A program made the translations under genes and the position numbers. 60,626 bases of DNA from a virus (lineage: Duplodnaviria; Caudoviricetes): IMG/VR virus record IMGVR_UViG_3300032225_000604, positions 1-60,626 of that record; one strand, given 5' to 3'. The notes beneath the pieces are model-generated. The model had not been told where the DNA came from and ran no database searches. It was given only the letters and a program-made list of their open reading frames with translations. Position 1 is the first letter of the stretch. Every line of letters starts with the position of its first letter. Of the stretch, positions 1 through 60,626 are shown one piece after another.

Positions 1-1887
1 ATTCTCGTAGGCATTCATCATGTCCGCGAGTTTGTCATAGGAATCATTTATGACCTTCTGAAATGCATCATTGGAAACCTTGTCTATGAACTTCGTGATC
101 TTCTCCTCATCCATCTCGTTCGGGAGGAACTTGTCCACGACTCTTCCAAGGTCAAGGTACACGGAGTCGGTGTCGATTGCGATCACATAGTCTGCATCGA
201 CCGATCCAACCACCTTGTTGATGTACTTGTTGAGTTCCTTCTCGACCCATTGAACCGACAACTGCCCCGACAGGGTGATTGCCTCAGCGATCTCCTCGTC
301 ATAGTAGCGGAACCACTCGTTGCCGATGGCACCAAATGCTGAGTTCAACTGAATCTTACGGACAAGTTGGAAGTTATGGTACTTGCTTATTGCAAGCGAT
401 AGACCTTCTCGTTCCTCTTTAGAAGCATCCTTGGGAAGGGTCTTGAGTGCAGCCTTCGCCTCAAGCATGAGCCGCTTGTACTCCTTGCGCTGCTTGTACA
501 TGGTGTCCATGAGTTCTGGAAGAAATCCACGAACATCCCTTCGATAAGTCGTACCATTTGCAGCAAGGCAGAGTTCTTCTCTCTTGGCATTGGATATGGC
601 AACAGACGCAGACTGCGTTCCTTCGATAAAAGACGATGGAGTGACCTCTCTACGCAGACCGTGGTGTGTCTTCGTCTCGGGGGATAGGTTGTACTGCATG
701 ATGAGGTGGGGATATAGAGAGTCGAGGTCGAACGACACAACCCACCTGTGCATACCGACTTGCGGATCCTTGACATACGCACCTTCAAATGACGCATCTT
801 TCTTTCCTTTCTTCTTGGGGGGAATCACGATCTTCTTTGCATGGAGATAGTGATAGATGATCTGATCCCAAGTCCGTACTTGGGAGAAGACATCCTGCAT
901 GTTCACCTTTGCCGAATACGCAAGCGAGACGGCAAGTTCAAGCAGCCGCAACTTGGCTTCAAGTTTCTGAACGAGCAGGGTATCCTGAATGTTGTACTGC
1001 ACGAACTTCGTGAAGTCGTTTCGGTAGAAGTCCGCGAAGTTGTCGTGTTCCTGATACGAGATCTTCTTCTCGCCAAGTTCAACGGACGCGATGTGATCCA
1101 ACTTGTAGGACTCGCGGGTCACATATGTGAATTTCTTGTAGAGGTCATAGTAGTCGAGGGTATTGATGCCGACGATCTCATAAGTGATGTTCTCTCGCCC
1201 ATTGATCTCGACCTTGCGATCCTTCAACTTGCCCCACGGGGAGAACTTCTTGGCAAAGGAATCACCGAACAGCCTCTGCATCCTGTGTACAAGGTACGGG
1301 ATGTCGAAGAACTGCACATTCCATCCCGTCACGATGTCGATGCCAAGGGACTGCCATGTCAGCATGAAGTCGCCAAGCATCTGCTCCTCGTTGTCATAGA
1401 GGTTGACGAGTACATCGTTCGGCATCTTGGACTTGTCAACCGTGCCAAGGGCAAATGTGTACTTCTTGCTGCCACAGATGAGGGTGATGACATTCACCTT
1501 CTCGTTCGCGGTAGCAATGTTCGGGAAGCCTTCCTCCGACTCGGTTTCGATGTCGATGTAGGCGATCTTCATCACCTTCATGTCATAGTTGATCTCGGAG
1601 GGGTACTCCTCTCCTATGAACTGATAGAGGTAGTCCGTGTTTCCGTGAATGGGATAGGACTTGACATCGCTGTACTTCTCCGTGAACTCACGCGCAGAAT
1701 CGATGTCATCGAACACGATTGGCTCGACATACTTCCCGTCGAGCGTCCTCCATGTCTGAGACCTCTGGCTCAACACGAAGAGGGAGGGCTTGAATGCCTC
1801 CTCCTCGGTGAACGCGACTCCGTTGTGATAACCACGATGTAGAATGCGATTGCCGCGAATGGCGACATTCGTGTAGAACTTGCTCAT
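1..1887 (-). CDS. 43: Family B DNA polymerase (T4 gp43-like), 3' end beyond window
   Basis: Hand translation from ATG 1887 (MSKFYTNVAIRGNRIL) gives PolB motifs in the same frame: WVVSFDLDSLYPH (~700-745), RKIQLNSAFGAIGNEWFRYY (301-360), AIDTDSVY (~155-180). Absent from the ORF track because it runs off the window. Confidence 0.97.
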   Translation of the reverse strand, partial: MSKFYTNVAIRGNRILHRGYHNGVAFTEEEAFKPSLFVLSQRSQTWRTLDGKYVEPIVFDDIDSAREFTEKYSDVKSYPIHGNTDYLYQFIGEEYPSEINYDMKVMKIAYIDIETESEEGFPNIATANEKVNVITLICGSKKYTFALGTVDKSKMPNDVLVNLYDNEEQMLGDFMLTWQSLGIDIVTGWNVQFFDIPYLVHRMQRLFGDSFAKKFSPWGKLKDRKVEINGRENITYEIVGINTLDYYDLYKKFTYVTRESYKLDHIASVELGEKKISYQEHDNFADFYRNDFTKFVQYNIQDTLLVQKLEAKLRLLELAVSLAYSAKVNMQDVFSQVRTWDQIIYHYLHAKKIVIPPKKKGKKDASFEGAYVKDPQVGMHRWVVSFDLDSLYPHLIMQYNLSPETKTHHGLRREVTPSSFIEGTQSASVAISNAKREELCLAANGTTYRRDVRGFLPELMDTMYKQRKEYKRLMLEAKAALKTLPKDASKEEREGLSLAISKYHNFQLVRKIQLNSAFGAIGNEWFRYYDEEIAEAITLSGQLSVQWVEKELNKYINKVVGSVDADYVIAIDTDSVYLDLGRVVDKFLPNEMDEEKITKFIDKVSNDAFQKVINDSYDKLADMMNAYEN

Positions 1888-1893
1888 GCTCTA

Positions 1894-1921
1894 AGTATAC
1901 CTCACTCCAAGACGGAGGCAA
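1894..1921 (-). promoter_or_regulatory. Host-type promoter for gp43 (leaderless)
   Basis: TTGCCT-16 nt-TATACT, then 6 nt to the ATG at 1887. Confidence 0.7.
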
Positions 1922-2753
1922 GGGTATTCGGGATCTCTTCTTTGATTCTGTTCTCTGCCAACTGAATGTATTCGGGATTCAGTTCAGTACCCACAAAGTT
2001 CCTATTGTTCTCTAGGGCAACGACTGCCGTGGTTCCCGATCCCGTGAATGGATCCATCACGGTTCCGCCCTCAGGGCATCCTGCAAGGATGCAAGGGAGT
2101 ATAAGATTCTTCGGATAGACTGCGAAATGCGCTCCCTTGTATCCCTTGGTATTCACAGTCCAAACGGAACGCTTGTTTTTCTTTTCTTCACCCGAAACTG
2201 AAGTCTCCTTGATTGCCTCATGGTCATAGTAGTAATGAGACTTCTTGGAGAGCAGGAAGATGTACTCATGTGCCTTGGTGCAGCGATCCTCGACGGACTC
2301 GGGCATGGGATTGGGCTTGTGCCAGATGATGTCCTGACGCAGCCACCAGCCATCTGCCTGTAGGGCAAATGCCACACGCCAAGGAATCCCGATGAGATCC
2401 TTGTGCTTCAGACCCTTCTGCTCCCTGCGGTTGCCAGGAATGAACGAAGGCATGTCGCGCTGCCCACCGATTGTCTGTGGGGGAGGAGCGACATTCTTCT
2501 GAGCCATGTACGAATCGCCAAGGTTCAGCCACAGAGTACCATCAGGACGAAGACAGCGGCGAACTTCACGGAATACATCAACGAGTGCATTGACATACTC
2601 ATTGACTTCCTGCTCGGATCCGATCTCTCCCTCTCCTCCTCCATAATCACGCAAGCCGAAGTACGGAGGTGAGGTAACGCAAGTATGAACAGAGTCTGCA
2701 TCAATCTGCTTGAGTGCTTCACGGCAGTCTCCCTGTATGATCCTGTAGTTCAT
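1902..2753 (-). CDS. Site-specific DNA methyltransferase (N4-C/N6-A, beta class)
   Basis: Catalytic TSPPY motif near the N-terminus; SAM-binding DPFTGSGTT near the C-terminus. Confidence 0.93.
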   Translation of the reverse strand: MNYRIIQGDCREALKQIDADSVHTCVTSPPYFGLRDYGGGEGEIGSEQEVNEYVNALVDVFREVRRCLRPDGTLWLNLGDSYMAQKNVAPPPQTIGGQRDMPSFIPGNRREQKGLKHKDLIGIPWRVAFALQADGWWLRQDIIWHKPNPMPESVEDRCTKAHEYIFLLSKKSHYYYDHEAIKETSVSGEEKKNKRSVWTVNTKGYKGAHFAVYPKNLILPCILAGCPEGGTVMDPFTGSGTTAVVALENNRNFVGTELNPEYIQLAENRIKEEIPNTLASVLE

Positions 2754-2759
2754 GTTTCC

Positions 2760-3137
2760 TCAATACTTGATGCCACGCGCAAAATGATGCTCCTCGAACG
2801 ACGAGAAGCCAAAGCATTCCCTAGCATACTCCAAGATGATGTTCTTGTCGAAGTTGTTGCAGGAATACACATCCAGCGTGATGAAGTGGGTGGGTTCGAT
2901 TGAGTGGATTTGAATGCCACTTTCAATCAGAGGAACCCACCCACTTACACCAGCCTTTGCTGGATAGAGTTCCTTGCCAAGGTGAGTTGGTCCGTGTATT
3001 ACTATCGGTTGGCTCATTCGGGTCATGCCGATCTTGTCAACGACCCGCTCAAGGAAGCGATAGGTTAGTTCCATGTCATCTGCTGCACCATCCTTGCAGT
3101 TGTACATGTCGAGGTAGTAGGAATATCCGAATGGCAT
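2760..3137 (-). CDS. Pyruvoyl-dependent decarboxylase, S-adenosylmethionine decarboxylase (SpeD/SpeH) family
   Basis: GVSGWVPLIE|SGIQIH autocleavage-like site and ITLDVYSC motif; 125 aa. Confidence 0.8.
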   Translation of the reverse strand: MPFGYSYYLDMYNCKDGAADDMELTYRFLERVVDKIGMTRMSQPIVIHGPTHLGKELYPAKAGVSGWVPLIESGIQIHSIEPTHFITLDVYSCNNFDKNIILEYARECFGFSSFEEHHFARGIKY

Positions 3138-3138
3138 A

Positions 3139-3564
3139 TTATTGCTTCCAGTTATTTAGAATCCAACTAGAGGAGTTCATCTTATCCGATCCACCGACAC
3201 CGAAGATATAGGAGATGTTGTTGTCCCCGACATCCATCTCAGGAATGTTCTTGCTTGTCCTGTCCCCACCATTCGCAAACACGATATGTGTGGAAGGAAA
3301 CTGAACACGAACCTTGCGGATCGCATCCTTGGCACTGCCATCACCGTCATCAAATCCAATCACAGCATCAACGGACTTGATATTGTTGACGATGTTGCAT
3401 CGCTCATTGAAGTCGAGAAATGCCTTTCCCTTCTTGCGGACAAGCCACTCATCGGAGTTCACTCCAACGATAAGCATGTTTCCCAGTGTCTTTGCCGCAT
3501 TGAAGTAGGCAATATGCCCACTATGGATCGGATCAAAACCACCAGTGACCAATACGATGTTCAT
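3139..3564 (-). CDS. Cytidylyltransferase/nucleotidyltransferase (TagD/RfaE-like)
   Basis: TGGFDPIHSGH (HxGH), GVNSD, ANGGDR, K..SSS motifs. Likely start ATG 3564, overlapping the upstream stop. Confidence 0.9.
   Translation of the reverse strand: MNIVLVTGGFDPIHSGHIAYFNAAKTLGNMLIVGVNSDEWLVRKKGKAFLDFNERCNIVNNIKSVDAVIGFDDGDGSAKDAIRKVRVQFPSTHIVFANGGDRTSKNIPEMDVGDNNISYIFGVGGSDKMNSSSWILNNWKQ
3153..3159 (-). promoter_or_regulatory. Putative late promoter (CTAAATA) upstream of decarboxylase/methyltransferase
   Basis: Matches the T4-like TAAATA core, about 15 nt upstream of ATG 3137. Confidence 0.45.
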
Positions 3565-3827
3565 TCGCGCTCGACTCCATAGATGTGTTCCTCGGAGATC
3601 ACATCGTATTCCTTGTAGTGCTGACCCTTGATCTTGCTGATGTCCCACAATGCTCGGTCACCGACACGGATGTCTTCCTTTACACCTTCTCCCACGGCAA
3701 TCACCTTAGACCAGACCAATCTGGATGTGATACGCTCATTGTAGATGATGCCAGCCTCGGTTGTCTTTTCGCCACCAAAGTCTCGGGCAAGGACGACATT
3801 CCTTCCAATCGGACGCAGATCGTTCAT
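3561..3827 (-). CDS. GroES-like co-chaperonin
   Basis: LRPIGRNVVL...EKTTEAGII...KVIAVGEG...VGDR matches the Cpn10 pattern. Confidence 0.85.
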   Translation of the reverse strand: MNDLRPIGRNVVLARDFGGEKTTEAGIIYNERITSRLVWSKVIAVGEGVKEDIRVGDRALWDISKIKGQHYKEYDVISEEHIYGVERE

Positions 3828-4192
3828 GATAGTTCCCTCGTAGTGCAGTTAAGAAGAGATTCACCATACTGGACCTTGAGTCTCTGATCCTGCTTATATG
3901 CGGAAAGAAGCACGATGTAGTTGATGACATCCACCATCGTGTCCTCAAAGGACTCGTCCTTCACATTGGTCTTACCCGACTCAATGATGGAGGAAAGACG
4001 GCTCATCTTATCCGTAAGCCGAACCAGGAATCCTTGCTCGGTGGAGCAGATTCCCATTGCCTCAACGCGGGTGAAGTTGGCAAATGGCTCCTTGCCGTCA
4101 TTCCCCGCATAGTCCCGATTCTTCATGTCCATCAAGTCCCGTGCTTGCTTGCAAAGGACTTCGTGATGCTTCAGCAATTCATCTCGCGTCAT
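3824..4192 (-). CDS. DUF1599 / nucleotide-modification-associated domain-like helical protein
   Basis: KNRDY...NF...RLTDKMSR...ESFEDTMVDVINY pattern, recognised from memory. Confidence 0.65.
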   Translation of the reverse strand: MTRDELLKHHEVLCKQARDLMDMKNRDYAGNDGKEPFANFTRVEAMGICSTEQGFLVRLTDKMSRLSSIIESGKTNVKDESFEDTMVDVINYIVLLSAYKQDQRLKVQYGESLLNCTTRELS

Positions 4193-4209
4193 TTGGTTCT
4201 CCAGTGTCT

Positions 4210-4707
4210 TCAGTTCACGCCCGTGCTTCCAAACCCGCCGTTGCGGGATGTTCTCTTCTTCGGTCTCTCAAGGCTCTCCATGATCACATAGTCATGGTTC
4301 CTCACAAGTTCTGCCTGAGCGATCCTCATGCCATGCGTGATCGTCACGCGAGACAGGGAATCGTTCTTGAGGAGCAAGAAGCACTCCTCGACATAATCGG
4401 AGTCTACTATACCCTCGCAGTTCTGAGTTACAAGTCCCAACTTGAAAGAAAGTCCGGAACGGGGATAGATTCTTACGGAGTGACATTCGGGAATGTCGAA
4501 TATCAAACCTGTCGGAATCAGTACTCGGAACTCGGCAGGGATCTCAATCTTATCCACGCAGTCCAGTTCAATCGCCTCGTTCATGCGAGTATAGCATTTT
4601 ATCTTATTCGATCCCATGAGGCAAGCACAGAGATCAAAGCAAGCCGATTCCTCGGTCGCGAAGGATGGAACGATAGCATTCGGATTCGATCTGAATACCT
4701 TCAGCAT
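4210..4707 (-). CDS. dut: dUTPase (trimeric)
   Basis: ACFDL, PRSG, GIVDSDY, RIAQ and RNGGFGSTG motifs. Confidence 0.95.
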   Translation of the reverse strand: MLKVFRSNPNAIVPSFATEESACFDLCACLMGSNKIKCYTRMNEAIELDCVDKIEIPAEFRVLIPTGLIFDIPECHSVRIYPRSGLSFKLGLVTQNCEGIVDSDYVEECFLLLKNDSLSRVTITHGMRIAQAELVRNHDYVIMESLERPKKRTSRNGGFGSTGVN

Positions 4708-4722
4708 GATATAGATCCTTGG

Positions 4723-6000
4723 TCAGCGGCTCTTTGCCTTGCGATCCTTCTTACGGTTTAGCAAATGCTTGAGATGCTCTCTCCTCTTCTCATCTGATTC
4801 CTTTTCCAACACATCGGCAGATTTTTCGGGGATCTTCACTTCAGGAGTCTTTCGTTCCTGCATTTTCCTCATTGCGTCGAGAGAGGGACCAGCCTCCACC
4901 ATCTTCTGTTGATAGAGTTTCAGGTTTGTTTCCATCCTGGTCTTCTCAGACTCGGGGTAAAATGGATTTGACAGACATCTTGCTGATGCTTCCAACCCCT
5001 CATCAAGTCGATGTAGATAGTATGCTGTAGATGCAATTTCATCGTCCACCTGCCACCTATAGACATCTTCATCGATGAATAGAATATCAAACTGTGGATA
5101 CGGCATGTCCTTTGCCATCTTGGCAAAGAGATATGCAAGCCTAGGCTGATTCACCATGCGATACATCTTGGCAATGTGATACAGTGGTTCGGCTCGGATC
5201 GGTCGATAGTTCCATGCCATGAGGAACTTCTCCTTGACCTCACCAAATGTCTTGTTCGTGATAGCCGCGATCATGGCAATCCTATAGAGTGAATAGAAGA
5301 CTTCCTCTTCCCATCCACCCATCTCGACGCGCTTTCGGTATGCAGCATCGGACTTGTCCCATTGCTGTGAATCAAAATAGGACTGAGCAAGATAGAACTG
5401 ATCCCGTGTATTGGTAGGATCCTCCTTGAGGGCTTCCTCAAGGACGATGGCATCGCGGCTATACTTCTCAATGGGATCGATATTGAGGTTTCTCGCTCCA
5501 CCCATAGTACGGGCGCAGATGTTGTAGTTTCCATCTAACTTCATCACACGGGGATTTGGCTTCTCACACGCCGCATATTCGTGGAGGACGCCCTTGTACT
5601 GCCACTTGCAGTCCAACTTGAATATCTGATTGCGCCACCAGAAGAACGATCCGCGCTTGATGCGAAGGGCGAAACTATCTGCTTCCGTATTAGGAGGAAG
5701 TTTCAATTCACCTTCGATGTAATCGTCGGCATCGATGACCCATGCATAGTCTGCCTTGCCCTCTGCGGCTTGGAATGCAAGGGTTCGATTGTGACCGAAG
5801 TTCTTCCATTCATGTGAATGGAGTTCACCAGGAATACCCTTCTCAGCAAAGAAGTTCTTGATGATTTCCTGTGTTCCATCATTGGAACCCGTATCGCAGA
5901 TGACCCAGTGGTCAATGAACTTGTAGACGGAGTTGAGGCACTCAAGGATGATGTGCGACTCGTTCTTCACGATCATGCATAGTGTAACGGTTGGACGCAT
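4723..6000 (-). CDS. GT2 glycosyltransferase with TPR repeats (SunS-like architecture)
   Basis: MIVKNES, DTGSNDGT, WKNFGHNR, DADD (DxD), GVLHE, then TPR-like helices (FYLAQSY, YSLYRIA, AEPLYHIA). Confidence 0.88.
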   Translation of the reverse strand: MRPTVTLCMIVKNESHIILECLNSVYKFIDHWVICDTGSNDGTQEIIKNFFAEKGIPGELHSHEWKNFGHNRTLAFQAAEGKADYAWVIDADDYIEGELKLPPNTEADSFALRIKRGSFFWWRNQIFKLDCKWQYKGVLHEYAACEKPNPRVMKLDGNYNICARTMGGARNLNIDPIEKYSRDAIVLEEALKEDPTNTRDQFYLAQSYFDSQQWDKSDAAYRKRVEMGGWEEEVFYSLYRIAMIAAITNKTFGEVKEKFLMAWNYRPIRAEPLYHIAKMYRMVNQPRLAYLFAKMAKDMPYPQFDILFIDEDVYRWQVDDEIASTAYYLHRLDEGLEASARCLSNPFYPESEKTRMETNLKLYQQKMVEAGPSLDAMRKMQERKTPEVKIPEKSADVLEKESDEKRREHLKHLLNRKKDRKAKSR

Positions 6001-6018
6001 ACTGTATATTCCTTTGGT

Positions 6019-6435
6019 TCAGGGCTTCTTCTTACCTATGTGGTATTTAGGTACGAGTTCCCAGTTCTGCTTGTCTTTGAATGGGATTATCTTCATCTGT
6101 GCAAGAGAAACAATAGGTTCGCTTGCCTTCTTCTCATCGACTATGTCTACAAGACCCCATTCCTCCAGTAGGTTGGCAATCGTGTTCCGTCTGCCGATGT
6201 CGGTATCATCAATGTCGGTCGGTAGACCGTCTAGCGCGAACAGTTCCTTGAAATGAACGATATAGAACTTGCCGCGCTTGTGCAGGATGTGGCAACTCTG
6301 ATAGAGTTTGTTTTCCTTCTTGGAGGAGACACCGATCCTAGTCAGCGTCTCGCGCACCTTGAGAAAGTCATCCTCAGCCTTTAGTGTCACCTCCAGCAGA
6401 TCGTCTGCCTTGAGGTTCAATACTCTTTTTTCCAT
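6019..6435 (-). CDS. regA: Translational repressor RegA
   Basis: FLKVRETLTRIG, LYQSCHILHKRG, YIVHFKELFALDG. Start placed at ATG 6435 after GAGG. Confidence 0.96.
   Translation of the reverse strand: MEKRVLNLKADDLLEVTLKAEDDFLKVRETLTRIGVSSKKENKLYQSCHILHKRGKFYIVHFKELFALDGLPTDIDDTDIGRRNTIANLLEEWGLVDIVDEKKASEPIVSLAQMKIIPFKDKQNWELVPKYHIGKKKP
6044..6050 (-). promoter_or_regulatory. Putative late promoter (CTAAATA) upstream of glycosyltransferase
   Basis: TAAATA core inside the regA 3' end, 43 nt before ATG 6000. Confidence 0.5.
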
Positions 6436-6476
6436 AGTATCCTCGCCAATCAATCAACATGATAGAATGTCTTTGA

Positions 6477-6878
6477 TTATTTAGCATTTCGGACACCTCC
6501 ATGCATCTTTTGTCCACGGGACACGATTTCCGCAACTATCTTGGCACCAAGGGTATCCCTCAGTTGCTCTGCCTTCTTGATTGAGCAGTTGAACAGGTCG
6601 GCAATGGTCTGAACCAGTTCTGCGTCATCCTTCTTTGCCCACTTGGACATCCGCTTCCTCGGACGGACGGAATGCAGCAGGAACTCATACTGCATCTGCT
6701 TGTCCATATGGCAGCGGAAGTTCATCTCGTTGGCTTGGATGATGGTATCGGGAAACTGAGACAGACCCTTGTTCATGAGGTAAGGGGCATACTCGGATGC
6801 CCCCCTTCCCTCCTCACGGATAAGATTCTTCTTGCTGATGTTGATGCTGTTCAGGAAGTCGAATGGGTTGTCGTTCAT
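6477..6878 (-). CDS. 62: Clamp loader small subunit (gp62)
   Basis: PFDFLNSIN, YAPYLMNKGLS, ANEMN, RPRKRMSKW; lies between gp44 and regA. Confidence 0.9.
   Translation of the reverse strand: MNDNPFDFLNSINISKKNLIREEGRGASEYAPYLMNKGLSQFPDTIIQANEMNFRCHMDKQMQYEFLLHSVRPRKRMSKWAKKDDAELVQTIADLFNCSIKKAEQLRDTLGAKIVAEIVSRGQKMHGGVRNAK
6478..6484 (-). promoter_or_regulatory. Putative late promoter (CTAAATA) upstream of regA
   Basis: TAAATA core overlapping the gp62 stop codon. Confidence 0.5.
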
Positions 6879-7822
6879 TTCTTGAACTCGCAGGAAACCA
6901 TCAGTTCGCTCAGACATGCCATAGTGTTGATCTCCTGATCCGCGACGAAGGCAGACTTGTACTGATATTCAGCAAGGGTCAGGATTGCCTGTGGAATGGA
7001 CTGAGGCTCAAGGATCTCGTAGATCCCGTCATAGATGTTGCGGAACAGACCGACATGGTCATTGTCGATGTTGTTCGCCACCCACTTGCGGATCGATCCG
7101 AACTCCTTCTTCTTCATGAATCCGATCAGGTCATTGACCTTGTCGGTTGCCGTGGTGCCAAGGATGCCGACATCGATCTTGCCACCCAAGGCATACTTCT
7201 GTAGGTCATTGATGAGCCTACGGAAGTCGGGGAACCTACGCATGACGAGTTCCGCGACCACCTTGTTGTCATATTCGATATCCTCTGCGTCGAGGATGGC
7301 ACAGATGCGCTTGTGCATCTGCTTTGCCATCTTGGGCTTCTCGGCAGAAGGAATGCGGAAGTCGATGACCGTGCATCGCGAATGCAGAGGTTGGATGATC
7401 CTGTTCTTGTAGTTGCAGGTCAGGATGAAGCGGCAGTTCTTGGAGAACTCCTCCATGAAGCCACGAAGGGCTGGCTGCATGGACTGCGGATTGGAGTAGT
7501 CGAACTCGTCTAGGATGACCACCTTGTTGCCACCACTGAACGAGACCGAACTCGCGAAGTCGCGGATTCGGGTTCTCAGGGTGTCGATGTTTCCATCCTC
7601 AGAGCAGTTGATGATGATCCAATCGCAGTTCATCTCGTCGCAAAGTGCCTTCGCAACGGTCGTCTTGCCTACACCAGGTCCACCCGCAAGGAGAAGGTTC
7701 TGAATCTGTCCCTTCTCTATGCTATCCTCAAATGTCTTCAGAATGTCTTCGGGAAGGACGCAGTCAGCGATCCGACGAGGGCGGTATTTCTCCGACCAAA
7801 GATATTCATCAGTAGCAAGCAT
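6875..7822 (-). CDS. 44: Clamp loader ATPase subunit (gp44)
   Basis: WSEKYRP, GGPGVGKTT, ILDEFD, SRC motifs; start ATG 7822. Confidence 0.96.
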   Translation of the reverse strand: MLATDEYLWSEKYRPRRIADCVLPEDILKTFEDSIEKGQIQNLLLAGGPGVGKTTVAKALCDEMNCDWIIINCSEDGNIDTLRTRIRDFASSVSFSGGNKVVILDEFDYSNPQSMQPALRGFMEEFSKNCRFILTCNYKNRIIQPLHSRCTVIDFRIPSAEKPKMAKQMHKRICAILDAEDIEYDNKVVAELVMRRFPDFRRLINDLQKYALGGKIDVGILGTTATDKVNDLIGFMKKKEFGSIRKWVANNIDNDHVGLFRNIYDGIYEILEPQSIPQAILTLAEYQYKSAFVADQEINTMACLSELMVSCEFKK

Positions 7823-7829
7823 GTTTTCC

Positions 7830-8504
7830 TCAAGACTTGGTTGATTCCGAACGGAGAGCGATCCAATACGACACACCATTGTTCTTGCCAGTGAACTTGG
7901 CAACGGCAGTTCCACCCACCTCGACCTTGTAGTCATCGGGGATCATCTTCAGGAGTTCGATGTCCATGAAGAGGTTGAACTTATTGCCCGTCTGATCTGC
8001 CAGAATCATCGTGAATACATTCGATGAACTGTTCAGACCCACCTTGCGGTCGAATGCCACCATCTCAATGCCACCCACATCGGTGTTCCTGATGCACACC
8101 GCGTCGAGTTGCAGCACGGAGGATGCCTTCTGAATCTCGGCAATCTGATTCTGAGACAGGTCGAACGATACCGTCAGGGCTGGCATCTTGATCGACTTGT
8201 TCGCCTTCTCGACCAACTTCTCGTCGGCATAGAAGTAGTTCACCGAACTGTTGTTCGACTTGATGGTCACGAACTTGTCGTTGAACTGATACTCAGGAGT
8301 GCCGAACAAGGAAGTCGTGGCAATGAACTTGCCAAGATCAAAGATGGCAAATGGCTTCGCAAAGTCCTCCTCCACCTTTGCCTCTGCCATGATGTTCTTG
8401 GCAGTCGAGACGGTGCGGATGATGTTGCCCTGCTCAACATGGATGCTTGAGCGGATGCCCGAAAAGTTCTTCAGGATGTCGAATGTCTTCTTGCTGATCT
8501 TCAT
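7830..8504 (-). CDS. 45: Sliding clamp (gp45)
   Basis: LKNFSGI, FAIFDL, YWIAL motifs; synteny with gp44. Confidence 0.93.
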   Translation of the reverse strand: MKISKKTFDILKNFSGIRSSIHVEQGNIIRTVSTAKNIMAEAKVEEDFAKPFAIFDLGKFIATTSLFGTPEYQFNDKFVTIKSNNSSVNYFYADEKLVEKANKSIKMPALTVSFDLSQNQIAEIQKASSVLQLDAVCIRNTDVGGIEMVAFDRKVGLNSSSNVFTMILADQTGNKFNLFMDIELLKMIPDDYKVEVGGTAVAKFTGKNNGVSYWIALRSESTKS

Positions 8505-8507
8505 GAT

Positions 8508-8696
8508 TTATTCCTCTTCACTGATTTCATCGATCATGTCGTAAATGTCCTCACCACCATTGACCATGTCCTTCAGGTCTCGTAGGTGGTGCTTGGCATC
8601 ATGTCGCTTCTCGCGCCGATCCTTCTTCCTACCATTGGGGGTAGGACGATGGTCATCCATGCGTCCGAAGTCTTCGTCTTTCCAGTTACGGCTCAC
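8508..8696 (-). CDS. Small charged hypothetical protein
   Basis: 62-aa ORF with GGAGG RBS, tiling the gap between neighbouring genes. Confidence 0.65.
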   Translation of the reverse strand: MSRNWKDEDFGRMDDHRPTPNGRKKDRREKRHDAKHHLRDLKDMVNGGEDIYDMIDEISEEE

Positions 8697-9123
8697 CTTC
8701 TGTCTCCTTCTTCTCCAGCAGTTGAGATAGGTACTCTACACCGAATGTCTCTTCGATCAACTTCTTTCTCATATCATTCTCCAAAATGGTTAGAGGAACA
8801 TAGTTGGTGAACCCAGGCATCTGCTTGGGGCAAATGATTCTGGGATAGTCCAACTTGGAATAATGATTCTCGGTAAGATTCACCAGTTGCGTATGTGAAT
8901 AATCACCACACCCGCACTCGCCGCAAACGAATGATTTGGCATAGAACTTGCTCTCCTGCCGTGACTCGCATGGAGGAATGCCCAGTTCCTCAGAACCATG
9001 ACAGCATATGTCTCGGATATCCCGTATCTCCTCGGAGACCTTGGCATTTTTGAATCCGCGCGACATCTGTGCATCTGCAAACTGCCATGCCGATGTGAAC
9101 TTGCGGCGGAAATAGTTCTTCAT
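8686..9123 (-). CDS. Cys-rich hypothetical protein (possible metal binding)
   Basis: CCHG, PPC, CGECGC, ICPK; ATGA overlap with gp46. Confidence 0.7.
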   Translation of the reverse strand: MKNYFRRKFTSAWQFADAQMSRGFKNAKVSEEIRDIRDICCHGSEELGIPPCESRQESKFYAKSFVCGECGCGDYSHTQLVNLTENHYSKLDYPRIICPKQMPGFTNYVPLTILENDMRKKLIEETFGVEYLSQLLEKKETEGEP

Positions 9124-10847
9124 GGATTCATCCTGCTGAAGTTGTTCTTTTTCTTGAAGGTGAGGACTTCCTGAAACTTATCCATCAACTGGTCGCTCTT
9201 GTGCGAGATGACGAAGATATTGCACCTTGCACCCATTCCCTTGAGCAACTTCATGAACTCATCCATGCCCGTTCCGTCAAGGCTTGAGTCGAAGACCTCG
9301 TCAAGGACAAGCAGGTTGCAGTTGGTACTGTTCTTCAGCCGTGCGATCTCTCGCCATGCAAGGAGGAGCGACAAATCAATACGCATCTTCTCGCCCTCGC
9401 TGAAGGATGCATAGGTGAACTCGTCGCGATGGCGCGACTTGATCGTCTCATCGAAGTTCTCATCAAGGTTGAACTGCACGAAGAAATCCATGCAGGTCAG
9501 GTAATGGTTGATCAACTTGTTCATGATCGGAAGATAATGGCGAATGATCTTCGTCTTGATGCCATTGTCCTTGAGGATGATCTGAGCGGAGCCAAGCAAC
9601 TTCTGTTCATGCTGCTTCTCGCCAAGATTCCTCTTTCCTGCCTCGGATCTGTCAACGAGTTCCTCAAGTGCCGTCTGCTCGTCATCAAGCGACTGCTGCG
9701 ACTTCTTGATCTTCTCAATCTCGGAGGACAACCGTTCGATCATCTTCTCGGCAACGCCAAGTTTCTGCCGATGTTCGTTCAGCACAGCATGAAACTTATT
9801 GTATTCCTCCTCGACGGCATCCAACTTGTTGTCGAGGATGAACATGTTGTCCTTGGCAATAGTCAGATCGATGTCCGTCAATGCACGATTCACCTCAGAC
9901 CGCTTGGTGGTCTTTGCATCAATCTCCTTCTGACGATGCTCGTCCGTCATCTCCCTACCACACGAAGGACATGGCATCTCCTTCATGGTCGCATACATCG
10001 AAATCTCGACATCAAGAGCATCGATCTTCCGCTCAAGGCTGCTCTTGATTTTCTTGAGATCCACGACATTGGTTATCTTCTTGCGGTAGAGATCGCGGTT
10101 CTTCGTCAGGTTGGAAAGGATGTTCCCACCCTTGACCGACAGAACTGAAAGGCTGTCACGGCTTTCCTCGTTCTTCTTGAGTTCTACCTCAAGCCCATCA
10201 AGGGAACTACGGCTCTTCTCCTCAAGCATGTTGAGATACTTGCGCTGAGTCTCTATCTTGCTGAGTAGGATCTCCATCGCAGTCTCACACGAACGGATCT
10301 CCTCCTTGTTCGTGGAGATTCGGTTCTTGAGAACGACATTCATGGCAGAGAACACACCGATGTCGAGAAGGGATTCGACAATCGCACGGCGGTCTGCCGC
10401 TGGCAAGCGCATGAACGGGATGTAGTTTGTAGATCCCAGGATGACTACCTGACAGAAGGACTTGTAGGACATCTTGAGGATCTGCTCCTCAAGCATCTTC
10501 TGATAGTCCTTCGACTTGGAATCCTGATCCATCAGGGTTCCATTCTTGTAGACCTCAAAGACCTTTGGGTTCAGCCCACGGCGAACCATGTAGTTCGCAT
10601 TGCCGATGTGGAACTCGCACTCCACAAGGCAATCCTTGGCATTGATGCTGTTCGGCAACTGCGGGATGTTGATGTTGCGGAACGGCTTGCCGAAGAGACA
10701 GAAGCAAATGGCATCAAGGAAAGTGGTCTTTCCCGCACCATTCTCCCCACAGATCAAGGTCATCTCGCTCTTGTTGAGCGTGATCTGCGTGAAGTAGTTC
10801 CCATACGAGAGGAAGTTCTTCCAACGAAGTTTCTCAAAGACGATCAT
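9120..10847 (-). CDS. 46: Recombination endonuclease ATPase subunit (gp46, SbcC/Rad50-like)
   Basis: Walker A GENGAGKTT, zinc hook CPSC, FSEGEK signature, LDEVFD, ISH. Confidence 0.96.
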   Translation of the reverse strand: MIVFEKLRWKNFLSYGNYFTQITLNKSEMTLICGENGAGKTTFLDAICFCLFGKPFRNINIPQLPNSINAKDCLVECEFHIGNANYMVRRGLNPKVFEVYKNGTLMDQDSKSKDYQKMLEEQILKMSYKSFCQVVILGSTNYIPFMRLPAADRRAIVESLLDIGVFSAMNVVLKNRISTNKEEIRSCETAMEILLSKIETQRKYLNMLEEKSRSSLDGLEVELKKNEESRDSLSVLSVKGGNILSNLTKNRDLYRKKITNVVDLKKIKSSLERKIDALDVEISMYATMKEMPCPSCGREMTDEHRQKEIDAKTTKRSEVNRALTDIDLTIAKDNMFILDNKLDAVEEEYNKFHAVLNEHRQKLGVAEKMIERLSSEIEKIKKSQQSLDDEQTALEELVDRSEAGKRNLGEKQHEQKLLGSAQIILKDNGIKTKIIRHYLPIMNKLINHYLTCMDFFVQFNLDENFDETIKSRHRDEFTYASFSEGEKMRIDLSLLLAWREIARLKNSTNCNLLVLDEVFDSSLDGTGMDEFMKLLKGMGARCNIFVISHKSDQLMDKFQEVLTFKKKNNFSRMNP

Positions 10848-10862
10848 CGTTCACTCCACCGG

Positions 10863-10870
10863 TATTTATA
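10863..10870 (-). promoter_or_regulatory. Late promoter TATAAATA upstream of gp46
   Basis: Exact T4 late consensus, followed by a GGAG RBS and ATG 10847. Confidence 0.65.
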
Positions 10871-11387
10871 CGGGAGTCTCTAGACCTTCATAAACATTCT
10901 TTGAGGAGAACCAAGACGGGGGATTGCCGTGATTCCACTTGGCAAACCTAGCCTTTTCCCCAAGATAGTACCTGCGGTATGCAACCACAGCATCGGTGCT
11001 TCGGTACTGATCAGGCATTGCCTGTGGGAACGGAGTGAGCGAGTCCGTTGCCCCATGCGGTAGGACAACATGCATCATGAACCATTTCGCCATCTGCTGA
11101 CACGAATGAACCTTGTCATACCTACGGGTATATTCCATGCATAGTTCGTGCGTGTGCCTTGCAAGCCATTCATAGTTGTCGAAGGACTCCCTAGCCCAAA
11201 TGGTGCATGGATGGTTTGCAAACGATGCCTTGTATAGGTTCACGGGAGCATAGATGACATGACTGCCACAGATGCGATGATTGGTCGATAGCATCTGACA
11301 GCCTTCGACTATCATCTTCACCACATGCTTGTCGCAGAGATCACGCGCTGCCTGTGCTGGGTCTTGGTTCACGATGAAAATGTTCAT
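10866..11387 (-). CDS. Pyrimidine-dimer DNA glycosylase family protein (DenV-like)
   Basis: MNIF...DKHVVKM..E..QMLST, NHPCTIWAR, EYTRRY, AYRRYY pattern. Confidence 0.8.
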   Translation of the reverse strand: MNIFIVNQDPAQAARDLCDKHVVKMIVEGCQMLSTNHRICGSHVIYAPVNLYKASFANHPCTIWARESFDNYEWLARHTHELCMEYTRRYDKVHSCQQMAKWFMMHVVLPHGATDSLTPFPQAMPDQYRSTDAVVAYRRYYLGEKARFAKWNHGNPPSWFSSKNVYEGLETPV

Positions 11388-11393
11388 GCCTAG

Positions 11394-11421
11394 ATCATAC
11401 ACCGCGATCTGGGCATGTCAA
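11394..11421 (-). promoter_or_regulatory. Host-type promoter for the DenV-like gene (leaderless)
   Basis: TTGACA-16 nt-TATGAT, 6 nt before ATG 11387. Confidence 0.8.
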
Positions 11422-11430
11422 GAAGATTGA

Positions 11431-13734
11431 TTAGAATCCAGTCGCACCCGCTGCATCAAGTTCGGTGAAAAGTTCCGTGAAGAACAAAGAATCCAATCCA
11501 CCCGTGATGCCACCCTTCATGCAAGCATAGAGAAGTTCAAACTCCGATGTTCTTGCATTTCCACTCCAGAAGTTCTGAGGAGGGGTTGTTGGAGTACGGC
11601 GATTTGGATATGGATCATTCGATACGACAGGTCCGATGTTCAATGCTTCCATGTCATTCTTATAGAGCAATCCAAGTCTCTTGTCGTACCATCCAGATTG
11701 ATCTGCTAGGAAATATCCATGACCGCTGTGAAGAATATCCACAACAGTGGCATCTATTGCCAACAACGATGGATAGAGATAGAACAGGCGGAATCTCCTG
11801 TCATGATACCAAGGTATCTCGACATTTCCATTATATGCTGTTCCGGGAATGCCTTTCCACTCCAATGCATTTCCATTCAGACGAATGAATGTATTGTAGA
11901 AGAACGGATACCCATCGGGGGTTCCCTTGTCATTTATCTTGGCAATTGCAAACAACTCTCCGAGTTCAGATGAGCCACATACACCCATTCCCCATATGGA
12001 GTTTACGAATGTTAGTCCGTGGAATCTCTGTCCGAAGAAGAGATCATATGGGCGCATGTACATTGTTGTCGCAATGTCGGCGTCCAGTCCCCAGAATCTT
12101 GGATTTGTATCGGTAGACGACTTCTTTTGCAGAGTTTGGGACGGATATCCATCAAAGTCATACCATGCAAACAACTCCATACCGACCACCACACCATCGG
12201 TTCCTGAGTTTCCGAATGTATGATTGTGCTGATCTCTTGCCCATGAAACGGGGATGTTTTCTACGAAACTTGCTCCCGATGGAGTGATGTTCGCCCAAGT
12301 CGTATATGTCGGAGCCTGATACTGATGATAGGTTCTTTCTATTGCCGCACCAGCATCCACAAAGACATGCGGGAATCCGTCTATTGGCGACTTGAACTTA
12401 TCCTTCCAATGGGACACCGAGGCATCAAGCCTCCACTTGTAGTAACGAACATTCTCGGCATCAGTAGGATCCTTGAAAAGCATCCACGGAATCGTCTGTT
12501 CGTACTCTGCTCCATAGGGAAGGAATCCCAAGTACGCAATGAACTCCATCGTATTTCCCCAAGCGGCAGAAAGAGCATCAAGGGCGGCAATCCGCTGCAA
12601 TCCATTTCCATAGGATATTCCAGGAGTGAAGTTGATCGCCCGATCCGTTATAGTCTGTGGATTGCTCGGGAATGTCGATCCATCGAACATGATCAATGTG
12701 CGTGTATTGAAGCAGAGACCCGGAGCGTTGAAATCAGTCAATGCCCCGACCCAAGTCAAGCCATTTGGATAACTGATCCACGGAGATCCTACGGCGACTT
12801 GATTGGCAGAGAAACCACCGAATGAACGATTTCCTCGGACAACGGAATATGTTCCTGCCGCATAGCATAATCCACGATAGGAAGTATTGAGATTGCTATC
12901 GGTAATGCCATCGACCGTGATTCCAAGTAGAGGATCCCGAATAACGGAAACATCGTTGAGAAGATCGCGAAGAGTTGCAGACTCCTGATTGAGAAGATAT
13001 TGATCAAAACGGAATCCTGTATCCGGAGCAAATCTATCGGTGATCCACGGAAGGCTTTGCTCGGCAACATATCCATATTGAGTCATAGGACTGCCAAAAT
13101 GTCCATATGGAGAATGCATCAGGATTCTCTCTATTCCATTCTGGTGATTCAACGAAAGACCCATCTTTTCGATGTTTCTGTTTCCCTCTTCCGGAAACCA
13201 GTTGAAGTCTAGTGCCATGTTGAAGAACTGATTGCCACCATCACGCGAATAGGAGTATTCCCCGATTCCATAAGTCTGATAGTCTACAAACCTATGCTTT
13301 GCCTGCTTCGGTTTTCTAGCCCGCTCATATCTCTTGTATGCAGCACGAACCGCAGTAGAAAAGTTCCTAGGATAGGTAAGGGGATCAAACCACCCCAGAT
13401 CCGATGCCGATATTTGATTGAACTGCGCTTCCGCAGTTCCACCCAATGTAAGTGGATTGATTGCAGAAGATATTCCCATCAACGATAAGGTGTTGGCAAG
13501 TTTTTCCGCAGTAGTACCAGCAGACCAACCGGGTTCGTATCTATCCATAAGATACTTGAACACGATGTCATATTTTTGCTGAAAGGTCTTGGGAGGTGCA
13601 GGTGGAGTTGGAATGATCGGAGTACGAGTTCCCTGCTCGGCAACAACGCTCGTTCCAGCATTGACTCCAGCCAACTTGGAGTTCGTCAACTTGATCTTGT
13701 AGTTGTTCTTTACCCGTATGTTCGTTATCTTCAT
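11431..13734 (-). CDS. Large hypothetical protein, probably virion-associated, possible glycoside-hydrolase-like barrel
   Basis: 767-aa ORF coupled by ATGA overlap; Pro-rich linker, aromatic-rich body, many G-x-T motifs. Confidence 0.6.
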   Translation of the reverse strand: MKITNIRVKNNYKIKLTNSKLAGVNAGTSVVAEQGTRTPIIPTPPAPPKTFQQKYDIVFKYLMDRYEPGWSAGTTAEKLANTLSLMGISSAINPLTLGGTAEAQFNQISASDLGWFDPLTYPRNFSTAVRAAYKRYERARKPKQAKHRFVDYQTYGIGEYSYSRDGGNQFFNMALDFNWFPEEGNRNIEKMGLSLNHQNGIERILMHSPYGHFGSPMTQYGYVAEQSLPWITDRFAPDTGFRFDQYLLNQESATLRDLLNDVSVIRDPLLGITVDGITDSNLNTSYRGLCYAAGTYSVVRGNRSFGGFSANQVAVGSPWISYPNGLTWVGALTDFNAPGLCFNTRTLIMFDGSTFPSNPQTITDRAINFTPGISYGNGLQRIAALDALSAAWGNTMEFIAYLGFLPYGAEYEQTIPWMLFKDPTDAENVRYYKWRLDASVSHWKDKFKSPIDGFPHVFVDAGAAIERTYHQYQAPTYTTWANITPSGASFVENIPVSWARDQHNHTFGNSGTDGVVVGMELFAWYDFDGYPSQTLQKKSSTDTNPRFWGLDADIATTMYMRPYDLFFGQRFHGLTFVNSIWGMGVCGSSELGELFAIAKINDKGTPDGYPFFYNTFIRLNGNALEWKGIPGTAYNGNVEIPWYHDRRFRLFYLYPSLLAIDATVVDILHSGHGYFLADQSGWYDKRLGLLYKNDMEALNIGPVVSNDPYPNRRTPTTPPQNFWSGNARTSEFELLYACMKGGITGGLDSLFFTELFTELDAAGATGF

Positions 13735-14180
13735 TTGGTTGCCTCTGCTGCTACTTCAAACTTTCCATCCAGCAACTTGCTGACTATCTCATCAGACCCA
13801 ACCAACTCGACAAGTTCCACATCATAGAAATAACGACCACCCTTGAAAGTGGAACTGGTATCGGAACTGATTATCATCCGAACGAATCCCGTTGCACCAC
13901 CGATATGAGCAAAGCCATCCGTGGTAAATCCATCGGTACTTGCGGGTTGCTTGACGAAATTCATGGTTGTTCCTGCCGAATACAGCATAGGAGTAGTATA
14001 CTTGGACTTGCGAATCTTCATTCGAAGCCGATAGTTGTCGAGGGAATACTGTATCGTGCCATTTTCATCGATGGTGGAAGCCAGCAACTGTATGGGCGAA
14101 AGAAGATCGTCGAACACCTGAAACTCAAGTACGAAGGTCGATCCTTGCTCTGCTGTAAGGTCTATGCTCAGTGCTGCCAT
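13731..14180 (-). CDS. Putative virion adaptor protein, paralog A
   Basis: EQGSTFVLEF...RMKIRK...RYFYDVELV...KLLDGKFEV; clearly homologous to the neighbouring ORF. Confidence 0.65.
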   Translation of the reverse strand: MAALSIDLTAEQGSTFVLEFQVFDDLLSPIQLLASTIDENGTIQYSLDNYRLRMKIRKSKYTTPMLYSAGTTMNFVKQPASTDGFTTDGFAHIGGATGFVRMIISSDTSSTFKGGRYFYDVELVELVGSDEIVSKLLDGKFEVAAEATK

Positions 14181-14189
14181 GTTTTCCTC

Positions 14190-14648
14190 TCAGGTTGTTG
14201 CTTCTGCATTCACGACCATGCGACCAGACAGAACCTTGGTCACTTCAAAACTTCCCGTAGTTCCCGATACTGCCTCTATGTCATAGAAGTACTTGCCATA
14301 CTTTATGCCTGTTGTGGAGGATGGACTGATCGTCATGCGAACCTTGCCAGGCGTACCCGCAATGACATAGAAACCATCGGCAGTCCTGCCAGCGGTATCA
14401 TCATCACCGACTTGTATGACGCTTGTATCGGACAATGAATATGCCACGGCATGAAGGCAAGTGAGGCAACCATATTTCGTCCTACGCATCTTCATGCGGA
14501 AGGAATAGGTTCCCAAGTCATATGTGTTCACTCCATTGGGAGATGCCGTCACAAGACCAAGAGGAGTATCGTCATCCTTCTTGAGTTCAAACTCAAGGAT
14601 GAACGAAGCACCCTGCTCTATCGTGAAGTCCTGTACTGTAAGTGCCAT
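14190..14648 (-). CDS. Putative virion adaptor protein, paralog B
   Basis: EQGASFILEF...RMKMRR...KYFYDIEAV...KVLSGRMVV. Confidence 0.65.
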   Translation of the reverse strand: MALTVQDFTIEQGASFILEFELKKDDDTPLGLVTASPNGVNTYDLGTYSFRMKMRRTKYGCLTCLHAVAYSLSDTSVIQVGDDDTAGRTADGFYVIAGTPGKVRMTISPSSTTGIKYGKYFYDIEAVSGTTGSFEVTKVLSGRMVVNAEATT

Positions 14649-14665
14649 TTATAGTCCTCCCCACA

Positions 14666-15559
14666 TCACCGACAGCCCCATACACGGAGCGATGCATTTA
14701 TCTTCGACTTGGGATCATTTGCAGTCTTTGCACTGGTGTTGTGCTTCTTCATTCCCTTCATACGCGCACAGAATGATTTTCTTCTTGCCTGAGTCTTGTC
14801 GGAGAGTTTGCCAAAGCCACCCTTGCGCTTTGCCTCATCCTTGGTTTCGATGCCAGCATGGATGCCTTGACGATGTGCTTCCTTGCGGGAAAGACCACCC
14901 TCGGGATGATTCTTGCCCTTCACAAAACCCTTGTACGGCTTCTTTTCCTCCGCGATCCGAACCTTCCTACCATCGGAAGACCTGGCATATCCATCATCCT
15001 CATTCAGGCTGAGTTTCTTCTTGGTCTCGCTCAGTATGCTCTTCTTGTCCACGAATGCAGAGAAGGACAACTTCTGCTCGTTGACTGCCTTCCACTTGCC
15101 ACCCTTGCGCTTGTAGCACTGAGCAGCCCAGCCATTGGCATATGCAGATGGGTAGACATCGAACTTGGCTCGGGCTTGCGAGACGCAATCCTGCCACTTG
15201 TCGGGGCTTGTGGGGCTGTTCTTCTCAAGCAAAAGATCCATCGATTCGATCAGATCGTCCTTCGGATCGATTACATACTCTTCGCTTATCTTGCCTTTTC
15301 CAAAGTTTGAGACATTGATGGGCTTACCCTGCCTTTCCGGATTCGGATCATGTTTTCTCTTGGTACGGACAGCAGCGGCTCTCTCCGTCTTGGAAAGTTT
15401 CCGCCGCTTCTCATTGGACATGCACTTTGGCTTTGGTTCGCCAGGTTCACGCGCACAGGGACCAACCACTTCACCCTTGGTGTTGATGCGCTTCCAGCCA
15501 CCCTCGGGGTGCTTGGGATTGAACCACTTGCGAAGATCCTCGCGAATATGACCGTCCAT
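14666..15559 (-). CDS. Basic multi-module protein, putative capsid-internal protein
   Basis: Modules DLRKWF..GPCAR..PKC, YPSAYANGW..YKRKGGKWK and RRKSFCARM..W.C; GGAGG RBS before ATG 15559; late-promoter motif upstream. Confidence 0.65.
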   Translation of the reverse strand: MDGHIREDLRKWFNPKHPEGGWKRINTKGEVVGPCAREPGEPKPKCMSNEKRRKLSKTERAAAVRTKRKHDPNPERQGKPINVSNFGKGKISEEYVIDPKDDLIESMDLLLEKNSPTSPDKWQDCVSQARAKFDVYPSAYANGWAAQCYKRKGGKWKAVNEQKLSFSAFVDKKSILSETKKKLSLNEDDGYARSSDGRKVRIAEEKKPYKGFVKGKNHPEGGLSRKEAHRQGIHAGIETKDEAKRKGGFGKLSDKTQARRKSFCARMKGMKKHNTSAKTANDPKSKINASLRVWGCR

Positions 15560-15577
15560 CTGTCCTCCAGTTTCCAA

Positions 15578-15584
15578 TATTTAG
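15578..15584 (-). promoter_or_regulatory. Putative late promoter (CTAAATA)
   Basis: Intergenic between the gp47 stop and the accessory insert. Confidence 0.65.
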
Positions 15585-15588
15585 GAAA

Positions 15589-16641
15589 CTAGATGGACAA
15601 ACTTTCAGTATAAATCTCCCGCATCAGGTTCTTCAGGTCGCTTCCGCCGTCGATCTTGAGTTCATCGATGTACCCGTCTATGAGATCGACGGTGTTCTTG
15701 GAGAGTTCCTTTTCGGAAACAAAGGAATCCTCGGTTTCCTCCTCAGCCTCTATCTTCTCCGCGATCAGGAGATCATGGATTCCTGCCTCAAAAAGACGGT
15801 CGCAGAACATGTCGAACTTGGGCTGGTTCTTCTTGGAGGTGACCACCAACTTCACAAAGCATTCCTTGTACTTCGCAAAGTTGAAGTTTCCATGCCCCTG
15901 TTCGTCTAGGTTGAGGTCATAGTTGACCCGATGGTACAGTTTCCTCGGATTCTCAAAGAACTCCAAGGAGCCATCCTCCGTGTCAAGCACATGGAATCCC
16001 TTGGACTCATTGACCTCGGAGAAGAACATCTGATAGGGATTGCCAAGATAGTGGATATTTCCGCTTTCCTGCTTGCAATGGAAATGCCCCGAATAGACCT
16101 TATTGAACCGCGACAGGACGGAGGGATCAAGACCACCTTCGTGCTTGACTCCACGAACCACCTCATAGCCCGTCAGTTCAAAGTGACCGAACAGGGCATC
16201 GGCATTGCTCGTCTCAAGGTACTTCTGAACCTCGGATGCATTGTCCTTCGATATCCACGGAACGAATCCACAGACCATCCCGTCGATCATCACATCCTTG
16301 GGGTTCTCGTAGACCTTGAAATGGTCTCCGAATATCTCCACAACGGAGTTCACTTCATTGGTATTCTTCCAATAGCAGTCATGGTTTCCGATGACGCAAT
16401 ACACGGTGATGTCGTTCTTGGAGAACCATTCCGTGAACCTTTTTCTGACATTCCGCAGGGTATTGAAGTTGATGAACTTCCTGCGATCAAGCACATCACC
16501 CATGTGGATGACCGTCTTGATGTTGTTCTTCAGCAGATAGGGGAAGAACTGCTTCTCAAAGAACTCAAGGTATGCCTCAAGAAAGACAGGAGAATCATTC
16601 TTGAATCCGAAGTGAGTATCGGTGACGATGGCGATCTTCAT
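15589..16641 (-). CDS. 47: Recombination endonuclease nuclease subunit (gp47, SbcD/Mre11-like)
   Basis: DTHFG, GDVLD, GNHD, GHFE, SGHFH metallophosphoesterase motifs. Confidence 0.96.
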   Translation of the reverse strand: MKIAIVTDTHFGFKNDSPVFLEAYLEFFEKQFFPYLLKNNIKTVIHMGDVLDRRKFINFNTLRNVRKRFTEWFSKNDITVYCVIGNHDCYWKNTNEVNSVVEIFGDHFKVYENPKDVMIDGMVCGFVPWISKDNASEVQKYLETSNADALFGHFELTGYEVVRGVKHEGGLDPSVLSRFNKVYSGHFHCKQESGNIHYLGNPYQMFFSEVNESKGFHVLDTEDGSLEFFENPRKLYHRVNYDLNLDEQGHGNFNFAKYKECFVKLVVTSKKNQPKFDMFCDRLFEAGIHDLLIAEKIEAEEETEDSFVSEKELSKNTVDLIDGYIDELKIDGGSDLKNLMREIYTESLSI

Positions 16642-17228
16642 TTCTTTGGCTTCTTCTTGGTGACCTTCTTGGAGGTTTTCTTAGCAGCCTTCTTGGCAAC
16701 GACAAGTTCCTTGACAGGTTCCTTGACAGGTTCCTTCTTCTTGCTACCTTGGAAGTTCTCAAGGTCGAGTTCAGTCAGGGAAAGAGACTTGAAGAAATCC
16801 TGTATCTTGTTCTCGTCGTGGTATGCATCGTTGAGCCACTTCGGAACCGTGCCGTTCGTCCTTGCCATCTCTATGCTCTTGAACTTGATGTAGTTCTGCT
16901 TCTTTTCCTTCTGTATCCTGCGGACGAATGCATAGTAGATGATCTGAGTGAAGTAGGAGAACGGATTCTTTGACTTGGTAGGATCGAAGTTCGCGGCATA
17001 CATCAGGCAGTTCTCTATTCCGTCTCCCACCATCTCCTCCCTGTATGGGTAGTTGATGAAGTTCGGTCTGTAGGAAAGACGCTCCGCGATTGCAAGGAAG
17101 CATCTGCCGATATAGTCGGTGACGGGGGGAAGAGGAAGATTCGCCTTCTTGGCTTTCTTCCACTCCTTCTTCCACTTCACCATCTCCGCATAGAACACCT
17201 TGTTGTCGATATAGTGGCTGTCACTCAT
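16638..17228 (-). CDS. 55: Late-transcription sigma factor gp55
   Basis: HYIDNK, IAERLSYRPNFINY, DGIENC, NPFSYFTQIIYYAFVRRIQKEK. Confidence 0.96.
   Translation of the reverse strand: MSDSHYIDNKVFYAEMVKWKKEWKKAKKANLPLPPVTDYIGRCFLAIAERLSYRPNFINYPYREEMVGDGIENCLMYAANFDPTKSKNPFSYFTQIIYYAFVRRIQKEKKQNYIKFKSIEMARTNGTVPKWLNDAYHDENKIQDFFKSLSLTELDLENFQGSKKKEPVKEPVKELVVAKKAAKKTSKKVTKKKPKK
16706..16736. repeat. 12-bp tandem repeat (about 2.5 copies) encoding KEPV-KEPV-KE in the gp55 tail
   Basis: GTTCCTTGACAG x2 + GTTCCTT. Confidence 0.8.
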
Positions 17229-17256
17229 TCATGGTATCTCCTTTGCCTGTGCGAAT

Positions 17257-17284
17257 ATACTACACGGCTTTTGTATGAAAGCAA
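17257..17284 (-). promoter_or_regulatory. Host-type promoter for gp55
   Basis: TTGCTT-16 nt-TAGTAT, then GGAG RBS; same spacer length as the three other promoters. Confidence 0.6.
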
Positions 17285-17314
17285 GGAGGCACTTTAGATT
17301 CTACTGGATTGTTG

Positions 17315-17343
17315 TTGACAGGTGAAAACGAAATAGGTAACTT
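17315..17343 (+). promoter_or_regulatory. Divergent sigma70-like promoter (antisense direction)
   Basis: TTGACA-17 nt-TAACTT in the largest intergenic gap. Confidence 0.5.
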
Positions 17344-17384
17344 GAGTGTGTCATGTTTCATCAAGAGGTGTTCTTAGAGATTAC

Positions 17385-18131
17385 TTAGAGGTAGTCACTA
17401 GGATTGGAACTCCAATCCCTGTAACTATTCCCCCAAGACTCATCACCCTTCTCCTTCATGTTGATGTCGTTCTCTCGGATCTTCCTTGACTTATCCTTGG
17501 TGAAATCAACATCGTCCTCAAGATCCTCTTCGGAATCGTCACCATTGTCATCGGGATACATTCCTGCGGTGAGGAAATCCTCAATCAGACCATCCTCCAT
17601 CATGTTCTTGAAGACATTCGCAGGGAACATGAAGTTGACAATAACCGATTCCTTGCTCTCCTTGTCGAAGGAGGAACCCTTCATGAAAGTATCCATCCCT
17701 TCCACGCTCTGTGGGGGAAGACCAGCAGCAGATGTCATCTCCATGAGCATCTTGTTCATCTCATCCTCTAGACGCTTGAAGTCCTCCTCTTCCTTCGCAG
17801 TAAGCGGAGGATCTTCAGTCTTCACCACTGTCGCGGAGGTAGGAACATCTTCTTCCTTCATGTACTTCTCGTATGCATCGATGGCTTCCTGAGAAGGAGC
17901 CATCTTGATGCCGACCCAGTTGTTCGGGATGGTGACTTCATTCTCATTCGTCCTACCGATCCAGTTCTCCATCACGACAGCAGCCCTGAGCGAACCCGAT
18001 TTTGGATCGACAAATGGAACCTGTCGAATCTGCATTGGACGGAGAACCTTGATGTTCGTGCGGTTCTTTCCTGTGATTGTCGCGATCAACTCCTCGCCCG
18101 ATCTCAACTTGATGAGGATGTAGTCCTTCAT
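17385..18131 (-). CDS. Conserved T4-like hypothetical (Sm-like N-terminus, acidic tail)
   Basis: ILIKLRSGEELIA N-terminus; usual position between uvsW and gp55; ATGA overlap at 18128-18131. Confidence 0.75.
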   Translation of the reverse strand: MKDYILIKLRSGEELIATITGKNRTNIKVLRPMQIRQVPFVDPKSGSLRAAVVMENWIGRTNENEVTIPNNWVGIKMAPSQEAIDAYEKYMKEEDVPTSATVVKTEDPPLTAKEEEDFKRLEDEMNKMLMEMTSAAGLPPQSVEGMDTFMKGSSFDKESKESVIVNFMFPANVFKNMMEDGLIEDFLTAGMYPDDNGDDSEEDLEDDVDFTKDKSRKIRENDINMKEKGDESWGNSYRDWSSNPSDYL

Positions 18132-19618
18132 TGGAGGTTCTCCATCTTTAGCATGATCGGTCGAAACTCGAATTTTTCCGACCGATAGATTTTGATTCTT
18201 TCGGAGAAATGACGAAGAGTGTGATTTTTTCTTGTCTTCCATGATAGATCATCTCCAATATCGTACAACTTTGCGAACTGCTTGTGTTCCGAAACACGCA
18301 GTTGCCTGCCAATCGACTGCAATACCCGAATCCTAGACTTGCTCGGTGAGGCAAATATGATGTTGTGCAATCTCTTTATTGAGATCCCCGTCGAGAATGT
18401 CCCGTAAGACGCCACCACGATGCACGAATCGTTCTCTTCAAGGATCTTGCGTACAGCCTCACGATCCTCCACATCCGTCCCACCATGCACAAAGAAGACC
18501 TTTCTCTTGTCAGTTTCCTTCGCGAGATCATATAGAACCTTTCCATGCTTCTCGACATACTGAAACAGAATCAGCGTGTTTCCCTTGAGTGTATGAGCGA
18601 GATCCGTTATGAACTTGTTTCTCTTGGCATTGTGGACGAGCCACAGCATCTCGTCACTATAGTTATGCTTGCTCACTATGCGTCTATCTTCTTCGGGATA
18701 TTGGAGAAGAATGGCATCGATCTTTAGATTGGACAGGATGTTCTTGTCGATCAGTTTCTTTGTCGAGGTCACATGATACGAAGGACCAAAGAGACCTTCG
18801 ATGATCAACTTATGCGATTGCATTCCGTCAAGAGTACCTGTTGTCCCGATCCTATGGTTGCAGTTGACGAGTTTCTCCATGATGCCGCTCAGGGACTTTG
18901 CCTTGAACATATGGCACTCGTCTCCGAATGCAGCGGAGAACTGATCGAACCATGAGCGCGGTTGCTTGAAGATGGACTGCCATGTCGTGATGACGATACG
19001 CTTGTTTGTGTCCTTGTCCTGCCCCGCATAGATTGGATGGCAGTTCTTCGATACCTTCCAGTCTGTTCCCTTGGCATAGTTCTCAAAGTCGCTTGCCATC
19101 TGCGTGACAAGACCGATGGTGGGAACCACAATGAGTATCTTGCCATCCGTATTCTCAAGCAGATGCCTCACCAGCAGGTAGATGATCATCGACTTGCCGC
19201 TGCCTGTCGGTGACACCAGGAGGATTCTAGATGTTTCTGTTGCCTTCACGATGGCATCCCGCTGATGGTCATGGAGCGAGGGAATGCCCGATGCCTTGCC
19301 CACGCATCGTTCAAACAATGTATCTACATTGTCCGGACTGAGCGGGATCTTGGGAGTCGGTGTCAGGTTGTTCTCGACATGATAGCCACGATCCGCTGCG
19401 AACTTGGTGACATAGTTCTTCAGTCCCCTGTAGATCGTTGCCTTGCCTATGTTGTATAGTTTGATGTCGCCACTCCATCGCGTCTTGCGGAAGCGGGACA
19501 TGTACTTGTGGTTCGGAACCTTGAAGGAGAAGCAGTCGCTCAACTCCTTGGCAGTTCCCCTCTCACATCGCACACGGATAAACACGGAATCAACATCTTC
19601 AAGAACCAATGTATCCAT
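18128..19618 (-). CDS. uvsW: UvsW DNA helicase
   Basis: SPTGSGKS, DECH, GTTGT, LQSIGRQLR SF2 motifs. Confidence 0.96.
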   Translation of the reverse strand: MDTLVLEDVDSVFIRVRCERGTAKELSDCFSFKVPNHKYMSRFRKTRWSGDIKLYNIGKATIYRGLKNYVTKFAADRGYHVENNLTPTPKIPLSPDNVDTLFERCVGKASGIPSLHDHQRDAIVKATETSRILLVSPTGSGKSMIIYLLVRHLLENTDGKILIVVPTIGLVTQMASDFENYAKGTDWKVSKNCHPIYAGQDKDTNKRIVITTWQSIFKQPRSWFDQFSAAFGDECHMFKAKSLSGIMEKLVNCNHRIGTTGTLDGMQSHKLIIEGLFGPSYHVTSTKKLIDKNILSNLKIDAILLQYPEEDRRIVSKHNYSDEMLWLVHNAKRNKFITDLAHTLKGNTLILFQYVEKHGKVLYDLAKETDKRKVFFVHGGTDVEDREAVRKILEENDSCIVVASYGTFSTGISIKRLHNIIFASPSKSRIRVLQSIGRQLRVSEHKQFAKLYDIGDDLSWKTRKNHTLRHFSERIKIYRSEKFEFRPIMLKMENLQ

Positions 19619-19623
19619 GCAGA

Positions 19624-19630
19624 TATTTAT
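19624..19630 (-). promoter_or_regulatory. Late promoter (ATAAATA) 5 nt before the uvsW ATG
   Basis: TAAATA core; uvsW is a late gene in T4. Confidence 0.6.
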
Positions 19631-20127
19631 GGTTCCATGTCTTCTCCATTGAACCTAATCTTGAACTCTCCATCGTTCAGTACCTTGCCATCGAACAGCA
19701 GGACTTCCACTCCTGCGCTCTCAAGGATATTGATTCCGATGTTGCACTTTTCCTTCCATCTGTCGGGAGTCTTGTCCCATATGGTCTTATGACCAACCAC
19801 TCGGCGTATACCTGAGAGAACCACTGCCCTTGAGCAGTCTGGGCAGATTATGAACGGACAATAGAGATGGGTGTTGAGTGTGGAAAGACCCTTGCTTGCA
19901 CATCTGTAGATCACCGATCTCTCGGCATGTTCGATGTAGTCGTACTTCGGATCTGACTCAGTCTCGCGAATGGATGGATAGCGGTTCGCATCAGCCGCAA
20001 TGATCCCCGATGAAGGGAAAATGATCAATGCTCCGTTTTGCGTGTTGGTATCCTGACTCCGTGCCTGAGCATGGATATATGCCTGACGGAGATATACGCG
20101 ATGAATGCCTTCGGTTACGATCTTCAT
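19627..20127 (-). CDS. dCMP deaminase-like
   Basis: HAE and CPDC zinc-binding deaminase motifs. Confidence 0.85.
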   Translation of the reverse strand: MKIVTEGIHRVYLRQAYIHAQARSQDTNTQNGALIIFPSSGIIAADANRYPSIRETESDPKYDYIEHAERSVIYRCASKGLSTLNTHLYCPFIICPDCSRAVVLSGIRRVVGHKTIWDKTPDRWKEKCNIGINILESAGVEVLLFDGKVLNDGEFKIRFNGEDMEP

Positions 20128-20558
20128 GATCCGCTCATGAACTTCTTCCACTCTATGGCAGACTTGATGTCCCATCCACGGCGACCGAGACCTTGCAGCA
20201 CCGACTCAAGGTACTTCACCTTTTCGCGCTGATAGTGTACGCGAGCCTCAAGGCGCAGGAGATCCTTGTCTGACTCAAGATAGACATCGATGTCTGTTCG
20301 GAGGATCTTCAGCCCAAATGGTTGCCAACCCTTCTCATCAAGGGTCTCCTGATCCAACTTGCCGAGATAGTATTCCCACTTGAGCCTACGCATCTCCTTC
20401 TGCTCAATGAGATACTTGTGCAGGACAAGTGATTCGTCGTGCAATAGGTTTAGGTACTTGCCGTGTAGTTGTGGAGTCTTCAGTGACTCAAGGTCGAGGT
20501 TGAGATCATCGATCTCCATGTCCTTCTCGACCATCTTCTTGATTGTTTCGATGTCCAT
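20124..20558 (-). CDS. uvsY: Recombination mediator UvsY
   Basis: ESLKTPQLHGKYL, WEYYLGK, IKSAIEWKKF; synteny. Confidence 0.9.
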   Translation of the reverse strand: MDIETIKKMVEKDMEIDDLNLDLESLKTPQLHGKYLNLLHDESLVLHKYLIEQKEMRRLKWEYYLGKLDQETLDEKGWQPFGLKILRTDIDVYLESDKDLLRLEARVHYQREKVKYLESVLQGLGRRGWDIKSAIEWKKFMSGS

Positions 20559-20565
20559 GACGAAG

Positions 20566-20593
20566 ACTATACTAGAGATTCAGATCAAGTCAA
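20566..20593 (-). promoter_or_regulatory. Host-type promoter for uvsY (leaderless)
   Basis: TTGACT-16 nt-TATAGT, 7 nt before ATG 20558. Confidence 0.75.
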
Positions 20594-21153
20594 GTGACTT
20601 CACCGATGTCAAATGATTCATATACAAAGGTTGCATTGACCGTGATCGGATCTGCATCGCTATATGCGGAGTTCAATTCAAATCCGTCTAGACTGATTGG
20701 ATACATGTTCTTGATGGTGATCTGCCGATGGGGATTCTTTGCATTGTTGAGTAGATGAATCGTTCCATCTGAATAGTAGTTCTTATCATTCTGTATGATT
20801 TCGGTGAAATCCTCGAATGGAACCAATCCCCGCATCCACTTGTATATCTCATTCCAGTTGGAGAACTCCTCATCCACTATGAAAGTCACCTTGAGGGTGT
20901 CGAGATCAATCGATGATCCAGGAACATGGTGCTGAACGAACTTGTTGGCTACCCCAACGCTTCCTATCGTCACGGAAGGCATGTTCACGGAAGTACACCA
21001 GAATGTCACATTTGGTATTCGCAACAATGTGAACTTGAAGTTGGTGTTCAGCAGGGTATTCGTGGTATCGGGTTCCCTGCTGAGGACATTGTAGTTGCGA
21101 CCCTGCTGGTTTATCACCAACGGGTCGGATACTGGTATTGTGTATTCGCTCAT
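20590..21153 (-). CDS. 3: Tail tube terminator/completion protein (gp3-like)
   Basis: FKFTLLRIPNVTFWC, FIVDEEFSNWNEIYKWM; directly downstream of gp23. Confidence 0.85.
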   Translation of the reverse strand: MSEYTIPVSDPLVINQQGRNYNVLSREPDTTNTLLNTNFKFTLLRIPNVTFWCTSVNMPSVTIGSVGVANKFVQHHVPGSSIDLDTLKVTFIVDEEFSNWNEIYKWMRGLVPFEDFTEIIQNDKNYYSDGTIHLLNNAKNPHRQITIKNMYPISLDGFELNSAYSDADPITVNATFVYESFDIGEVT

Positions 21154-21158
21154 ATCAT

Positions 21159-21165
21159 TATGTAT
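21159..21165 (-). promoter_or_regulatory. Putative late promoter variant (ATACATA)
   Basis: Lies just after the gp23 terminator, 5 nt before ATG 21153. Confidence 0.5.
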
Positions 21166-21169
21166 TCCC

Positions 21170-21202
21170 AAAAAGAAAGTCGGGGGGATTTCTCCCCCCG
21201 AC
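21170..21202 (-). terminator. Rho-independent terminator after the major capsid gene
   Basis: 10-bp stem GTCGGGGGGA/TCCCCCCGAC with GAAA loop, followed by TTTCTTTTT on the minus strand. Confidence 0.92.
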
Positions 21203-21229
21203 CTTTGCTTAGTTACTGCACTTCAACTA

Positions 21230-22711
21230 TTAGGCAGTACCGAGTGCTGCATTCATGCCGTGGAGGTTGTCCACGCGGAAGATGCGGTAGTACATGTTTG
21301 CACGATAGTTGCTGGCAACCGTGACATTCGTCGTATTGACGAAGGGGTTGACTGCCATTCCGTAGCGAGTCTTGAATCCGATCTTCGGCTGGAAGGTCTT
21401 CGGATCGATTGCACGGACCATCTGTAGTGGGATGTAGGGGCAATAGAAGAGACCTGCGTCATATGGCGAGGTTCCCTTGTATCCAACGCACACGAAGTCG
21501 CGGGAATTGCTGTTAGTACCAACACCCGAGTATGGGTCAACATAGACCTTGATCTTGCCATTGAGAACACCGACGAAGGTGTTGCCAGTGTCATCGACAT
21601 CAAGGTTGACATTGAGTGCTGGGCTGACATTGAGGAATCCACCCATTGCAAGTGCCGATGCAACATCGGACGAGCAGATGATGAAGTTACCCTTGCCACG
21701 GCGTGTATCCTTGGCAATCGTATTGGCTTCGCGCTCAATCTGGAACATTAGACCACGGAACTTTTCTGCCGACCAACGACCATCGGAGTCAGCAAGGAGG
21801 TCATAGACACCACCTGGCGATGCTAGGAAACCAGTACCGGTACCACCACCACCTGCACCAGTGATAAAGTTATAGGTGTTGCCCGAACTCTTGTACTTGA
21901 GGTCAGCGTGCTGTGCGCCGAGTTTAGCGGTTGCATAGATCGAACGAACGACTTCGCGGTTGATTTCGGCAAGGATTTCCGTGCTGAGAATGTTGGCGAG
22001 TTCGGTTTCAGCATCCAAGCCGTGAATAGCCTTGAGATCCTGAGCGAGTTCGATTGTGTACTCTGCCTTGAGGGCGCGAGTCTTTGCAGTGACCGATGCA
22101 CGGTCGATTGTGAATGCCATCGTGTTGAAGTCGCTTGAGGTGTTTTCACCTAGTGCTTCTGCAACAACGCGCTCCATACCACCAGCAGGTTCCCAACCAC
22201 CAGTTGCACTGACACCAGTCGAGCCAGGAGAGAGCAAGCCCCAGAGAGGATCCTGAACATAACCTGATTCGGAGGTGTTTCCGCCCGTATTGCTTACGCC
22301 ACCAGTAACGCCAGCAAACTTGGTGTATGCTTCGCGGAAGAGGGCTTCCGTGTTCTCGGTACGGTTGTTGTAAACCGACTTCATTGCAAAGATCAAGCCT
22401 GTTGGCGAGGTCATTGGCTGAACCGAGGCGACATCGTATGCCATTAGGTTTGGCATTGCGCGACGGACGAGTGCGATGAGGATTGGATCGTAACCCGCAA
22501 GACCGCTTGCGCTACCTGCTGCGCTGAGGTTGGTGTTAGCACCAATTGAGTTACTGATGCTCGAATCCTCGCGGAGTGCCTGTTCTTCGTTCTCAAGAAG
22601 AATGGAGGTGACTGCGCGACGATAGTTGTCCTGAACGGGATTGAGGCTGCTGTGTTCAAGCACAGGCTGCCACTTGCGCTCAAGTTGTTCTACTAGTGAA
22701 AAAGTTCCCAT
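21230..22711 (-). CDS. 23: Major capsid protein gp23
   Basis: VQPMTSPTGLIFAM, TRALKAEYTIELAQDLKAIHGLDAE, FQPKIGFKTRYG. Confidence 0.99.
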   Translation of the reverse strand: MGTFSLVEQLERKWQPVLEHSSLNPVQDNYRRAVTSILLENEEQALREDSSISNSIGANTNLSAAGSASGLAGYDPILIALVRRAMPNLMAYDVASVQPMTSPTGLIFAMKSVYNNRTENTEALFREAYTKFAGVTGGVSNTGGNTSESGYVQDPLWGLLSPGSTGVSATGGWEPAGGMERVVAEALGENTSSDFNTMAFTIDRASVTAKTRALKAEYTIELAQDLKAIHGLDAETELANILSTEILAEINREVVRSIYATAKLGAQHADLKYKSSGNTYNFITGAGGGGTGTGFLASPGGVYDLLADSDGRWSAEKFRGLMFQIEREANTIAKDTRRGKGNFIICSSDVASALAMGGFLNVSPALNVNLDVDDTGNTFVGVLNGKIKVYVDPYSGVGTNSNSRDFVCVGYKGTSPYDAGLFYCPYIPLQMVRAIDPKTFQPKIGFKTRYGMAVNPFVNTTNVTVASNYRANMYYRIFRVDNLHGMNAALGTA

Positions 22712-22739
22712 TTCTGTGTCTCCTTAGATGTAACAGGGA

Positions 22740-23882
22740 TTACCTGTTTGTTAGACCCTTGCGTGAAAGTGCAGAAGCATAGTTCTGCATGATTGGATTG
22801 GTTGTTGTTTCCTGCTCCTGAAGGTTCTCTTCGGTCTCGCCGCTGTCTAGGACGATTTCCTCAACGAGATCCATTGAAGCAGATGCTGGCTTGCGGATAC
22901 GACGAGCGTTTCCGAAATATGATTCCTTGAGGACGGACAACTTCTCTTCGAAAAGATCCTCTGAGTCGAACTCAATGCCCTCTGCAAGGGTACGGAGTTT
23001 CTCGACCTGAGTATCGGCTAGACCATCGCAGTAGGACTCGAAGATGTCATCGCAACGGAGTGCGAGGATCTGCTTCTTGAGTTCGATGTTCTCGTTGACC
23101 TGCTCATTGACCTCATTGCGGAGTTCCTCGTTCTCTTCTTCCATTTCGGAGACGAGATCGACCTTCTCTTCGGGAACCTGAATGTAGTTCTGCTCAAAGA
23201 TGTCGCGCATTCCGTTGAGGAAGTTCTCTGCAATCTCGGTCTTGATGCCACTCTCGACTACGAGACGGTTTTCCTTGAGCCATTCCTCGGCAATGTACGA
23301 GATGTAGTCATTGACGCGAGCCGAAAGTTCATCAAGGATCTTTGCGGTGTTCTCTTCGATGGTCTGCTCGTAAGCCTCTTCAAGACGCTCAACGATTGCA
23401 TCGTAACGCTCGCTGATGGCTGCTTCAAAGACTGCGCTTGCCTTGTTCTTGAAGTCCTCGGAGAGTTCCTCTCCTTCGAACATCGCAGACATATGCTCCT
23501 TCATGGTGAAGTCGCTCTTGTCTGGAATCTTTGCCTTGCCCTTGAAGGGAGCCTTGCCAGCGATGGTTGCCTTGTTGGTACCGGACTTATCTGCGGGAGC
23601 ATCCCACATCTTCGGACCCTTGCCCGAATAGTCCTTGTCGGTGTCGCTGTTGGCAACAACCTCATACTCCTCGCTGACATCATCCTCATCGTCAGACTCT
23701 TCGTCCTCATCGATGAGTTCTTCTTCGTCCTCGTCGGCAAAATCCTCGTCGGATTCATCCTCAAGGTCTAGTTCGTCTTCATCCTCTTCGATGACCTCGT
23801 CCTCATCAATCTCTTCTTCATTGATGGCGGCATCATCTGCAAGGATTTCTTCTTCTTCGAAAAACTCTTCGGGCTGTGGCAT
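22740..23882 (-). CDS. 22: Prohead core scaffold gp22
   Basis: LSEDFKNKASAVFEAA, very acidic N-terminus, synteny. Confidence 0.93.
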   Translation of the reverse strand: MPQPEEFFEEEEILADDAAINEEEIDEDEVIEEDEDELDLEDESDEDFADEDEEELIDEDEESDDEDDVSEEYEVVANSDTDKDYSGKGPKMWDAPADKSGTNKATIAGKAPFKGKAKIPDKSDFTMKEHMSAMFEGEELSEDFKNKASAVFEAAISERYDAIVERLEEAYEQTIEENTAKILDELSARVNDYISYIAEEWLKENRLVVESGIKTEIAENFLNGMRDIFEQNYIQVPEEKVDLVSEMEEENEELRNEVNEQVNENIELKKQILALRCDDIFESYCDGLADTQVEKLRTLAEGIEFDSEDLFEEKLSVLKESYFGNARRIRKPASASMDLVEEIVLDSGETEENLQEQETTTNPIMQNYASALSRKGLTNR

Positions 23883-23904
23883 TAGAATCTCCTTTATCTT
23901 CCCA

Positions 23905-23912
23905 TATGTATA
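23905..23912 (-). promoter_or_regulatory. Late promoter variant TATACATA upstream of gp22
   Basis: One mismatch to TATAAATA, intergenic, before an AGGAG RBS. Confidence 0.55.
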
Positions 23913-23916
23913 AAAG

Positions 23917-24564
23917 TTATAGTTTGGATATGAAGTCCCTAAAGACCTCTAGTTTTGCTTCTTCTAGTTCCCTGGAAGAAGCCTTCTTGATGGTATTCTT
24001 ATAGGAGGCAATGTGCCTCTCAGCAAGGACTCCGTTGTTCCAGACCCATTCCTTGCCTTCCATGATGCCGTTTACGAAGGCATTGGGTGCAGAGGGATCG
24101 GCAACGATATCGACGGTGGCAAGATTGAAGTCATCCTGTACCTCGTTCACGCCGTTGACCTGCTTGAGGGAACCCATTCCGCGCGAGGAAACGCCAAGAC
24201 GAACACCCTCATCGATGAGGTTCTTGACGATGTTTCCATATGGGGTATCAAGGATCTTTGCCTTGCCATAGACCGTGTTTCCGTCCATCTTCATCTCCTT
24301 GATGAGATGGGAAATGCGGTCTAGGTTCAGGCTTGGACCCTGTGGGTGACCGAGTTCTCCGAGCGAACGATTGGTCTTGATGTAGTCGTTGTTGTATTTC
24401 TCTACTTCACGCTCCATGATGGCAGAAGGATAGATGCGACCGTTCTTGTTGACCTGCTCGGACTGCATGAAGATGCCACGGATGTAGTAGTTCTTCTTAC
24501 CACCACCAGCATCTTCGGTGAGGGTTTGGATGTTATCTTCAGTGTGTTCGGTGAACAGCAGCAT
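23917..24564 (-). CDS. 21: Prohead protease gp21
   Basis: NKNGRIYP, GELGHP, GVSSRGMGSL, DIVADPSAPNA. Confidence 0.97.
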   Translation of the reverse strand: MLLFTEHTEDNIQTLTEDAGGGKKNYYIRGIFMQSEQVNKNGRIYPSAIMEREVEKYNNDYIKTNRSLGELGHPQGPSLNLDRISHLIKEMKMDGNTVYGKAKILDTPYGNIVKNLIDEGVRLGVSSRGMGSLKQVNGVNEVQDDFNLATVDIVADPSAPNAFVNGIMEGKEWVWNNGVLAERHIASYKNTIKKASSRELEEAKLEVFRDFISKL

Positions 24565-24566
24565 GT

Positions 24567-24920
24567 TTAGCCCTTCTTGCTTGCGCGGAGAATCTTGAAA
24601 TCCTGTGCATCGATCTTGCCGTTATTGTTCGCGTCGATCTTGGACTGATTTCCCTTGAGACCCTTCTTGGGTGCATTTGAGGGATGTGGCTTTTTCCAAT
24701 CGAAGGGCTTTCCACCACCATAGCGGTTGGCAGACATCTGTCCTTCGCTTACATCGTCGTCACAAGTTTCACAATCATCAAAGAGGTTTGCCGCGACTTC
24801 CATCTTGGCAACTTCAAGTTCATCTGAAACTGCTGCAAATACGAGGTTGTTCGTGATTTCCTTGGCAGCGACGAAGTCTTCGTCAACGATTGCCCTGATC
24901 AGGTCGTGTGGTGTACTCAT
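24567..24920 (-). CDS. Prohead core-like protein (gp67/gp68 position) with EF-hand-like motif
   Basis: Between gp20 and gp21; C-terminal DANNNGKIDAQDF. Confidence 0.65.
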   Translation of the reverse strand: MSTPHDLIRAIVDEDFVAAKEITNNLVFAAVSDELEVAKMEVAANLFDDCETCDDDVSEGQMSANRYGGGKPFDWKKPHPSNAPKKGLKGNQSKIDANNNGKIDAQDFKILRASKKG

Positions 24921-24941
24921 GGTGTTCTCCGTGGATAATGA

Positions 24942-24948
24942 TATTTAT
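24942..24948 (-). promoter_or_regulatory. Putative late promoter (ATAAATA)
   Basis: Overlaps the gp20 stop; upstream of a GGAG RBS. Confidence 0.55.
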
Positions 24949-26624
24949 CGTTTTGGCTTCTTTGCGGGGGTTTCTTCGGGCTGAGGCATCTGAGCCTGTA
25001 GTTGTGCCTGATCCTGCTGCTGCTGCAACTGCTGCTGATTCTGTATGTCGCCAGTCATCTGCTGAGTGGTTGCCTGAGTGGTGATCTGAGTCGGTAGCAC
25101 ATTGTTCGGATCCTCTGCCTTCTCCGAATCGATCTCTGCATCGATGTCCGCAATCTCGTCGTCCGACAAGCGGAGGATCTTCTTCTGAATGAACTTCTTG
25201 GAGAAATACTTGCCCAAGTACGGATCTGCCGCAGCAACCAGAGTCATTCTGGTGTTGAGCATCTCGTTTTCCTTGGCTTCCGTGAAGTAGGAATCCTTGC
25301 GGAAATCGAAGCGAATGTTCGGGTGGATCGACTCCCAATCGTCCTTGGTGATGACTCCCTTGAGGATCAACTGGGTCTTGAGGAGTTCCGCAAACAGATC
25401 GGAGAACTTCTTGCGAAGACGCTCGATGAACCTGAAGAACTTCAGTTCGTCGCGGGTGATCTCTGCCTGACGACCCATGTTGAAGCCGTTCTGATCGGTT
25501 TCAAGACGGGAGATCGGCACATTCAGGGACTTGTATAGTTTCTTCTGGAAGTAGAGGACATCGTCCATCTGACCAAGGTTCTGACCACCGGGCAGGGTGC
25601 TGACTTCAGTTCCCTTGCCGCCTTCGCGACGAGGCATCCAGAAGTCCTCAAGCATCGTCATGTGCTTGCGCTCATCGCGCATCTCGCCTGTCGATGCATC
25701 ATACACCAACTTGTTGCGATAGCGGTTCATGATCTCCTTGAGGTACTGCTCTGCCTTTGCCTTGGGGAGGTTTCCAACATCCACATAGAACACCCTGCGC
25801 TCGGGTGCGCGAGCCATGCGATAGATGACGAGGGCATCCTCGACCATCTTCAACTGATTCATTGGCTTCAGTGCCTTGTGGATGTATGAGAGGACTCTTC
25901 TCTTTCCTCCGTCGAACAGACCGCTATGGACATAGCAGATTGAATCTGTGGCGATCCTGACACCCTTGAGTGGCGTGGCAGGTGCATATGCCGCAGTCGA
26001 TGTGACGGTTTCCTCACGCTCGTTGTAGATGAAGAACTCATCGACCTTGGCAACGAGATCCGCGCCTGTCTTCTGATCCTTCTTCTTGACTACATTGCGA
26101 ACCTTGCGGATGTTCGTTGCCTCGACGGGACGGAGTTCCACAAGACCCTTCTTAGGGTTTTCCTTGTCGATGATCTTATGGTAGTAGAGCCTTCCGTCGA
26201 TGTACCACTTTCGGAATATCTCATATCCCTTGTCCTGGAACTTCAGCAGACGAAGGATCTCATCGAACTCATCTGCAATCTTTCCCTTGATCTTCGGAGA
26301 GATGCGCTTGTCATCCACCTGTATCTCGACGGGTCTCTTTGTCTCGTCATAGACGATTGCCTCGTCGCAGATATCCGCGATTGCCATCTCCACCTCAGGG
26401 TAGAGAGACATTTCGCGGTATTTGCGGATCATGTCGCTGGTAGCCTTGATGCCACCATCGAAATCCATGTATGAACTGAAATAGACACCAGATGTAACAG
26501 GCAAAGCCCCATCGTCGTACTGAGGAGGAGCAAACGATGTGTTTGCTGTTACATCCTCCTGTTTCTCCGTTGGGGCTATTTTGCCAGTGCGGCTGAGGGA
26601 ATAACCAAAAAGTTCAAATGCCAT
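24945..26624 (-). CDS. 20: Portal protein gp20
   Basis: RAPERRVFYVDVGNLPK, LEDFWMPRREGGKGTE, EITRDELKF. Confidence 0.98.
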   Translation of the reverse strand: MAFELFGYSLSRTGKIAPTEKQEDVTANTSFAPPQYDDGALPVTSGVYFSSYMDFDGGIKATSDMIRKYREMSLYPEVEMAIADICDEAIVYDETKRPVEIQVDDKRISPKIKGKIADEFDEILRLLKFQDKGYEIFRKWYIDGRLYYHKIIDKENPKKGLVELRPVEATNIRKVRNVVKKKDQKTGADLVAKVDEFFIYNEREETVTSTAAYAPATPLKGVRIATDSICYVHSGLFDGGKRRVLSYIHKALKPMNQLKMVEDALVIYRMARAPERRVFYVDVGNLPKAKAEQYLKEIMNRYRNKLVYDASTGEMRDERKHMTMLEDFWMPRREGGKGTEVSTLPGGQNLGQMDDVLYFQKKLYKSLNVPISRLETDQNGFNMGRQAEITRDELKFFRFIERLRKKFSDLFAELLKTQLILKGVITKDDWESIHPNIRFDFRKDSYFTEAKENEMLNTRMTLVAAADPYLGKYFSKKFIQKKILRLSDDEIADIDAEIDSEKAEDPNNVLPTQITTQATTQQMTGDIQNQQQLQQQQDQAQLQAQMPQPEETPAKKPKR

Positions 26625-26646
26625 TCATCTCTCCTGAAAGGAAGTA

Positions 26647-27216
26647 TCAACCACCAGAGGTCAATCTATTTAGACCTGTGGCGGGCTGTGCGCCAGGCGT
26701 ACCAACATTCGATGTGAAGTACGAGTACGACATGTTGACCGTGAACTCTTCGATCTGGTCGGTGGCTTCATATGACAGGTCGATTGCACCGATATCGGTT
26801 GGGAAGCAACCGACAAGAGTATATGCCTTGATGGGCTTGCCCGTGCGGTCGAGTTGATTCACGACCCAGTCGCAGAACACTGGCTGCGCGAAGTTGATGA
26901 ACTCGTTGGTGGCGACATTGCGCTCCATTGCCTGAATTCCATCAACCCATGTTTCAAACAGGTTACGCAAGGTGAACTTGCTGTCGTTGATGATCGTGAT
27001 GGACCAATCGGCAAATGTGCGGTCGCCAGGAACCTTGATCCTTCTGCCGCGATATGGGATTTCGATGGTTCCCAATGCGGTTCCTGGTAGAGATGCCGAC
27101 TTTACAAGGAAGGGTGTCAGCGAACTCTGTGATCCGCCGATTGACCCCTGAACTTCAAACAGCGAGGGCTTTACGCCCGATCCCTGCATTGCATTGGCAA
27201 AGTTCTTGATATTCAT
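26647..27216 (-). CDS. 19: Tail tube protein gp19
   Basis: GRRIKVPGDRTFADWSITIIND, FPTDIGAIDLSY. Confidence 0.96.
   Translation of the reverse strand: MNIKNFANAMQGSGVKPSLFEVQGSIGGSQSSLTPFLVKSASLPGTALGTIEIPYRGRRIKVPGDRTFADWSITIINDSKFTLRNLFETWVDGIQAMERNVATNEFINFAQPVFCDWVVNQLDRTGKPIKAYTLVGCFPTDIGAIDLSYEATDQIEEFTVNMSYSYFTSNVGTPGAQPATGLNRLTSGG
26667..26673 (-). promoter_or_regulatory. Putative late promoter (CTAAATA) upstream of portal
   Basis: TAAATA core in the gp19 3' end. Confidence 0.45.
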
Positions 27217-27238
27217 TCTAGATGCTCCCTCTGTACCT

Positions 27239-27245
27239 TATTTAT
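27239..27245 (-). promoter_or_regulatory. Putative late promoter (ATAAATA) upstream of gp19
   Basis: Overlaps the sheath stop codon. Confidence 0.55.
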
Positions 27246-30049
27246 TCGATGGTTGTTAGATTGAAATCACTTCTTGTTGCAATGAAGTTCAACTGGATGA
27301 AGTTGATGGACTTCAGCGGCTTGATGAAGATATCCGCTACGAACTGATTGTTGTCGATGACCTGAGCCGTGTTATTGGTTCCGTCGCAAACGACCTTGTA
27401 ATCCGAAATGCCACGCTGTGCAACGAGATTGGCAAGGAATGGATTGACAAGATTCCTGAACTGCGAACGGGTGAACTCATCGTTGAACTCAAAGAGCGAG
27501 TACTTCGCTGCTTTTGCGATTGCCTTCTCTGCTGCGATGAACACTCGACGGACATTGATGCGGTCGAATGCGCTTGGCTTGACGAGAAGGGTCTTGTCTC
27601 CGAAGAGGACAGTACCCGATCCATCATTGAACTGCGTGAAGAAGTTGATCTGGTTCTTATAGAGTTCGTCGCGATCAGTCTTGCTGAATGCCGTCTCCAA
27701 CTTGATCACATTCTTTAGATTGCCTCGGGCAAATCCTGCGGGAGATTCCCATGCGATTTCCTGTGCCGAAAGAATGCCCGCCAGATCGGATGAAAGTGCC
27801 ATCTTGCGGGTCTGATTGTTGTAGGTATCGAAGAACACCTTGCGACCTGCAACCACCATCGTATAGGAGTTGGAAGGAACCGTCAACAGATTCTTGCGGA
27901 AGTTGATTGCATTGCTTGCCGACTGTGCGGTATGCTGAGTCGATGAAGTTGGCATCGGGGTCGGAACAATGAACAGGGTATCCTTTCTTGGCTCTATCAC
28001 GGAATCGTAGATAGCAGACTCAAGATCGGTGAAGTCATTGGTCGTATCCGTTGCAACCGATGATTCGGGAACAAACAGAATATCCACTGCTGATGCATCG
28101 TCGGCAAAGATCGAATACGATGCAATCTGCTCGGAAAGAGTTGGATCAGTTGCACTAGATTCTCCGAAACCAAGGAAGGCATCGTAGTATCCAGATCTAG
28201 TATAGGTTACTCCATCATTTCCTGTCTTCAGCGTCTGAATGTCACCGAAGTCAGTCGTTGCCAGTGAAGTGGAAGTTCCTCCTCCAGTGAAGCCGAATGC
28301 CCGAGTCATGTAGACATACTGAGAGTTGTTGTTGATGTAGTCCTTGTAGAAGATGTTCTCTCCATTGAGGTTCTTTGCATCAACTGCCTTGGATAGAAGT
28401 TCAAACTTCTCAAGGATTGCTCCCTTTGGTCCGAACTTTCCACCATTGTCGATGATCGCAATGCTCAACTCATCATTGGAACCACCGACAGAAGCAGCAT
28501 ATTCCGATGTGCCGGGAGTCTTGTCGAAGACGCGAACTCCTGCATAGGATTCGCCAATCGTGGTTGTTGCAGTTCCACTATAGTTTCCAAACTGAACAAT
28601 ACCATACTTGAAGTTGTTCCTGATACCCGTCAATCCACCCTGTGGATCCCAACCGGAGATGGTGACATTGCTTTGGGTTCCATCGGGATTCCTCTTGTGG
28701 TAGATCGCGGGACCAGTCAGACCTATGAGTTGAGCAAATCCTCTGGCACCAGCCGTGGTGGATAAACCGCGAGCCGCAGCATCTATGTTGACATTCTCAT
28801 AGAAGCCTTCCCAAGGACCATGAACATCTGGCAATGCCACTCCAGGATTGATTACACCGAATCCAGGCATGGTATCGTTGTTGTTCAATATGCCGAAGAT
28901 GCATCCTTGAGAATTCGTGGTTAAGAAACTTGCAGGAAGACCTGTAGGATTTGCCACGCCACCCACCGATGGACTGGCGACTCGCGGATAGAGAATCGTT
29001 CTTTCTCCGGTTGCCCCACCGAAGTTGTATGTTGCTCCGCGCCTCCATGACAGATTAGTATTCGAGAAATCTATATTTGGGAATAGAATATCTACGGCAC
29101 CTTCAATTGTTGTATTCTCGGTTATGACATATGGAGATTTTCCGTACTCAAACAGAGGATTGAAATTTACTGGTGTTGTTCTGAATCCCCAAGTCTCAAG
29201 ATCATAGTAGTTCCCACGGTTTCCATCTGGATTGGCTCCCTGCTCAGTGAGGTTCCAGTTTTCCGTGGTCGTACCTGTTGCATAGAATATGCTCATTGGC
29301 GTCACAAAGTTCTTCAACTTGTTCGCAAAGGCAACCGAAGTATCGTTTATGTCCGGTGAAAGTATCGTTACCATGTACCAAGGCATGGTGGCAGAAGTGG
29401 TTCCGAGTATGGCAACTGTGCCCGGACCCGCTCCTTCTCCGACTGCAACAATGCTGTATGTTGCAGTTCCTGCACTTACACCCAAGACCATTGCTCCCTT
29501 ATAGCCATTCCGAAGAGTAAAATCGGTTGGTTGATTTTGCAATGTGGTGGTCACCGTTTCTGCCGTGACACCATCGAATACCACGACCTTGAGCGAGTCA
29601 CCGAAGTTTCCGGGATACCTTGCCTTGAAATATGAAGTCGGTTCGATATCTCCCGAAAAGCCACCAAGAGCGCGGAATTCATCAAGATTCTTGATGGTCT
29701 TGTTGGTTACGCTGTTTATCCAAGTGATTCCCGAATCAACCGATATCGAGTTATAGTCATCTTCCTGAGAAAGACGAATGACCTTGAGATGATTCGAATA
29801 CTTGAGGAAGTTGGCAGCAGAGAGGAAATCGACATTTCCGCCAACATCGGACTGATCAAGCGTGGGCTTTCCGAAGATAGATGCTAGTTCGCTCTCGGAG
29901 GAGATGGAAGTAGCAACTTCACACGGACCCCAGTTGAACTTACCGACCATTCCGCCGACATTCTGAGCCTCTGGCTGAACGAATGTCGATAGATCGATCT
30001 CAGAAACCTTTACACCTGGACTTAGTTGTGTCGGGATTGGACTAGCCAT
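27242..30049 (-). CDS. 18: Tail sheath protein gp18, long paralog (935 aa)
   Basis: QLSPGVKVSEID, FNWGP, ARYPGNFGDSL, SPAG..RG, SAFDRINVRR, FEFNDEFTR; large central insertion. Confidence 0.93.
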   Translation of the reverse strand: MASPIPTQLSPGVKVSEIDLSTFVQPEAQNVGGMVGKFNWGPCEVATSISSESELASIFGKPTLDQSDVGGNVDFLSAANFLKYSNHLKVIRLSQEDDYNSISVDSGITWINSVTNKTIKNLDEFRALGGFSGDIEPTSYFKARYPGNFGDSLKVVVFDGVTAETVTTTLQNQPTDFTLRNGYKGAMVLGVSAGTATYSIVAVGEGAGPGTVAILGTTSATMPWYMVTILSPDINDTSVAFANKLKNFVTPMSIFYATGTTTENWNLTEQGANPDGNRGNYYDLETWGFRTTPVNFNPLFEYGKSPYVITENTTIEGAVDILFPNIDFSNTNLSWRRGATYNFGGATGERTILYPRVASPSVGGVANPTGLPASFLTTNSQGCIFGILNNNDTMPGFGVINPGVALPDVHGPWEGFYENVNIDAAARGLSTTAGARGFAQLIGLTGPAIYHKRNPDGTQSNVTISGWDPQGGLTGIRNNFKYGIVQFGNYSGTATTTIGESYAGVRVFDKTPGTSEYAASVGGSNDELSIAIIDNGGKFGPKGAILEKFELLSKAVDAKNLNGENIFYKDYINNNSQYVYMTRAFGFTGGGTSTSLATTDFGDIQTLKTGNDGVTYTRSGYYDAFLGFGESSATDPTLSEQIASYSIFADDASAVDILFVPESSVATDTTNDFTDLESAIYDSVIEPRKDTLFIVPTPMPTSSTQHTAQSASNAINFRKNLLTVPSNSYTMVVAGRKVFFDTYNNQTRKMALSSDLAGILSAQEIAWESPAGFARGNLKNVIKLETAFSKTDRDELYKNQINFFTQFNDGSGTVLFGDKTLLVKPSAFDRINVRRVFIAAEKAIAKAAKYSLFEFNDEFTRSQFRNLVNPFLANLVAQRGISDYKVVCDGTNNTAQVIDNNQFVADIFIKPLKSINFIQLNFIATRSDFNLTTIE

Positions 30050-30058
30050 TTTCTCTCC

Positions 30059-31960
30059 TTAGACGATCTCAGTGAATGCGCTATCGGTTCTTGTCGCAAT
30101 AAAGTTCAACTGAATGAAGTTCACGCTGCGATTTGGCTTGATGTAGATGTCTGCCACGAACTGATTGTTGTCGATGACCTGTGCAGTATTGTTGGTCTCA
30201 TCGCAGACCACCTTGAAGTCGGTGACTCCTCGTTGAGCCTGAACATTGCGGAGATATGGAATGACGAGATTCCTGAACTGTGCGCGAGTGAACTCATCGT
30301 TCAGTTCGAACAATGAATATTTAGCCGCGGAGGAGATAGCCTTCTCAAGGGTGATGAACAGCCTACGCACATTGATGCGGTCGAATGCGCTTGGCTTCTT
30401 CAACATGGTCTTGTCGCCATACAGCATGGTTCCTTCTCCACTGAATGTCGCCACAGGATTCACTCCTGCGACATAAAGTAGATCCCTTGCTGCCTGATCG
30501 GGGTTGAATGCCAACTTGATGACATTCTTGATGATGCCGCGATTCAGACCTGCGGGAGAGTACCATGCCTTCGTGTTGTATTCACTTCTTGCACAGAGAC
30601 CCGCGATGTCGGAATTCAGCGGAATATAGCGGAACTTGTCATTGTACTTGTCATAGATGTACTTCCATCCGCTATCCATCACCACATACGACGAATTGAT
30701 GTTGTATGTGCTGTTTCGTGTGATAAGGATTCGGTTCGTTGCATCCGACTGAGTCTTGTTGAGGACATCCTCAAGTTTGGGGGAAACGAACAGGACGCAA
30801 TCCTTGCGAGTATCTGCAATATCAGCAATCAACTTGACATTTTCCGAACTTGCCCTGCCCGAGATGAGCAAGGAGATATCGACATTGTCGCGATCATTGA
30901 ACTTGCTATATCCGCCGATATAGAGGTTGGAGGTGCTGTCTGTTGCCGAGGTCGCTCCACTCAAAGAGTACATTGAGACCTTTGCGGCAGTGAAGCCAAG
31001 GCTAATGTCATTGAAACTGGTGGTGATGTCCTGCTTGACCGCAGATCCCCACAACTGCTCAATGTCTCCGACCCAGATATAGTTGGAGTTGTTGTTTATG
31101 TTGCTGGCAACATAGTTCGGTGCGCCATCATTGTCTCGGGCATCATATGCCTTGGAGACATTCTGGAAGACTTCAAGGATAGCCCCATTGGTTCCTGTGA
31201 ACTGTCCATCTTCGTCCACTACAACGACATTCAACTCATCGTTTGCTCCACCGCGTGAGGATGCCTGTGTGCTTGTCTCTGCCGTCAGTTGGAATAGATC
31301 CGCATACTTGCTGCGGAACTTGACCGATGCTCCCTTGGGGATGACGCTGGCAACATAGTTCTTGACCGTTGCGGTGAATCCATTGACGGAATCAACGATG
31401 AACGATTGGGAGAAGTTTGATGTCTGAAAGATCAACTTATCGTTTTCTTCGACACCCTTTGTCTCTAGATTGGTCGTGAAGGAGATGATGTCTGTGGCAA
31501 CTGTGGCTGTAGTACCAGTGACGAGGTTGGTTTCACCATCTCCATCGATCACCACGACTTTGAGTGAGTTGCCCAAAATTCCGGGGTATTTCGCATAAAA
31601 TGCAGAAGATAGATCGGCAGCACCCAGAATATCCTCATTGAGATACTGTTCTCCAGTAGTTCCATCGGAATTTGCATTTGTCTCATTTGATCCGACAACT
31701 CTAACGACGCGAAGGTCGCGGCTATACTGAAGGAAGTTAGCCGCACAATGGAAGTCGATGCCATCTTCCGTTGGAAGTGGCTTTCCGAAGACTCCTACGA
31801 GTTGATCTTCGCTTGTGATGGTTGTGATCTTTTCCGCTGGACCCCATTGAAAGACACCAGCGATGGCTCCAGTTGCTGTAGCAACATTTGGAACGACCGT
31901 AGTGATGTCAATTTCCGAATAATTCACACCGGGGCTAAGTTGTACTGGTATTCTGCTCAT
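30059..31960 (-). CDS. 18: Tail sheath protein gp18, canonical-length paralog (633 aa)
   Basis: QLSPGVNYSEID, FQWGP, AKYPGILGNSL, WYSPAGLNRG, SAFDRINVRRLF. Confidence 0.96.
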   Translation of the reverse strand: MSRIPVQLSPGVNYSEIDITTVVPNVATATGAIAGVFQWGPAEKITTITSEDQLVGVFGKPLPTEDGIDFHCAANFLQYSRDLRVVRVVGSNETNANSDGTTGEQYLNEDILGAADLSSAFYAKYPGILGNSLKVVVIDGDGETNLVTGTTATVATDIISFTTNLETKGVEENDKLIFQTSNFSQSFIVDSVNGFTATVKNYVASVIPKGASVKFRSKYADLFQLTAETSTQASSRGGANDELNVVVVDEDGQFTGTNGAILEVFQNVSKAYDARDNDGAPNYVASNINNNSNYIWVGDIEQLWGSAVKQDITTSFNDISLGFTAAKVSMYSLSGATSATDSTSNLYIGGYSKFNDRDNVDISLLISGRASSENVKLIADIADTRKDCVLFVSPKLEDVLNKTQSDATNRILITRNSTYNINSSYVVMDSGWKYIYDKYNDKFRYIPLNSDIAGLCARSEYNTKAWYSPAGLNRGIIKNVIKLAFNPDQAARDLLYVAGVNPVATFSGEGTMLYGDKTMLKKPSAFDRINVRRLFITLEKAISSAAKYSLFELNDEFTRAQFRNLVIPYLRNVQAQRGVTDFKVVCDETNNTAQVIDNNQFVADIYIKPNRSVNFIQLNFIATRTDSAFTEIV

Positions 31961-31986
31961 TTGTTTCTCCCGATGAATCTACATGA

Positions 31987-31993
31987 TATGTAT
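31987..31993 (-). promoter_or_regulatory. Late promoter variant (ATACATA) upstream of the sheath genes
   Basis: Intergenic, before a GGGAG RBS. Confidence 0.5.
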
Positions 31994-32009
31994 GATTTTG
32001 AGGATTTGG

Positions 32010-33668
32010 TCAGTACCAGCCATTCCGCTCCGATTGCCGCTCAGACCACCAGACCGAACCATCCTCTGATGGCTTCTCTGGAACAGGTTCCTCGACCCCA
32101 TCATCCACAAATCCAAAGGGGGTCATTTCCTCCTCAAGTTTGCTGATGGTGTCCTGATAGATATCCTTTCGGATGTCCAAGGATGAAAGATCCTTGAAGT
32201 ATGGTTGGGTAGACAGCCATCCGAAGAGGACAAGGGTCATCACCAAGTCATCGTTGTAGCCGACCTCTGCCTCGAATGAGTTCTTCTTGGCAACGAAGGC
32301 AAAGAGTTCCTTGATGACATCGAAATCCTGTATGATCACCCTGTCGGACTCTACGAGCGACTTGAGGATGGAGCAGCCCGTCCTCTTGACCACCTCGGTA
32401 GTTCGAACGCCAAACTGGCTCTGCCCCGCACCGAAGCCTCCGTCAAGTACCTGACCCTTCCTGCCTCGCATGGTGGCAGACAGGATGTTCTCGTACTCAA
32501 GTTCGGCATGGAGGACATCTGCCACCTGACCACCCATGTCATTGATCTCTACAAGGACATGGGCATTGTTGTACTGCTTGGCAGCAACATGGATGGCATT
32601 AGGGAACACCAGAGGCGACATGGTATTGTTCCTGAAGGTGGCGACCAACTTGTAAGGAGCGGTTGTTATGTCCATTATTGAAAATGCAGAATAGTCCTGT
32701 CCCGTTCCTCGCGAGACATCGACCGTCATGACATAGACATGCTTTTCCTCTGGCTTGGCATAGACCTTGAATCCTTCCCCATTCTTGAAGACAGGATCGA
32801 CATATGCCAGAGTCTTCAACTTGGATGGAGAGATCAGGGTATGTACCGAGCCTACGAAATCGCATTCGAACTCTGTCCTAAACTGCTCTTCCGAGGTATT
32901 GGCAATCGTCTCTTCCTTCCACTTCTCGTCTCGACCTGGCACATCCGACCAGTGGACATCGATTGGAATATATGAGTTCCTGCCATTAGAGGCATCCGTC
33001 CACAACTTGTAGTACAGGTTCATTCCGTGGGGAGTGGAGACGATGAACACCTTGGTCTCCTGACCCGACGAGATGGTGGGATAGACTGAGGAAAAGAACT
33101 CTTCTGCAACATTCTGAGGAACATATGCAAACTCGTCAAGGAAGATCATGTTGAAAGATCCACCACGGACTGCGCTGGACGAGGTAGCCGAAGCCAGAAC
33201 CTTTGAGCCATTCTCCAACTGAATCGATCCCTTGTTCCACTCAAGGACACCCTGCTGCAACCACTTGGGTAGGTATTCATATGCCAACTTGAGGCGGGAC
33301 AATAGTTCCCTAGCCGTGCTGAGTTTGTTGGCTAGGATGGCTACATTGACGCTCTGATTGAACAGGATGTAATGCAGCATGTATGCCGTGACCGTGGTGG
33401 ACTTACCGCTCTGACGGGGCAACTTGGCAATGACGAATCTATTTGTGTGAATCGTCCTGACCATCTCCTCCTGAAAGTCATAAAGTTCAAACGGGACGAG
33501 ACCCTTGTCGAGGCTGACGATCTTCACATACTTCTGTATGAAGTAGATCGGGTCGCGGGCGCACTTGGCATATTCCTCAAGTTGCTCCTTCGTCCAGTTG
33601 ATCTGAACATCGGTTGCCTTGAGGTTGGGATTGCCGAGATAGTTCTTGGAGTTCTTTGTATCAGCCAT
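32010..33668 (-). CDS. 17: Terminase large subunit gp17
   Basis: YLGNPNLK, PRQSGKST, FLDEFA, VSTPHG, DVSRG, NDDLVM. Confidence 0.98.
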   Translation of the reverse strand: MADTKNSKNYLGNPNLKATDVQINWTKEQLEEYAKCARDPIYFIQKYVKIVSLDKGLVPFELYDFQEEMVRTIHTNRFVIAKLPRQSGKSTTVTAYMLHYILFNQSVNVAILANKLSTARELLSRLKLAYEYLPKWLQQGVLEWNKGSIQLENGSKVLASATSSSAVRGGSFNMIFLDEFAYVPQNVAEEFFSSVYPTISSGQETKVFIVSTPHGMNLYYKLWTDASNGRNSYIPIDVHWSDVPGRDEKWKEETIANTSEEQFRTEFECDFVGSVHTLISPSKLKTLAYVDPVFKNGEGFKVYAKPEEKHVYVMTVDVSRGTGQDYSAFSIMDITTAPYKLVATFRNNTMSPLVFPNAIHVAAKQYNNAHVLVEINDMGGQVADVLHAELEYENILSATMRGRKGQVLDGGFGAGQSQFGVRTTEVVKRTGCSILKSLVESDRVIIQDFDVIKELFAFVAKKNSFEAEVGYNDDLVMTLVLFGWLSTQPYFKDLSSLDIRKDIYQDTISKLEEEMTPFGFVDDGVEEPVPEKPSEDGSVWWSERQSERNGWY

Positions 33669-34140
33669 TGTCTAGAATCTTCTTGGAGTCATCGATGATG
33701 ATTTCCGTTTCATTCATTGCCTTGGCAAAACTTCGCTTCGGATTGATGAGTTCCTGTAGTTCCTTGGTCGAGCCAAGGAAGATGGCATTGGTGGTGTTGT
33801 TGACAGTCTTGGAGTTGTACTTGTCCTCCTTGATGGTCTTCATGCGCTGATGGAGTTCGACCAGATCCTTGTTGGTATCTGCGACTGCCTTGATCATCTG
33901 CGCAACCACTTCATAGGCACGGGGGGAGTCTCCCTCGCTTGCCACCTTGAGGACTCCGTCTATGGCTTGGAATCCAAGGTTGACGAGTTCCTTGAGGTTC
34001 TCCCTTGCCTTTTGAAAGTCCTTGTCGGCATCATCCATGTCCACCTTGACCTCAACGGCATTCGGTGGTCTGGAAACAATAGCCTTTGGTTCGGGATCTA
34101 TATTCAGGATCTCCGAAAGGTTCTCATCCATCTTGCTCAT
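33661..34140 (-). CDS. 16: Terminase small subunit gp16
   Basis: SPRAYEV, NAIFLGSTKELQ; directly upstream of gp17. Confidence 0.92.
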   Translation of the reverse strand: MSKMDENLSEILNIDPEPKAIVSRPPNAVEVKVDMDDADKDFQKARENLKELVNLGFQAIDGVLKVASEGDSPRAYEVVAQMIKAVADTNKDLVELHQRMKTIKEDKYNSKTVNNTTNAIFLGSTKELQELINPKRSFAKAMNETEIIIDDSKKILDNG

Positions 34141-34145
34141 GATAT

Positions 34146-36563
34146 CTACCTTCCAATCGCTTTGTCGGTACTTCTGTACTGCACAAAGGTAGTTATGTCA
34201 TTGTCCTCGAAATATCGATATGTGGCTTCCAACTGCTGCTTCGTTAGTTCAAAATATGCATCTCGCATGATCTCATATGCCGTATCGATGTTATTGTTGG
34301 TTGCCGATGTCCATCTTTGCCTGAGAGAATCGTTGGTTGCCATGATGCAATCCGATCTCAGAGGAACCTGATTCCACTTGAACGAAGACTTTCCATATGG
34401 GATGAACATATTTCCACCAGTGGTTCCTGTATTGGTCTCAAATACACGATAGTCGCTCAATCTTCCTGAGTTGAAATTGTTCGTATAATCCGAGAAGTTT
34501 GCAGATGCTGCACTCAGACCAAGATCTCGCAGAGTATTCGGGAATGACATCTGAAACTGAAGTAGATCAAGATTGAAGAAATATGTCTCAAGACCACGGA
34601 TGAACGATGTTGCAGGATCTCCACCCGATATTCCCCTATTCGTCACGACCTTGGTGAACTCGGCAGATCCTCGTCCTATGTTGCCATAGTAGAAGGCATT
34701 CAGCAGCAGATCATTGATATCATCCTTCATGATGAATCCGTTCGCAGGAACATCTCCGTCGAACAGCGGTGCAATCAGATAGTCAACGAAATCCTGCGGA
34801 GAATATGGAACGCAGCCGCCTCGCGTGAGATCATAGTCTTCATTCCTTCCGCGTATGACTGGCATGATCCTATATTCATACTTTCCCACACGATCAAGCA
34901 TTATCTTCCACATTCGCACCGATGAATGGATGGACTGTTGCATCGATTCCTTGAGGTTCAGCAGTCGTTCGGTCGAGGTCGTTCCAAAATCACGATGTAT
35001 GGTGCATTCCCTGCGCGAAGGTTTGCTATTCGCAAACGAACCCGTGAGTTGAACTGGAACCAGAGGATTGAATCTAGGGATGAAGTTTATCGGGAAGACA
35101 TTCGCATGACGATATGCACCATATGCCAATGTCTCGGAATAGATGTCATTGTAGTAGGAATCAAGATAAGTCATCGTGGCTCCATTAGGATCCAAGCCAG
35201 CGACTGTATCTGTGAAGAATGTCAGAATGTTTGCGGGGATTAGACCTGCGACTGCATAGGTGGACGATGCCGCCTGTGCAGATCCTCCCATCATGAAATA
35301 ATCATTGAGATAGGCTGTGGTCATGCCTCTTGCCCGCTGATATGAGTTCCATCCACTGACTCCGCTTCCGTAGGTATATCCTGCTGGTGCGGGGAATAGA
35401 GTCAACTCAGATAGGCGGGTTACATAATAATTTCCTTCGGGAGCATATGGTCCTGTGGCATCCGTGGCGGTGCCTGGAGTCGGGATCAATGGAGACCAAC
35501 CAAGAACTTCCGTGACGAAAGGAATGCCGATTTGTCCTATGTTGTAGGAGTTGCGCGAGAAGTTGTATACCGCAGGATACTGCGTTATCTCTTTCAGGAA
35601 TTTATTCGTGAAGTCATTTGCGAGTTCGAACCCGATCTTGTTCGTACCAGTTGTCGAACCAGCATACCGAAGCAACTCCACCGTCCATGCAGGATTCGCG
35701 CTGTTTCCGACATATCTGGTCATCAATGATGTGCGGCTGTCGAGGAAGGCATCATCGGCAAACTTTACGAACTGATAGTGTGGCTCGAACGATGAAAGCA
35801 ACCCAGCAAATGTTATTCCCTTGTCCTTGTAGAGGTTCAAGTTCCTTCGCAATGAAGTATGGATATTTGGTGTGAAGTAAAGGGATTTTGCCGAGGATGT
35901 CAGACCTGTGTATTCCGAGAGTGCAAAATACAGAGGATTTCCACCAGTTCCCGTTGGAAGACCGTTGGAGTTGCTGATGCCGAGGGTAGATGCATTTGCC
36001 ATAAGTTGAAATGGAGTTATGATTCCACCAAAGTTGACCATAGTATAGCACCCACCCGATGCACCTCTCTCAGTTACTCCACTAAATGAAGATACTGCAA
36101 TCGGTGTGTTTCCCCCCGTAATACTATAGAATACGGGATATTGAGATAGGAACTGATAGCGGTCGAACATCGGCTTGAAGGCACCATACATGTTGATGCC
36201 ACCCGCAAGATATCCTATTGTTCCATGCTCCGAGTCCCGAACTTCGTTCAGATCATAGAACATCTCCATACCCAGAGATTTGAAATAAGTCACTCCAGTA
36301 TAGAAGTTGGAATACTCAAATGATATTCCCTTCCCCTGCTGAGTGATCCCCGACAGAAAGGAATTTATGTCTTCAGTCGGAGCAACATAAGGAATCAATC
36401 CTCGCGAGAAGTAGGCAACGGGAGTCTTGCGCTTTTGTTCGACCGTTATCGTTATGGTCTTGAGAAGATGATCTGTCGTAAGATCCACAGATTCCGCAAC
36501 CGAGGTAAGAACCCGATAGTCGTTCAGATATGAGTTTAGAGTCGTTTCCTCGTTAGCCATCAT
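34146..36563 (-). CDS. Large hypothetical protein (probably virion structural)
   Basis: 805-aa ORF coupled to gp15 by ATGA overlap; G-x-T rich; no recognisable family. Confidence 0.6.
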   Translation of the reverse strand: MMANEETTLNSYLNDYRVLTSVAESVDLTTDHLLKTITITVEQKRKTPVAYFSRGLIPYVAPTEDINSFLSGITQQGKGISFEYSNFYTGVTYFKSLGMEMFYDLNEVRDSEHGTIGYLAGGINMYGAFKPMFDRYQFLSQYPVFYSITGGNTPIAVSSFSGVTERGASGGCYTMVNFGGIITPFQLMANASTLGISNSNGLPTGTGGNPLYFALSEYTGLTSSAKSLYFTPNIHTSLRRNLNLYKDKGITFAGLLSSFEPHYQFVKFADDAFLDSRTSLMTRYVGNSANPAWTVELLRYAGSTTGTNKIGFELANDFTNKFLKEITQYPAVYNFSRNSYNIGQIGIPFVTEVLGWSPLIPTPGTATDATGPYAPEGNYYVTRLSELTLFPAPAGYTYGSGVSGWNSYQRARGMTTAYLNDYFMMGGSAQAASSTYAVAGLIPANILTFFTDTVAGLDPNGATMTYLDSYYNDIYSETLAYGAYRHANVFPINFIPRFNPLVPVQLTGSFANSKPSRRECTIHRDFGTTSTERLLNLKESMQQSIHSSVRMWKIMLDRVGKYEYRIMPVIRGRNEDYDLTRGGCVPYSPQDFVDYLIAPLFDGDVPANGFIMKDDINDLLLNAFYYGNIGRGSAEFTKVVTNRGISGGDPATSFIRGLETYFFNLDLLQFQMSFPNTLRDLGLSAASANFSDYTNNFNSGRLSDYRVFETNTGTTGGNMFIPYGKSSFKWNQVPLRSDCIMATNDSLRQRWTSATNNNIDTAYEIMRDAYFELTKQQLEATYRYFEDNDITTFVQYRSTDKAIGR

Positions 36564-37219
36564 TCACCCGTAAGTTCTTGGAAAGTAAGTTTGATCTCGC
36601 GGATCAGTCCAGACTTGTTTATTGGTCCGAAGATGAAGGACTTGGCATTGAAGTTCAATGTGTGGGTTATCAATCGGCGTGTCTGCAAGTCGCCTTCGTA
36701 TTCCTCGTCGGTTCTGACGGAAGTCAATACGATTGGAATATCAACCTTCCGATCTATCTCCGTGAAGTTCATCGTGATCGTGAAATCGGGAGTGAAATAT
36801 GGAAGTATCTGCTCTATGATCTGATATCCATCATCGATTGAACGACTCATCACATGGACAGTGAAATCGAATGTATAGGGAACCTCGCTATAGGAATAGG
36901 AGAGGGTCTGGTCTTTTTCATTTCTGATGATATACGACTTGTTGAGGCTGTTCATCTTCCTATTGGTGTCATAGGACATTGAGGTGATCTCGAATCCAAT
37001 CCTCGGAAGAATATTCTCCACGGAATTGCGCGATCCATTCTCGTCAAGTTCCACGATCTTCCTGTAGAACTTCTCCTTCGGACCATATGAGATGGGAACC
37101 TTTATCTTCTTGATCTCGGTTCCATCCGCCTCGGTTCGCGAAATGTATATCTCATCGAACAACGAACCAAAGCCGATTACAAGTTTCCTGATGCTTGCAT
37201 GATAGAAGTAATCGAACAT
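36560..37219 (-). CDS. 15: Tail terminator/sheath stabilizer gp15
   Basis: FGSLFDEI, KVPISYGPKEKF, LPRIGFEI, QIIEQILPYFTP. Confidence 0.95.
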   Translation of the reverse strand: MFDYFYHASIRKLVIGFGSLFDEIYISRTEADGTEIKKIKVPISYGPKEKFYRKIVELDENGSRNSVENILPRIGFEITSMSYDTNRKMNSLNKSYIIRNEKDQTLSYSYSEVPYTFDFTVHVMSRSIDDGYQIIEQILPYFTPDFTITMNFTEIDRKVDIPIVLTSVRTDEEYEGDLQTRRLITHTLNFNAKSFIFGPINKSGLIREIKLTFQELTGE

Positions 37220-38073
37220 CAGTAGTTGCCCTCTGAGAACGGATCCTTATCGGAGAAATCTATCAAGTCCTTCGTAGCCCTCTCAAGTTCCATCTCATCG
37301 GTATCGTCTGCCGTCGTGTTGATGAATGTCTTCTCTGTGGTATCGATGGTGTTGTAGTAGCACGAAGCCTCGGACTTCAAGCCGCGCAAGGGAAGTACGG
37401 AGGATGGTGTTCCCACCTCGGAACGGACTTGCAATGTATTGGTAGGCACATCGAAGTTGAGTATGACCGCACTGTAGGTGCTGCTGCCGAAGGTCAATCC
37501 CTGATAGATCGTCTCTCCTTCGTAGAATGTAATACCGCTCGTAGCAAGGGTGAACTTGCGGATGGGCGTGATGAGGTTGTCTTCGATCTCGTCCACTTCC
37601 TGAATCTCCGTGGTGATTTCCTCGCCAGAGTAACGGAAGAGTTCACATGAAAGTTCGTATGCAAAGAACGAGTTCCTTGTCCCGACATACTTGATCTCGT
37701 AGAGACCGCCGTATTCGGGGAAGTAGATCAGGTCGCCTTCCTGCGGGACAAGGTCGGTTCCATATTTAGCGCACTCTTCGCTGAATCTCTTCTTGCCAAC
37801 CATCAAAGTTACGGAATCCTGTAGATTTATGCCGAACTTGTCCACGACTCTGCCAAGAGATTCGAAGAATTCATAATTGCTTACGAACATTTCGATCTGA
37901 AAACTCTTATTGAACTTCGAAATTGGGTCTTCGCCAAACAAGGCATCGAGTTTCTGGAACTTCCTAAAGATGTAATGTACATCAAAGCCATAGATCTTGA
38001 TCTGTTCGGTGACCAGTTGTTCGAACAGATCCGATTCGCGAGCGGAGACTTTGAAGTAGTTGTTTCTTGCCAT
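37219..38073 (-). CDS. 14: Neck protein gp14
   Basis: EQIKIYG, LFGED, PQEGDLIYFP, DFSDKDPF. Confidence 0.93.
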   Translation of the reverse strand: MARNNYFKVSARESDLFEQLVTEQIKIYGFDVHYIFRKFQKLDALFGEDPISKFNKSFQIEMFVSNYEFFESLGRVVDKFGINLQDSVTLMVGKKRFSEECAKYGTDLVPQEGDLIYFPEYGGLYEIKYVGTRNSFFAYELSCELFRYSGEEITTEIQEVDEIEDNLITPIRKFTLATSGITFYEGETIYQGLTFGSSTYSAVILNFDVPTNTLQVRSEVGTPSSVLPLRGLKSEASCYYNTIDTTEKTFINTTADDTDEMELERATKDLIDFSDKDPFSEGNY

Positions 38074-38841
38074 TTATCCCACCATGAAATCGACGGGGAG
38101 TTCGTACTTGGACTGCACGGTATCCTCTATCTGCCCAAGTTCCGTGGTTGCATCCGTATACATCTGCGCGGCATCGAACTTCATTCCACCAGGTAGTGCG
38201 ATGTTGGAGAACTTGCTGAGGTTTGCAGCCCACTGCCTCTTGATCAGCGCAGTGACATATCGCTTCAGTAGGATGTCATTGTATATCTCAGGATATGTCT
38301 CCGGATTGAGGGCAACCATGCAATCCATCATCATCTTGTCTCCCGCTCGGAAGTTGGTCCAATCCGTATTCATCCTGAGTTTGTTCGTAACGCGGCTGAA
38401 CTGTATCTGCTTCTCTGGTTGCAGGAACAACTCCAACATGCCAAGGTATTGCTTGGTGGTGTCATAGTAGTTGAGGTTGGATGTACCCGTAAGAAAGCCG
38501 TTGAAGTAGTCATTCAACATCAACTGATACTGCACGCTGAACATTCCGCTAGACATCGCCTGATCGATCACAAAGACCTTGTTGATCGTAACGATTTCAC
38601 CACCACTGGATCCCATAGGAATGTTTCCAGTATCGATGTACTTGTTTTGTATGTCGGTCTGTGTGAGGACATATGGGAGATACAGTTTCTCAACGCCATC
38701 GAAATGGTACTGAGAGAAGAACTGCAATGCATCGTCTATGCGATCCTCGACCTGTGCATCATCGACATTGATTTCAATTACAGGAAAGCCGAGCCGACGA
38801 AGGGCATAGTCCTTTAGATCTTCTCTTGCTGTTATTGCCAT
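38074..38841 (-). CDS. 13: Neck protein gp13
   Basis: YALRRLGFPVIEINVDDAQVEDRIDDAL, LIKRQWAANLSKF. Confidence 0.95.
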   Translation of the reverse strand: MAITAREDLKDYALRRLGFPVIEINVDDAQVEDRIDDALQFFSQYHFDGVEKLYLPYVLTQTDIQNKYIDTGNIPMGSSGGEIVTINKVFVIDQAMSSGMFSVQYQLMLNDYFNGFLTGTSNLNYYDTTKQYLGMLELFLQPEKQIQFSRVTNKLRMNTDWTNFRAGDKMMMDCMVALNPETYPEIYNDILLKRYVTALIKRQWAANLSKFSNIALPGGMKFDAAQMYTDATTELGQIEDTVQSKYELPVDFMVG

Positions 38842-39134
38842 TACTGCCTCCTAGCATTCCGAAGATTCTCAAAGTACTTGGTATCTGCTTCTCTCTGACT
38901 CCTGCACATCCTGAGTTCCGGCATCCGTGCTGCTAGTTCATCTGCAAGTGAATACGGAATCTCGCACCCCATCTGATTCGTTCCATCCGACACATAATGC
39001 TTCCTGCCATCATAATAATGAATCTCATATGATTTCTTATCGTATGAGGGAACCACGGAAAGAAGATCGCTCAATGCAAATGTCTCTCCATTCAAAACAA
39101 CTCGCTCACCCACTCGGTTCATTACAAAGGGCAT
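38841..39134 (-). CDS. Hypothetical protein
   Basis: 97-aa ORF tiling between tail genes and gp13 (TAATG overlap). Confidence 0.65.
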   Translation of the reverse strand: MPFVMNRVGERVVLNGETFALSDLLSVVPSYDKKSYEIHYYDGRKHYVSDGTNQMGCEIPYSLADELAARMPELRMCRSQREADTKYFENLRNARRQ

Positions 39135-39137
39135 GTG

Positions 39138-41066
39138 TTATTCCGCGCTAAGATTGCCACCCGAACTATAGCCAGTCAACTTGTTTATCTTTGCAGTCTT
39201 GATGTCATTTACTGTTGCTGCCGTGCTTATTATTCCCTTGGCAACAGTTGCTGCATTCTTGATGTTGTTCTGATACTCAAGGATGTCCAGCCGCAGGTTG
39301 CTTATTTCAGTCGCGCTCAGTTTTCGTGTGATTCCCTTTGCATCGATGAACGAATAACTAGCCAAGCAGATTCCCTGTGTGGCTAGATATCCGCTGTCCA
39401 TGATGTACTTCATAGTTGATGTATCCAGTGGATTGAGATAGAGTGAGTTGTGGTTTGCACCAGACCCATAGGACAATCCATTGTTGGCTGCAAAGAGCCT
39501 CCTGAATGGATTCTGACCAATCTGTGTATTGAATATGCTTCCAGAAGATCCCTTATTTCCACTGCATCCCTCTATGGTAGTCAGAAGTTCCAGATTGCGA
39601 TTGAATAGGATGTCATTTCTGTAGTTGGTTGCATAGACATTGAGCAATGGCTGATTGTCATATACCTGATACAGTGCAAATGGGTAGTCGTATCCGTGAA
39701 CATAGTATGCCGTTGTTCCTGGCACAGCCGTATTGACGAACTGATTTACGATGGCACCATAGTTTATCGTAAATCCTGTAGGATCCGAATATGATGTTGC
39801 TCCGGCATAACCCAGTGTGTATCTCACGATATCCTTGAAACCTACTTGTGCATAATATGCTTGCACTCCCCCAGTCACAGGTACAAAGACATCTGATATC
39901 GTGACAGCGGTTCCAGCAACATAATCCGTGCTTTCACAATAGAAGTTCTGTACACCGTCAATTCCATTGAAATTGAGCAGGAAGCATGTTTCCGAGTTCT
40001 TTGTGAAACCAAGCAAGGTTGGGACACCCAGTGTTCCACCTGCGTATGGGAGGAATCCATAACCAGATGGACCAAATAGCCCCGATGTGACTCCCGATTC
40101 CAGCATTCGCAAGGAATCGATATAGCCATCGAATGATTCAGTTCCGGCATTGTTGTTTCCGATATACAATGCGCCGTCATAACGAACTTCGGGTAGAGTT
40201 GCCGACGAAGTGACACCAAATGTGAACTTATTGATTCCGTTGAAATAGCCAGACATCTGATAGCACACTCCTGCGCCATTTCGCACAAGAGCAACCGCAA
40301 CATGATGCCAAGTATTGGTTGTCAGACCCGCTGTATTGATTATGTTCTGGGAATAATTGTATCCACCGCTAGTGCCATACGATTGCCATGCAAATTGCAG
40401 GAATCCTGCGCTGCTGTCATATGCAAGTTTCCAGTTGGCAGATGCTCCAGTCGGTCCCTTTTGTGCAAGGGTGAAATTGCTGGCTGTTGTGGTTGGATAG
40501 AAGAACATCTCTATTGCATAGGAATGAGTGGCACCAGCACCAATGTTATTGTGTGGTGCCGTATATCCGCCAAGATTCCTCTTGCTCAAATTAGTCACAT
40601 AAATGAAACCACCTGTATATCCGCCTCCACTCTTAGTGAACTTACCCGATGAAGGTCCAAACTTTTTCTGTGTGGTGCTATGCTGTGGTTTGGTTGTCGT
40701 ATCAAGTCGATTTCCGACTGCCCTACCATTAGTAACATCCTGCACAACTCTTGTTCCGTATGTGATGTTTGGATATGGATAATCCATCAACAGGGTAACT
40801 TCGGAACGCGGATCATATGCATCAGCACCACCAGTACTCTTGAAACTAGTCATCAATCCATTGTAAGTTGGCGTTGCGTTTTCATTTCCATCGACCAATG
40901 TGTCGATTAGTCTGTTGCTCGGAAGAACGGTTTCGTCCACGAATGCATGTACAAGAGGATTGAGACCTATTGTCTCCGCAACAAGTTCCGAGGTATCGCT
41001 ATAGGAAGCGGCTGATACTGAGGTCAACCTTCCAAAAGAGTCGAATGTGCAGAGTCTGTACGGCAT
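39138..41066 (-). CDS. Tail/virion protein with LamG/concanavalin-like domain
   Basis: STTQKKFG, IEMFFYP, TWHHVAV, YFNG, FDGYIDSLR, LLNFNG pattern. Confidence 0.75.
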   Translation of the reverse strand: MPYRLCTFDSFGRLTSVSAASYSDTSELVAETIGLNPLVHAFVDETVLPSNRLIDTLVDGNENATPTYNGLMTSFKSTGGADAYDPRSEVTLLMDYPYPNITYGTRVVQDVTNGRAVGNRLDTTTKPQHSTTQKKFGPSSGKFTKSGGGYTGGFIYVTNLSKRNLGGYTAPHNNIGAGATHSYAIEMFFYPTTTASNFTLAQKGPTGASANWKLAYDSSAGFLQFAWQSYGTSGGYNYSQNIINTAGLTTNTWHHVAVALVRNGAGVCYQMSGYFNGINKFTFGVTSSATLPEVRYDGALYIGNNNAGTESFDGYIDSLRMLESGVTSGLFGPSGYGFLPYAGGTLGVPTLLGFTKNSETCFLLNFNGIDGVQNFYCESTDYVAGTAVTISDVFVPVTGGVQAYYAQVGFKDIVRYTLGYAGATSYSDPTGFTINYGAIVNQFVNTAVPGTTAYYVHGYDYPFALYQVYDNQPLLNVYATNYRNDILFNRNLELLTTIEGCSGNKGSSGSIFNTQIGQNPFRRLFAANNGLSYGSGANHNSLYLNPLDTSTMKYIMDSGYLATQGICLASYSFIDAKGITRKLSATEISNLRLDILEYQNNIKNAATVAKGIISTAATVNDIKTAKINKLTGYSSGGNLSAE

Positions 41067-41081
41067 CTAGTTTTCCTTGGC

Positions 41082-42062
41082 TTATGTGGATGTCAAAAGG
41101 GCATCCACTGTGTAGTTACCAGTTATTCCACCCGGACCTGTCTTGCCCGAACCATCTTCTGGTGGGAAGAGATATGATGGCGGCTTTACCGAGGCATATC
41201 CTGCCCGTCCCTTGGCGATGAGTGCAAGGAGACCAGTCGATGATAGTGTGCTAGTATTGGTCACCGAATCTCCACCAACGACATTGCTGTAGTCCACGGC
41301 ATGGCTGAATGGAACATATCTATAACTTGCGGATGGGGTCGCAGCAATGTTGAATTTTGCCGTATCTGTGGCAAATCCTACTGCATTGCTGTCGCGCCAG
41401 ATCTGCGACCAAACGAAACTCAATGGCTTGGCGTCGAGAACTGGACCAGAAAGACCAACCGATGCCTTGGTTGTCAATGCAGTGGAGTTGTTCTGACAAT
41501 ACGAGTTGTCCGAACTGCGGAAGTGAGTTGGTACTGCTTCCGAATCAGTTGACCAGAATGATGTCATGCTCTCAAACTCGCTGCTATACCAAGCGGAGTT
41601 GTTGGATATGTTCACTCCATATCGAACGGGGAACACCGAAGCCGAGTATCGCGAATTGATGCTTGAGGAAGCATTTGCATTGTAGTTGCTGGCACACAAT
41701 GCAGACACCGAGTTTCCGATCTGCATCGATGATGTCTGAGTGGCATTGAATCCCGTCTGCGATGCATGGGCAACGCAGTTTGCGGTCTGTATCGTGGAGT
41801 TATATGCAGAGGTGAATGTTCCGTTCCTATTGAACACACCAACCGAAGAGTGGCATGTCATGTTCGAGCCGTTGTAGGAAATATAAGCATTTCCAGAGGC
41901 ATCGGACAGAGAAAGAATATCATACTGATATGTTGCGGGTGGAGTTCCCTGAGTAATCACTACAGTTCCGCCACCAGACGAAGAACCACCGGAACCGACA
42001 TCAAGTCCTCCTCCTGTCGTGGTGCTGTTGTTGTCTGATGTTGTCGTATCAACTGTTGGCAT
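41082..42062 (-). CDS. Ser/Thr-rich tail spike-like protein (beta-helix-like repeats)
   Basis: Periodic F.A..SS.....S.S repeats; AGGAG RBS; located in the tail module. Confidence 0.55.
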   Translation of the reverse strand: MPTVDTTTSDNNSTTTGGGLDVGSGGSSSGGGTVVITQGTPPATYQYDILSLSDASGNAYISYNGSNMTCHSSVGVFNRNGTFTSAYNSTIQTANCVAHASQTGFNATQTSSMQIGNSVSALCASNYNANASSSINSRYSASVFPVRYGVNISNNSAWYSSEFESMTSFWSTDSEAVPTHFRSSDNSYCQNNSTALTTKASVGLSGPVLDAKPLSFVWSQIWRDSNAVGFATDTAKFNIAATPSASYRYVPFSHAVDYSNVVGGDSVTNTSTLSSTGLLALIAKGRAGYASVKPPSYLFPPEDGSGKTGPGGITGNYTVDALLTST

Positions 42063-42079
42063 CGGTCAGATTCTCCTGT

Positions 42080-43915
42080 TTATTGATTTATCGTCGGATC
42101 GCCCGATTCCAATGCACCGACTCGTACTGCAACAGACAGCATCTTTTCGCGCGGATCCCAATCCCAAACAGTTCCCTTTACCTTACCATCGGGTGTAGCA
42201 AAAGTCTGACCATGATTGAATGAATTGTCTGCAAAATCCTGAGTTGCTCCTGCTTGCTTCAGGCGAATCGATACAATCGATTGTCCTGAGAATGCCGCGA
42301 AGCATCTTTCCGCAATCATGCTTGATGAGTTGAATGCTCCGAATGCCATCGATCCCATTCCTGTGCATACGCTTCCAATGGTCTTGATTGCAGACCTATT
42401 GTTTGCAAGCACTCCAAATGAACAGTTGGATGCGACTATCTTTCCTAGATCAACATCCGAACCACGATTTGCATAGAATCCGACATGGAAATCCTTGATT
42501 CCTACATTGCTGCACAGAGCAGTTCCAAGACCATCGGGTTCATTTACCATGACTTCACCGAGCCTTGCTGCCGATGTCTGTATTGCTGCCTTGTTGCTAT
42601 ATCCGGTGGATGTACCAGAACCTGGTGCAATCAGGTTGTAGTGTGCTGGCATTGCCACACCGTCAAAGAAGATATTCTTTATCTTTCTAAGACCACCAGA
42701 CTGTATGGTGAGTATGTTTCCGAACCTGCGGAACACGGTGGGAATCAACTTTACCGTGACCTTATTGCTATTGACCAACTTCCAGTTTGCGGAATTGCCC
42801 ATTCCAGCATAGCCATTGACTGGTGTGTGTTCGTGATAGTTTTTTCCAAACAAAGCACTGTCGTTTAGGAATGACCCCGCACCACCCGTTGCCGTGAACC
42901 ATCCCTGTAGATTGCTTACAGTTATTCCAGAATAGACATATGCTGCTGTCTTTCCTGAAAGATTTCCTGTTGGGAAAGTGGCACCCATGTAGTTTGCAGT
43001 TGACCCATTTATGTTGGGTACTCCAGTAGTGTTCGGCAGACCATAGTATCCAACGGGAACATTGCTGAGATAGTGACCTCTCTTCTGCACTCCCCCGAAA
43101 CTATATGCTGCAAGGAACCAGTTGTTTGTTTCCACTTCTGTGGTATCTGCGGCATTTGCACAGGAACCCGCGATATACGAAATTCCGCTTTGCGGATTTC
43201 CGTACATTCTCCCCCAGTTCATGGTGGTTCCTGCGGGAATGCAGAACCAATCGTCTCGGACGGACGATTCCACGGTAACTGTTCCGAATGTTGCACCAAT
43301 CAACTTATGGCAGCCAAGAATGGATGCCTGCTTCAGCAGGTTATTCCTTGGGTGGAATGGATATGAAGCATAGAAATATGTCGGATTATAGTCATCTTTG
43401 TAGACCAAATCGTAGTCTTCGATGATTACTCCGTTTCCCGACACCGAATGATTTGAGGAAAGTTTATTTGCAGCCGTGATTGGCGAGAAGACCGTATTAT
43501 CATCCGGTCGGACACAAGTCATCGTGATGCCATGCGTCACGCCAGAGTAGTACTTGAAGAATCCATTTGCCGTGAAGCCAGATGTCTTGTAGTTGCTGAC
43601 ATACTGCAATAGAAGCGTCTCTGGATCTGCTCCGATCAAGGCAATCCTGCTGCCCTGATCGTGATCAAGCACAAGTTGATCTTCTATATCATAGATTCCT
43701 GCTGCAAAGTTGATCGTGACAAATCCAAACTCAGAGATAAACTTATCTCCGAGCCATTCGAATGCACGGGCGGGGGTTCTAAACGGAGATCCCTGCTCAA
43801 TTCCTGAGTTGAGGACATCGTCTCCATATGGGCTGACATAGAGATTGACATGCGTGGCGATGACTATCTTCTCGCCTGGTGATATCGTTACCCTATGTGC
43901 TGAAAATTCTCCCAT
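42080..43915 (-). CDS. Tail fibre/spike protein with beta-helix-like region
   Basis: LYVSPYGDD..SPFRTPARA..TINFAAGIY N-terminus and C-terminal GFYANRGS/GVLANNRS repeats. Confidence 0.65.
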   Translation of the reverse strand: MGEFSAHRVTISPGEKIVIATHVNLYVSPYGDDVLNSGIEQGSPFRTPARAFEWLGDKFISEFGFVTINFAAGIYDIEDQLVLDHDQGSRIALIGADPETLLLQYVSNYKTSGFTANGFFKYYSGVTHGITMTCVRPDDNTVFSPITAANKLSSNHSVSGNGVIIEDYDLVYKDDYNPTYFYASYPFHPRNNLLKQASILGCHKLIGATFGTVTVESSVRDDWFCIPAGTTMNWGRMYGNPQSGISYIAGSCANAADTTEVETNNWFLAAYSFGGVQKRGHYLSNVPVGYYGLPNTTGVPNINGSTANYMGATFPTGNLSGKTAAYVYSGITVSNLQGWFTATGGAGSFLNDSALFGKNYHEHTPVNGYAGMGNSANWKLVNSNKVTVKLIPTVFRRFGNILTIQSGGLRKIKNIFFDGVAMPAHYNLIAPGSGTSTGYSNKAAIQTSAARLGEVMVNEPDGLGTALCSNVGIKDFHVGFYANRGSDVDLGKIVASNCSFGVLANNRSAIKTIGSVCTGMGSMAFGAFNSSSMIAERCFAAFSGQSIVSIRLKQAGATQDFADNSFNHGQTFATPDGKVKGTVWDWDPREKMLSVAVRVGALESGDPTINQ

Positions 43916-43925
43916 TTACTTTTCC

Positions 43926-45758
43926 TTACACGGCAGTGCCGCCGCCATAGACCGTTAGATTCAAATATTGGAAATTGTCGCTGTGGGTTGCGCCGATTAT
44001 GTCATACACCAAAACACCAAAAGTCAAGCCACCGTAGTTATACGGATTTGCAATGAACATCTGCGTAACGCCAGAGGTAGATTTAGTCACACTTGCTTCA
44101 ACTATGTATTGAGTCTGTGCGGTTGTTCCCAACTCTGAAAGTAGGTCGTGGCTGAAGACATAGTTTCCCTTGGCTGCACGGGTTATTCCCCATGTGCCAT
44201 ATCCAATGTCCGTGGTGCATCCCGTTCCACTGGTAGCACGAACCCAACGCTTTGCTGTATTCTTGGCAATTACCGCACCACCACCGGATGGACCTAACTT
44301 CAGGATTTTAGCATATGAATCCTTGCGAGTCTTGATGATCCAGCACATTACCATGTGCTGAGGAACATTGTTGTGGGCAACATCACCACCCGCATTTGCA
44401 ATGCTGAAAGTTACTCCTGGCGTAAGATTGCTTGCGCTCAGTGATATGTTTCCATTGACCGTGTGCGTGTGAGTTCCTGTTGCGGGAATCAATGTGCTGT
44501 TGGCTACCGATGGATCCACGAAGATGGTGTTGGTTCCACTCTCAAAGGATGCTCCAACAGATGCGATGTTGTGATTATGCGCTCCTGCTTGTCCTGTGGT
44601 TACATTGAAAGTTCCGCTGATATTGCCTTCAAGAGATGCCGATGAAATAGCATCGTGGCTGTGGATCGGCATCTCGTTGAATGTAAGCGTATGTACTTCC
44701 TCGCCGCCCATCTTTCCGACAGTATATGCATTGAATGCAGTATTCTGCGATCCAGTAATGCTTCTGGAATCACCTATCACAAATCGCGCACGGAGATCTG
44801 GCTTCTTGAACTTGGTCTTGGTGGGTGAAGAAGACACCTTATACTGAATATCAAGAGGAGAAGTTCCGATATAAAGTCTTCCCTGATCGTTCAGCACCAA
44901 TGCATCGTTATGATATGATGCACTCGACACACCATCGACATACAGTGGATCTACGAATATCTCCGCTCCCGTGACATTGTCACCCGAAACTGTTCCGCTC
45001 AATATCGTGCATTTGATCGTTCCGAAGGACGGACGCGAGATATAGAAAATACTTCCTGCAAGATTGTCGGTGGTCAAGGATCCGTTTCCGCTATTCGCCA
45101 CCTTGGTCAAGTCGGCAGTTTGCACGAATCCATATATCTGTCCGCTATTCAATGCCGAATATAGATCGGCGTAAGCAGTTACTCCGAGCAGCCCGCCGTC
45201 ACAGATGTCCCAACCCGAGGGAATCTGTGCCATGTTTCCTGCAAAAGCGGAAACCGAACCAACTGGCTGTATATCGCTAAGATCAACCGTGGAATCTCCT
45301 GCTATCCTCGACCCAATAGAGTTCACCACAATTCCGTCGATGGTTCCCTGATAAAGGGTTCCATCCACGGCTAGACCTGTGGTGATTATCACTGGCTTGA
45401 TGACATGACCTGGATTGCTTGGTGCGCTTGCAGACAACTTTCCTGCCGACACACCCGAAAGGTAGAATACCTGCGCTCCCGTGAATCCCGTGATGGTTGA
45501 CATCACGCTATCGGGAAGAGATATCTCTCCCGAATAGACTACCGTGAAGTCAGTTCCCGAGATCGACTCGACAACTCCCATGAAGTTGGCATTGGTTTCC
45601 GAATCAGCCTGTGCGCGGAGATACTTGTCCGTAACCGGATCATAACGAATGACATCGCCAACGCCGATCACATCTGCGGTAAGACCAGCCATGCTGATCT
45701 TGTTCCTCGTTGACCTGACATCTGCCAATGCTACTGGATCGAATGCGCTACTTCCCAT
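43926..45758 (-). CDS. Tail fibre with phage tail-collar domain (gp12/gp10-like)
   Basis: PVGSVSAFAG..IPSGWDICDG, PDLRARFVIG, GGEEVHTLT..EMPIHSH, HNH, HTH, HNNVP..MCWIIK. Confidence 0.85.
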   Translation of the reverse strand: MGSSAFDPVALADVRSTRNKISMAGLTADVIGVGDVIRYDPVTDKYLRAQADSETNANFMGVVESISGTDFTVVYSGEISLPDSVMSTITGFTGAQVFYLSGVSAGKLSASAPSNPGHVIKPVIITTGLAVDGTLYQGTIDGIVVNSIGSRIAGDSTVDLSDIQPVGSVSAFAGNMAQIPSGWDICDGGLLGVTAYADLYSALNSGQIYGFVQTADLTKVANSGNGSLTTDNLAGSIFYISRPSFGTIKCTILSGTVSGDNVTGAEIFVDPLYVDGVSSASYHNDALVLNDQGRLYIGTSPLDIQYKVSSSPTKTKFKKPDLRARFVIGDSRSITGSQNTAFNAYTVGKMGGEEVHTLTFNEMPIHSHDAISSASLEGNISGTFNVTTGQAGAHNHNIASVGASFESGTNTIFVDPSVANSTLIPATGTHTHTVNGNISLSASNLTPGVTFSIANAGGDVAHNNVPQHMVMCWIIKTRKDSYAKILKLGPSGGGAVIAKNTAKRWVRATSGTGCTTDIGYGTWGITRAAKGNYVFSHDLLSELGTTAQTQYIVEASVTKSTSGVTQMFIANPYNYGGLTFGVLVYDIIGATHSDNFQYLNLTVYGGGTAV

Positions 45759-45768
45759 TTATGCCTCT

Positions 45769-48327
45769 TTATAGTTCAGATTCTACTTCGTAGTTTATGT
45801 TCATGACACCACCAGTGGTCTTGTTTGCCTTGAACCCCTTCTTGCCCTTTGTTGTGGCAGAAAGAGTTCCGCTATCCTTGGTGATATTGACTGTGCAGTT
45901 GTTTGGATCGCGAATTTCAACTGGGTATCTAACAGCAACCCAAGACCCTTCGACGGGTATGGAATCGTTGTTGCTTGCACTTCCAGCAGTCAAACCGCTG
46001 AATGGAGTCAAAGCAGATGATGTTTGGTAGTATCTGAGGCATCGATTGAATTCAGATGTAGGATCGTTCAGTTCAAATGGAGTGGCATCCTGTCCATATT
46101 CGAATTGAACTTGTGCCAGATAGATCTTGTAGTTATTCACTCCCGCAAGATTTGGATCAATCTCTTCAACCATATCTTTTCCGGCGAAAGTAGAGCCAGC
46201 CCTAATATAGAACTTGATCTCCGGACCATCGGTTCCTGATGCACCCGCTACACCACCACTGGCATCGGGCAACGAGAAAGTATGGGAGAACCTAGTCCAT
46301 GTTGTCGGTACATTCATGACAAATCCACGGTTCTTTTGTGAATTCGGCTCAATTCCCGTGGTAGCATAATCGGGTGCAGTTCCACCACCGAAATCCCTGC
46401 GGAATGCAATGCCCAACTTGGCATTGCTCACAGTTGCCTTGGCATAGAACGAAATCGTCGCATAGCCATTCGAGAAGTTCTCAATACCTTCGATGCGCTG
46501 GAAGAGATATGTCTCGCTGGTAGCACCGAAGCCACCAGTTCCAATGCTCATCTCAAGTCCATACGGCGAATATGCATTGGAGTTCTTGAGATCTCCGAGT
46601 CCCAATGTAGCACGGTTCACGGAGACATTCAGACGGTCGGCAGTTGTTCCGCCTGAGTTGACCATCTTCCATCTGTCTGCGGTGTATCGATTCAGTTCGG
46701 AAGTGGGATTCGCAAACGAGAATGTCGTTCCGCGCTGCCAGAAATCAAAGTTTCCATTGATCAACTTATTTCGGAAACCAGAGCCGCTCTGTGGTATGAG
46801 AATGCTCGTACCTGTATCGGTATTCGTATTGATGACAAGACCGACATAATTCTGCACGATTCCTGCTGTCGGAGTCACTGCAACAAGAATGGGCTTCCTG
46901 ACAGTATTGACGGTGATCGGTGGTGTGTTTGTCAGCGATCCATCTTCTGTTCCGAGGAAATATACTGATCCTGGCTGCAATGTCATTCCAGATGCACCGG
47001 AAAGATCGATGTATCCCGACACCGTCATCAACGATGCAGCGGAGTTTCCACCATAGTTTGTCTTGGAGATTATACCAAGTGCTTCTGCCTCTTCCGTGCT
47101 GTTGCAGGATGCCTTGACATAGGAACCATATAGTCTGTCGGATGCGGTGATTCCTTCTTCGAATCTAACAGTATCTCCGACAGAGAATAGATTTGGAGAA
47201 TGCCGAATGACCACTGTGGATGCATTCAACTTGGAATACAAGTCATCAACCGAGACTATCTTGTTTCCGACATAGTTCATCACCATTGCCTTGGTTGACT
47301 CAAGGGCATATAGGATCGGCTTGCGGATTGTTCCTGTGGTGGTCGGGGCAGTCTTGGTTATCTTTCCTGCTTCCGAATCAGATAGGAAGTAGAATTCACC
47401 AGTTCCAAGGCTTGTTGCAGAATCTGCGGATGCAATTGCTCCGGAGAAGTTTCCTGTCACATACCCAAGAAGGTTGACATCCACGAACCGCAGTGCCGAA
47501 TTTACTTCGACTGCAATACCAATGGATTCTGCATTTGAAGCGGTATCTGCCTTTGCAAGTGTGATTCCGCCCGTGGTGGCATCATGGCGGATGACCATGC
47601 CGAATGTATATCCGCTTGCAGTTATTCCATTAAACCTCTTGATGACTGAGGAGTTTATCATGCGAGATGAACCATCGCTGAGAAGGTTCATGTTCGTATA
47701 TGTCGCACCCACGGCATCGAAGTATGTCTGTACATCGACGGTGTTTCCCGCACTATAGGTGTTTATCGTCAACTTGGATGCGGGGCTGTTGTCATCACCT
47801 TCGGCAAATATGAATTTGTTATTCCTCGAATAGAACTTGGCATCACCAGTGAATGCAAGGGCATCGCTGATGCGCCATGCCGAATATGTCCTACCCCCAT
47901 CAAACGACTTCCAAAGGAAGGACTTGTCGCCACAAGCACCCGCGATGATGATTCCACCGCCACCAGCATTGGTGATGACATTGTCCGATGTTCCACCCGT
48001 ACCACCATCGGAACCAACGGCACCAAGGACAAGATTGTAATCATCTATCGTAACCAAGTTCGTGTTGACTGTGGTTACGGTTCCGTTGAAGGTGATGTTT
48101 CCTGTGAAGTTGTGATCACCGGGAATAGTCGATGCAAGATAGATGGTGGCAATACCATCATCACCTTGTATTGTGGAGATACCAGTAGCACCAGTCACCC
48201 CGTAAACCTTCATGCGGTTCAACTTGTTGATGATCTCATTGTTTGTCAGCGTATACCATTCATAGAAGGTATCTGACAAGGTCAATGGGGGGATGATGTA
48301 ACTGCTGCTTGCTGGACCTGTCGGCAT
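45769..48327 (-). CDS. Tail fibre/baseplate-associated protein with repeated modules and a CBM-like C-terminal domain
   Basis: LSDTFYEW..TN N-terminus, GTVTTVNT..IDD motif, two ~140-aa repeats, RNKLINGNFDFWQRG...VQFEYG...CLRYY domain. Confidence 0.75.
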   Translation of the reverse strand: MPTGPASSSYIIPPLTLSDTFYEWYTLTNNEIINKLNRMKVYGVTGATGISTIQGDDGIATIYLASTIPGDHNFTGNITFNGTVTTVNTNLVTIDDYNLVLGAVGSDGGTGGTSDNVITNAGGGGIIIAGACGDKSFLWKSFDGGRTYSAWRISDALAFTGDAKFYSRNNKFIFAEGDDNSPASKLTINTYSAGNTVDVQTYFDAVGATYTNMNLLSDGSSRMINSSVIKRFNGITASGYTFGMVIRHDATTGGITLAKADTASNAESIGIAVEVNSALRFVDVNLLGYVTGNFSGAIASADSATSLGTGEFYFLSDSEAGKITKTAPTTTGTIRKPILYALESTKAMVMNYVGNKIVSVDDLYSKLNASTVVIRHSPNLFSVGDTVRFEEGITASDRLYGSYVKASCNSTEEAEALGIISKTNYGGNSAASLMTVSGYIDLSGASGMTLQPGSVYFLGTEDGSLTNTPPITVNTVRKPILVAVTPTAGIVQNYVGLVINTNTDTGTSILIPQSGSGFRNKLINGNFDFWQRGTTFSFANPTSELNRYTADRWKMVNSGGTTADRLNVSVNRATLGLGDLKNSNAYSPYGLEMSIGTGGFGATSETYLFQRIEGIENFSNGYATISFYAKATVSNAKLGIAFRRDFGGGTAPDYATTGIEPNSQKNRGFVMNVPTTWTRFSHTFSLPDASGGVAGASGTDGPEIKFYIRAGSTFAGKDMVEEIDPNLAGVNNYKIYLAQVQFEYGQDATPFELNDPTSEFNRCLRYYQTSSALTPFSGLTAGSASNNDSIPVEGSWVAVRYPVEIRDPNNCTVNITKDSGTLSATTKGKKGFKANKTTGGVMNINYEVESEL

Positions 48328-48328
48328 C

Positions 48329-48499
48329 TCAGTTTCTCGCTGCTAGTAGTTCCTGAACCTGTCTCTTAAGAGTATTTATCTCTTCCTTGAGCGTCTTTAT
48401 CTCTTCACCAACGCTTCGCTGATACATGATCTCCCGCTCCTTCTCAGGATTACGGAAGATCAATGCTCCGGTCGCCTTGTCCCTCACGAAGTCGTTCAT
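48329..48499 (-). CDS. Small coiled-coil protein (56 aa)
   Basis: Hand translation MNDFVRDKATGALIFRN...EINTLKRQVQELLAARN; below the ORF-track cutoff; fills the gap with an ATGA overlap. Confidence 0.7.
   Translation of the reverse strand: MNDFVRDKATGALIFRNPEKEREIMYQRSVGEEIKTLKEEINTLKRQVQELLAARN
48373..48379 (-). promoter_or_regulatory. Putative late promoter (ATAAATA) upstream of fibre genes
   Basis: TAAATA core about 45 nt before ATG 48327. Confidence 0.45.
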
Positions 48500-51400
48500 T
48501 CGATTGCCACTATTCTAAGGTTCTTGATGACTGGAACCTTTGCGGGATCGGTGGTGTACATGCAGATCTTGACCGCAAATGTATCGAACTTCTCTCCGTT
48601 CAACGGAGTTGCCGTGAACGATATCTCACGGAAGTCCTCTGGGTTCTGTGAGTATGTGAATACCCCTCCCTGATAGAACTTGCTCGTCGGCTCTATTGCC
48701 ATGCGCTTGTATGGCTGATCACCGATGTCTGCTGTGAGTTGTGCGGAGTTGTAGGCAAGGGCATAGACTCGGATGAATGTTCCCTTCGGATACAGGGCAT
48801 CCATTATGACCTTCATCTGCTTTGCGGTCTGCTCCTCGGGGAGGACTACCTTCTTGCTGATGTATCTTGCAGTATCGTCATTTTTTCCCGATGCTGGTGC
48901 CTGTTCGACCGTGGTGCTTGATTCGCTGCTGTTGATGATGTTCGACACCAGTACGGCATTGGTCCTATCCATGTCGATCATGATGCTCGCAAGACCATTG
49001 CTAGTATTGCTTGCAGTGATCGTCAGGTCGATTCCGCTATCGGGGTGGGAAATAGCGGCTAGATCCACATTCCTGCCAGGAGCAACATTGATATCCGTGC
49101 TGCCGATGGTCAACTTGGTGCTGATATCCGTGACATTCGGAGGATAGAATGCAAACAGATTTGGCTGTATCGTGGTATATGGATCGTTGCTGTCCTGAGC
49201 GACATGATTGAGTTCGATGTCCTGCGTGGTTGTTGCCGTGAACTGGCAGCGGTTCATCCTGAACATAAGGTCGGTGTTTTCGTCTCCCGATGCCTCTGAA
49301 CTGTTCTGAGCCTTGAAGAGTACGCCACCAGCAAAGGTGGATGAAATTCTATCATCGCTTAGGATGTCGGTTTCTCCGACATTGGCGACGAAGACCGTAT
49401 ACTTGGGGCTGTTGGTCCTCACCACGATGGAATACTCACCGGGAGCAAGATAAACTGGAGTAGAGAACTTGAAGTTGGTGGCAGTCGGAATAGTTACATT
49501 TGCTATTACCGAAGATGGCTTCTTCACCACCGTGCTGAACGGAAGAATCACAGTTGGGTGTGGTATTCCATTCACCGCAGGGCAAATCTCCAGCGTGACG
49601 GGCAGATCTGCATCCTTCGTGGAGAAGAAGAGATCGACGCTTTCAAGATAGAATCCGTTCGGGAACTCTCCTTCAGTAACCTCGAATGTCTGTGCAAGAG
49701 GATCAATCCACTGGTTGAACTTCGTGGTATTGATGTTCTTGCTTCGATACAGCGGACTCGACACAACCTTGCTGCTGTTCGGAGTCTGCTTGCGGATCTC
49801 GACAGGACGAATGGACGCAATGCCAAGAGGATTCTCTGGCTTGATTCCCGTGCTGTAGTAGACCGACTCTGCAAGAGTCGTGGCATTGGTGATGTCATTG
49901 GATGAATCATCAAGCACACGGAGGATTTTCTCACCGCATTCGAACATCTGATGTGGAATGTTGAATACGATTCCTTCGATAGAACCATCGGCGGTGGAGG
50001 TCATGAATGGACCCGTGCTGCCGTTGTAGGTGCAGTACTGGTTCACATTGACATTGTCGAAGAACACATGAACCTGTGTCTTTGGCTTCATGTTGTAGAC
50101 ATCGAATGTGATGGTCTTGGCTCGCATCGACGGGACAACGCTCTTGTTGAGAAGAGTGTTTGGAAGAACCTCAACATAGTAGTCCTTCTTCCTGAAGTCT
50201 GCCGTATACCTGTCCTTCAGGACATCAACCGTATTGCTGAAGCGCGAGACGCTTTCCTTTGTCTTCCATCTCTTGATGATCGAATCTTCAGTTGCTTTTT
50301 CCCTGCCCTTGGCAAAGAAGTCGGCATTCTTCTTGGATTCTGCATCGGTGAGTTCGACGGAGATACCCGTCCAGATGCTCTCCCAATCATTCCATTGAGA
50401 TCCGTGACCAGCCATGTCATTCATATTGCTGATCAGCCATGCATCATTGATGCCAGTATCGTTGCTCTTTATGAATGGTCTGGTCGTAGTATCGTACCAA
50501 TAGTCCGAGTGGGGGGTGATCTTGATGTTACCAACCCAGTTCGGAAGACCGAATGGATTCACCTTTGTTGTCGTGCTTGCCTTCTCCTGCGACATGACGG
50601 TTGTCGAGGTGAATGTGGAGCATAGGATGTTGTCCGAAGTCAGCGTCAATCCCTGTCCCGTCTTGGTATAGGCAAATCCATATGCATTGGACGAGAAGGA
50701 TGGACGAAGTTCGCCGCGTTCCACATCGATGGAGCATCGGTAGTCGAGATTCATGACATCAGCGACGGAATGTCCTTCGAATGTATCGACCAGAATAGCC
50801 TTCTTGATAGCCGTCTGATTGGACGAATTCAGGATGTTCCTGTTCGCAACGCTGAGTTCAAGATCGTTGAGGATCGCATATTGCTCAAGGTTGTCCATTC
50901 TCTTGGATATCGTTCCGATGTCCTTCATGGTGAACCTGTTGTTGGCAACAGACTGAGCCTTGACATCCTTTGCATTGAATGTATATGCTGGAATGCTCAA
51001 CACGAACAGAGTCATCGAATCGGCAAGATCCTCTGGAATGATCGGGGAGTCATTTGCATTTCCCCTAATGGTCCTCAGTGTGGTGACATCGCCCAGTTCA
51101 TCTGCTGCAATGTTCTTTCCAACAACGACCTTGTCGATTCGTGGAAGATATGATGTTTGCGAGGAGACGATGCTTGAAGTACCCGGAACAAATCCGTTGG
51201 AGTAGCGGATGACGGGTCGGTTGAATGCTTCGGATGCAACATTGGATGCCGTGCTTCCGGCGGTGGAACCATATTGGGCATAGCCGGAAATCTTTGCAAC
51301 ATAACGGAAATCCGCAGCATTTGCAAGATGTATTGACTTGCCAGTATATGGACTGACGAAGACGGGGATGTTGTCATACGAAATGCCCGCATAGGACTCA

Positions 51401-53727
51401 GCAAGGAACGGACCATAGCCAGAGTGCGTGAAGTATGAATACAACACATTGATCTGGAAACTCTGTCCATTGTCATACTTGCTGTAGTAGTCTGGCTTCA
51501 CATAGAGACGACCGAGTAGATATACGGCATCGCGCTGTCCGCTGTCGAACATGAACTCATCGCTTATGTCGTTTCCGACTCTGTCGGTGATGCTATAGAT
51601 CCTGAAGACATCTGCCTGATCCAACACAAAGTACATGTCGTAGATCGAACCAGCGGTATTCTTCCTGATGTTGCGCTTAAGCGTGTTCAGGGTATTGGTC
51701 GTGTTTGTCAGGGTTTCCGTAGCCGTGGCTAGGGTCTTGGTTCGGATCTTGGTCGCCTTGTTCGCGACATTTCCGATCTCGTCCGCAACATTCTTGGACT
51801 TGCCGACAAGGTAATACGAACCCAACGGAAGAGCGGAGGTAAACTGAACATAATCGCCATCTCCAGTGATCTTTGCAGTTACCTTGGTCTGACCAGTACC
51901 AACCGATGTCGAGTTTCCTACGATCTTGATGACTGTTCCGCGAGTCATGGCAGTTCCAGACTCATAGACGACATAGTATCCATCCGTATCATCAAGTGCT
52001 ATGTCGTTTCCAGTTGGAACAAATCCATCATGGAAGCACCAGTTGAAGTCTATTCCCTGTGCAAGAGCAACCGAGGGATATGGGGTGGCAGCATCGACCA
52101 CGAATCCACGGAACACATTGTGGATATACGAGACCTGCTCCACGCTCTTGATCATGGTGGTCGGAGTATTCGAATTGATCGAATAGATGAGTTCCTGACT
52201 TGTGATGTCATTGAACTTGGGCAAGCGAGATGTGCTTGTTGGATTCGATTCCTTGTACAGAGTGATCTTGTTCAGCAACTTCTCGGAAACATTCGTTTCG
52301 TTGGAGAAGAGGTATAGGTTGAGATCTCCCGTCATGTCGCCAGTTGGATTGAAATACTGCACATTGGAGAGATATGCCTTGAACTGCATCGTGGTTCCCT
52401 GTGTGGAGAACTGATCGTCGTTTGGCTCAAGTCCGACGAGCAATGCGGAGAATACGCAACCCGAAAGACCGCTGATGTTGGTATCCGTTAGAGGAGCGGT
52501 GTTTCCATAGACCCAATAAGCAAGGGTCTTCTCTCCTGCACTGCCGCGCACCGAAGAGAACAGGGAGTTGAATCTTTCTCCTGCCGACTCTGGACTATAC
52601 TGTCCGATGATGTAGTTGCCGAAATAGTTGTCTATCGCGGCATCCTCATACACTGCGGTGGTCCTGGCGGTGGAAACCTCGACTATGTCCTTGAACTTAG
52701 TCTCGTATTCGTAGCCAAAGACATATGCCTTGCCGGAACCGACATCGGCATAGAACTTCGTGGCATCTCCGTCTCGGAAGGAGATATCGAATGGCTTCAC
52801 GATGTAGTTTCCGCTTTCATCATATGTCCGCTGTGCAAACAACTTGATGAGTTCGGAATACTGGGTCTTGTCCACCTTCTTGAGAATCTCTCCGTCGAGA
52901 TAGGTGACGAGTTCGATGAAATCCGATCCTGCCGTGTTCTCAAGGAACTTCAAGACAAGATCTATCTTATAACGATGTGCGCCGGGTGCATTGTAGTTGT
53001 AGGAGCCGTTTGCGGGATCCTTGATGCTGTAATCGTCCTTTTCAGTAACGATGGTTGACTGAACATCAAAACCCATGATTCCCGTGGGAGTAACGAAATC
53101 GCGGATCTCATCGCTTACGGTGAATGCTGGCTCCAACTGATCATCGGTCTTTACGAAGAAACCATTGATGTAGTAGATTCCCTCGCTTGTGGCGACTATG
53201 CGGCATTTTCCCACGGAAGGAACCGCGCTGCTCGTCGGAGATACCTTGAGTTGCATGGTCTTGTCGGGATTGTCGGATTCAAGAGTTGCACTTGCCGTGA
53301 ACTGAGTCCCCGACATATATGAAATGACTGCCACTCCATACGGATCTGCATCGCTGTAGGATGGAAGATAGTCCACGACCTTAGCCTTGGACAACACGCT
53401 TCCATCAACATCTCGCTGAATGAGGTTGTAGCCAACCAGATCGGAAGATGCCAATGTGAAGATCGGAGATGTCTGTGTCTGAGGAAGAACGCGGACAAAG
53501 TTCAATGTCTGCGTGGATATCTCGCCACCGATGATCCTGCTGCCATCCTTGAAGACATGGTTGCCGAATCTTTCAATCTGATTCTGCAAAACAGTCTGTA
53601 GTTGGGTGAGTTCCCTGGATTGAACCGCATAGCCTGGACGGAAGAGCATTCGGAGGAACTTCTTGTCCTCATTGAAGTCGTCGTAGTATGGGTTTACATT
53701 GAAAAGGGTAGGATCGTAAGAAGGCAT
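48496..53727 (-). CDS. Large baseplate/virion structural protein (DUF4815-like)
   Basis: PYYDDF..LFRPGYAVQSRELTQLQ, APGAHRYKI, RTYDESGNY, DPLAQTF, ARYISKKV; 1743 aa. Confidence 0.85.
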   Translation of the reverse strand: MPSYDPTLFNVNPYYDDFNEDKKFLRMLFRPGYAVQSRELTQLQTVLQNQIERFGNHVFKDGSRIIGGEISTQTLNFVRVLPQTQTSPIFTLASSDLVGYNLIQRDVDGSVLSKAKVVDYLPSYSDADPYGVAVISYMSGTQFTASATLESDNPDKTMQLKVSPTSSAVPSVGKCRIVATSEGIYYINGFFVKTDDQLEPAFTVSDEIRDFVTPTGIMGFDVQSTIVTEKDDYSIKDPANGSYNYNAPGAHRYKIDLVLKFLENTAGSDFIELVTYLDGEILKKVDKTQYSELIKLFAQRTYDESGNYIVKPFDISFRDGDATKFYADVGSGKAYVFGYEYETKFKDIVEVSTARTTAVYEDAAIDNYFGNYIIGQYSPESAGERFNSLFSSVRGSAGEKTLAYWVYGNTAPLTDTNISGLSGCVFSALLVGLEPNDDQFSTQGTTMQFKAYLSNVQYFNPTGDMTGDLNLYLFSNETNVSEKLLNKITLYKESNPTSTSRLPKFNDITSQELIYSINSNTPTTMIKSVEQVSYIHNVFRGFVVDAATPYPSVALAQGIDFNWCFHDGFVPTGNDIALDDTDGYYVVYESGTAMTRGTVIKIVGNSTSVGTGQTKVTAKITGDGDYVQFTSALPLGSYYLVGKSKNVADEIGNVANKATKIRTKTLATATETLTNTTNTLNTLKRNIRKNTAGSIYDMYFVLDQADVFRIYSITDRVGNDISDEFMFDSGQRDAVYLLGRLYVKPDYYSKYDNGQSFQINVLYSYFTHSGYGPFLAESYAGISYDNIPVFVSPYTGKSIHLANAADFRYVAKISGYAQYGSTAGSTASNVASEAFNRPVIRYSNGFVPGTSSIVSSQTSYLPRIDKVVVGKNIAADELGDVTTLRTIRGNANDSPIIPEDLADSMTLFVLSIPAYTFNAKDVKAQSVANNRFTMKDIGTISKRMDNLEQYAILNDLELSVANRNILNSSNQTAIKKAILVDTFEGHSVADVMNLDYRCSIDVERGELRPSFSSNAYGFAYTKTGQGLTLTSDNILCSTFTSTTVMSQEKASTTTKVNPFGLPNWVGNIKITPHSDYWYDTTTRPFIKSNDTGINDAWLISNMNDMAGHGSQWNDWESIWTGISVELTDAESKKNADFFAKGREKATEDSIIKRWKTKESVSRFSNTVDVLKDRYTADFRKKDYYVEVLPNTLLNKSVVPSMRAKTITFDVYNMKPKTQVHVFFDNVNVNQYCTYNGSTGPFMTSTADGSIEGIVFNIPHQMFECGEKILRVLDDSSNDITNATTLAESVYYSTGIKPENPLGIASIRPVEIRKQTPNSSKVVSSPLYRSKNINTTKFNQWIDPLAQTFEVTEGEFPNGFYLESVDLFFSTKDADLPVTLEICPAVNGIPHPTVILPFSTVVKKPSSVIANVTIPTATNFKFSTPVYLAPGEYSIVVRTNSPKYTVFVANVGETDILSDDRISSTFAGGVLFKAQNSSEASGDENTDLMFRMNRCQFTATTTQDIELNHVAQDSNDPYTTIQPNLFAFYPPNVTDISTKLTIGSTDINVAPGRNVDLAAISHPDSGIDLTITASNTSNGLASIMIDMDRTNAVLVSNIINSSESSTTVEQAPASGKNDDTARYISKKVVLPEEQTAKQMKVIMDALYPKGTFIRVYALAYNSAQLTADIGDQPYKRMAIEPTSKFYQGGVFTYSQNPEDFREISFTATPLNGEKFDTFAVKICMYTTDPAKVPVIKNLRIVAIE

Positions 53728-53739
53728 CTAATCTTGCTC

Positions 53740-56067
53740 CTAGAAACCAATCACAATCTTGAACTCTTCAGATTGCTCGATATTTCTGTCTATTGGTCGT
53801 ACATTTTCTATGTATAACAAATCTCCAGAACCTACTTCAATGTCTGGATTGTAGATGGTGTTGACCGTGGTTGTTGTAAGCGGGAAATCAAGAACCAAAC
53901 CATATGGCTGATATCTTAGTTGATCGGTTGTGTTGAAGGTTCCTGTCAGGTTGCTCAGATGAAGCATACCTGTAAGACCAGAACCACCATCAACCACGAA
54001 ATCGACAACCTTGGCAGTTGTCTTCTTGAGAGTAGTGGAGTCGGTCTGTGAGATGGTTCCGTCGAGTGGATTGGAACCAAGAAGAACCTTATCCGTGAAG
54101 TTTCCTGATGAAGATACTATCTTCATCTTGGTGATCGCACTATATTCTCCAAGATTCTCTACAACCGTGGGAACAAATGAAGTCGATGCCAGGCGACCGA
54201 ACACTTCATCGCCACCGAAGGTGATGAACTGACTGCTACCCGTGAAACCAAGGGAAACCTGACCGAGCAGTTCTCCGAAATCATCATCTACCTCAAGAAC
54301 ATTGGCAGCAGTGAGTGTGGTTCCTGCGACAAACGAGATGTTCTTTCCGCTGGTGAATGCACCATAAGTGGTTTCAACCACGAAATTCCTGTCCGAACTG
54401 TTCACCGACAGGATGGTTCCATATGCAGAGAGAGTCCATCCATCCAGTGCTTGGAACTGAGTAGCCACATCTCCTGTCGCAAAGGTTCCTGTGAATCCGC
54501 TTGCATAGTAGATGCGGGTATTGATTGATGCATCTTCGGCAAACCTGAAGTTTCCAACGACATCGGTCAGATAGAGACGATGGAATCGTGAGCCTGGAAT
54601 GATCTCGTTGTCGAGTATTCTTGCAGTAGCCCTGGTTTCCTTGCCGATGATGTAGTTTCCTGGAACAAATGTGGAAAGGGAATACTGATCGCTCTTGGTA
54701 GGCTGCTTCTTGATCAATGCCTTGAGCGATATCTCCTCTTCCGCACCCGCAAGCGTGATTCCGCCGTAGAGATATGGACTCTTGATGATTCCAAACTGAC
54801 GATAGTCGTTGCGGGTGGATATCTTTCCACCTTCGGTCCCATCGACTTCGGTGACCATCATCATATCTGCGGCACCAAACTCCCTTATCGCATCCGCACC
54901 ATGTCCCCGTGGAGTGGACAGACTTGTCGATATCGAAGCATTGAGCAATGCTATGCTGGCAGACAATCCGGCACTTGTGCTTTCGGAGACTATCCTCGGC
55001 TGTGCATATGTGTAATAGTATCCAGGATTGACGAGTGACAGCGATGCTATCTTCTTTGCATTCGATGTATTCGGTATGACCACGGCATTAATACCATCGC
55101 CATCCACCGCGATGTATGGGACGATCTTGAACTTGGATGCAAGATCGGCACCAACTTCTGGCGTGACGATGTCTCTGGACAGGTTGGGGTAGACATTGGC
55201 ATAGAAATAACTTCCTCCAGCCCCGCCACCCTTCTTGAAGTCGATGATCCTGAAGTACTGACCGATGCCCGGTCCCTTGGTCACATATATCGCATAGTTG
55301 TTCCAGAATCCATTTGCCGGATTCGATTGCTCTCCTACGACATCGAAAGAGACATAGGAAGATCCCTTCACATTAGCCGCTACGCCAAGATCGGCAAGCA
55401 TGGCTGCATTGTTGTTTGCGAAGAATCTGTCCGTCCTATAGACCTTATCGAAGGTTGGACTCAAGGTGGCATTGATCGTGACGGTATCGATGGAACCCGG
55501 CAAAGCAGAATCCTGAACCTGCTTCTGTTCGGGGAAGTTCTCATCTCCGATGAACACGGGAATGTAGTCGAGTGTAAGATGTCCGAGATAGTCTTCGGGA
55601 ACTGTATAGATGTATTTCCACTTGTATCCGTCTCCAAGACTGATCACATCGGCAGATTTTCCTGTCGGCATGATCTCAGATGCACCACTGCTCTTCATGC
55701 ACTTGTAGACATTGTAGTCACTCGTCATGGCATAGTAGTTCTCTCCCGCCATGTCGGTGGTTTCTGAATATGCAGTATAAACGGTTCCATATGTCCAGTC
55801 GATCCTTGGAACTACTAGTTTCAGGTTCTCTGGTCTGATGCGCTTGAGGAAGAGCATGTTCCTCTGAGTATCATACACATTTCGCGACGATTCACCTATG
55901 GATGGAATCGTGGTATCGCTCTCAACTACTGTAGTGGTAGTGGCATTGTCCTCGTATGGAATAGCCCTGCTGACGAAGAGATAGTATTCGTTGCTGTTCG
56001 AAATGCCATTCTGGATCATTTCGATCAGGTCGGTCTTGAGCATTGTCTTTAGAGCGTTGTTTGCCAT
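53740..56067 (-). CDS. 8: Baseplate wedge protein gp8-like (extended)
   Basis: VVPRIDW, YNVYKC, DGYKWKYIY, GHGADAIREFG, NDYRQFGII, SGDLLYIEN..EEFKIVIGF. Confidence 0.88.
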   Translation of the reverse strand: MANNALKTMLKTDLIEMIQNGISNSNEYYLFVSRAIPYEDNATTTTVVESDTTIPSIGESSRNVYDTQRNMLFLKRIRPENLKLVVPRIDWTYGTVYTAYSETTDMAGENYYAMTSDYNVYKCMKSSGASEIMPTGKSADVISLGDGYKWKYIYTVPEDYLGHLTLDYIPVFIGDENFPEQKQVQDSALPGSIDTVTINATLSPTFDKVYRTDRFFANNNAAMLADLGVAANVKGSSYVSFDVVGEQSNPANGFWNNYAIYVTKGPGIGQYFRIIDFKKGGGAGGSYFYANVYPNLSRDIVTPEVGADLASKFKIVPYIAVDGDGINAVVIPNTSNAKKIASLSLVNPGYYYTYAQPRIVSESTSAGLSASIALLNASISTSLSTPRGHGADAIREFGAADMMMVTEVDGTEGGKISTRNDYRQFGIIKSPYLYGGITLAGAEEEISLKALIKKQPTKSDQYSLSTFVPGNYIIGKETRATARILDNEIIPGSRFHRLYLTDVVGNFRFAEDASINTRIYYASGFTGTFATGDVATQFQALDGWTLSAYGTILSVNSSDRNFVVETTYGAFTSGKNISFVAGTTLTAANVLEVDDDFGELLGQVSLGFTGSSQFITFGGDEVFGRLASTSFVPTVVENLGEYSAITKMKIVSSSGNFTDKVLLGSNPLDGTISQTDSTTLKKTTAKVVDFVVDGGSGLTGMLHLSNLTGTFNTTDQLRYQPYGLVLDFPLTTTTVNTIYNPDIEVGSGDLLYIENVRPIDRNIEQSEEFKIVIGF

Positions 56068-56068
56068 A

Positions 56069-58078
56069 TTAGAAGTTCGGTGATACTAGGGTTGTGCTTT
56101 CAATCAGACCATATTCATTCGCAGGACCAGTGGTGCCGACATAGGATGTTCCGCTTGGATTAGAGTGGAAGTGGTTTCCTATCGGCATCCTGAAGAATGG
56201 ATTCAGAGCCACAGAGCCGAAGGATGCTCCTGCACCTGTCTTGCCATTCCAGACTCCCGTGAGACCCTTTATGCCACGGGTGTTTGGATGGTGATAGACT
56301 TTCCAATATGAATAACTGAGTCCCTTCGCTTCTATGTATCCCTCTACGCTGCCGCTTGCACCGAGGGGTAGCCCCTGCGTATCGTGGGTAGTACCATCGG
56401 ATTCGGGAACTATTCCGACTCCATAGCGGACGCGATCTATGGTTGCCGTGAAGCCACCCGACTGAGAATACATTCTGAAAGTGACTCCCTCAAGGAATCC
56501 CGCACCAGTGATTGAAGCGGATGCCGTATTGAAGTCTATGCCTCTCAGCAGAAGTACACCATATGTTCCGCCATCGTTGAGTATGTTGAACTCAAAGACT
56601 CCTGCGGATATTCCGTTTCCACATGCACCCGATGCACCGATGCTCGTCCATGTGGTTCCTGCCACGAAGGTGAAGCCAACTGGCTTGACGAACAACTTTC
56701 CGCCCGTCAGTCCGTAGTTCTGGAAGGAACTGAATGTATTTCCCCTTGGGTTGAAACCATTCGGATATTTTGTCGCTAGATCTGCGGTGGTTCCCATTCG
56801 ATATGGAGTATAGTGACCGATGTACGGATTCTCGTATCTCTGCATCTCGGAATGGAACGGGAGCGAGTCGATGATGTTCCTCTTGATGAGGATCTCTCCG
56901 AACATCTTGAAGCCAGCGGGATGCACAAGTTTCTTGTACATCTCCTTGTATTTGGACAGGGATATCTCGCTACGAAGGGCATACGAGAAATCCTGATAGT
57001 AGTCTCCATCGAAGAGTTTCTTGCTGGAACTCAACTTGCCGTTGTTGTTGGCATAATATCCTGCATAGTTGGTCAATGCGCCGATGACAGGACGGAGTTC
57101 CGCAGTTCCATCTCCGCTATTGGATACGACAGTCGTTATGAAATCATCGACATAGTCAACGCCAGAGTCGAGGATCTTCACCGACTTTATGGTTCCCTTG
57201 ACATCGGTAAGTTCAAGTGCAGTCGAAAGACCAACTCCATTGCCAACTCCAGCAGCATAGATGTAATCGGTCTTTCCGTATCCATATCCGCCATTTACCA
57301 CTTCAATGGAACTAACGACGGGATATACGAGTTCCTCTATGGTTCCTGTGGGAAGATTGCAGTACAGAGGCTGGTTTTCCGAGAATGTCCCGAATGGATT
57401 CTTGACGAATATCTCGGTCACATCATAGTAGTTCTTGGTGTACTGAATCACCTCGGTGGCAGTGGCATATGCAATCACATTTCCCGTTATCTGATCTATC
57501 TGATAGACCTGATTTCCTGCGATTGCATAGTTTGCAGTACCACCATCGCTTGTAGTCTTGATCGATGTCCGCTCTATCCATTTTCCATGCGAGCATTTCA
57601 GAATCTCTTCGCCCGGATACTTCACTTCCGATGCGACATTGTAGATCAGGCGGAAGAGGAAGCGGTATGCCTTCTCAGTTCCCTTTGCCCCATAGAAGTT
57701 TCGTGCATTCTTGAGGAAGTTAGCCTCGCTGACCACATTGCCATTTGAATCCACCGCGAGTTGCACGGGGAAGTTCTGTAGGTACATCGCACGGAAATCC
57801 TGCGTGAAGAATACGAAGGTTCTGTCGATGTCCGTGAGTTCCGTGAATGCATCGATGATTCCGAATGCATTCTGATACTGCTCCATCCATTCGTAATAGA
57901 CCTCAACGAATCTTCGGAATGTCTCATGGTCGCTGTTGACGAAGTCGGGAACCTGATCCACGATCAGGTTGCTCGGACCAAATCTCTTCAATATGCGAGG
58001 AGATTCCTCAGACAACTGAAGTGTCTGTATCTCGGGAGTTCCCCCGCTACCCGTGAAGAGAATGGGGAGAGTAGCCAT
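56069..58078 (-). CDS. Baseplate wedge protein gp7-like
   Basis: FVEVYYEWME, FYGAKGTEKAYRFLFRLIY, YYQDFSY, VHPAGFKMFGE; between gp6 and gp8. Confidence 0.8.
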   Translation of the reverse strand: MATLPILFTGSGGTPEIQTLQLSEESPRILKRFGPSNLIVDQVPDFVNSDHETFRRFVEVYYEWMEQYQNAFGIIDAFTELTDIDRTFVFFTQDFRAMYLQNFPVQLAVDSNGNVVSEANFLKNARNFYGAKGTEKAYRFLFRLIYNVASEVKYPGEEILKCSHGKWIERTSIKTTSDGGTANYAIAGNQVYQIDQITGNVIAYATATEVIQYTKNYYDVTEIFVKNPFGTFSENQPLYCNLPTGTIEELVYPVVSSIEVVNGGYGYGKTDYIYAAGVGNGVGLSTALELTDVKGTIKSVKILDSGVDYVDDFITTVVSNSGDGTAELRPVIGALTNYAGYYANNNGKLSSSKKLFDGDYYQDFSYALRSEISLSKYKEMYKKLVHPAGFKMFGEILIKRNIIDSLPFHSEMQRYENPYIGHYTPYRMGTTADLATKYPNGFNPRGNTFSSFQNYGLTGGKLFVKPVGFTFVAGTTWTSIGASGACGNGISAGVFEFNILNDGGTYGVLLLRGIDFNTASASITGAGFLEGVTFRMYSQSGGFTATIDRVRYGVGIVPESDGTTHDTQGLPLGASGSVEGYIEAKGLSYSYWKVYHHPNTRGIKGLTGVWNGKTGAGASFGSVALNPFFRMPIGNHFHSNPSGTSYVGTTGPANEYGLIESTTLVSPNF

Positions 58079-58080
58079 GC

Positions 58081-59916
58081 TTATGCCTTCCTAGAAGAAG
58101 CGTCCTGTAGGGTCACCGTGATGGATTCGGCAATCGTTGGATCTATCAGGAGAACTTGATTCCTCTTTGGAAGGATGTCGAACCTTTGGTCTGGAATGAC
58201 GATGAACTTGATGTATGGCTGTCCACCAGTTCCCGTTGGTGCGAATCCGATCAGATTCACCTTTCCAGTCTGATAGTCTATCTTTCCGACATTTGCCTTG
58301 ACAAGGGTCTTCGTGCTTCCGATCATCGTATAGATGGACAACTTGCCATATCCATTGTCCTCAATGAAGCAGTCCTTGGTGTTGTTGTCGGCATCTCGGT
58401 ATTGGAACACCGATGTGGATACGATTGGAGTATATCCATCGAATGGATGGACAAGTGCAATCCCGAAGTCGAGCGAGTAGTTGTTGACTCCATACTGCGG
58501 GATTATCTGCTTGAGCAAGCGTGTGTTCACCCTGCTGCTCACGATGGAGTTGCTCGACACCTCTATCTGACGGGAAAGCAGCGAATAGCGGAATGCTGCC
58601 CCGAATACCTGTAGATTGAGGTCCGAATATGTGCCGATTCCCGACACCACCGAATCCTTGATTGCTGCTTCGCTGCTGAATGCGCGGGTGGAATCGTATG
58701 TCACGAAGCAATCGACCAGAACATATGTGTAGTCAACATCGACAATATCCACATTGACCGTGACTATCTTCTTCTTGTCGAGTATGTTCTTCTTCAGGCT
58801 TTCCTTCTGTGCATCGCTCAACACGAATGAGTTCTTGGGAAGAATGGAGATATAGACCTTGCCGTATTCAGGAGGATCGCTCTCCTCTCCACCCCATACC
58901 CGAACCGATTCGGCATCGGGATACTCGCGGAGGATGATGCTCTCATAGTCGTATACGGTTACCGTCCTGTCCTGCGACTGATAGTACTTTGGGGCAGCAT
59001 ACTTGATCTTTAGGTTGCTGTCTCGCTCTGCTCCACCCGAAGACGCGGCGATGGTCGTTACCGTGGCATCAAAGTCATTTCCTTGGATTCCCCCGAACGA
59101 GAAGGAAGATGTCGTGGTATCCCTGTTTCCTATTCCATTGGCAGCGACACCCTCGGTCTGGAAATACATGACTACGATGTAGTTGCCCTTTTCAGGAGTT
59201 GCTCCCAGTATTCCATCACCAAACGAAACTTCATATCTTCCACGATAGTTCTCGTTGACGAAGTAGACCTTGCTGGTGGAATCGAGTTCAAGATAGTCGG
59301 TGTTCTCGACCCAGTTGACATCGGCATTGGTGAAATCGGATGGAGACCTCATCACATAGATGCGAAGTATGTCCTTATCGATGCCGTCGCTGGGGATCTC
59401 TATCTTCGTTGCATTGCTGTCGGGATCGTATATGAAGGATACGCTCCTATACTTGCCCTGATGCAGTTCGATGTTCTCGCACATGTATGGTTCGGATGTG
59501 CGGTCGATCTCAAACGACTGTATGGTGCTGAAAGTATACTCGGTGCCATCCTTGGATCCCGTGAAGACAGTTCCTTCGGGGAGAACGGACGGAACGCCGC
59601 TAGTGGTTCCGAACTGCAAGGATACGGTGGCAGTTGCCGCGTTCTTCGAATTCGGTACATATCCCAGGTTCTTTGCAAGGGAGACTATGGACTTCCTCAT
59701 GATTGCGGAATCTATGAAAGACTCAGCCGCGATCATGTTGGCATACATCGCCGTATAGTGAGTATTGTATGCAAGCAGGTCGAGCAGGACATTGATGCCC
59801 GCTCCCTCGTAGTCGTAGTCGGAGAACTCGGAGGTGGTCGAGAGATAGTTCTTGAGGTTCTGCTTGATTCCGTCGAAATCAAGTTCTGTGATGGGAGTAA
59901 GTACGCGATTTGGCAT
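58081..59916 (-). CDS. 6: Baseplate wedge protein gp6
   Basis: ELDFDGIKQNLK, LLDLLAYNTHY, FGDGILG, QDRTVTVYDY, WGGEE..PPEYGKVYI. Confidence 0.96.
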   Translation of the reverse strand: MPNRVLTPITELDFDGIKQNLKNYLSTTSEFSDYDYEGAGINVLLDLLAYNTHYTAMYANMIAAESFIDSAIMRKSIVSLAKNLGYVPNSKNAATATVSLQFGTTSGVPSVLPEGTVFTGSKDGTEYTFSTIQSFEIDRTSEPYMCENIELHQGKYRSVSFIYDPDSNATKIEIPSDGIDKDILRIYVMRSPSDFTNADVNWVENTDYLELDSTSKVYFVNENYRGRYEVSFGDGILGATPEKGNYIVVMYFQTEGVAANGIGNRDTTTSSFSFGGIQGNDFDATVTTIAASSGGAERDSNLKIKYAAPKYYQSQDRTVTVYDYESIILREYPDAESVRVWGGEESDPPEYGKVYISILPKNSFVLSDAQKESLKKNILDKKKIVTVNVDIVDVDYTYVLVDCFVTYDSTRAFSSEAAIKDSVVSGIGTYSDLNLQVFGAAFRYSLLSRQIEVSSNSIVSSRVNTRLLKQIIPQYGVNNYSLDFGIALVHPFDGYTPIVSTSVFQYRDADNNTKDCFIEDNGYGKLSIYTMIGSTKTLVKANVGKIDYQTGKVNLIGFAPTGTGGQPYIKFIVIPDQRFDILPKRNQVLLIDPTIAESITVTLQDASSRKA

Positions 59917-60314
59917 TATCTAAGCCTTTCTATGCTGACGAATACCTTTGTTATCTCGCGAGTGTTGGTCAATTTGAATGATATCGTCACATGAAATGCA
60001 TTGTATGATTCGTCAAAGACCACTTGCACATCGTTTATTTCGGCTCTAGGTTCGTATTGATCCAACACATCTATTATGTGCGAACGGATTGCCATAGCCA
60101 CAAGTGGGGTGGCTGGCTCAAAGAGCATACTTCGGATTCGAGAATCTAATTCGGGCTTGAATGGCTTGTCGTATCTCGACATAAGAACCAAATTACGAAC
60201 TGCCCTCTTCACTGCCTCAGCGTCGGTCTTCTGAACGACATCTCCGGTGACGGGGTGTGGAGTGAAGTCTAGGTCAAGGTCTTTGAATAGGTTCTTACGG
60301 AGGAAATCTGTCAT
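59916..60314 (-). CDS. 25: Baseplate wedge subunit gp25
   Basis: FKDLDLDFTPHPVTGD, AVKRAVRNLV, YEPRAEI. Confidence 0.95.
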   Translation of the reverse strand: MTDFLRKNLFKDLDLDFTPHPVTGDVVQKTDAEAVKRAVRNLVLMSRYDKPFKPELDSRIRSMLFEPATPLVAMAIRSHIIDVLDQYEPRAEINDVQVVFDESYNAFHVTISFKLTNTREITKVFVSIERLR

Positions 60315-60626
60315 CTGTAGTCTTTGGATGAATTGAGCAGGAAGGCAATCTGACTCCTGGCATTCTCAAGATCCTGGGTAAGTTCCTTTTCGTTTACCTT
60401 GTCCAAACTTCCCAAGTCACACCACTCAACAGATATGTAGCCATAAACCAGCATACTATCGGAAGAATATACGGGTAAAATGGACACAGCCACCGTATCG
60501 TGGAGTTGATAGAACTTCTTGCTGTTTGATTCGCTGAAGTTGGAAAGAAGTCTTAGCCTTGGATCATTGTCGTGCAGGATGTCGATGATCTCAACGAACC
60601 TACTTACGAGGACATCCTGTCGGAAC
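60311..60626 (-). CDS. 3' part of an upstream hypothetical protein (GAF-like pattern)
   Basis: Frame open from the window edge: FRQDVLVSRF...VAVSILPV...YGYISVEWCD; ATGA overlap with gp25. Confidence 0.55.
   Translation of the reverse strand, partial: FRQDVLVSRFVEIIDILHDNDPRLRLLSNFSESNSKKFYQLHDTVAVSILPVYSSDSMLVYGYISVEWCDLGSLDKVNEKELTQDLENARSQIAFLLNSSKDYR

What the first reader, a model, noticed from the sequence alone, without database searches (positions are those of the whole stretch)
4723..59916. Candidate sequon-directed virion glycosylation system: G-x-(T/S/C) motif across virion proteins plus a late SunS-like glycosyltransferase
Seen: G-x-T/S/C, often followed by G, A or an aromatic residue, recurs densely in most tail, baseplate and capsid ORFs. 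By eye there are about 18 in the last ~215 aa of the gp7-like protein (GNT, GLT, GFT, GTT, GAS, GAC, GIS, GVT, GKT...). It also fills variable insertions of gp23 (GVTGG, GGNT, GSTG, SGNT), both sheaths (GITW, GVTA, GATY, GLTG, GFTA), the 852-aa fibre (GVTGATG, GACG, GITASGYTFG, GASGMT) and the orphan 767- and 805-aa ORFs. It looks sparse in gp44/45/46/47, UvsW and gp17. Cys appears at the third position too (GAC, GVC, GLC, GIC, GSC). Known: GT2+TPR enzymes such as SunS/ThuS glycosylate Cys/Ser in Gly-rich peptides, and some mycobacteriophages glycosylate their virions. Inference: the 4723-6000 enzyme, or a host system, glycosylates many surface G-x-T/S/C sites and gives the particle a glycan coat.
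Basis: partly seen in the sequence, partly recalled or inferred. Interest (0 to 1): 0.9.

Follow-up and report, generated by a model that had tools for sequence, protein, structure and literature searches.

The report
Phage virion G-x-T motif with glycosyltransferase
A T4-like phage and its uncultured relatives that carry a SunS/SgtA-type glycosyltransferase have tail and baseplate proteins unusually rich in the short motif Gly-x-Thr, which suggests, but does not prove, that these phages sugar-coat their particles at a defined sequence motif.

Summary
In 23 virion ORFs of the window, GxT occurs 147 times against 103 expected from local shuffles. That is rank 1 of 290 spaced residue pairs. GxS shows no excess. 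GxC does not discriminate. Most of the raw density difference is Gly/Thr composition.

The 4723-6000 protein is a GT-A domain plus TPR-like helices. Its best fold matches are SunS and ThuS over the full length. It is not a SunS equivalog.

Under one fixed protocol, 8 of 8 phage records with this enzyme show GxT ratios of 1.41-2.09. Seven of 7 T4-like phages without it show 0.87-1.24. The enzyme-bearing phages may be a single clade, so the comparisons are not independent.

In distant relatives the gene is followed directly by GxT-rich virion genes. In Tunturi_5 and in 15 of 78 bacterial loci it lies near collagen-like G-x-T repeats. C. difficile SgtA, also GT-A plus TPR, O-GlcNAcylates Thr in GPT repeats (PMC7157674).

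Best reading, at about 0.55: a Thr-O-glycosyltransferase acting on GxT in virion proteins. No glycan has been shown. Earlier first-reader notes proposed the same enzyme role on other genomes.

The parts
4723..6000 (-). GT2 (GT-A) plus TPR-like glycosyltransferase, 425 aa. Candidate initiating protein Thr-O-glycosyltransferase.
   Evidence: Pfam PF00535 matches residues 7-98, E 2e-13. phrog_13126 matches residues 4-375. PDB sequence hits: GmaR 22ao E 1.4e-12, SunS 7msp E 1.6e-6. The AF2 model has pLDDT 88.8, with strands and helices at 5-162 and helical repeats at 176-384. Foldseek top hits are SunS 7msn (E 1.7e-16, 389 columns) and ThuS 7msk (E 7.8e-15); the next hit, TarS, is at 8.6e-8. D90-A-D92-D93 is invariant in 27 homologues.
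6044..6050 (-). CTAAATA box 44-50 nt upstream of the glycosyltransferase ATG, inside the 3' end of regA. Possible late-type promoter.
   Evidence: Sequence read. CTAAATA occurs 7 times, all on the coding strand, against 2.9 expected; 3 of 100 shuffles reach 7. ATAAATA occurs 5 times, all on the coding strand. Promoter function is inferred, not shown.
13731..14180 (-). 149-aa Ig-like virion protein (phrog_1084). Its homologue directly follows the glycosyltransferase gene in distant relatives. Candidate dedicated acceptor.
   Evidence: phrog_1084 E 3.8e-12. 4 GxT sites. In 46 loci of L025-L080 a small ORF (<200 aa), which aligns with this family, sits directly after the GT; its GxT count is 262 against 119.8 expected. 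The AF2 model is all-beta with pLDDT 76, and the GxT-bearing stretch 77-86 has pLDDT below 50. Best fold hits are ~139-aa chains of the T5/DT57C tail tip, E about 1e-6.
14190..14648 (-). 152-aa paralogue of the preceding Ig-like protein.
   Evidence: phrog_1084 E 8.2e-14. 40% identical to the 149-aa copy. 2 GxT sites.
11431..13734 (-). 767-aa orphan ORF upstream of the two Ig-like genes. GxT- and GxC-bearing.
   Evidence: No PHROG or Pfam hit. 10 GxT and 3 GxC sites. G.[TSC] is 22 against 10.2, z 4.2.
56069..58078 (-). gp7-like baseplate wedge protein, 669 aa, with a GxT-dense C-terminal part.
   Evidence: PHROG baseplate wedge hits. GxT 15 against 7.3. 17 G.[TSC] sites in the last 215 aa.
45769..48327 (-). 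852-aa tail fibre protein.
   Evidence: phrog_4492 tail fibre. GxT 20 against 10.8.
39138..41066 (-). 642-aa virion-module ORF with a concanavalin-like (Laminin_G_3) domain.
   Evidence: PF13385 E 3.6e-14. 13 GxT sites. G.[TSC] is 23 against 14.2.
34146..36563 (-). 805-aa orphan ORF between gp16 and gp15.
   Evidence: No family hit. 12 GxT sites. G.[TSC] is 24 against 12.7, z 3.7.
42080..45758 (-). Two fibre-module ORFs of 611 and 610 aa.
   Evidence: 11 GxT sites each. The 610-aa ORF hits tail and tail-fibre PHROGs.
27242..31960 (-). Two tandem tail-sheath paralogues of 935 and 633 aa. Their GxT sites are confined to the variable middle parts.
   Evidence: phrog_23. In the 935-aa copy, 11 of 11 GxT lie in residues 100-620 and none in 1-100 or 620-935. 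In the 633-aa copy, 6 of 7 lie in residues 98-400.
3139..3648 (-). Cytidylyl/adenylyl-transferase-like protein. Possible nucleotide-sugar donor synthesis (inference only).
   Evidence: PF01467. RfaE domain II and TagD-like NCBIfam hits, all below cut-off. A homologue lies near the GT in L018, L019, L056 and L068. A nucleotidyltransferase lies beside the Tunturi_5 GT.

Best explanation
The 4723-6000 gene encodes a cytoplasmic GT-A plus TPR protein glycosyltransferase of the SunS/ThuS/GmaR/SgtA kind. It transfers a sugar from a nucleotide-sugar donor to the hydroxyl of Thr in the motif G-x-T. The preferred context is [A/S]-G-[I/V/A/L]-T-[A/G/F/W]. The acceptors are the phage's own virion proteins, modified during assembly.

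The targets are mainly peripheral parts: the gp7-like wedge protein, the fibres, the orphan tail-module proteins, the variable sheath domains and the Ig-like phrog_1084 proteins. In relatives they also include collagen-like G-x-T fibres.

In this window the enzyme stands alone, so a single sugar per site is the simplest expectation. In more distant relatives it closes a roughly 15-kb island of further glycosyltransferases and sugar-modifying enzymes that could extend the glycan.

Shown: the fold class, the motif excess, the co-occurrence and the gene linkage. Inferred: catalysis on GxT, the donor, the timing and the biological effect (shielding or adhesion).
For: 1. ENZYME CLASS. The protein has a GT2 domain. 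Sequence hits in the PDB are GmaR, SunS and ThuS. The model's best fold matches are SunS and ThuS over 389-390 of 425 columns, about 8 orders of magnitude in E-value ahead of TarS. The DAD(D) motif is invariant. TPR Pfam families are recorded for some homologues.

2. MOTIF IN THE WINDOW. GxT is 147 against 103, rank 1 of 290 pairs. It is direction-specific (TxG 105 against 104) and Thr-specific (GxS 102 against 96, GxV 78 against 73).

3. CO-OCCURRENCE. The fixed protocol takes 22 kb from the gp6 start and all same-strand ORFs of at least 100 aa. Carriers of the enzyme, 8 of 8, give r = 1.43, 1.41, 1.72, 2.09, 1.53, 1.57, 1.47 and 1.78; GxT ranks 1 in 7 and 2 in 1. Non-carriers, 7 of 7 (T4, HTVC008M, Melnitz-3, S-SM2, pf16, Moby, S-SCSM2R), give r = 0.87-1.24. 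The Mann-Whitney p is 1.6e-4 with phylogeny ignored. S-SCSM2R is reported to have 13 other glycosyltransferases (PMC12801897, passages) but lacks this one. GC content does not separate the two groups.

4. POOLED TEST. With collagen-like runs masked, pooled carriers give GxT r 1.57 (z 15), GxS 1.01, GxV 1.13 and GxI 1.09. Pooled non-carriers give GxT 1.06.

5. INTERNAL CONTROL AND LINKAGE. In the loci of L025-L080 where the GT ORF was found, ORFs upstream of the enzyme (glycan enzymes) give GxT 421 against 448.8 (r 0.94). ORFs downstream give 1600 against 925.8 (r 1.73). The small Ig-like ORF directly after the enzyme gives 262 against 119.8 (r 2.19, n = 46).

6. OTHER LINEAGES. In the jumbo phage Tunturi_5 the homologue (40% identity) lies about 4 kb from a 1469-aa fibre with 79 GxT against 37, made of GAT/GPT/GIT runs. 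In 15 of 78 bacterial loci with a homologue (36-49% identity) there are runs of at least 5 tandem G-x-T triplets within 8 kb, mostly in the gene directly upstream. The comparison figures are 1 of 80 gp6 loci and 0 of 12 control loci.

7. PRECEDENT. C. difficile SgtA has a GT-A domain at residues 1-260 and TPR at 262-358, and its gene is directly upstream of bclA3. It adds beta-O-GlcNAc to Thr of GPT-repeat peptides in vitro (PMC7157674, passages read).

8. SELECTION. Thr in GxT is kept in the G001 orthologue in 87 of 137 cases, against 452 of 923 for other Thr (Fisher p 0.0018). The whole motif is kept in 81 of 137 cases, against 0.36 expected.
Against: - No glycan, glycopeptide or enzyme activity has been shown for any phage of this group.
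- The carriers fall into three deep groups. A single origin is not excluded: 39% of bootstrap trees need only one change. By gp23 the carriers are slightly closer to each other (57-80% identity) than to isolates (53-56%). The co-occurrence may therefore be one inherited state.
- In the window itself the conserved core virion proteins have no excess (26 against 26.1). The enzyme gene is not adjacent to a GxT-rich gene.
- The context around the site is hydrophobic, with I/V/A/L at x and A/G/F/W after Thr, and charged residues depleted. That also fits a beta-strand structural motif.
- Some of the excess in relatives comes from repeat domains whose consensus contains GGT or GxT, such as IPT/TIG-like repeats.
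- Megaphage homologues (about 30% identity) have no GxT-rich neighbour within 15 kb.
- Non-structural homologues also show a mild excess, with ratios of about 1.24-1.57 in four of five sets and 0.73 in G002. I attribute part of this to Walker-A GKT; that is my inference and was not tested.
- The gene sits among nucleotide-metabolism genes.
Confidence: 0.55

Rival explanations
1. The GxT excess is a structural signature of fold types that this phage clade inherited, such as turn-to-strand motifs, IPT/TIG-like repeats, fibre repeats and collagen-like triple helices. It has no causal tie to the enzyme across the virion. The enzyme then acts only on a few dedicated substrates (collagen-like fibres, the Ig-like protein), or on something else.
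For: The site context is hydrophobic and charged residues are depleted. Repeat domains with consensus GGT/GxT occur in G002, and collagen-like runs occur in G001. The window's core proteins show no excess. Monophyly of the carriers is not excluded. GxT sites are conserved between orthologues, as a structural motif would be.
Against: The excess survives masking of collagen-like runs. It is spread over unrelated proteins without tandem repeats. It is Thr-specific, with only slight excess for the beta-branched Val and Ile (1.13 and 1.09). It is absent from 7 T4-like phages whose virion proteins are equally Gly/Thr-rich. In three of the four carriers compared besides the window it also appears in conserved core proteins of the same folds: G003 1.39, G002 1.63 and G004 1.40, against 0.65-1.15 in controls (G001 is 1.08).
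Confidence: 0.27
2. The enzyme modifies host envelope glycans (LPS or O-chain), for example to block superinfection. This is how glycosyltransferases of pelagimyophages and cyanomyophages are usually read.
For: Published reading for glycosyltransferases in these phage groups (PMC7029224 and PMC12801897, passages read). In G003 the gene ends an island holding GT10, GT25, GT2, epimerases and methyltransferases, all typical of polysaccharide synthesis. JGI names homologues 'glycosyltransferase involved in cell wall biosynthesis'.
Against: The best fold matches are peptide glycosyltransferases with a TPR domain, not polysaccharide enzymes. In the window and its close relatives L001-L024 this is the only GT seen in the stretches examined. 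This reading explains neither the GxT excess nor the linkage to GxT-rich virion genes.
Confidence: 0.1
3. The enzyme glycosylates phage DNA bases, as part of the modification-like cluster at 1902-6000 (DNA methylase, DUF1599, dUTPase, cytidylyltransferase).
For: Gene neighbourhood. The order RegA-GT-dUTPase-DUF1599 is conserved, with variations, in most of L001-L024. Earlier notes e1-6294275 and e1-5894784 raise this reading.
Against: No thymidylate-synthase-fold hydroxymethylase (PF00303) in 0 of 5 carrier records, including one complete genome. The fold is GT-A plus TPR of the peptide-modifying kind. From recall, the T4 DNA glucosyltransferases are GT-B. TET/JBP-type oxidases were not searched for.
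Confidence: 0.05

Closest known systems
Clostridioides difficile SgtA acting on BclA3 (spore exosporium O-GlcNAc transferase)
   Same: Both have a GT-A domain followed by C-terminal TPR repeats and are similar in size (358 against 425 aa). The SgtA acceptor is Thr in G-P-T, which is a G-x-T motif. The enzyme gene lies next to the gene of its GxT-rich substrate, as in relatives L025-L080, Tunturi_5 and several bacterial loci (PMC7157674, passages).
   Different: Here most candidate sites are single GxT motifs in globular or fibrous virion proteins rather than collagen triplet arrays. The setting is a phage virion, not a spore. The donor sugar is unknown.
SunS / ThuS glycocin S-glycosyltransferases (PDB 7msn, 7msp, 7msk)
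   Same: They are the closest solved structures over the full length, with GT-A plus a helical TPR-like domain (E 1.7e-16 and 7.8e-15). Sequence similarity covers residues 3-205. The DxD motif aligns. SunS is itself carried by a prophage, SPbeta.
   Different: The window protein scores 39 bits against the SunS equivalog model TIGR04195, whose cut-off is 350. Identity is 13-20%. SunS and ThuS modify one Cys (ThuS also Ser) of a small secreted peptide; this is recalled and also given in the depositors' titles. No glycocin-like peptide gene was looked for or seen here. The Cys signal (GxC) is not discriminating.
Listeria GmaR (flagellin O-GlcNAc transferase and anti-repressor; PDB 22ao)
   Same: It is the best sequence hit in the PDB, covering residues 1-98 at E 1.4e-12. 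It is a GT2 plus TPR enzyme that modifies a structural filament protein in the cytoplasm (PMC9638930, PMC3150276: search listing and abstracts only).
   Different: Only the N-terminal 98 residues align. No flagellin is involved and there is no MogR-like partner.
Mycobacteriophage virion glycosylation (Freeman et al. 2023)
   Same: Phage-encoded glycosyltransferases decorate the phage's own capsid and tail proteins. This is the only established case of phage virion glycosylation that I met in the searches.
   Different: As summarised in PMC12619734 (passage), the glycans there sit on the C-termini of the capsid and tail-tube subunits. Here the candidate sites are internal GxT motifs spread over many tail and baseplate proteins. 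I could not read the original paper because it is not held, so enzyme families could not be compared.

Membership tests
Glycosyltransferase family 2 (Pfam PF00535, GT-A fold) | Match to the family model above its curated cut-off | tested here: met
   51.1 bits against a cut-off of 23.3, residues 7-98. The model shows an alternating strand/helix N-terminal domain.
Glycosyltransferase family 2 (Pfam PF00535, GT-A fold) | DxD metal/nucleotide-sugar binding motif | tested here: met
   D90-A91-D92-D93 is invariant in 27 aligned homologues. It aligns with the DAD motif of GmaR and SunS.
SunS family peptide S-glycosyltransferase (NCBIfam TIGR04195, equivalog) | Score above the equivalog cut-off | tested here: not met
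   39.1 bits against a cut-off of 350; only residues 3-96 match.
SunS/ThuS-like architecture (GT-A plus C-terminal TPR-like helical domain) | Full-length structural similarity to SunS/ThuS | tested here: met
   Foldseek: 7msn_A E 1.7e-16, TM 0.58, 389 columns; 7msk_B E 7.8e-15, 390 columns. TPR proteins also match the C-terminal half.
SunS/ThuS-like glycocin system | A small Cys-bearing precursor peptide gene beside the enzyme | not tested
   No dedicated search for small peptide ORFs was made. The neighbours are regA and a dUTPase.
SgtA-type Thr O-GlcNAc transferase of G-x-T repeats | GT-A domain followed by TPR repeats | tested here: met
   The SgtA architecture is taken from PMC7157674.
SgtA-type Thr O-GlcNAc transferase of G-x-T repeats | Enzyme gene adjacent to a G-x-T-rich acceptor gene | tested here: inconclusive
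   Met in relatives: a small GxT-rich ORF follows the GT in 46 loci of L025-L080; the Tunturi_5 fibre is about 4 kb away; 15 of 78 bacterial loci have G-x-T runs. Not met in the window itself, nor in L001-L024, where 0 of 24 loci have G-x-T runs.
SgtA-type Thr O-GlcNAc transferase of G-x-T repeats | Transfer of GlcNAc from UDP-GlcNAc to Thr | not testable with these tools
   Needs an enzyme assay.
SgtA-type Thr O-GlcNAc transferase of G-x-T repeats | Sequence homology to SgtA itself | not tested
Phage DNA base glycosyltransferase systems (T4 type) | A hydroxymethylase of the thymidylate-synthase fold that makes the acceptor base | tested here: not met
   PF00303 was found in 0 of 5 carrier records, while the positive controls matched in 10 of 14 genomes. 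The window itself is only 60.6 kb.
T4-like myovirus (Kyanoviridae-like) structural module | Syntenic gp25-gp6-...-gp13-14-15-16-17-18-19-20-21-22-23-gp3 genes | tested here: met
   PHROG hits. gp23 is 53-54% identical to those of Pelagibacter, Methylophilales and Synechococcus phages.

The most novel reading that the evidence does not exclude
A large, uncultured group of aquatic T4-like myoviruses uses a true O-glycosylation sequon, G-x-T with a small or aromatic residue after Thr. The sequon is read by a phage-encoded GT-A plus TPR initiating enzyme. Through it the phages coat the outer parts of sheath, baseplate, fibres and accessory Ig-like proteins with sugars. In some lineages a 15-kb phage glycan island extends these into complex glycans. 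The same enzyme family would read G-x-T in collagen-like surface proteins of bacteria from several phyla. That would make G-x-T a general cytoplasmic O-glycosylation sequon of prokaryotes and their viruses.
Probability: 0.4. Interest if true: 0.88.

Novelty: new variant of a known kind. Interest (0 to 1): 0.78.

Why it matters
Virion glycosylation by phage-encoded enzymes is so far established, as far as my searches showed, only for mycobacteriophages. Glycosyltransferase islands of marine and freshwater T4-like phages are routinely read as host-LPS or DNA modification (PMC7029224, PMC12801897).

If the GxT reading is right, three things follow:
- These abundant phages carry a glycan coat. That bears on adsorption, particle stability, grazing and recognition by host defences.
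- It gives a simple, sequence-readable O-glycosylation sequon.
- It gives a function to a very common orphan enzyme: 3,608 homologues at E <= 1e-5 and 191 confirmed stretches in bacterial genomes.

The hypothesis is directly testable with peptides and recombinant enzyme.

Tried and rejected
- Whole-protein shuffles alone overstate the effect, so I switched to shuffles within blocks of 12-60 aa. The G.[TSC] ratio falls from 1.33 to 1.25-1.30 but stays significant.
- GxS as part of the motif: rejected.
- GxC as part of the motif: the pooled excess in carriers is 174 against 113.7. In 62 of the 174 sites the next residue is Cys, in two Cys-rich genomes, and T4 and Melnitz-3 have similar ratios. 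I treat it as unproven.
- GC content as the cause: rejected. Carriers range 0.31-0.49 and non-carriers 0.35-0.54.
- Collagen-like runs as the sole cause: rejected. Masking changes the ratios little.
- Looking for relatives inside the carrier groups that lack the enzyme. A gp6 single-protein scan gave only 21 loci, mostly short. A gp6 alignment scan gave 80 loci, mostly under 50 kb, whose enzyme status cannot be told. I used these loci only as a background for tandem G-x-T runs (1 of 80).
- The gp6 tree did not resolve whether the carriers are one clade.
- Megaphage homologues: no GxT-rich neighbours. Reported as a negative.
- Tunturi_5 whole proteome: only r 1.15, and the largest single excess by far (79 against 37.3) comes from one collagen-like fibre.
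- The T4 late promoter TATAAATA occurs once in the window and not at the enzyme gene.
- Pfam found no TPR in the window protein at E <= 0.01. The TPR-like nature rests on the fold search and on homologues' precomputed Pfam hits.
- No complex-prediction job was sent, because an enzyme with its substrate is rarely informative.
- Supplements of papers were not consulted. Table 1 of PMC7157674 (the peptide sequences) was not seen.

Full report
WHAT THE WINDOW IS

All genes lie on the minus strand. PHROG, Pfam and NCBIfam searches show part of a T4-like myovirus. It holds a replication block (gp43, gp44/62, gp45, RegA, gp46/47, UvsW, UvsY, gp55). It also holds a full virion block: gp25, gp6, a gp7-like protein, a gp8-like protein, a 1743-aa VrlC-like protein, fibres, gp13-15, gp16/17, two sheath genes, gp19-23 and a gp3-like protein.

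The nearest isolates by gp23 are Pelagibacter, Methylophilales and Synechococcus myoviruses, at 53-54% identity. The 'genome' held for this window is the window itself.

THE OBSERVATION

G-x-[TSC] is indeed much denser in virion ORFs: 262 sites in 12,604 aa, against 57 in 6,945 aa of non-structural ORFs.

Most of that contrast is composition, because the GxT-rich virion proteins have about twice the Gly and Thr content. Beyond composition, shuffles inside blocks of 12-60 aa still leave a ratio of 1.25-1.30 (z 4.4-4.9) in virion ORFs. Non-structural ORFs give 1.11-1.13, which is not significant.

I then split the motif and compared it with every other spaced residue pair.
- GxT is 147 against 103 (z 4.6). 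It is the top pair of 290 at spacing 2 and the highest z over spacings 1-4.
- GxS is 102 against 96.
- GxC is 13 against 6.8.
- TxG is 105 against 104.

The residue after Thr is G, A or F in half of the sites. So the real signal is directional and Thr-specific.

Within the window the excess sits in peripheral proteins: gp7-like 15 against 7.3, the 852-aa fibre 20 against 10.8, and the orphan ORFs. The 11 conserved core proteins sum to 26 against 26.1, and gp23 has 6 against 4.2. In the two sheath proteins, 17 of 18 GxT sites lie in the variable middle parts.

THE ENZYME

The 425-aa protein has a GT2 domain. Its best sequence matches among solved structures are GmaR, SunS and ThuS. It scores far below the SunS equivalog cut-off, 39 against 350 bits.

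An AlphaFold model built on 27 homologues has pLDDT 88.8. It shows a GT-A domain followed by a helical repeat domain. Foldseek ranks SunS (E 1.7e-16, 389 columns) and ThuS (7.8e-15) first. Wall-teichoic-acid enzymes follow about 8 orders of magnitude in E-value behind (8.6e-8 and weaker), and TPR proteins match the C-terminal half. The DAD(D) motif is invariant.

'SunS-like' is therefore right as an architectural class, not as family membership.

The gene follows regA by 18 nt. A CTAAATA box lies 44-50 nt upstream of its ATG. All 7 CTAAATA and all 5 ATAAATA copies in the window are on the coding strand. Late expression is possible but unshown.

In the isolate collection, a tblastn of the enzyme finds it in only 22 records, none of them T4-like. 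In IMG/VR it is common: 128 loci. The protein database holds 3,608 homologues.

I fetched four whole carrier records (G001-G004) and parts of three more (G005, G006, G009). For comparison I fetched the matching regions of T4, S-PM2, HTVC008M, Mosig, Melnitz-3, S-SM2, pf16, Moby and S-SCSM2R.

I applied one annotation-free protocol to all: 22 kb from the gp6 start, same-strand ORFs of at least 100 aa, and 300 local shuffles.
- All 8 carriers, the window included, give GxT ratios of 1.41-2.09. GxT ranks 1 in 7 of them and 2 in 1.
- All 7 non-carriers to which the protocol could be applied give 0.87-1.24.
- S-PM2 and Mosig, tested on annotated virion proteins instead, give 0.94 and 1.09.
- The fraction of GxT followed by G, A or F is 0.30-0.54 in carriers and 0.15-0.29 in non-carriers.
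- GC content does not separate the groups.
- S-SCSM2R is reported to encode 13 other glycosyltransferases (PMC12801897, passages) but lacks this one. It gives 1.24.

After masking collagen-like runs, pooled carriers give GxT 1.57 (z 15), GxS 1.01, GxV 1.13 and GxI 1.09. Pooled non-carriers give GxT 1.06.

In three of the four carriers compared besides the window, the excess also appears in conserved core proteins: G003 1.39, G002 1.63 and G004 1.40. G001 gives 1.08, the window 1.00, and controls 0.65-1.15.

GENE LINKAGE

In close relatives (L001-L024) the synteny is RegA-GT-dUTPase-DUF1599, as in the window.

In more distant relatives (L025-L080, 52-58% identity) the enzyme is usually followed at once by a small ORF of about 140-150 aa. 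In many loci this ORF is recognisably homologous to the window's 13731-14180 and 14190-14648 proteins.
- That ORF's central loop reads like G-L-T-Y-G-Y-T-G-G-F-T.
- Across 46 such ORFs, GxT is 262 against 119.8.
- Same-strand ORFs downstream of the enzyme give 1600 against 925.8.
- Those upstream give 421 against 448.8.

In G003 the upstream genes form a glycan island of about 15 kb. It holds methyltransferases, GT2, GT25, a GT47-like enzyme, a GT10 fucosyltransferase, a sugar C-methyltransferase and three NDP-sugar epimerase/dehydratases.

The window's 149-aa protein models as an Ig-like beta-sandwich (pLDDT 76), with part of its GxT-bearing loop at low confidence. It resembles chains of about 139 aa in the T5/DT57C tail tip. 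I recall these as the collar protein p132, but the tool does not name them.

The enzyme gene therefore sits at the junction between glycan genes and GxT-rich virion genes.

OTHER LINEAGES AND THE PRECEDENT

In the soil jumbo phage Tunturi_5 the homologue lies next to a nucleotidyltransferase. About 4 kb away is a 1469-aa tail fibre with 79 GxT against 37 expected, built from GAT/GPT/GIT/GLT collagen-like runs. The rest of that proteome shows little excess (r 1.15 overall). G001 has a similar 1066-aa fibre, with 68 against 28.

A scan of bacterial genomes found 191 stretches that encode a relative. Of the 78 loci kept, 15 have runs of at least 5 tandem G-x-T triplets within 8 kb. These mostly lie in the gene directly upstream, in Actinomycetota, Methylobacter and Burkholderiales. 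The comparison figures are 1 of 80 phage gp6 loci and 0 of 12 control loci. There was no matched bacterial background, and six-frame reading of GC-rich repeats can mislead. The inspected ORFs do have plausible N-terminal domains.

The literature gives a direct precedent. C. difficile SgtA has a GT-A domain plus TPR, is 358 aa long, and its gene lies directly upstream of bclA3. It adds beta-O-GlcNAc to Thr of GPT-repeat peptides in vitro (PMC7157674, passages).

SELECTION ON THE SITES

Between the window and its G001 orthologues, Thr in GxT is conserved in 87 of 137 cases, against 452 of 923 for other Thr (p 0.0018). The whole motif is kept in 81 of 137 cases, against 0.36 expected.

WHAT WEAKENS THE CASE

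- Nothing here shows a sugar on any protein.
- The carriers form three deep, well-supported groups in a gp6 tree. Their monophyly is neither supported nor excluded. gp23 identities hint at one uncultured clade. The 8-against-7 contrast may therefore be one evolutionary event.
- The site context is hydrophobic, as in a strand.
- Some relatives owe part of their excess to repeat domains with GGT in their consensus.
- Megaphage homologues show no linkage.
- The window lacks adjacency between the enzyme and any GxT-rich gene, and it has no excess in core proteins.

RIVALS

- A purely structural, clade-inherited motif remains the main alternative (about 0.27).
- Host-glycan modification is the published reading for such genes (PMC7029224; PMC12801897). 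It fits the islands but not the fold class or the motif (about 0.10).
- DNA glycosylation fits the neighbourhood (dUTPase, DUF1599, methylase; earlier notes e1-6294275 and e1-5894784). However, 0 of 5 carrier records have a thymidylate-synthase-fold hydroxymethylase, and the fold is of the peptide-modifying kind (about 0.05).

VERDICT

It is specific to phages that carry this enzyme. The enzyme belongs to the one known architectural class that glycosylates Thr in G-x-T.

The most likely mechanism is SgtA-like O-glycosylation of GxT threonines on peripheral virion proteins (confidence 0.55). It would be a new variant of known kinds: phage virion glycosylation, and SgtA/BclA3-type modification.

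I found no paper describing it. The searches were virion glycosylation / bacteriophage / glycosyltransferase; collagen-like / tail fiber / glycosylated; O-glycosylation / virion proteins / glycopeptide / tail sheath, 0 papers.

Earlier first-reader notes of this scan proposed the same initiating role for GT2-TPR genes on other genomes, unchecked.

Noticed in passing
window 27242-31960: There are two intact tandem tail-sheath paralogues of 935 and 633 aa. The pair is conserved in the close relative G001 (916 and 635 aa), whereas G002-G004 and all the isolates examined have one.
   Followed up: partly
window 3153, 6044, 6478, 10863, 15578, 19624, 24942, 26667, 27239, 30318, 37763, 48373: All 12 copies of [AC]TAAATA lie on the coding (minus) strand. 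By my reading of their coordinates, most lie within about 60 nt upstream of a gene start (SpeD-like, GT, regA, gp46, UvsW, gp20, gp19). They may be this phage's late-promoter core, in place of the T4 motif TATAAATA.
   Followed up: partly
window 1902-4707: Between gp43 and the glycosyltransferase lies an accessory cluster: a DNA N6/N4 methylase, a SpeD-like AdoMet decarboxylase, an RfaE-II/TagD-like nucleotidyltransferase, a GroES-like ORF, DUF1599 and a dUTPase. The nucleotidyltransferase might make the sugar donor, or the cluster might modify nucleotides.
   Followed up: partly
L128-L131 (G006, G005), 22 kb after gp6: The baseplate-region proteins of these two phages have 4-5% Cys and many G-x-C-C repeats. 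This is a Cys-rich repeat domain not seen in the window.
   Followed up: no
L100-L101 (G003 52.6-69.3 kb): A glycan island of about 15 kb lies between regA and the GT2-TPR gene. It includes a GT10 alpha-1,3-fucosyltransferase-like gene, a GT47/RXYLT1-like gene and a sugar C-methyltransferase. This is an unusual set for a phage.
   Followed up: partly
L261, L262, L271, L281, L313, L314, L326 and others (bacterial loci): In environmental Mycobacterium and other Actinomycetota genomes, homologues of the enzyme often occur as two to four tandem copies.
   Followed up: no
window 11431-13734 versus G001 94877 (L094-L095): The 767-aa orphan ORF has a 2272-aa counterpart in the close relative G001 (53% identity over the matched part). 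This ORF therefore varies about three-fold in length between near relatives.
   Followed up: no
L322, L324 (Giesbergeria, Ca. Aalborgicola): A two-partner-secretion (filamentous-haemagglutinin-like) N-terminal domain is fused to long GAT/GGT collagen-like repeats. The gene lies two genes upstream of a GT2-TPR homologue.
   Followed up: no
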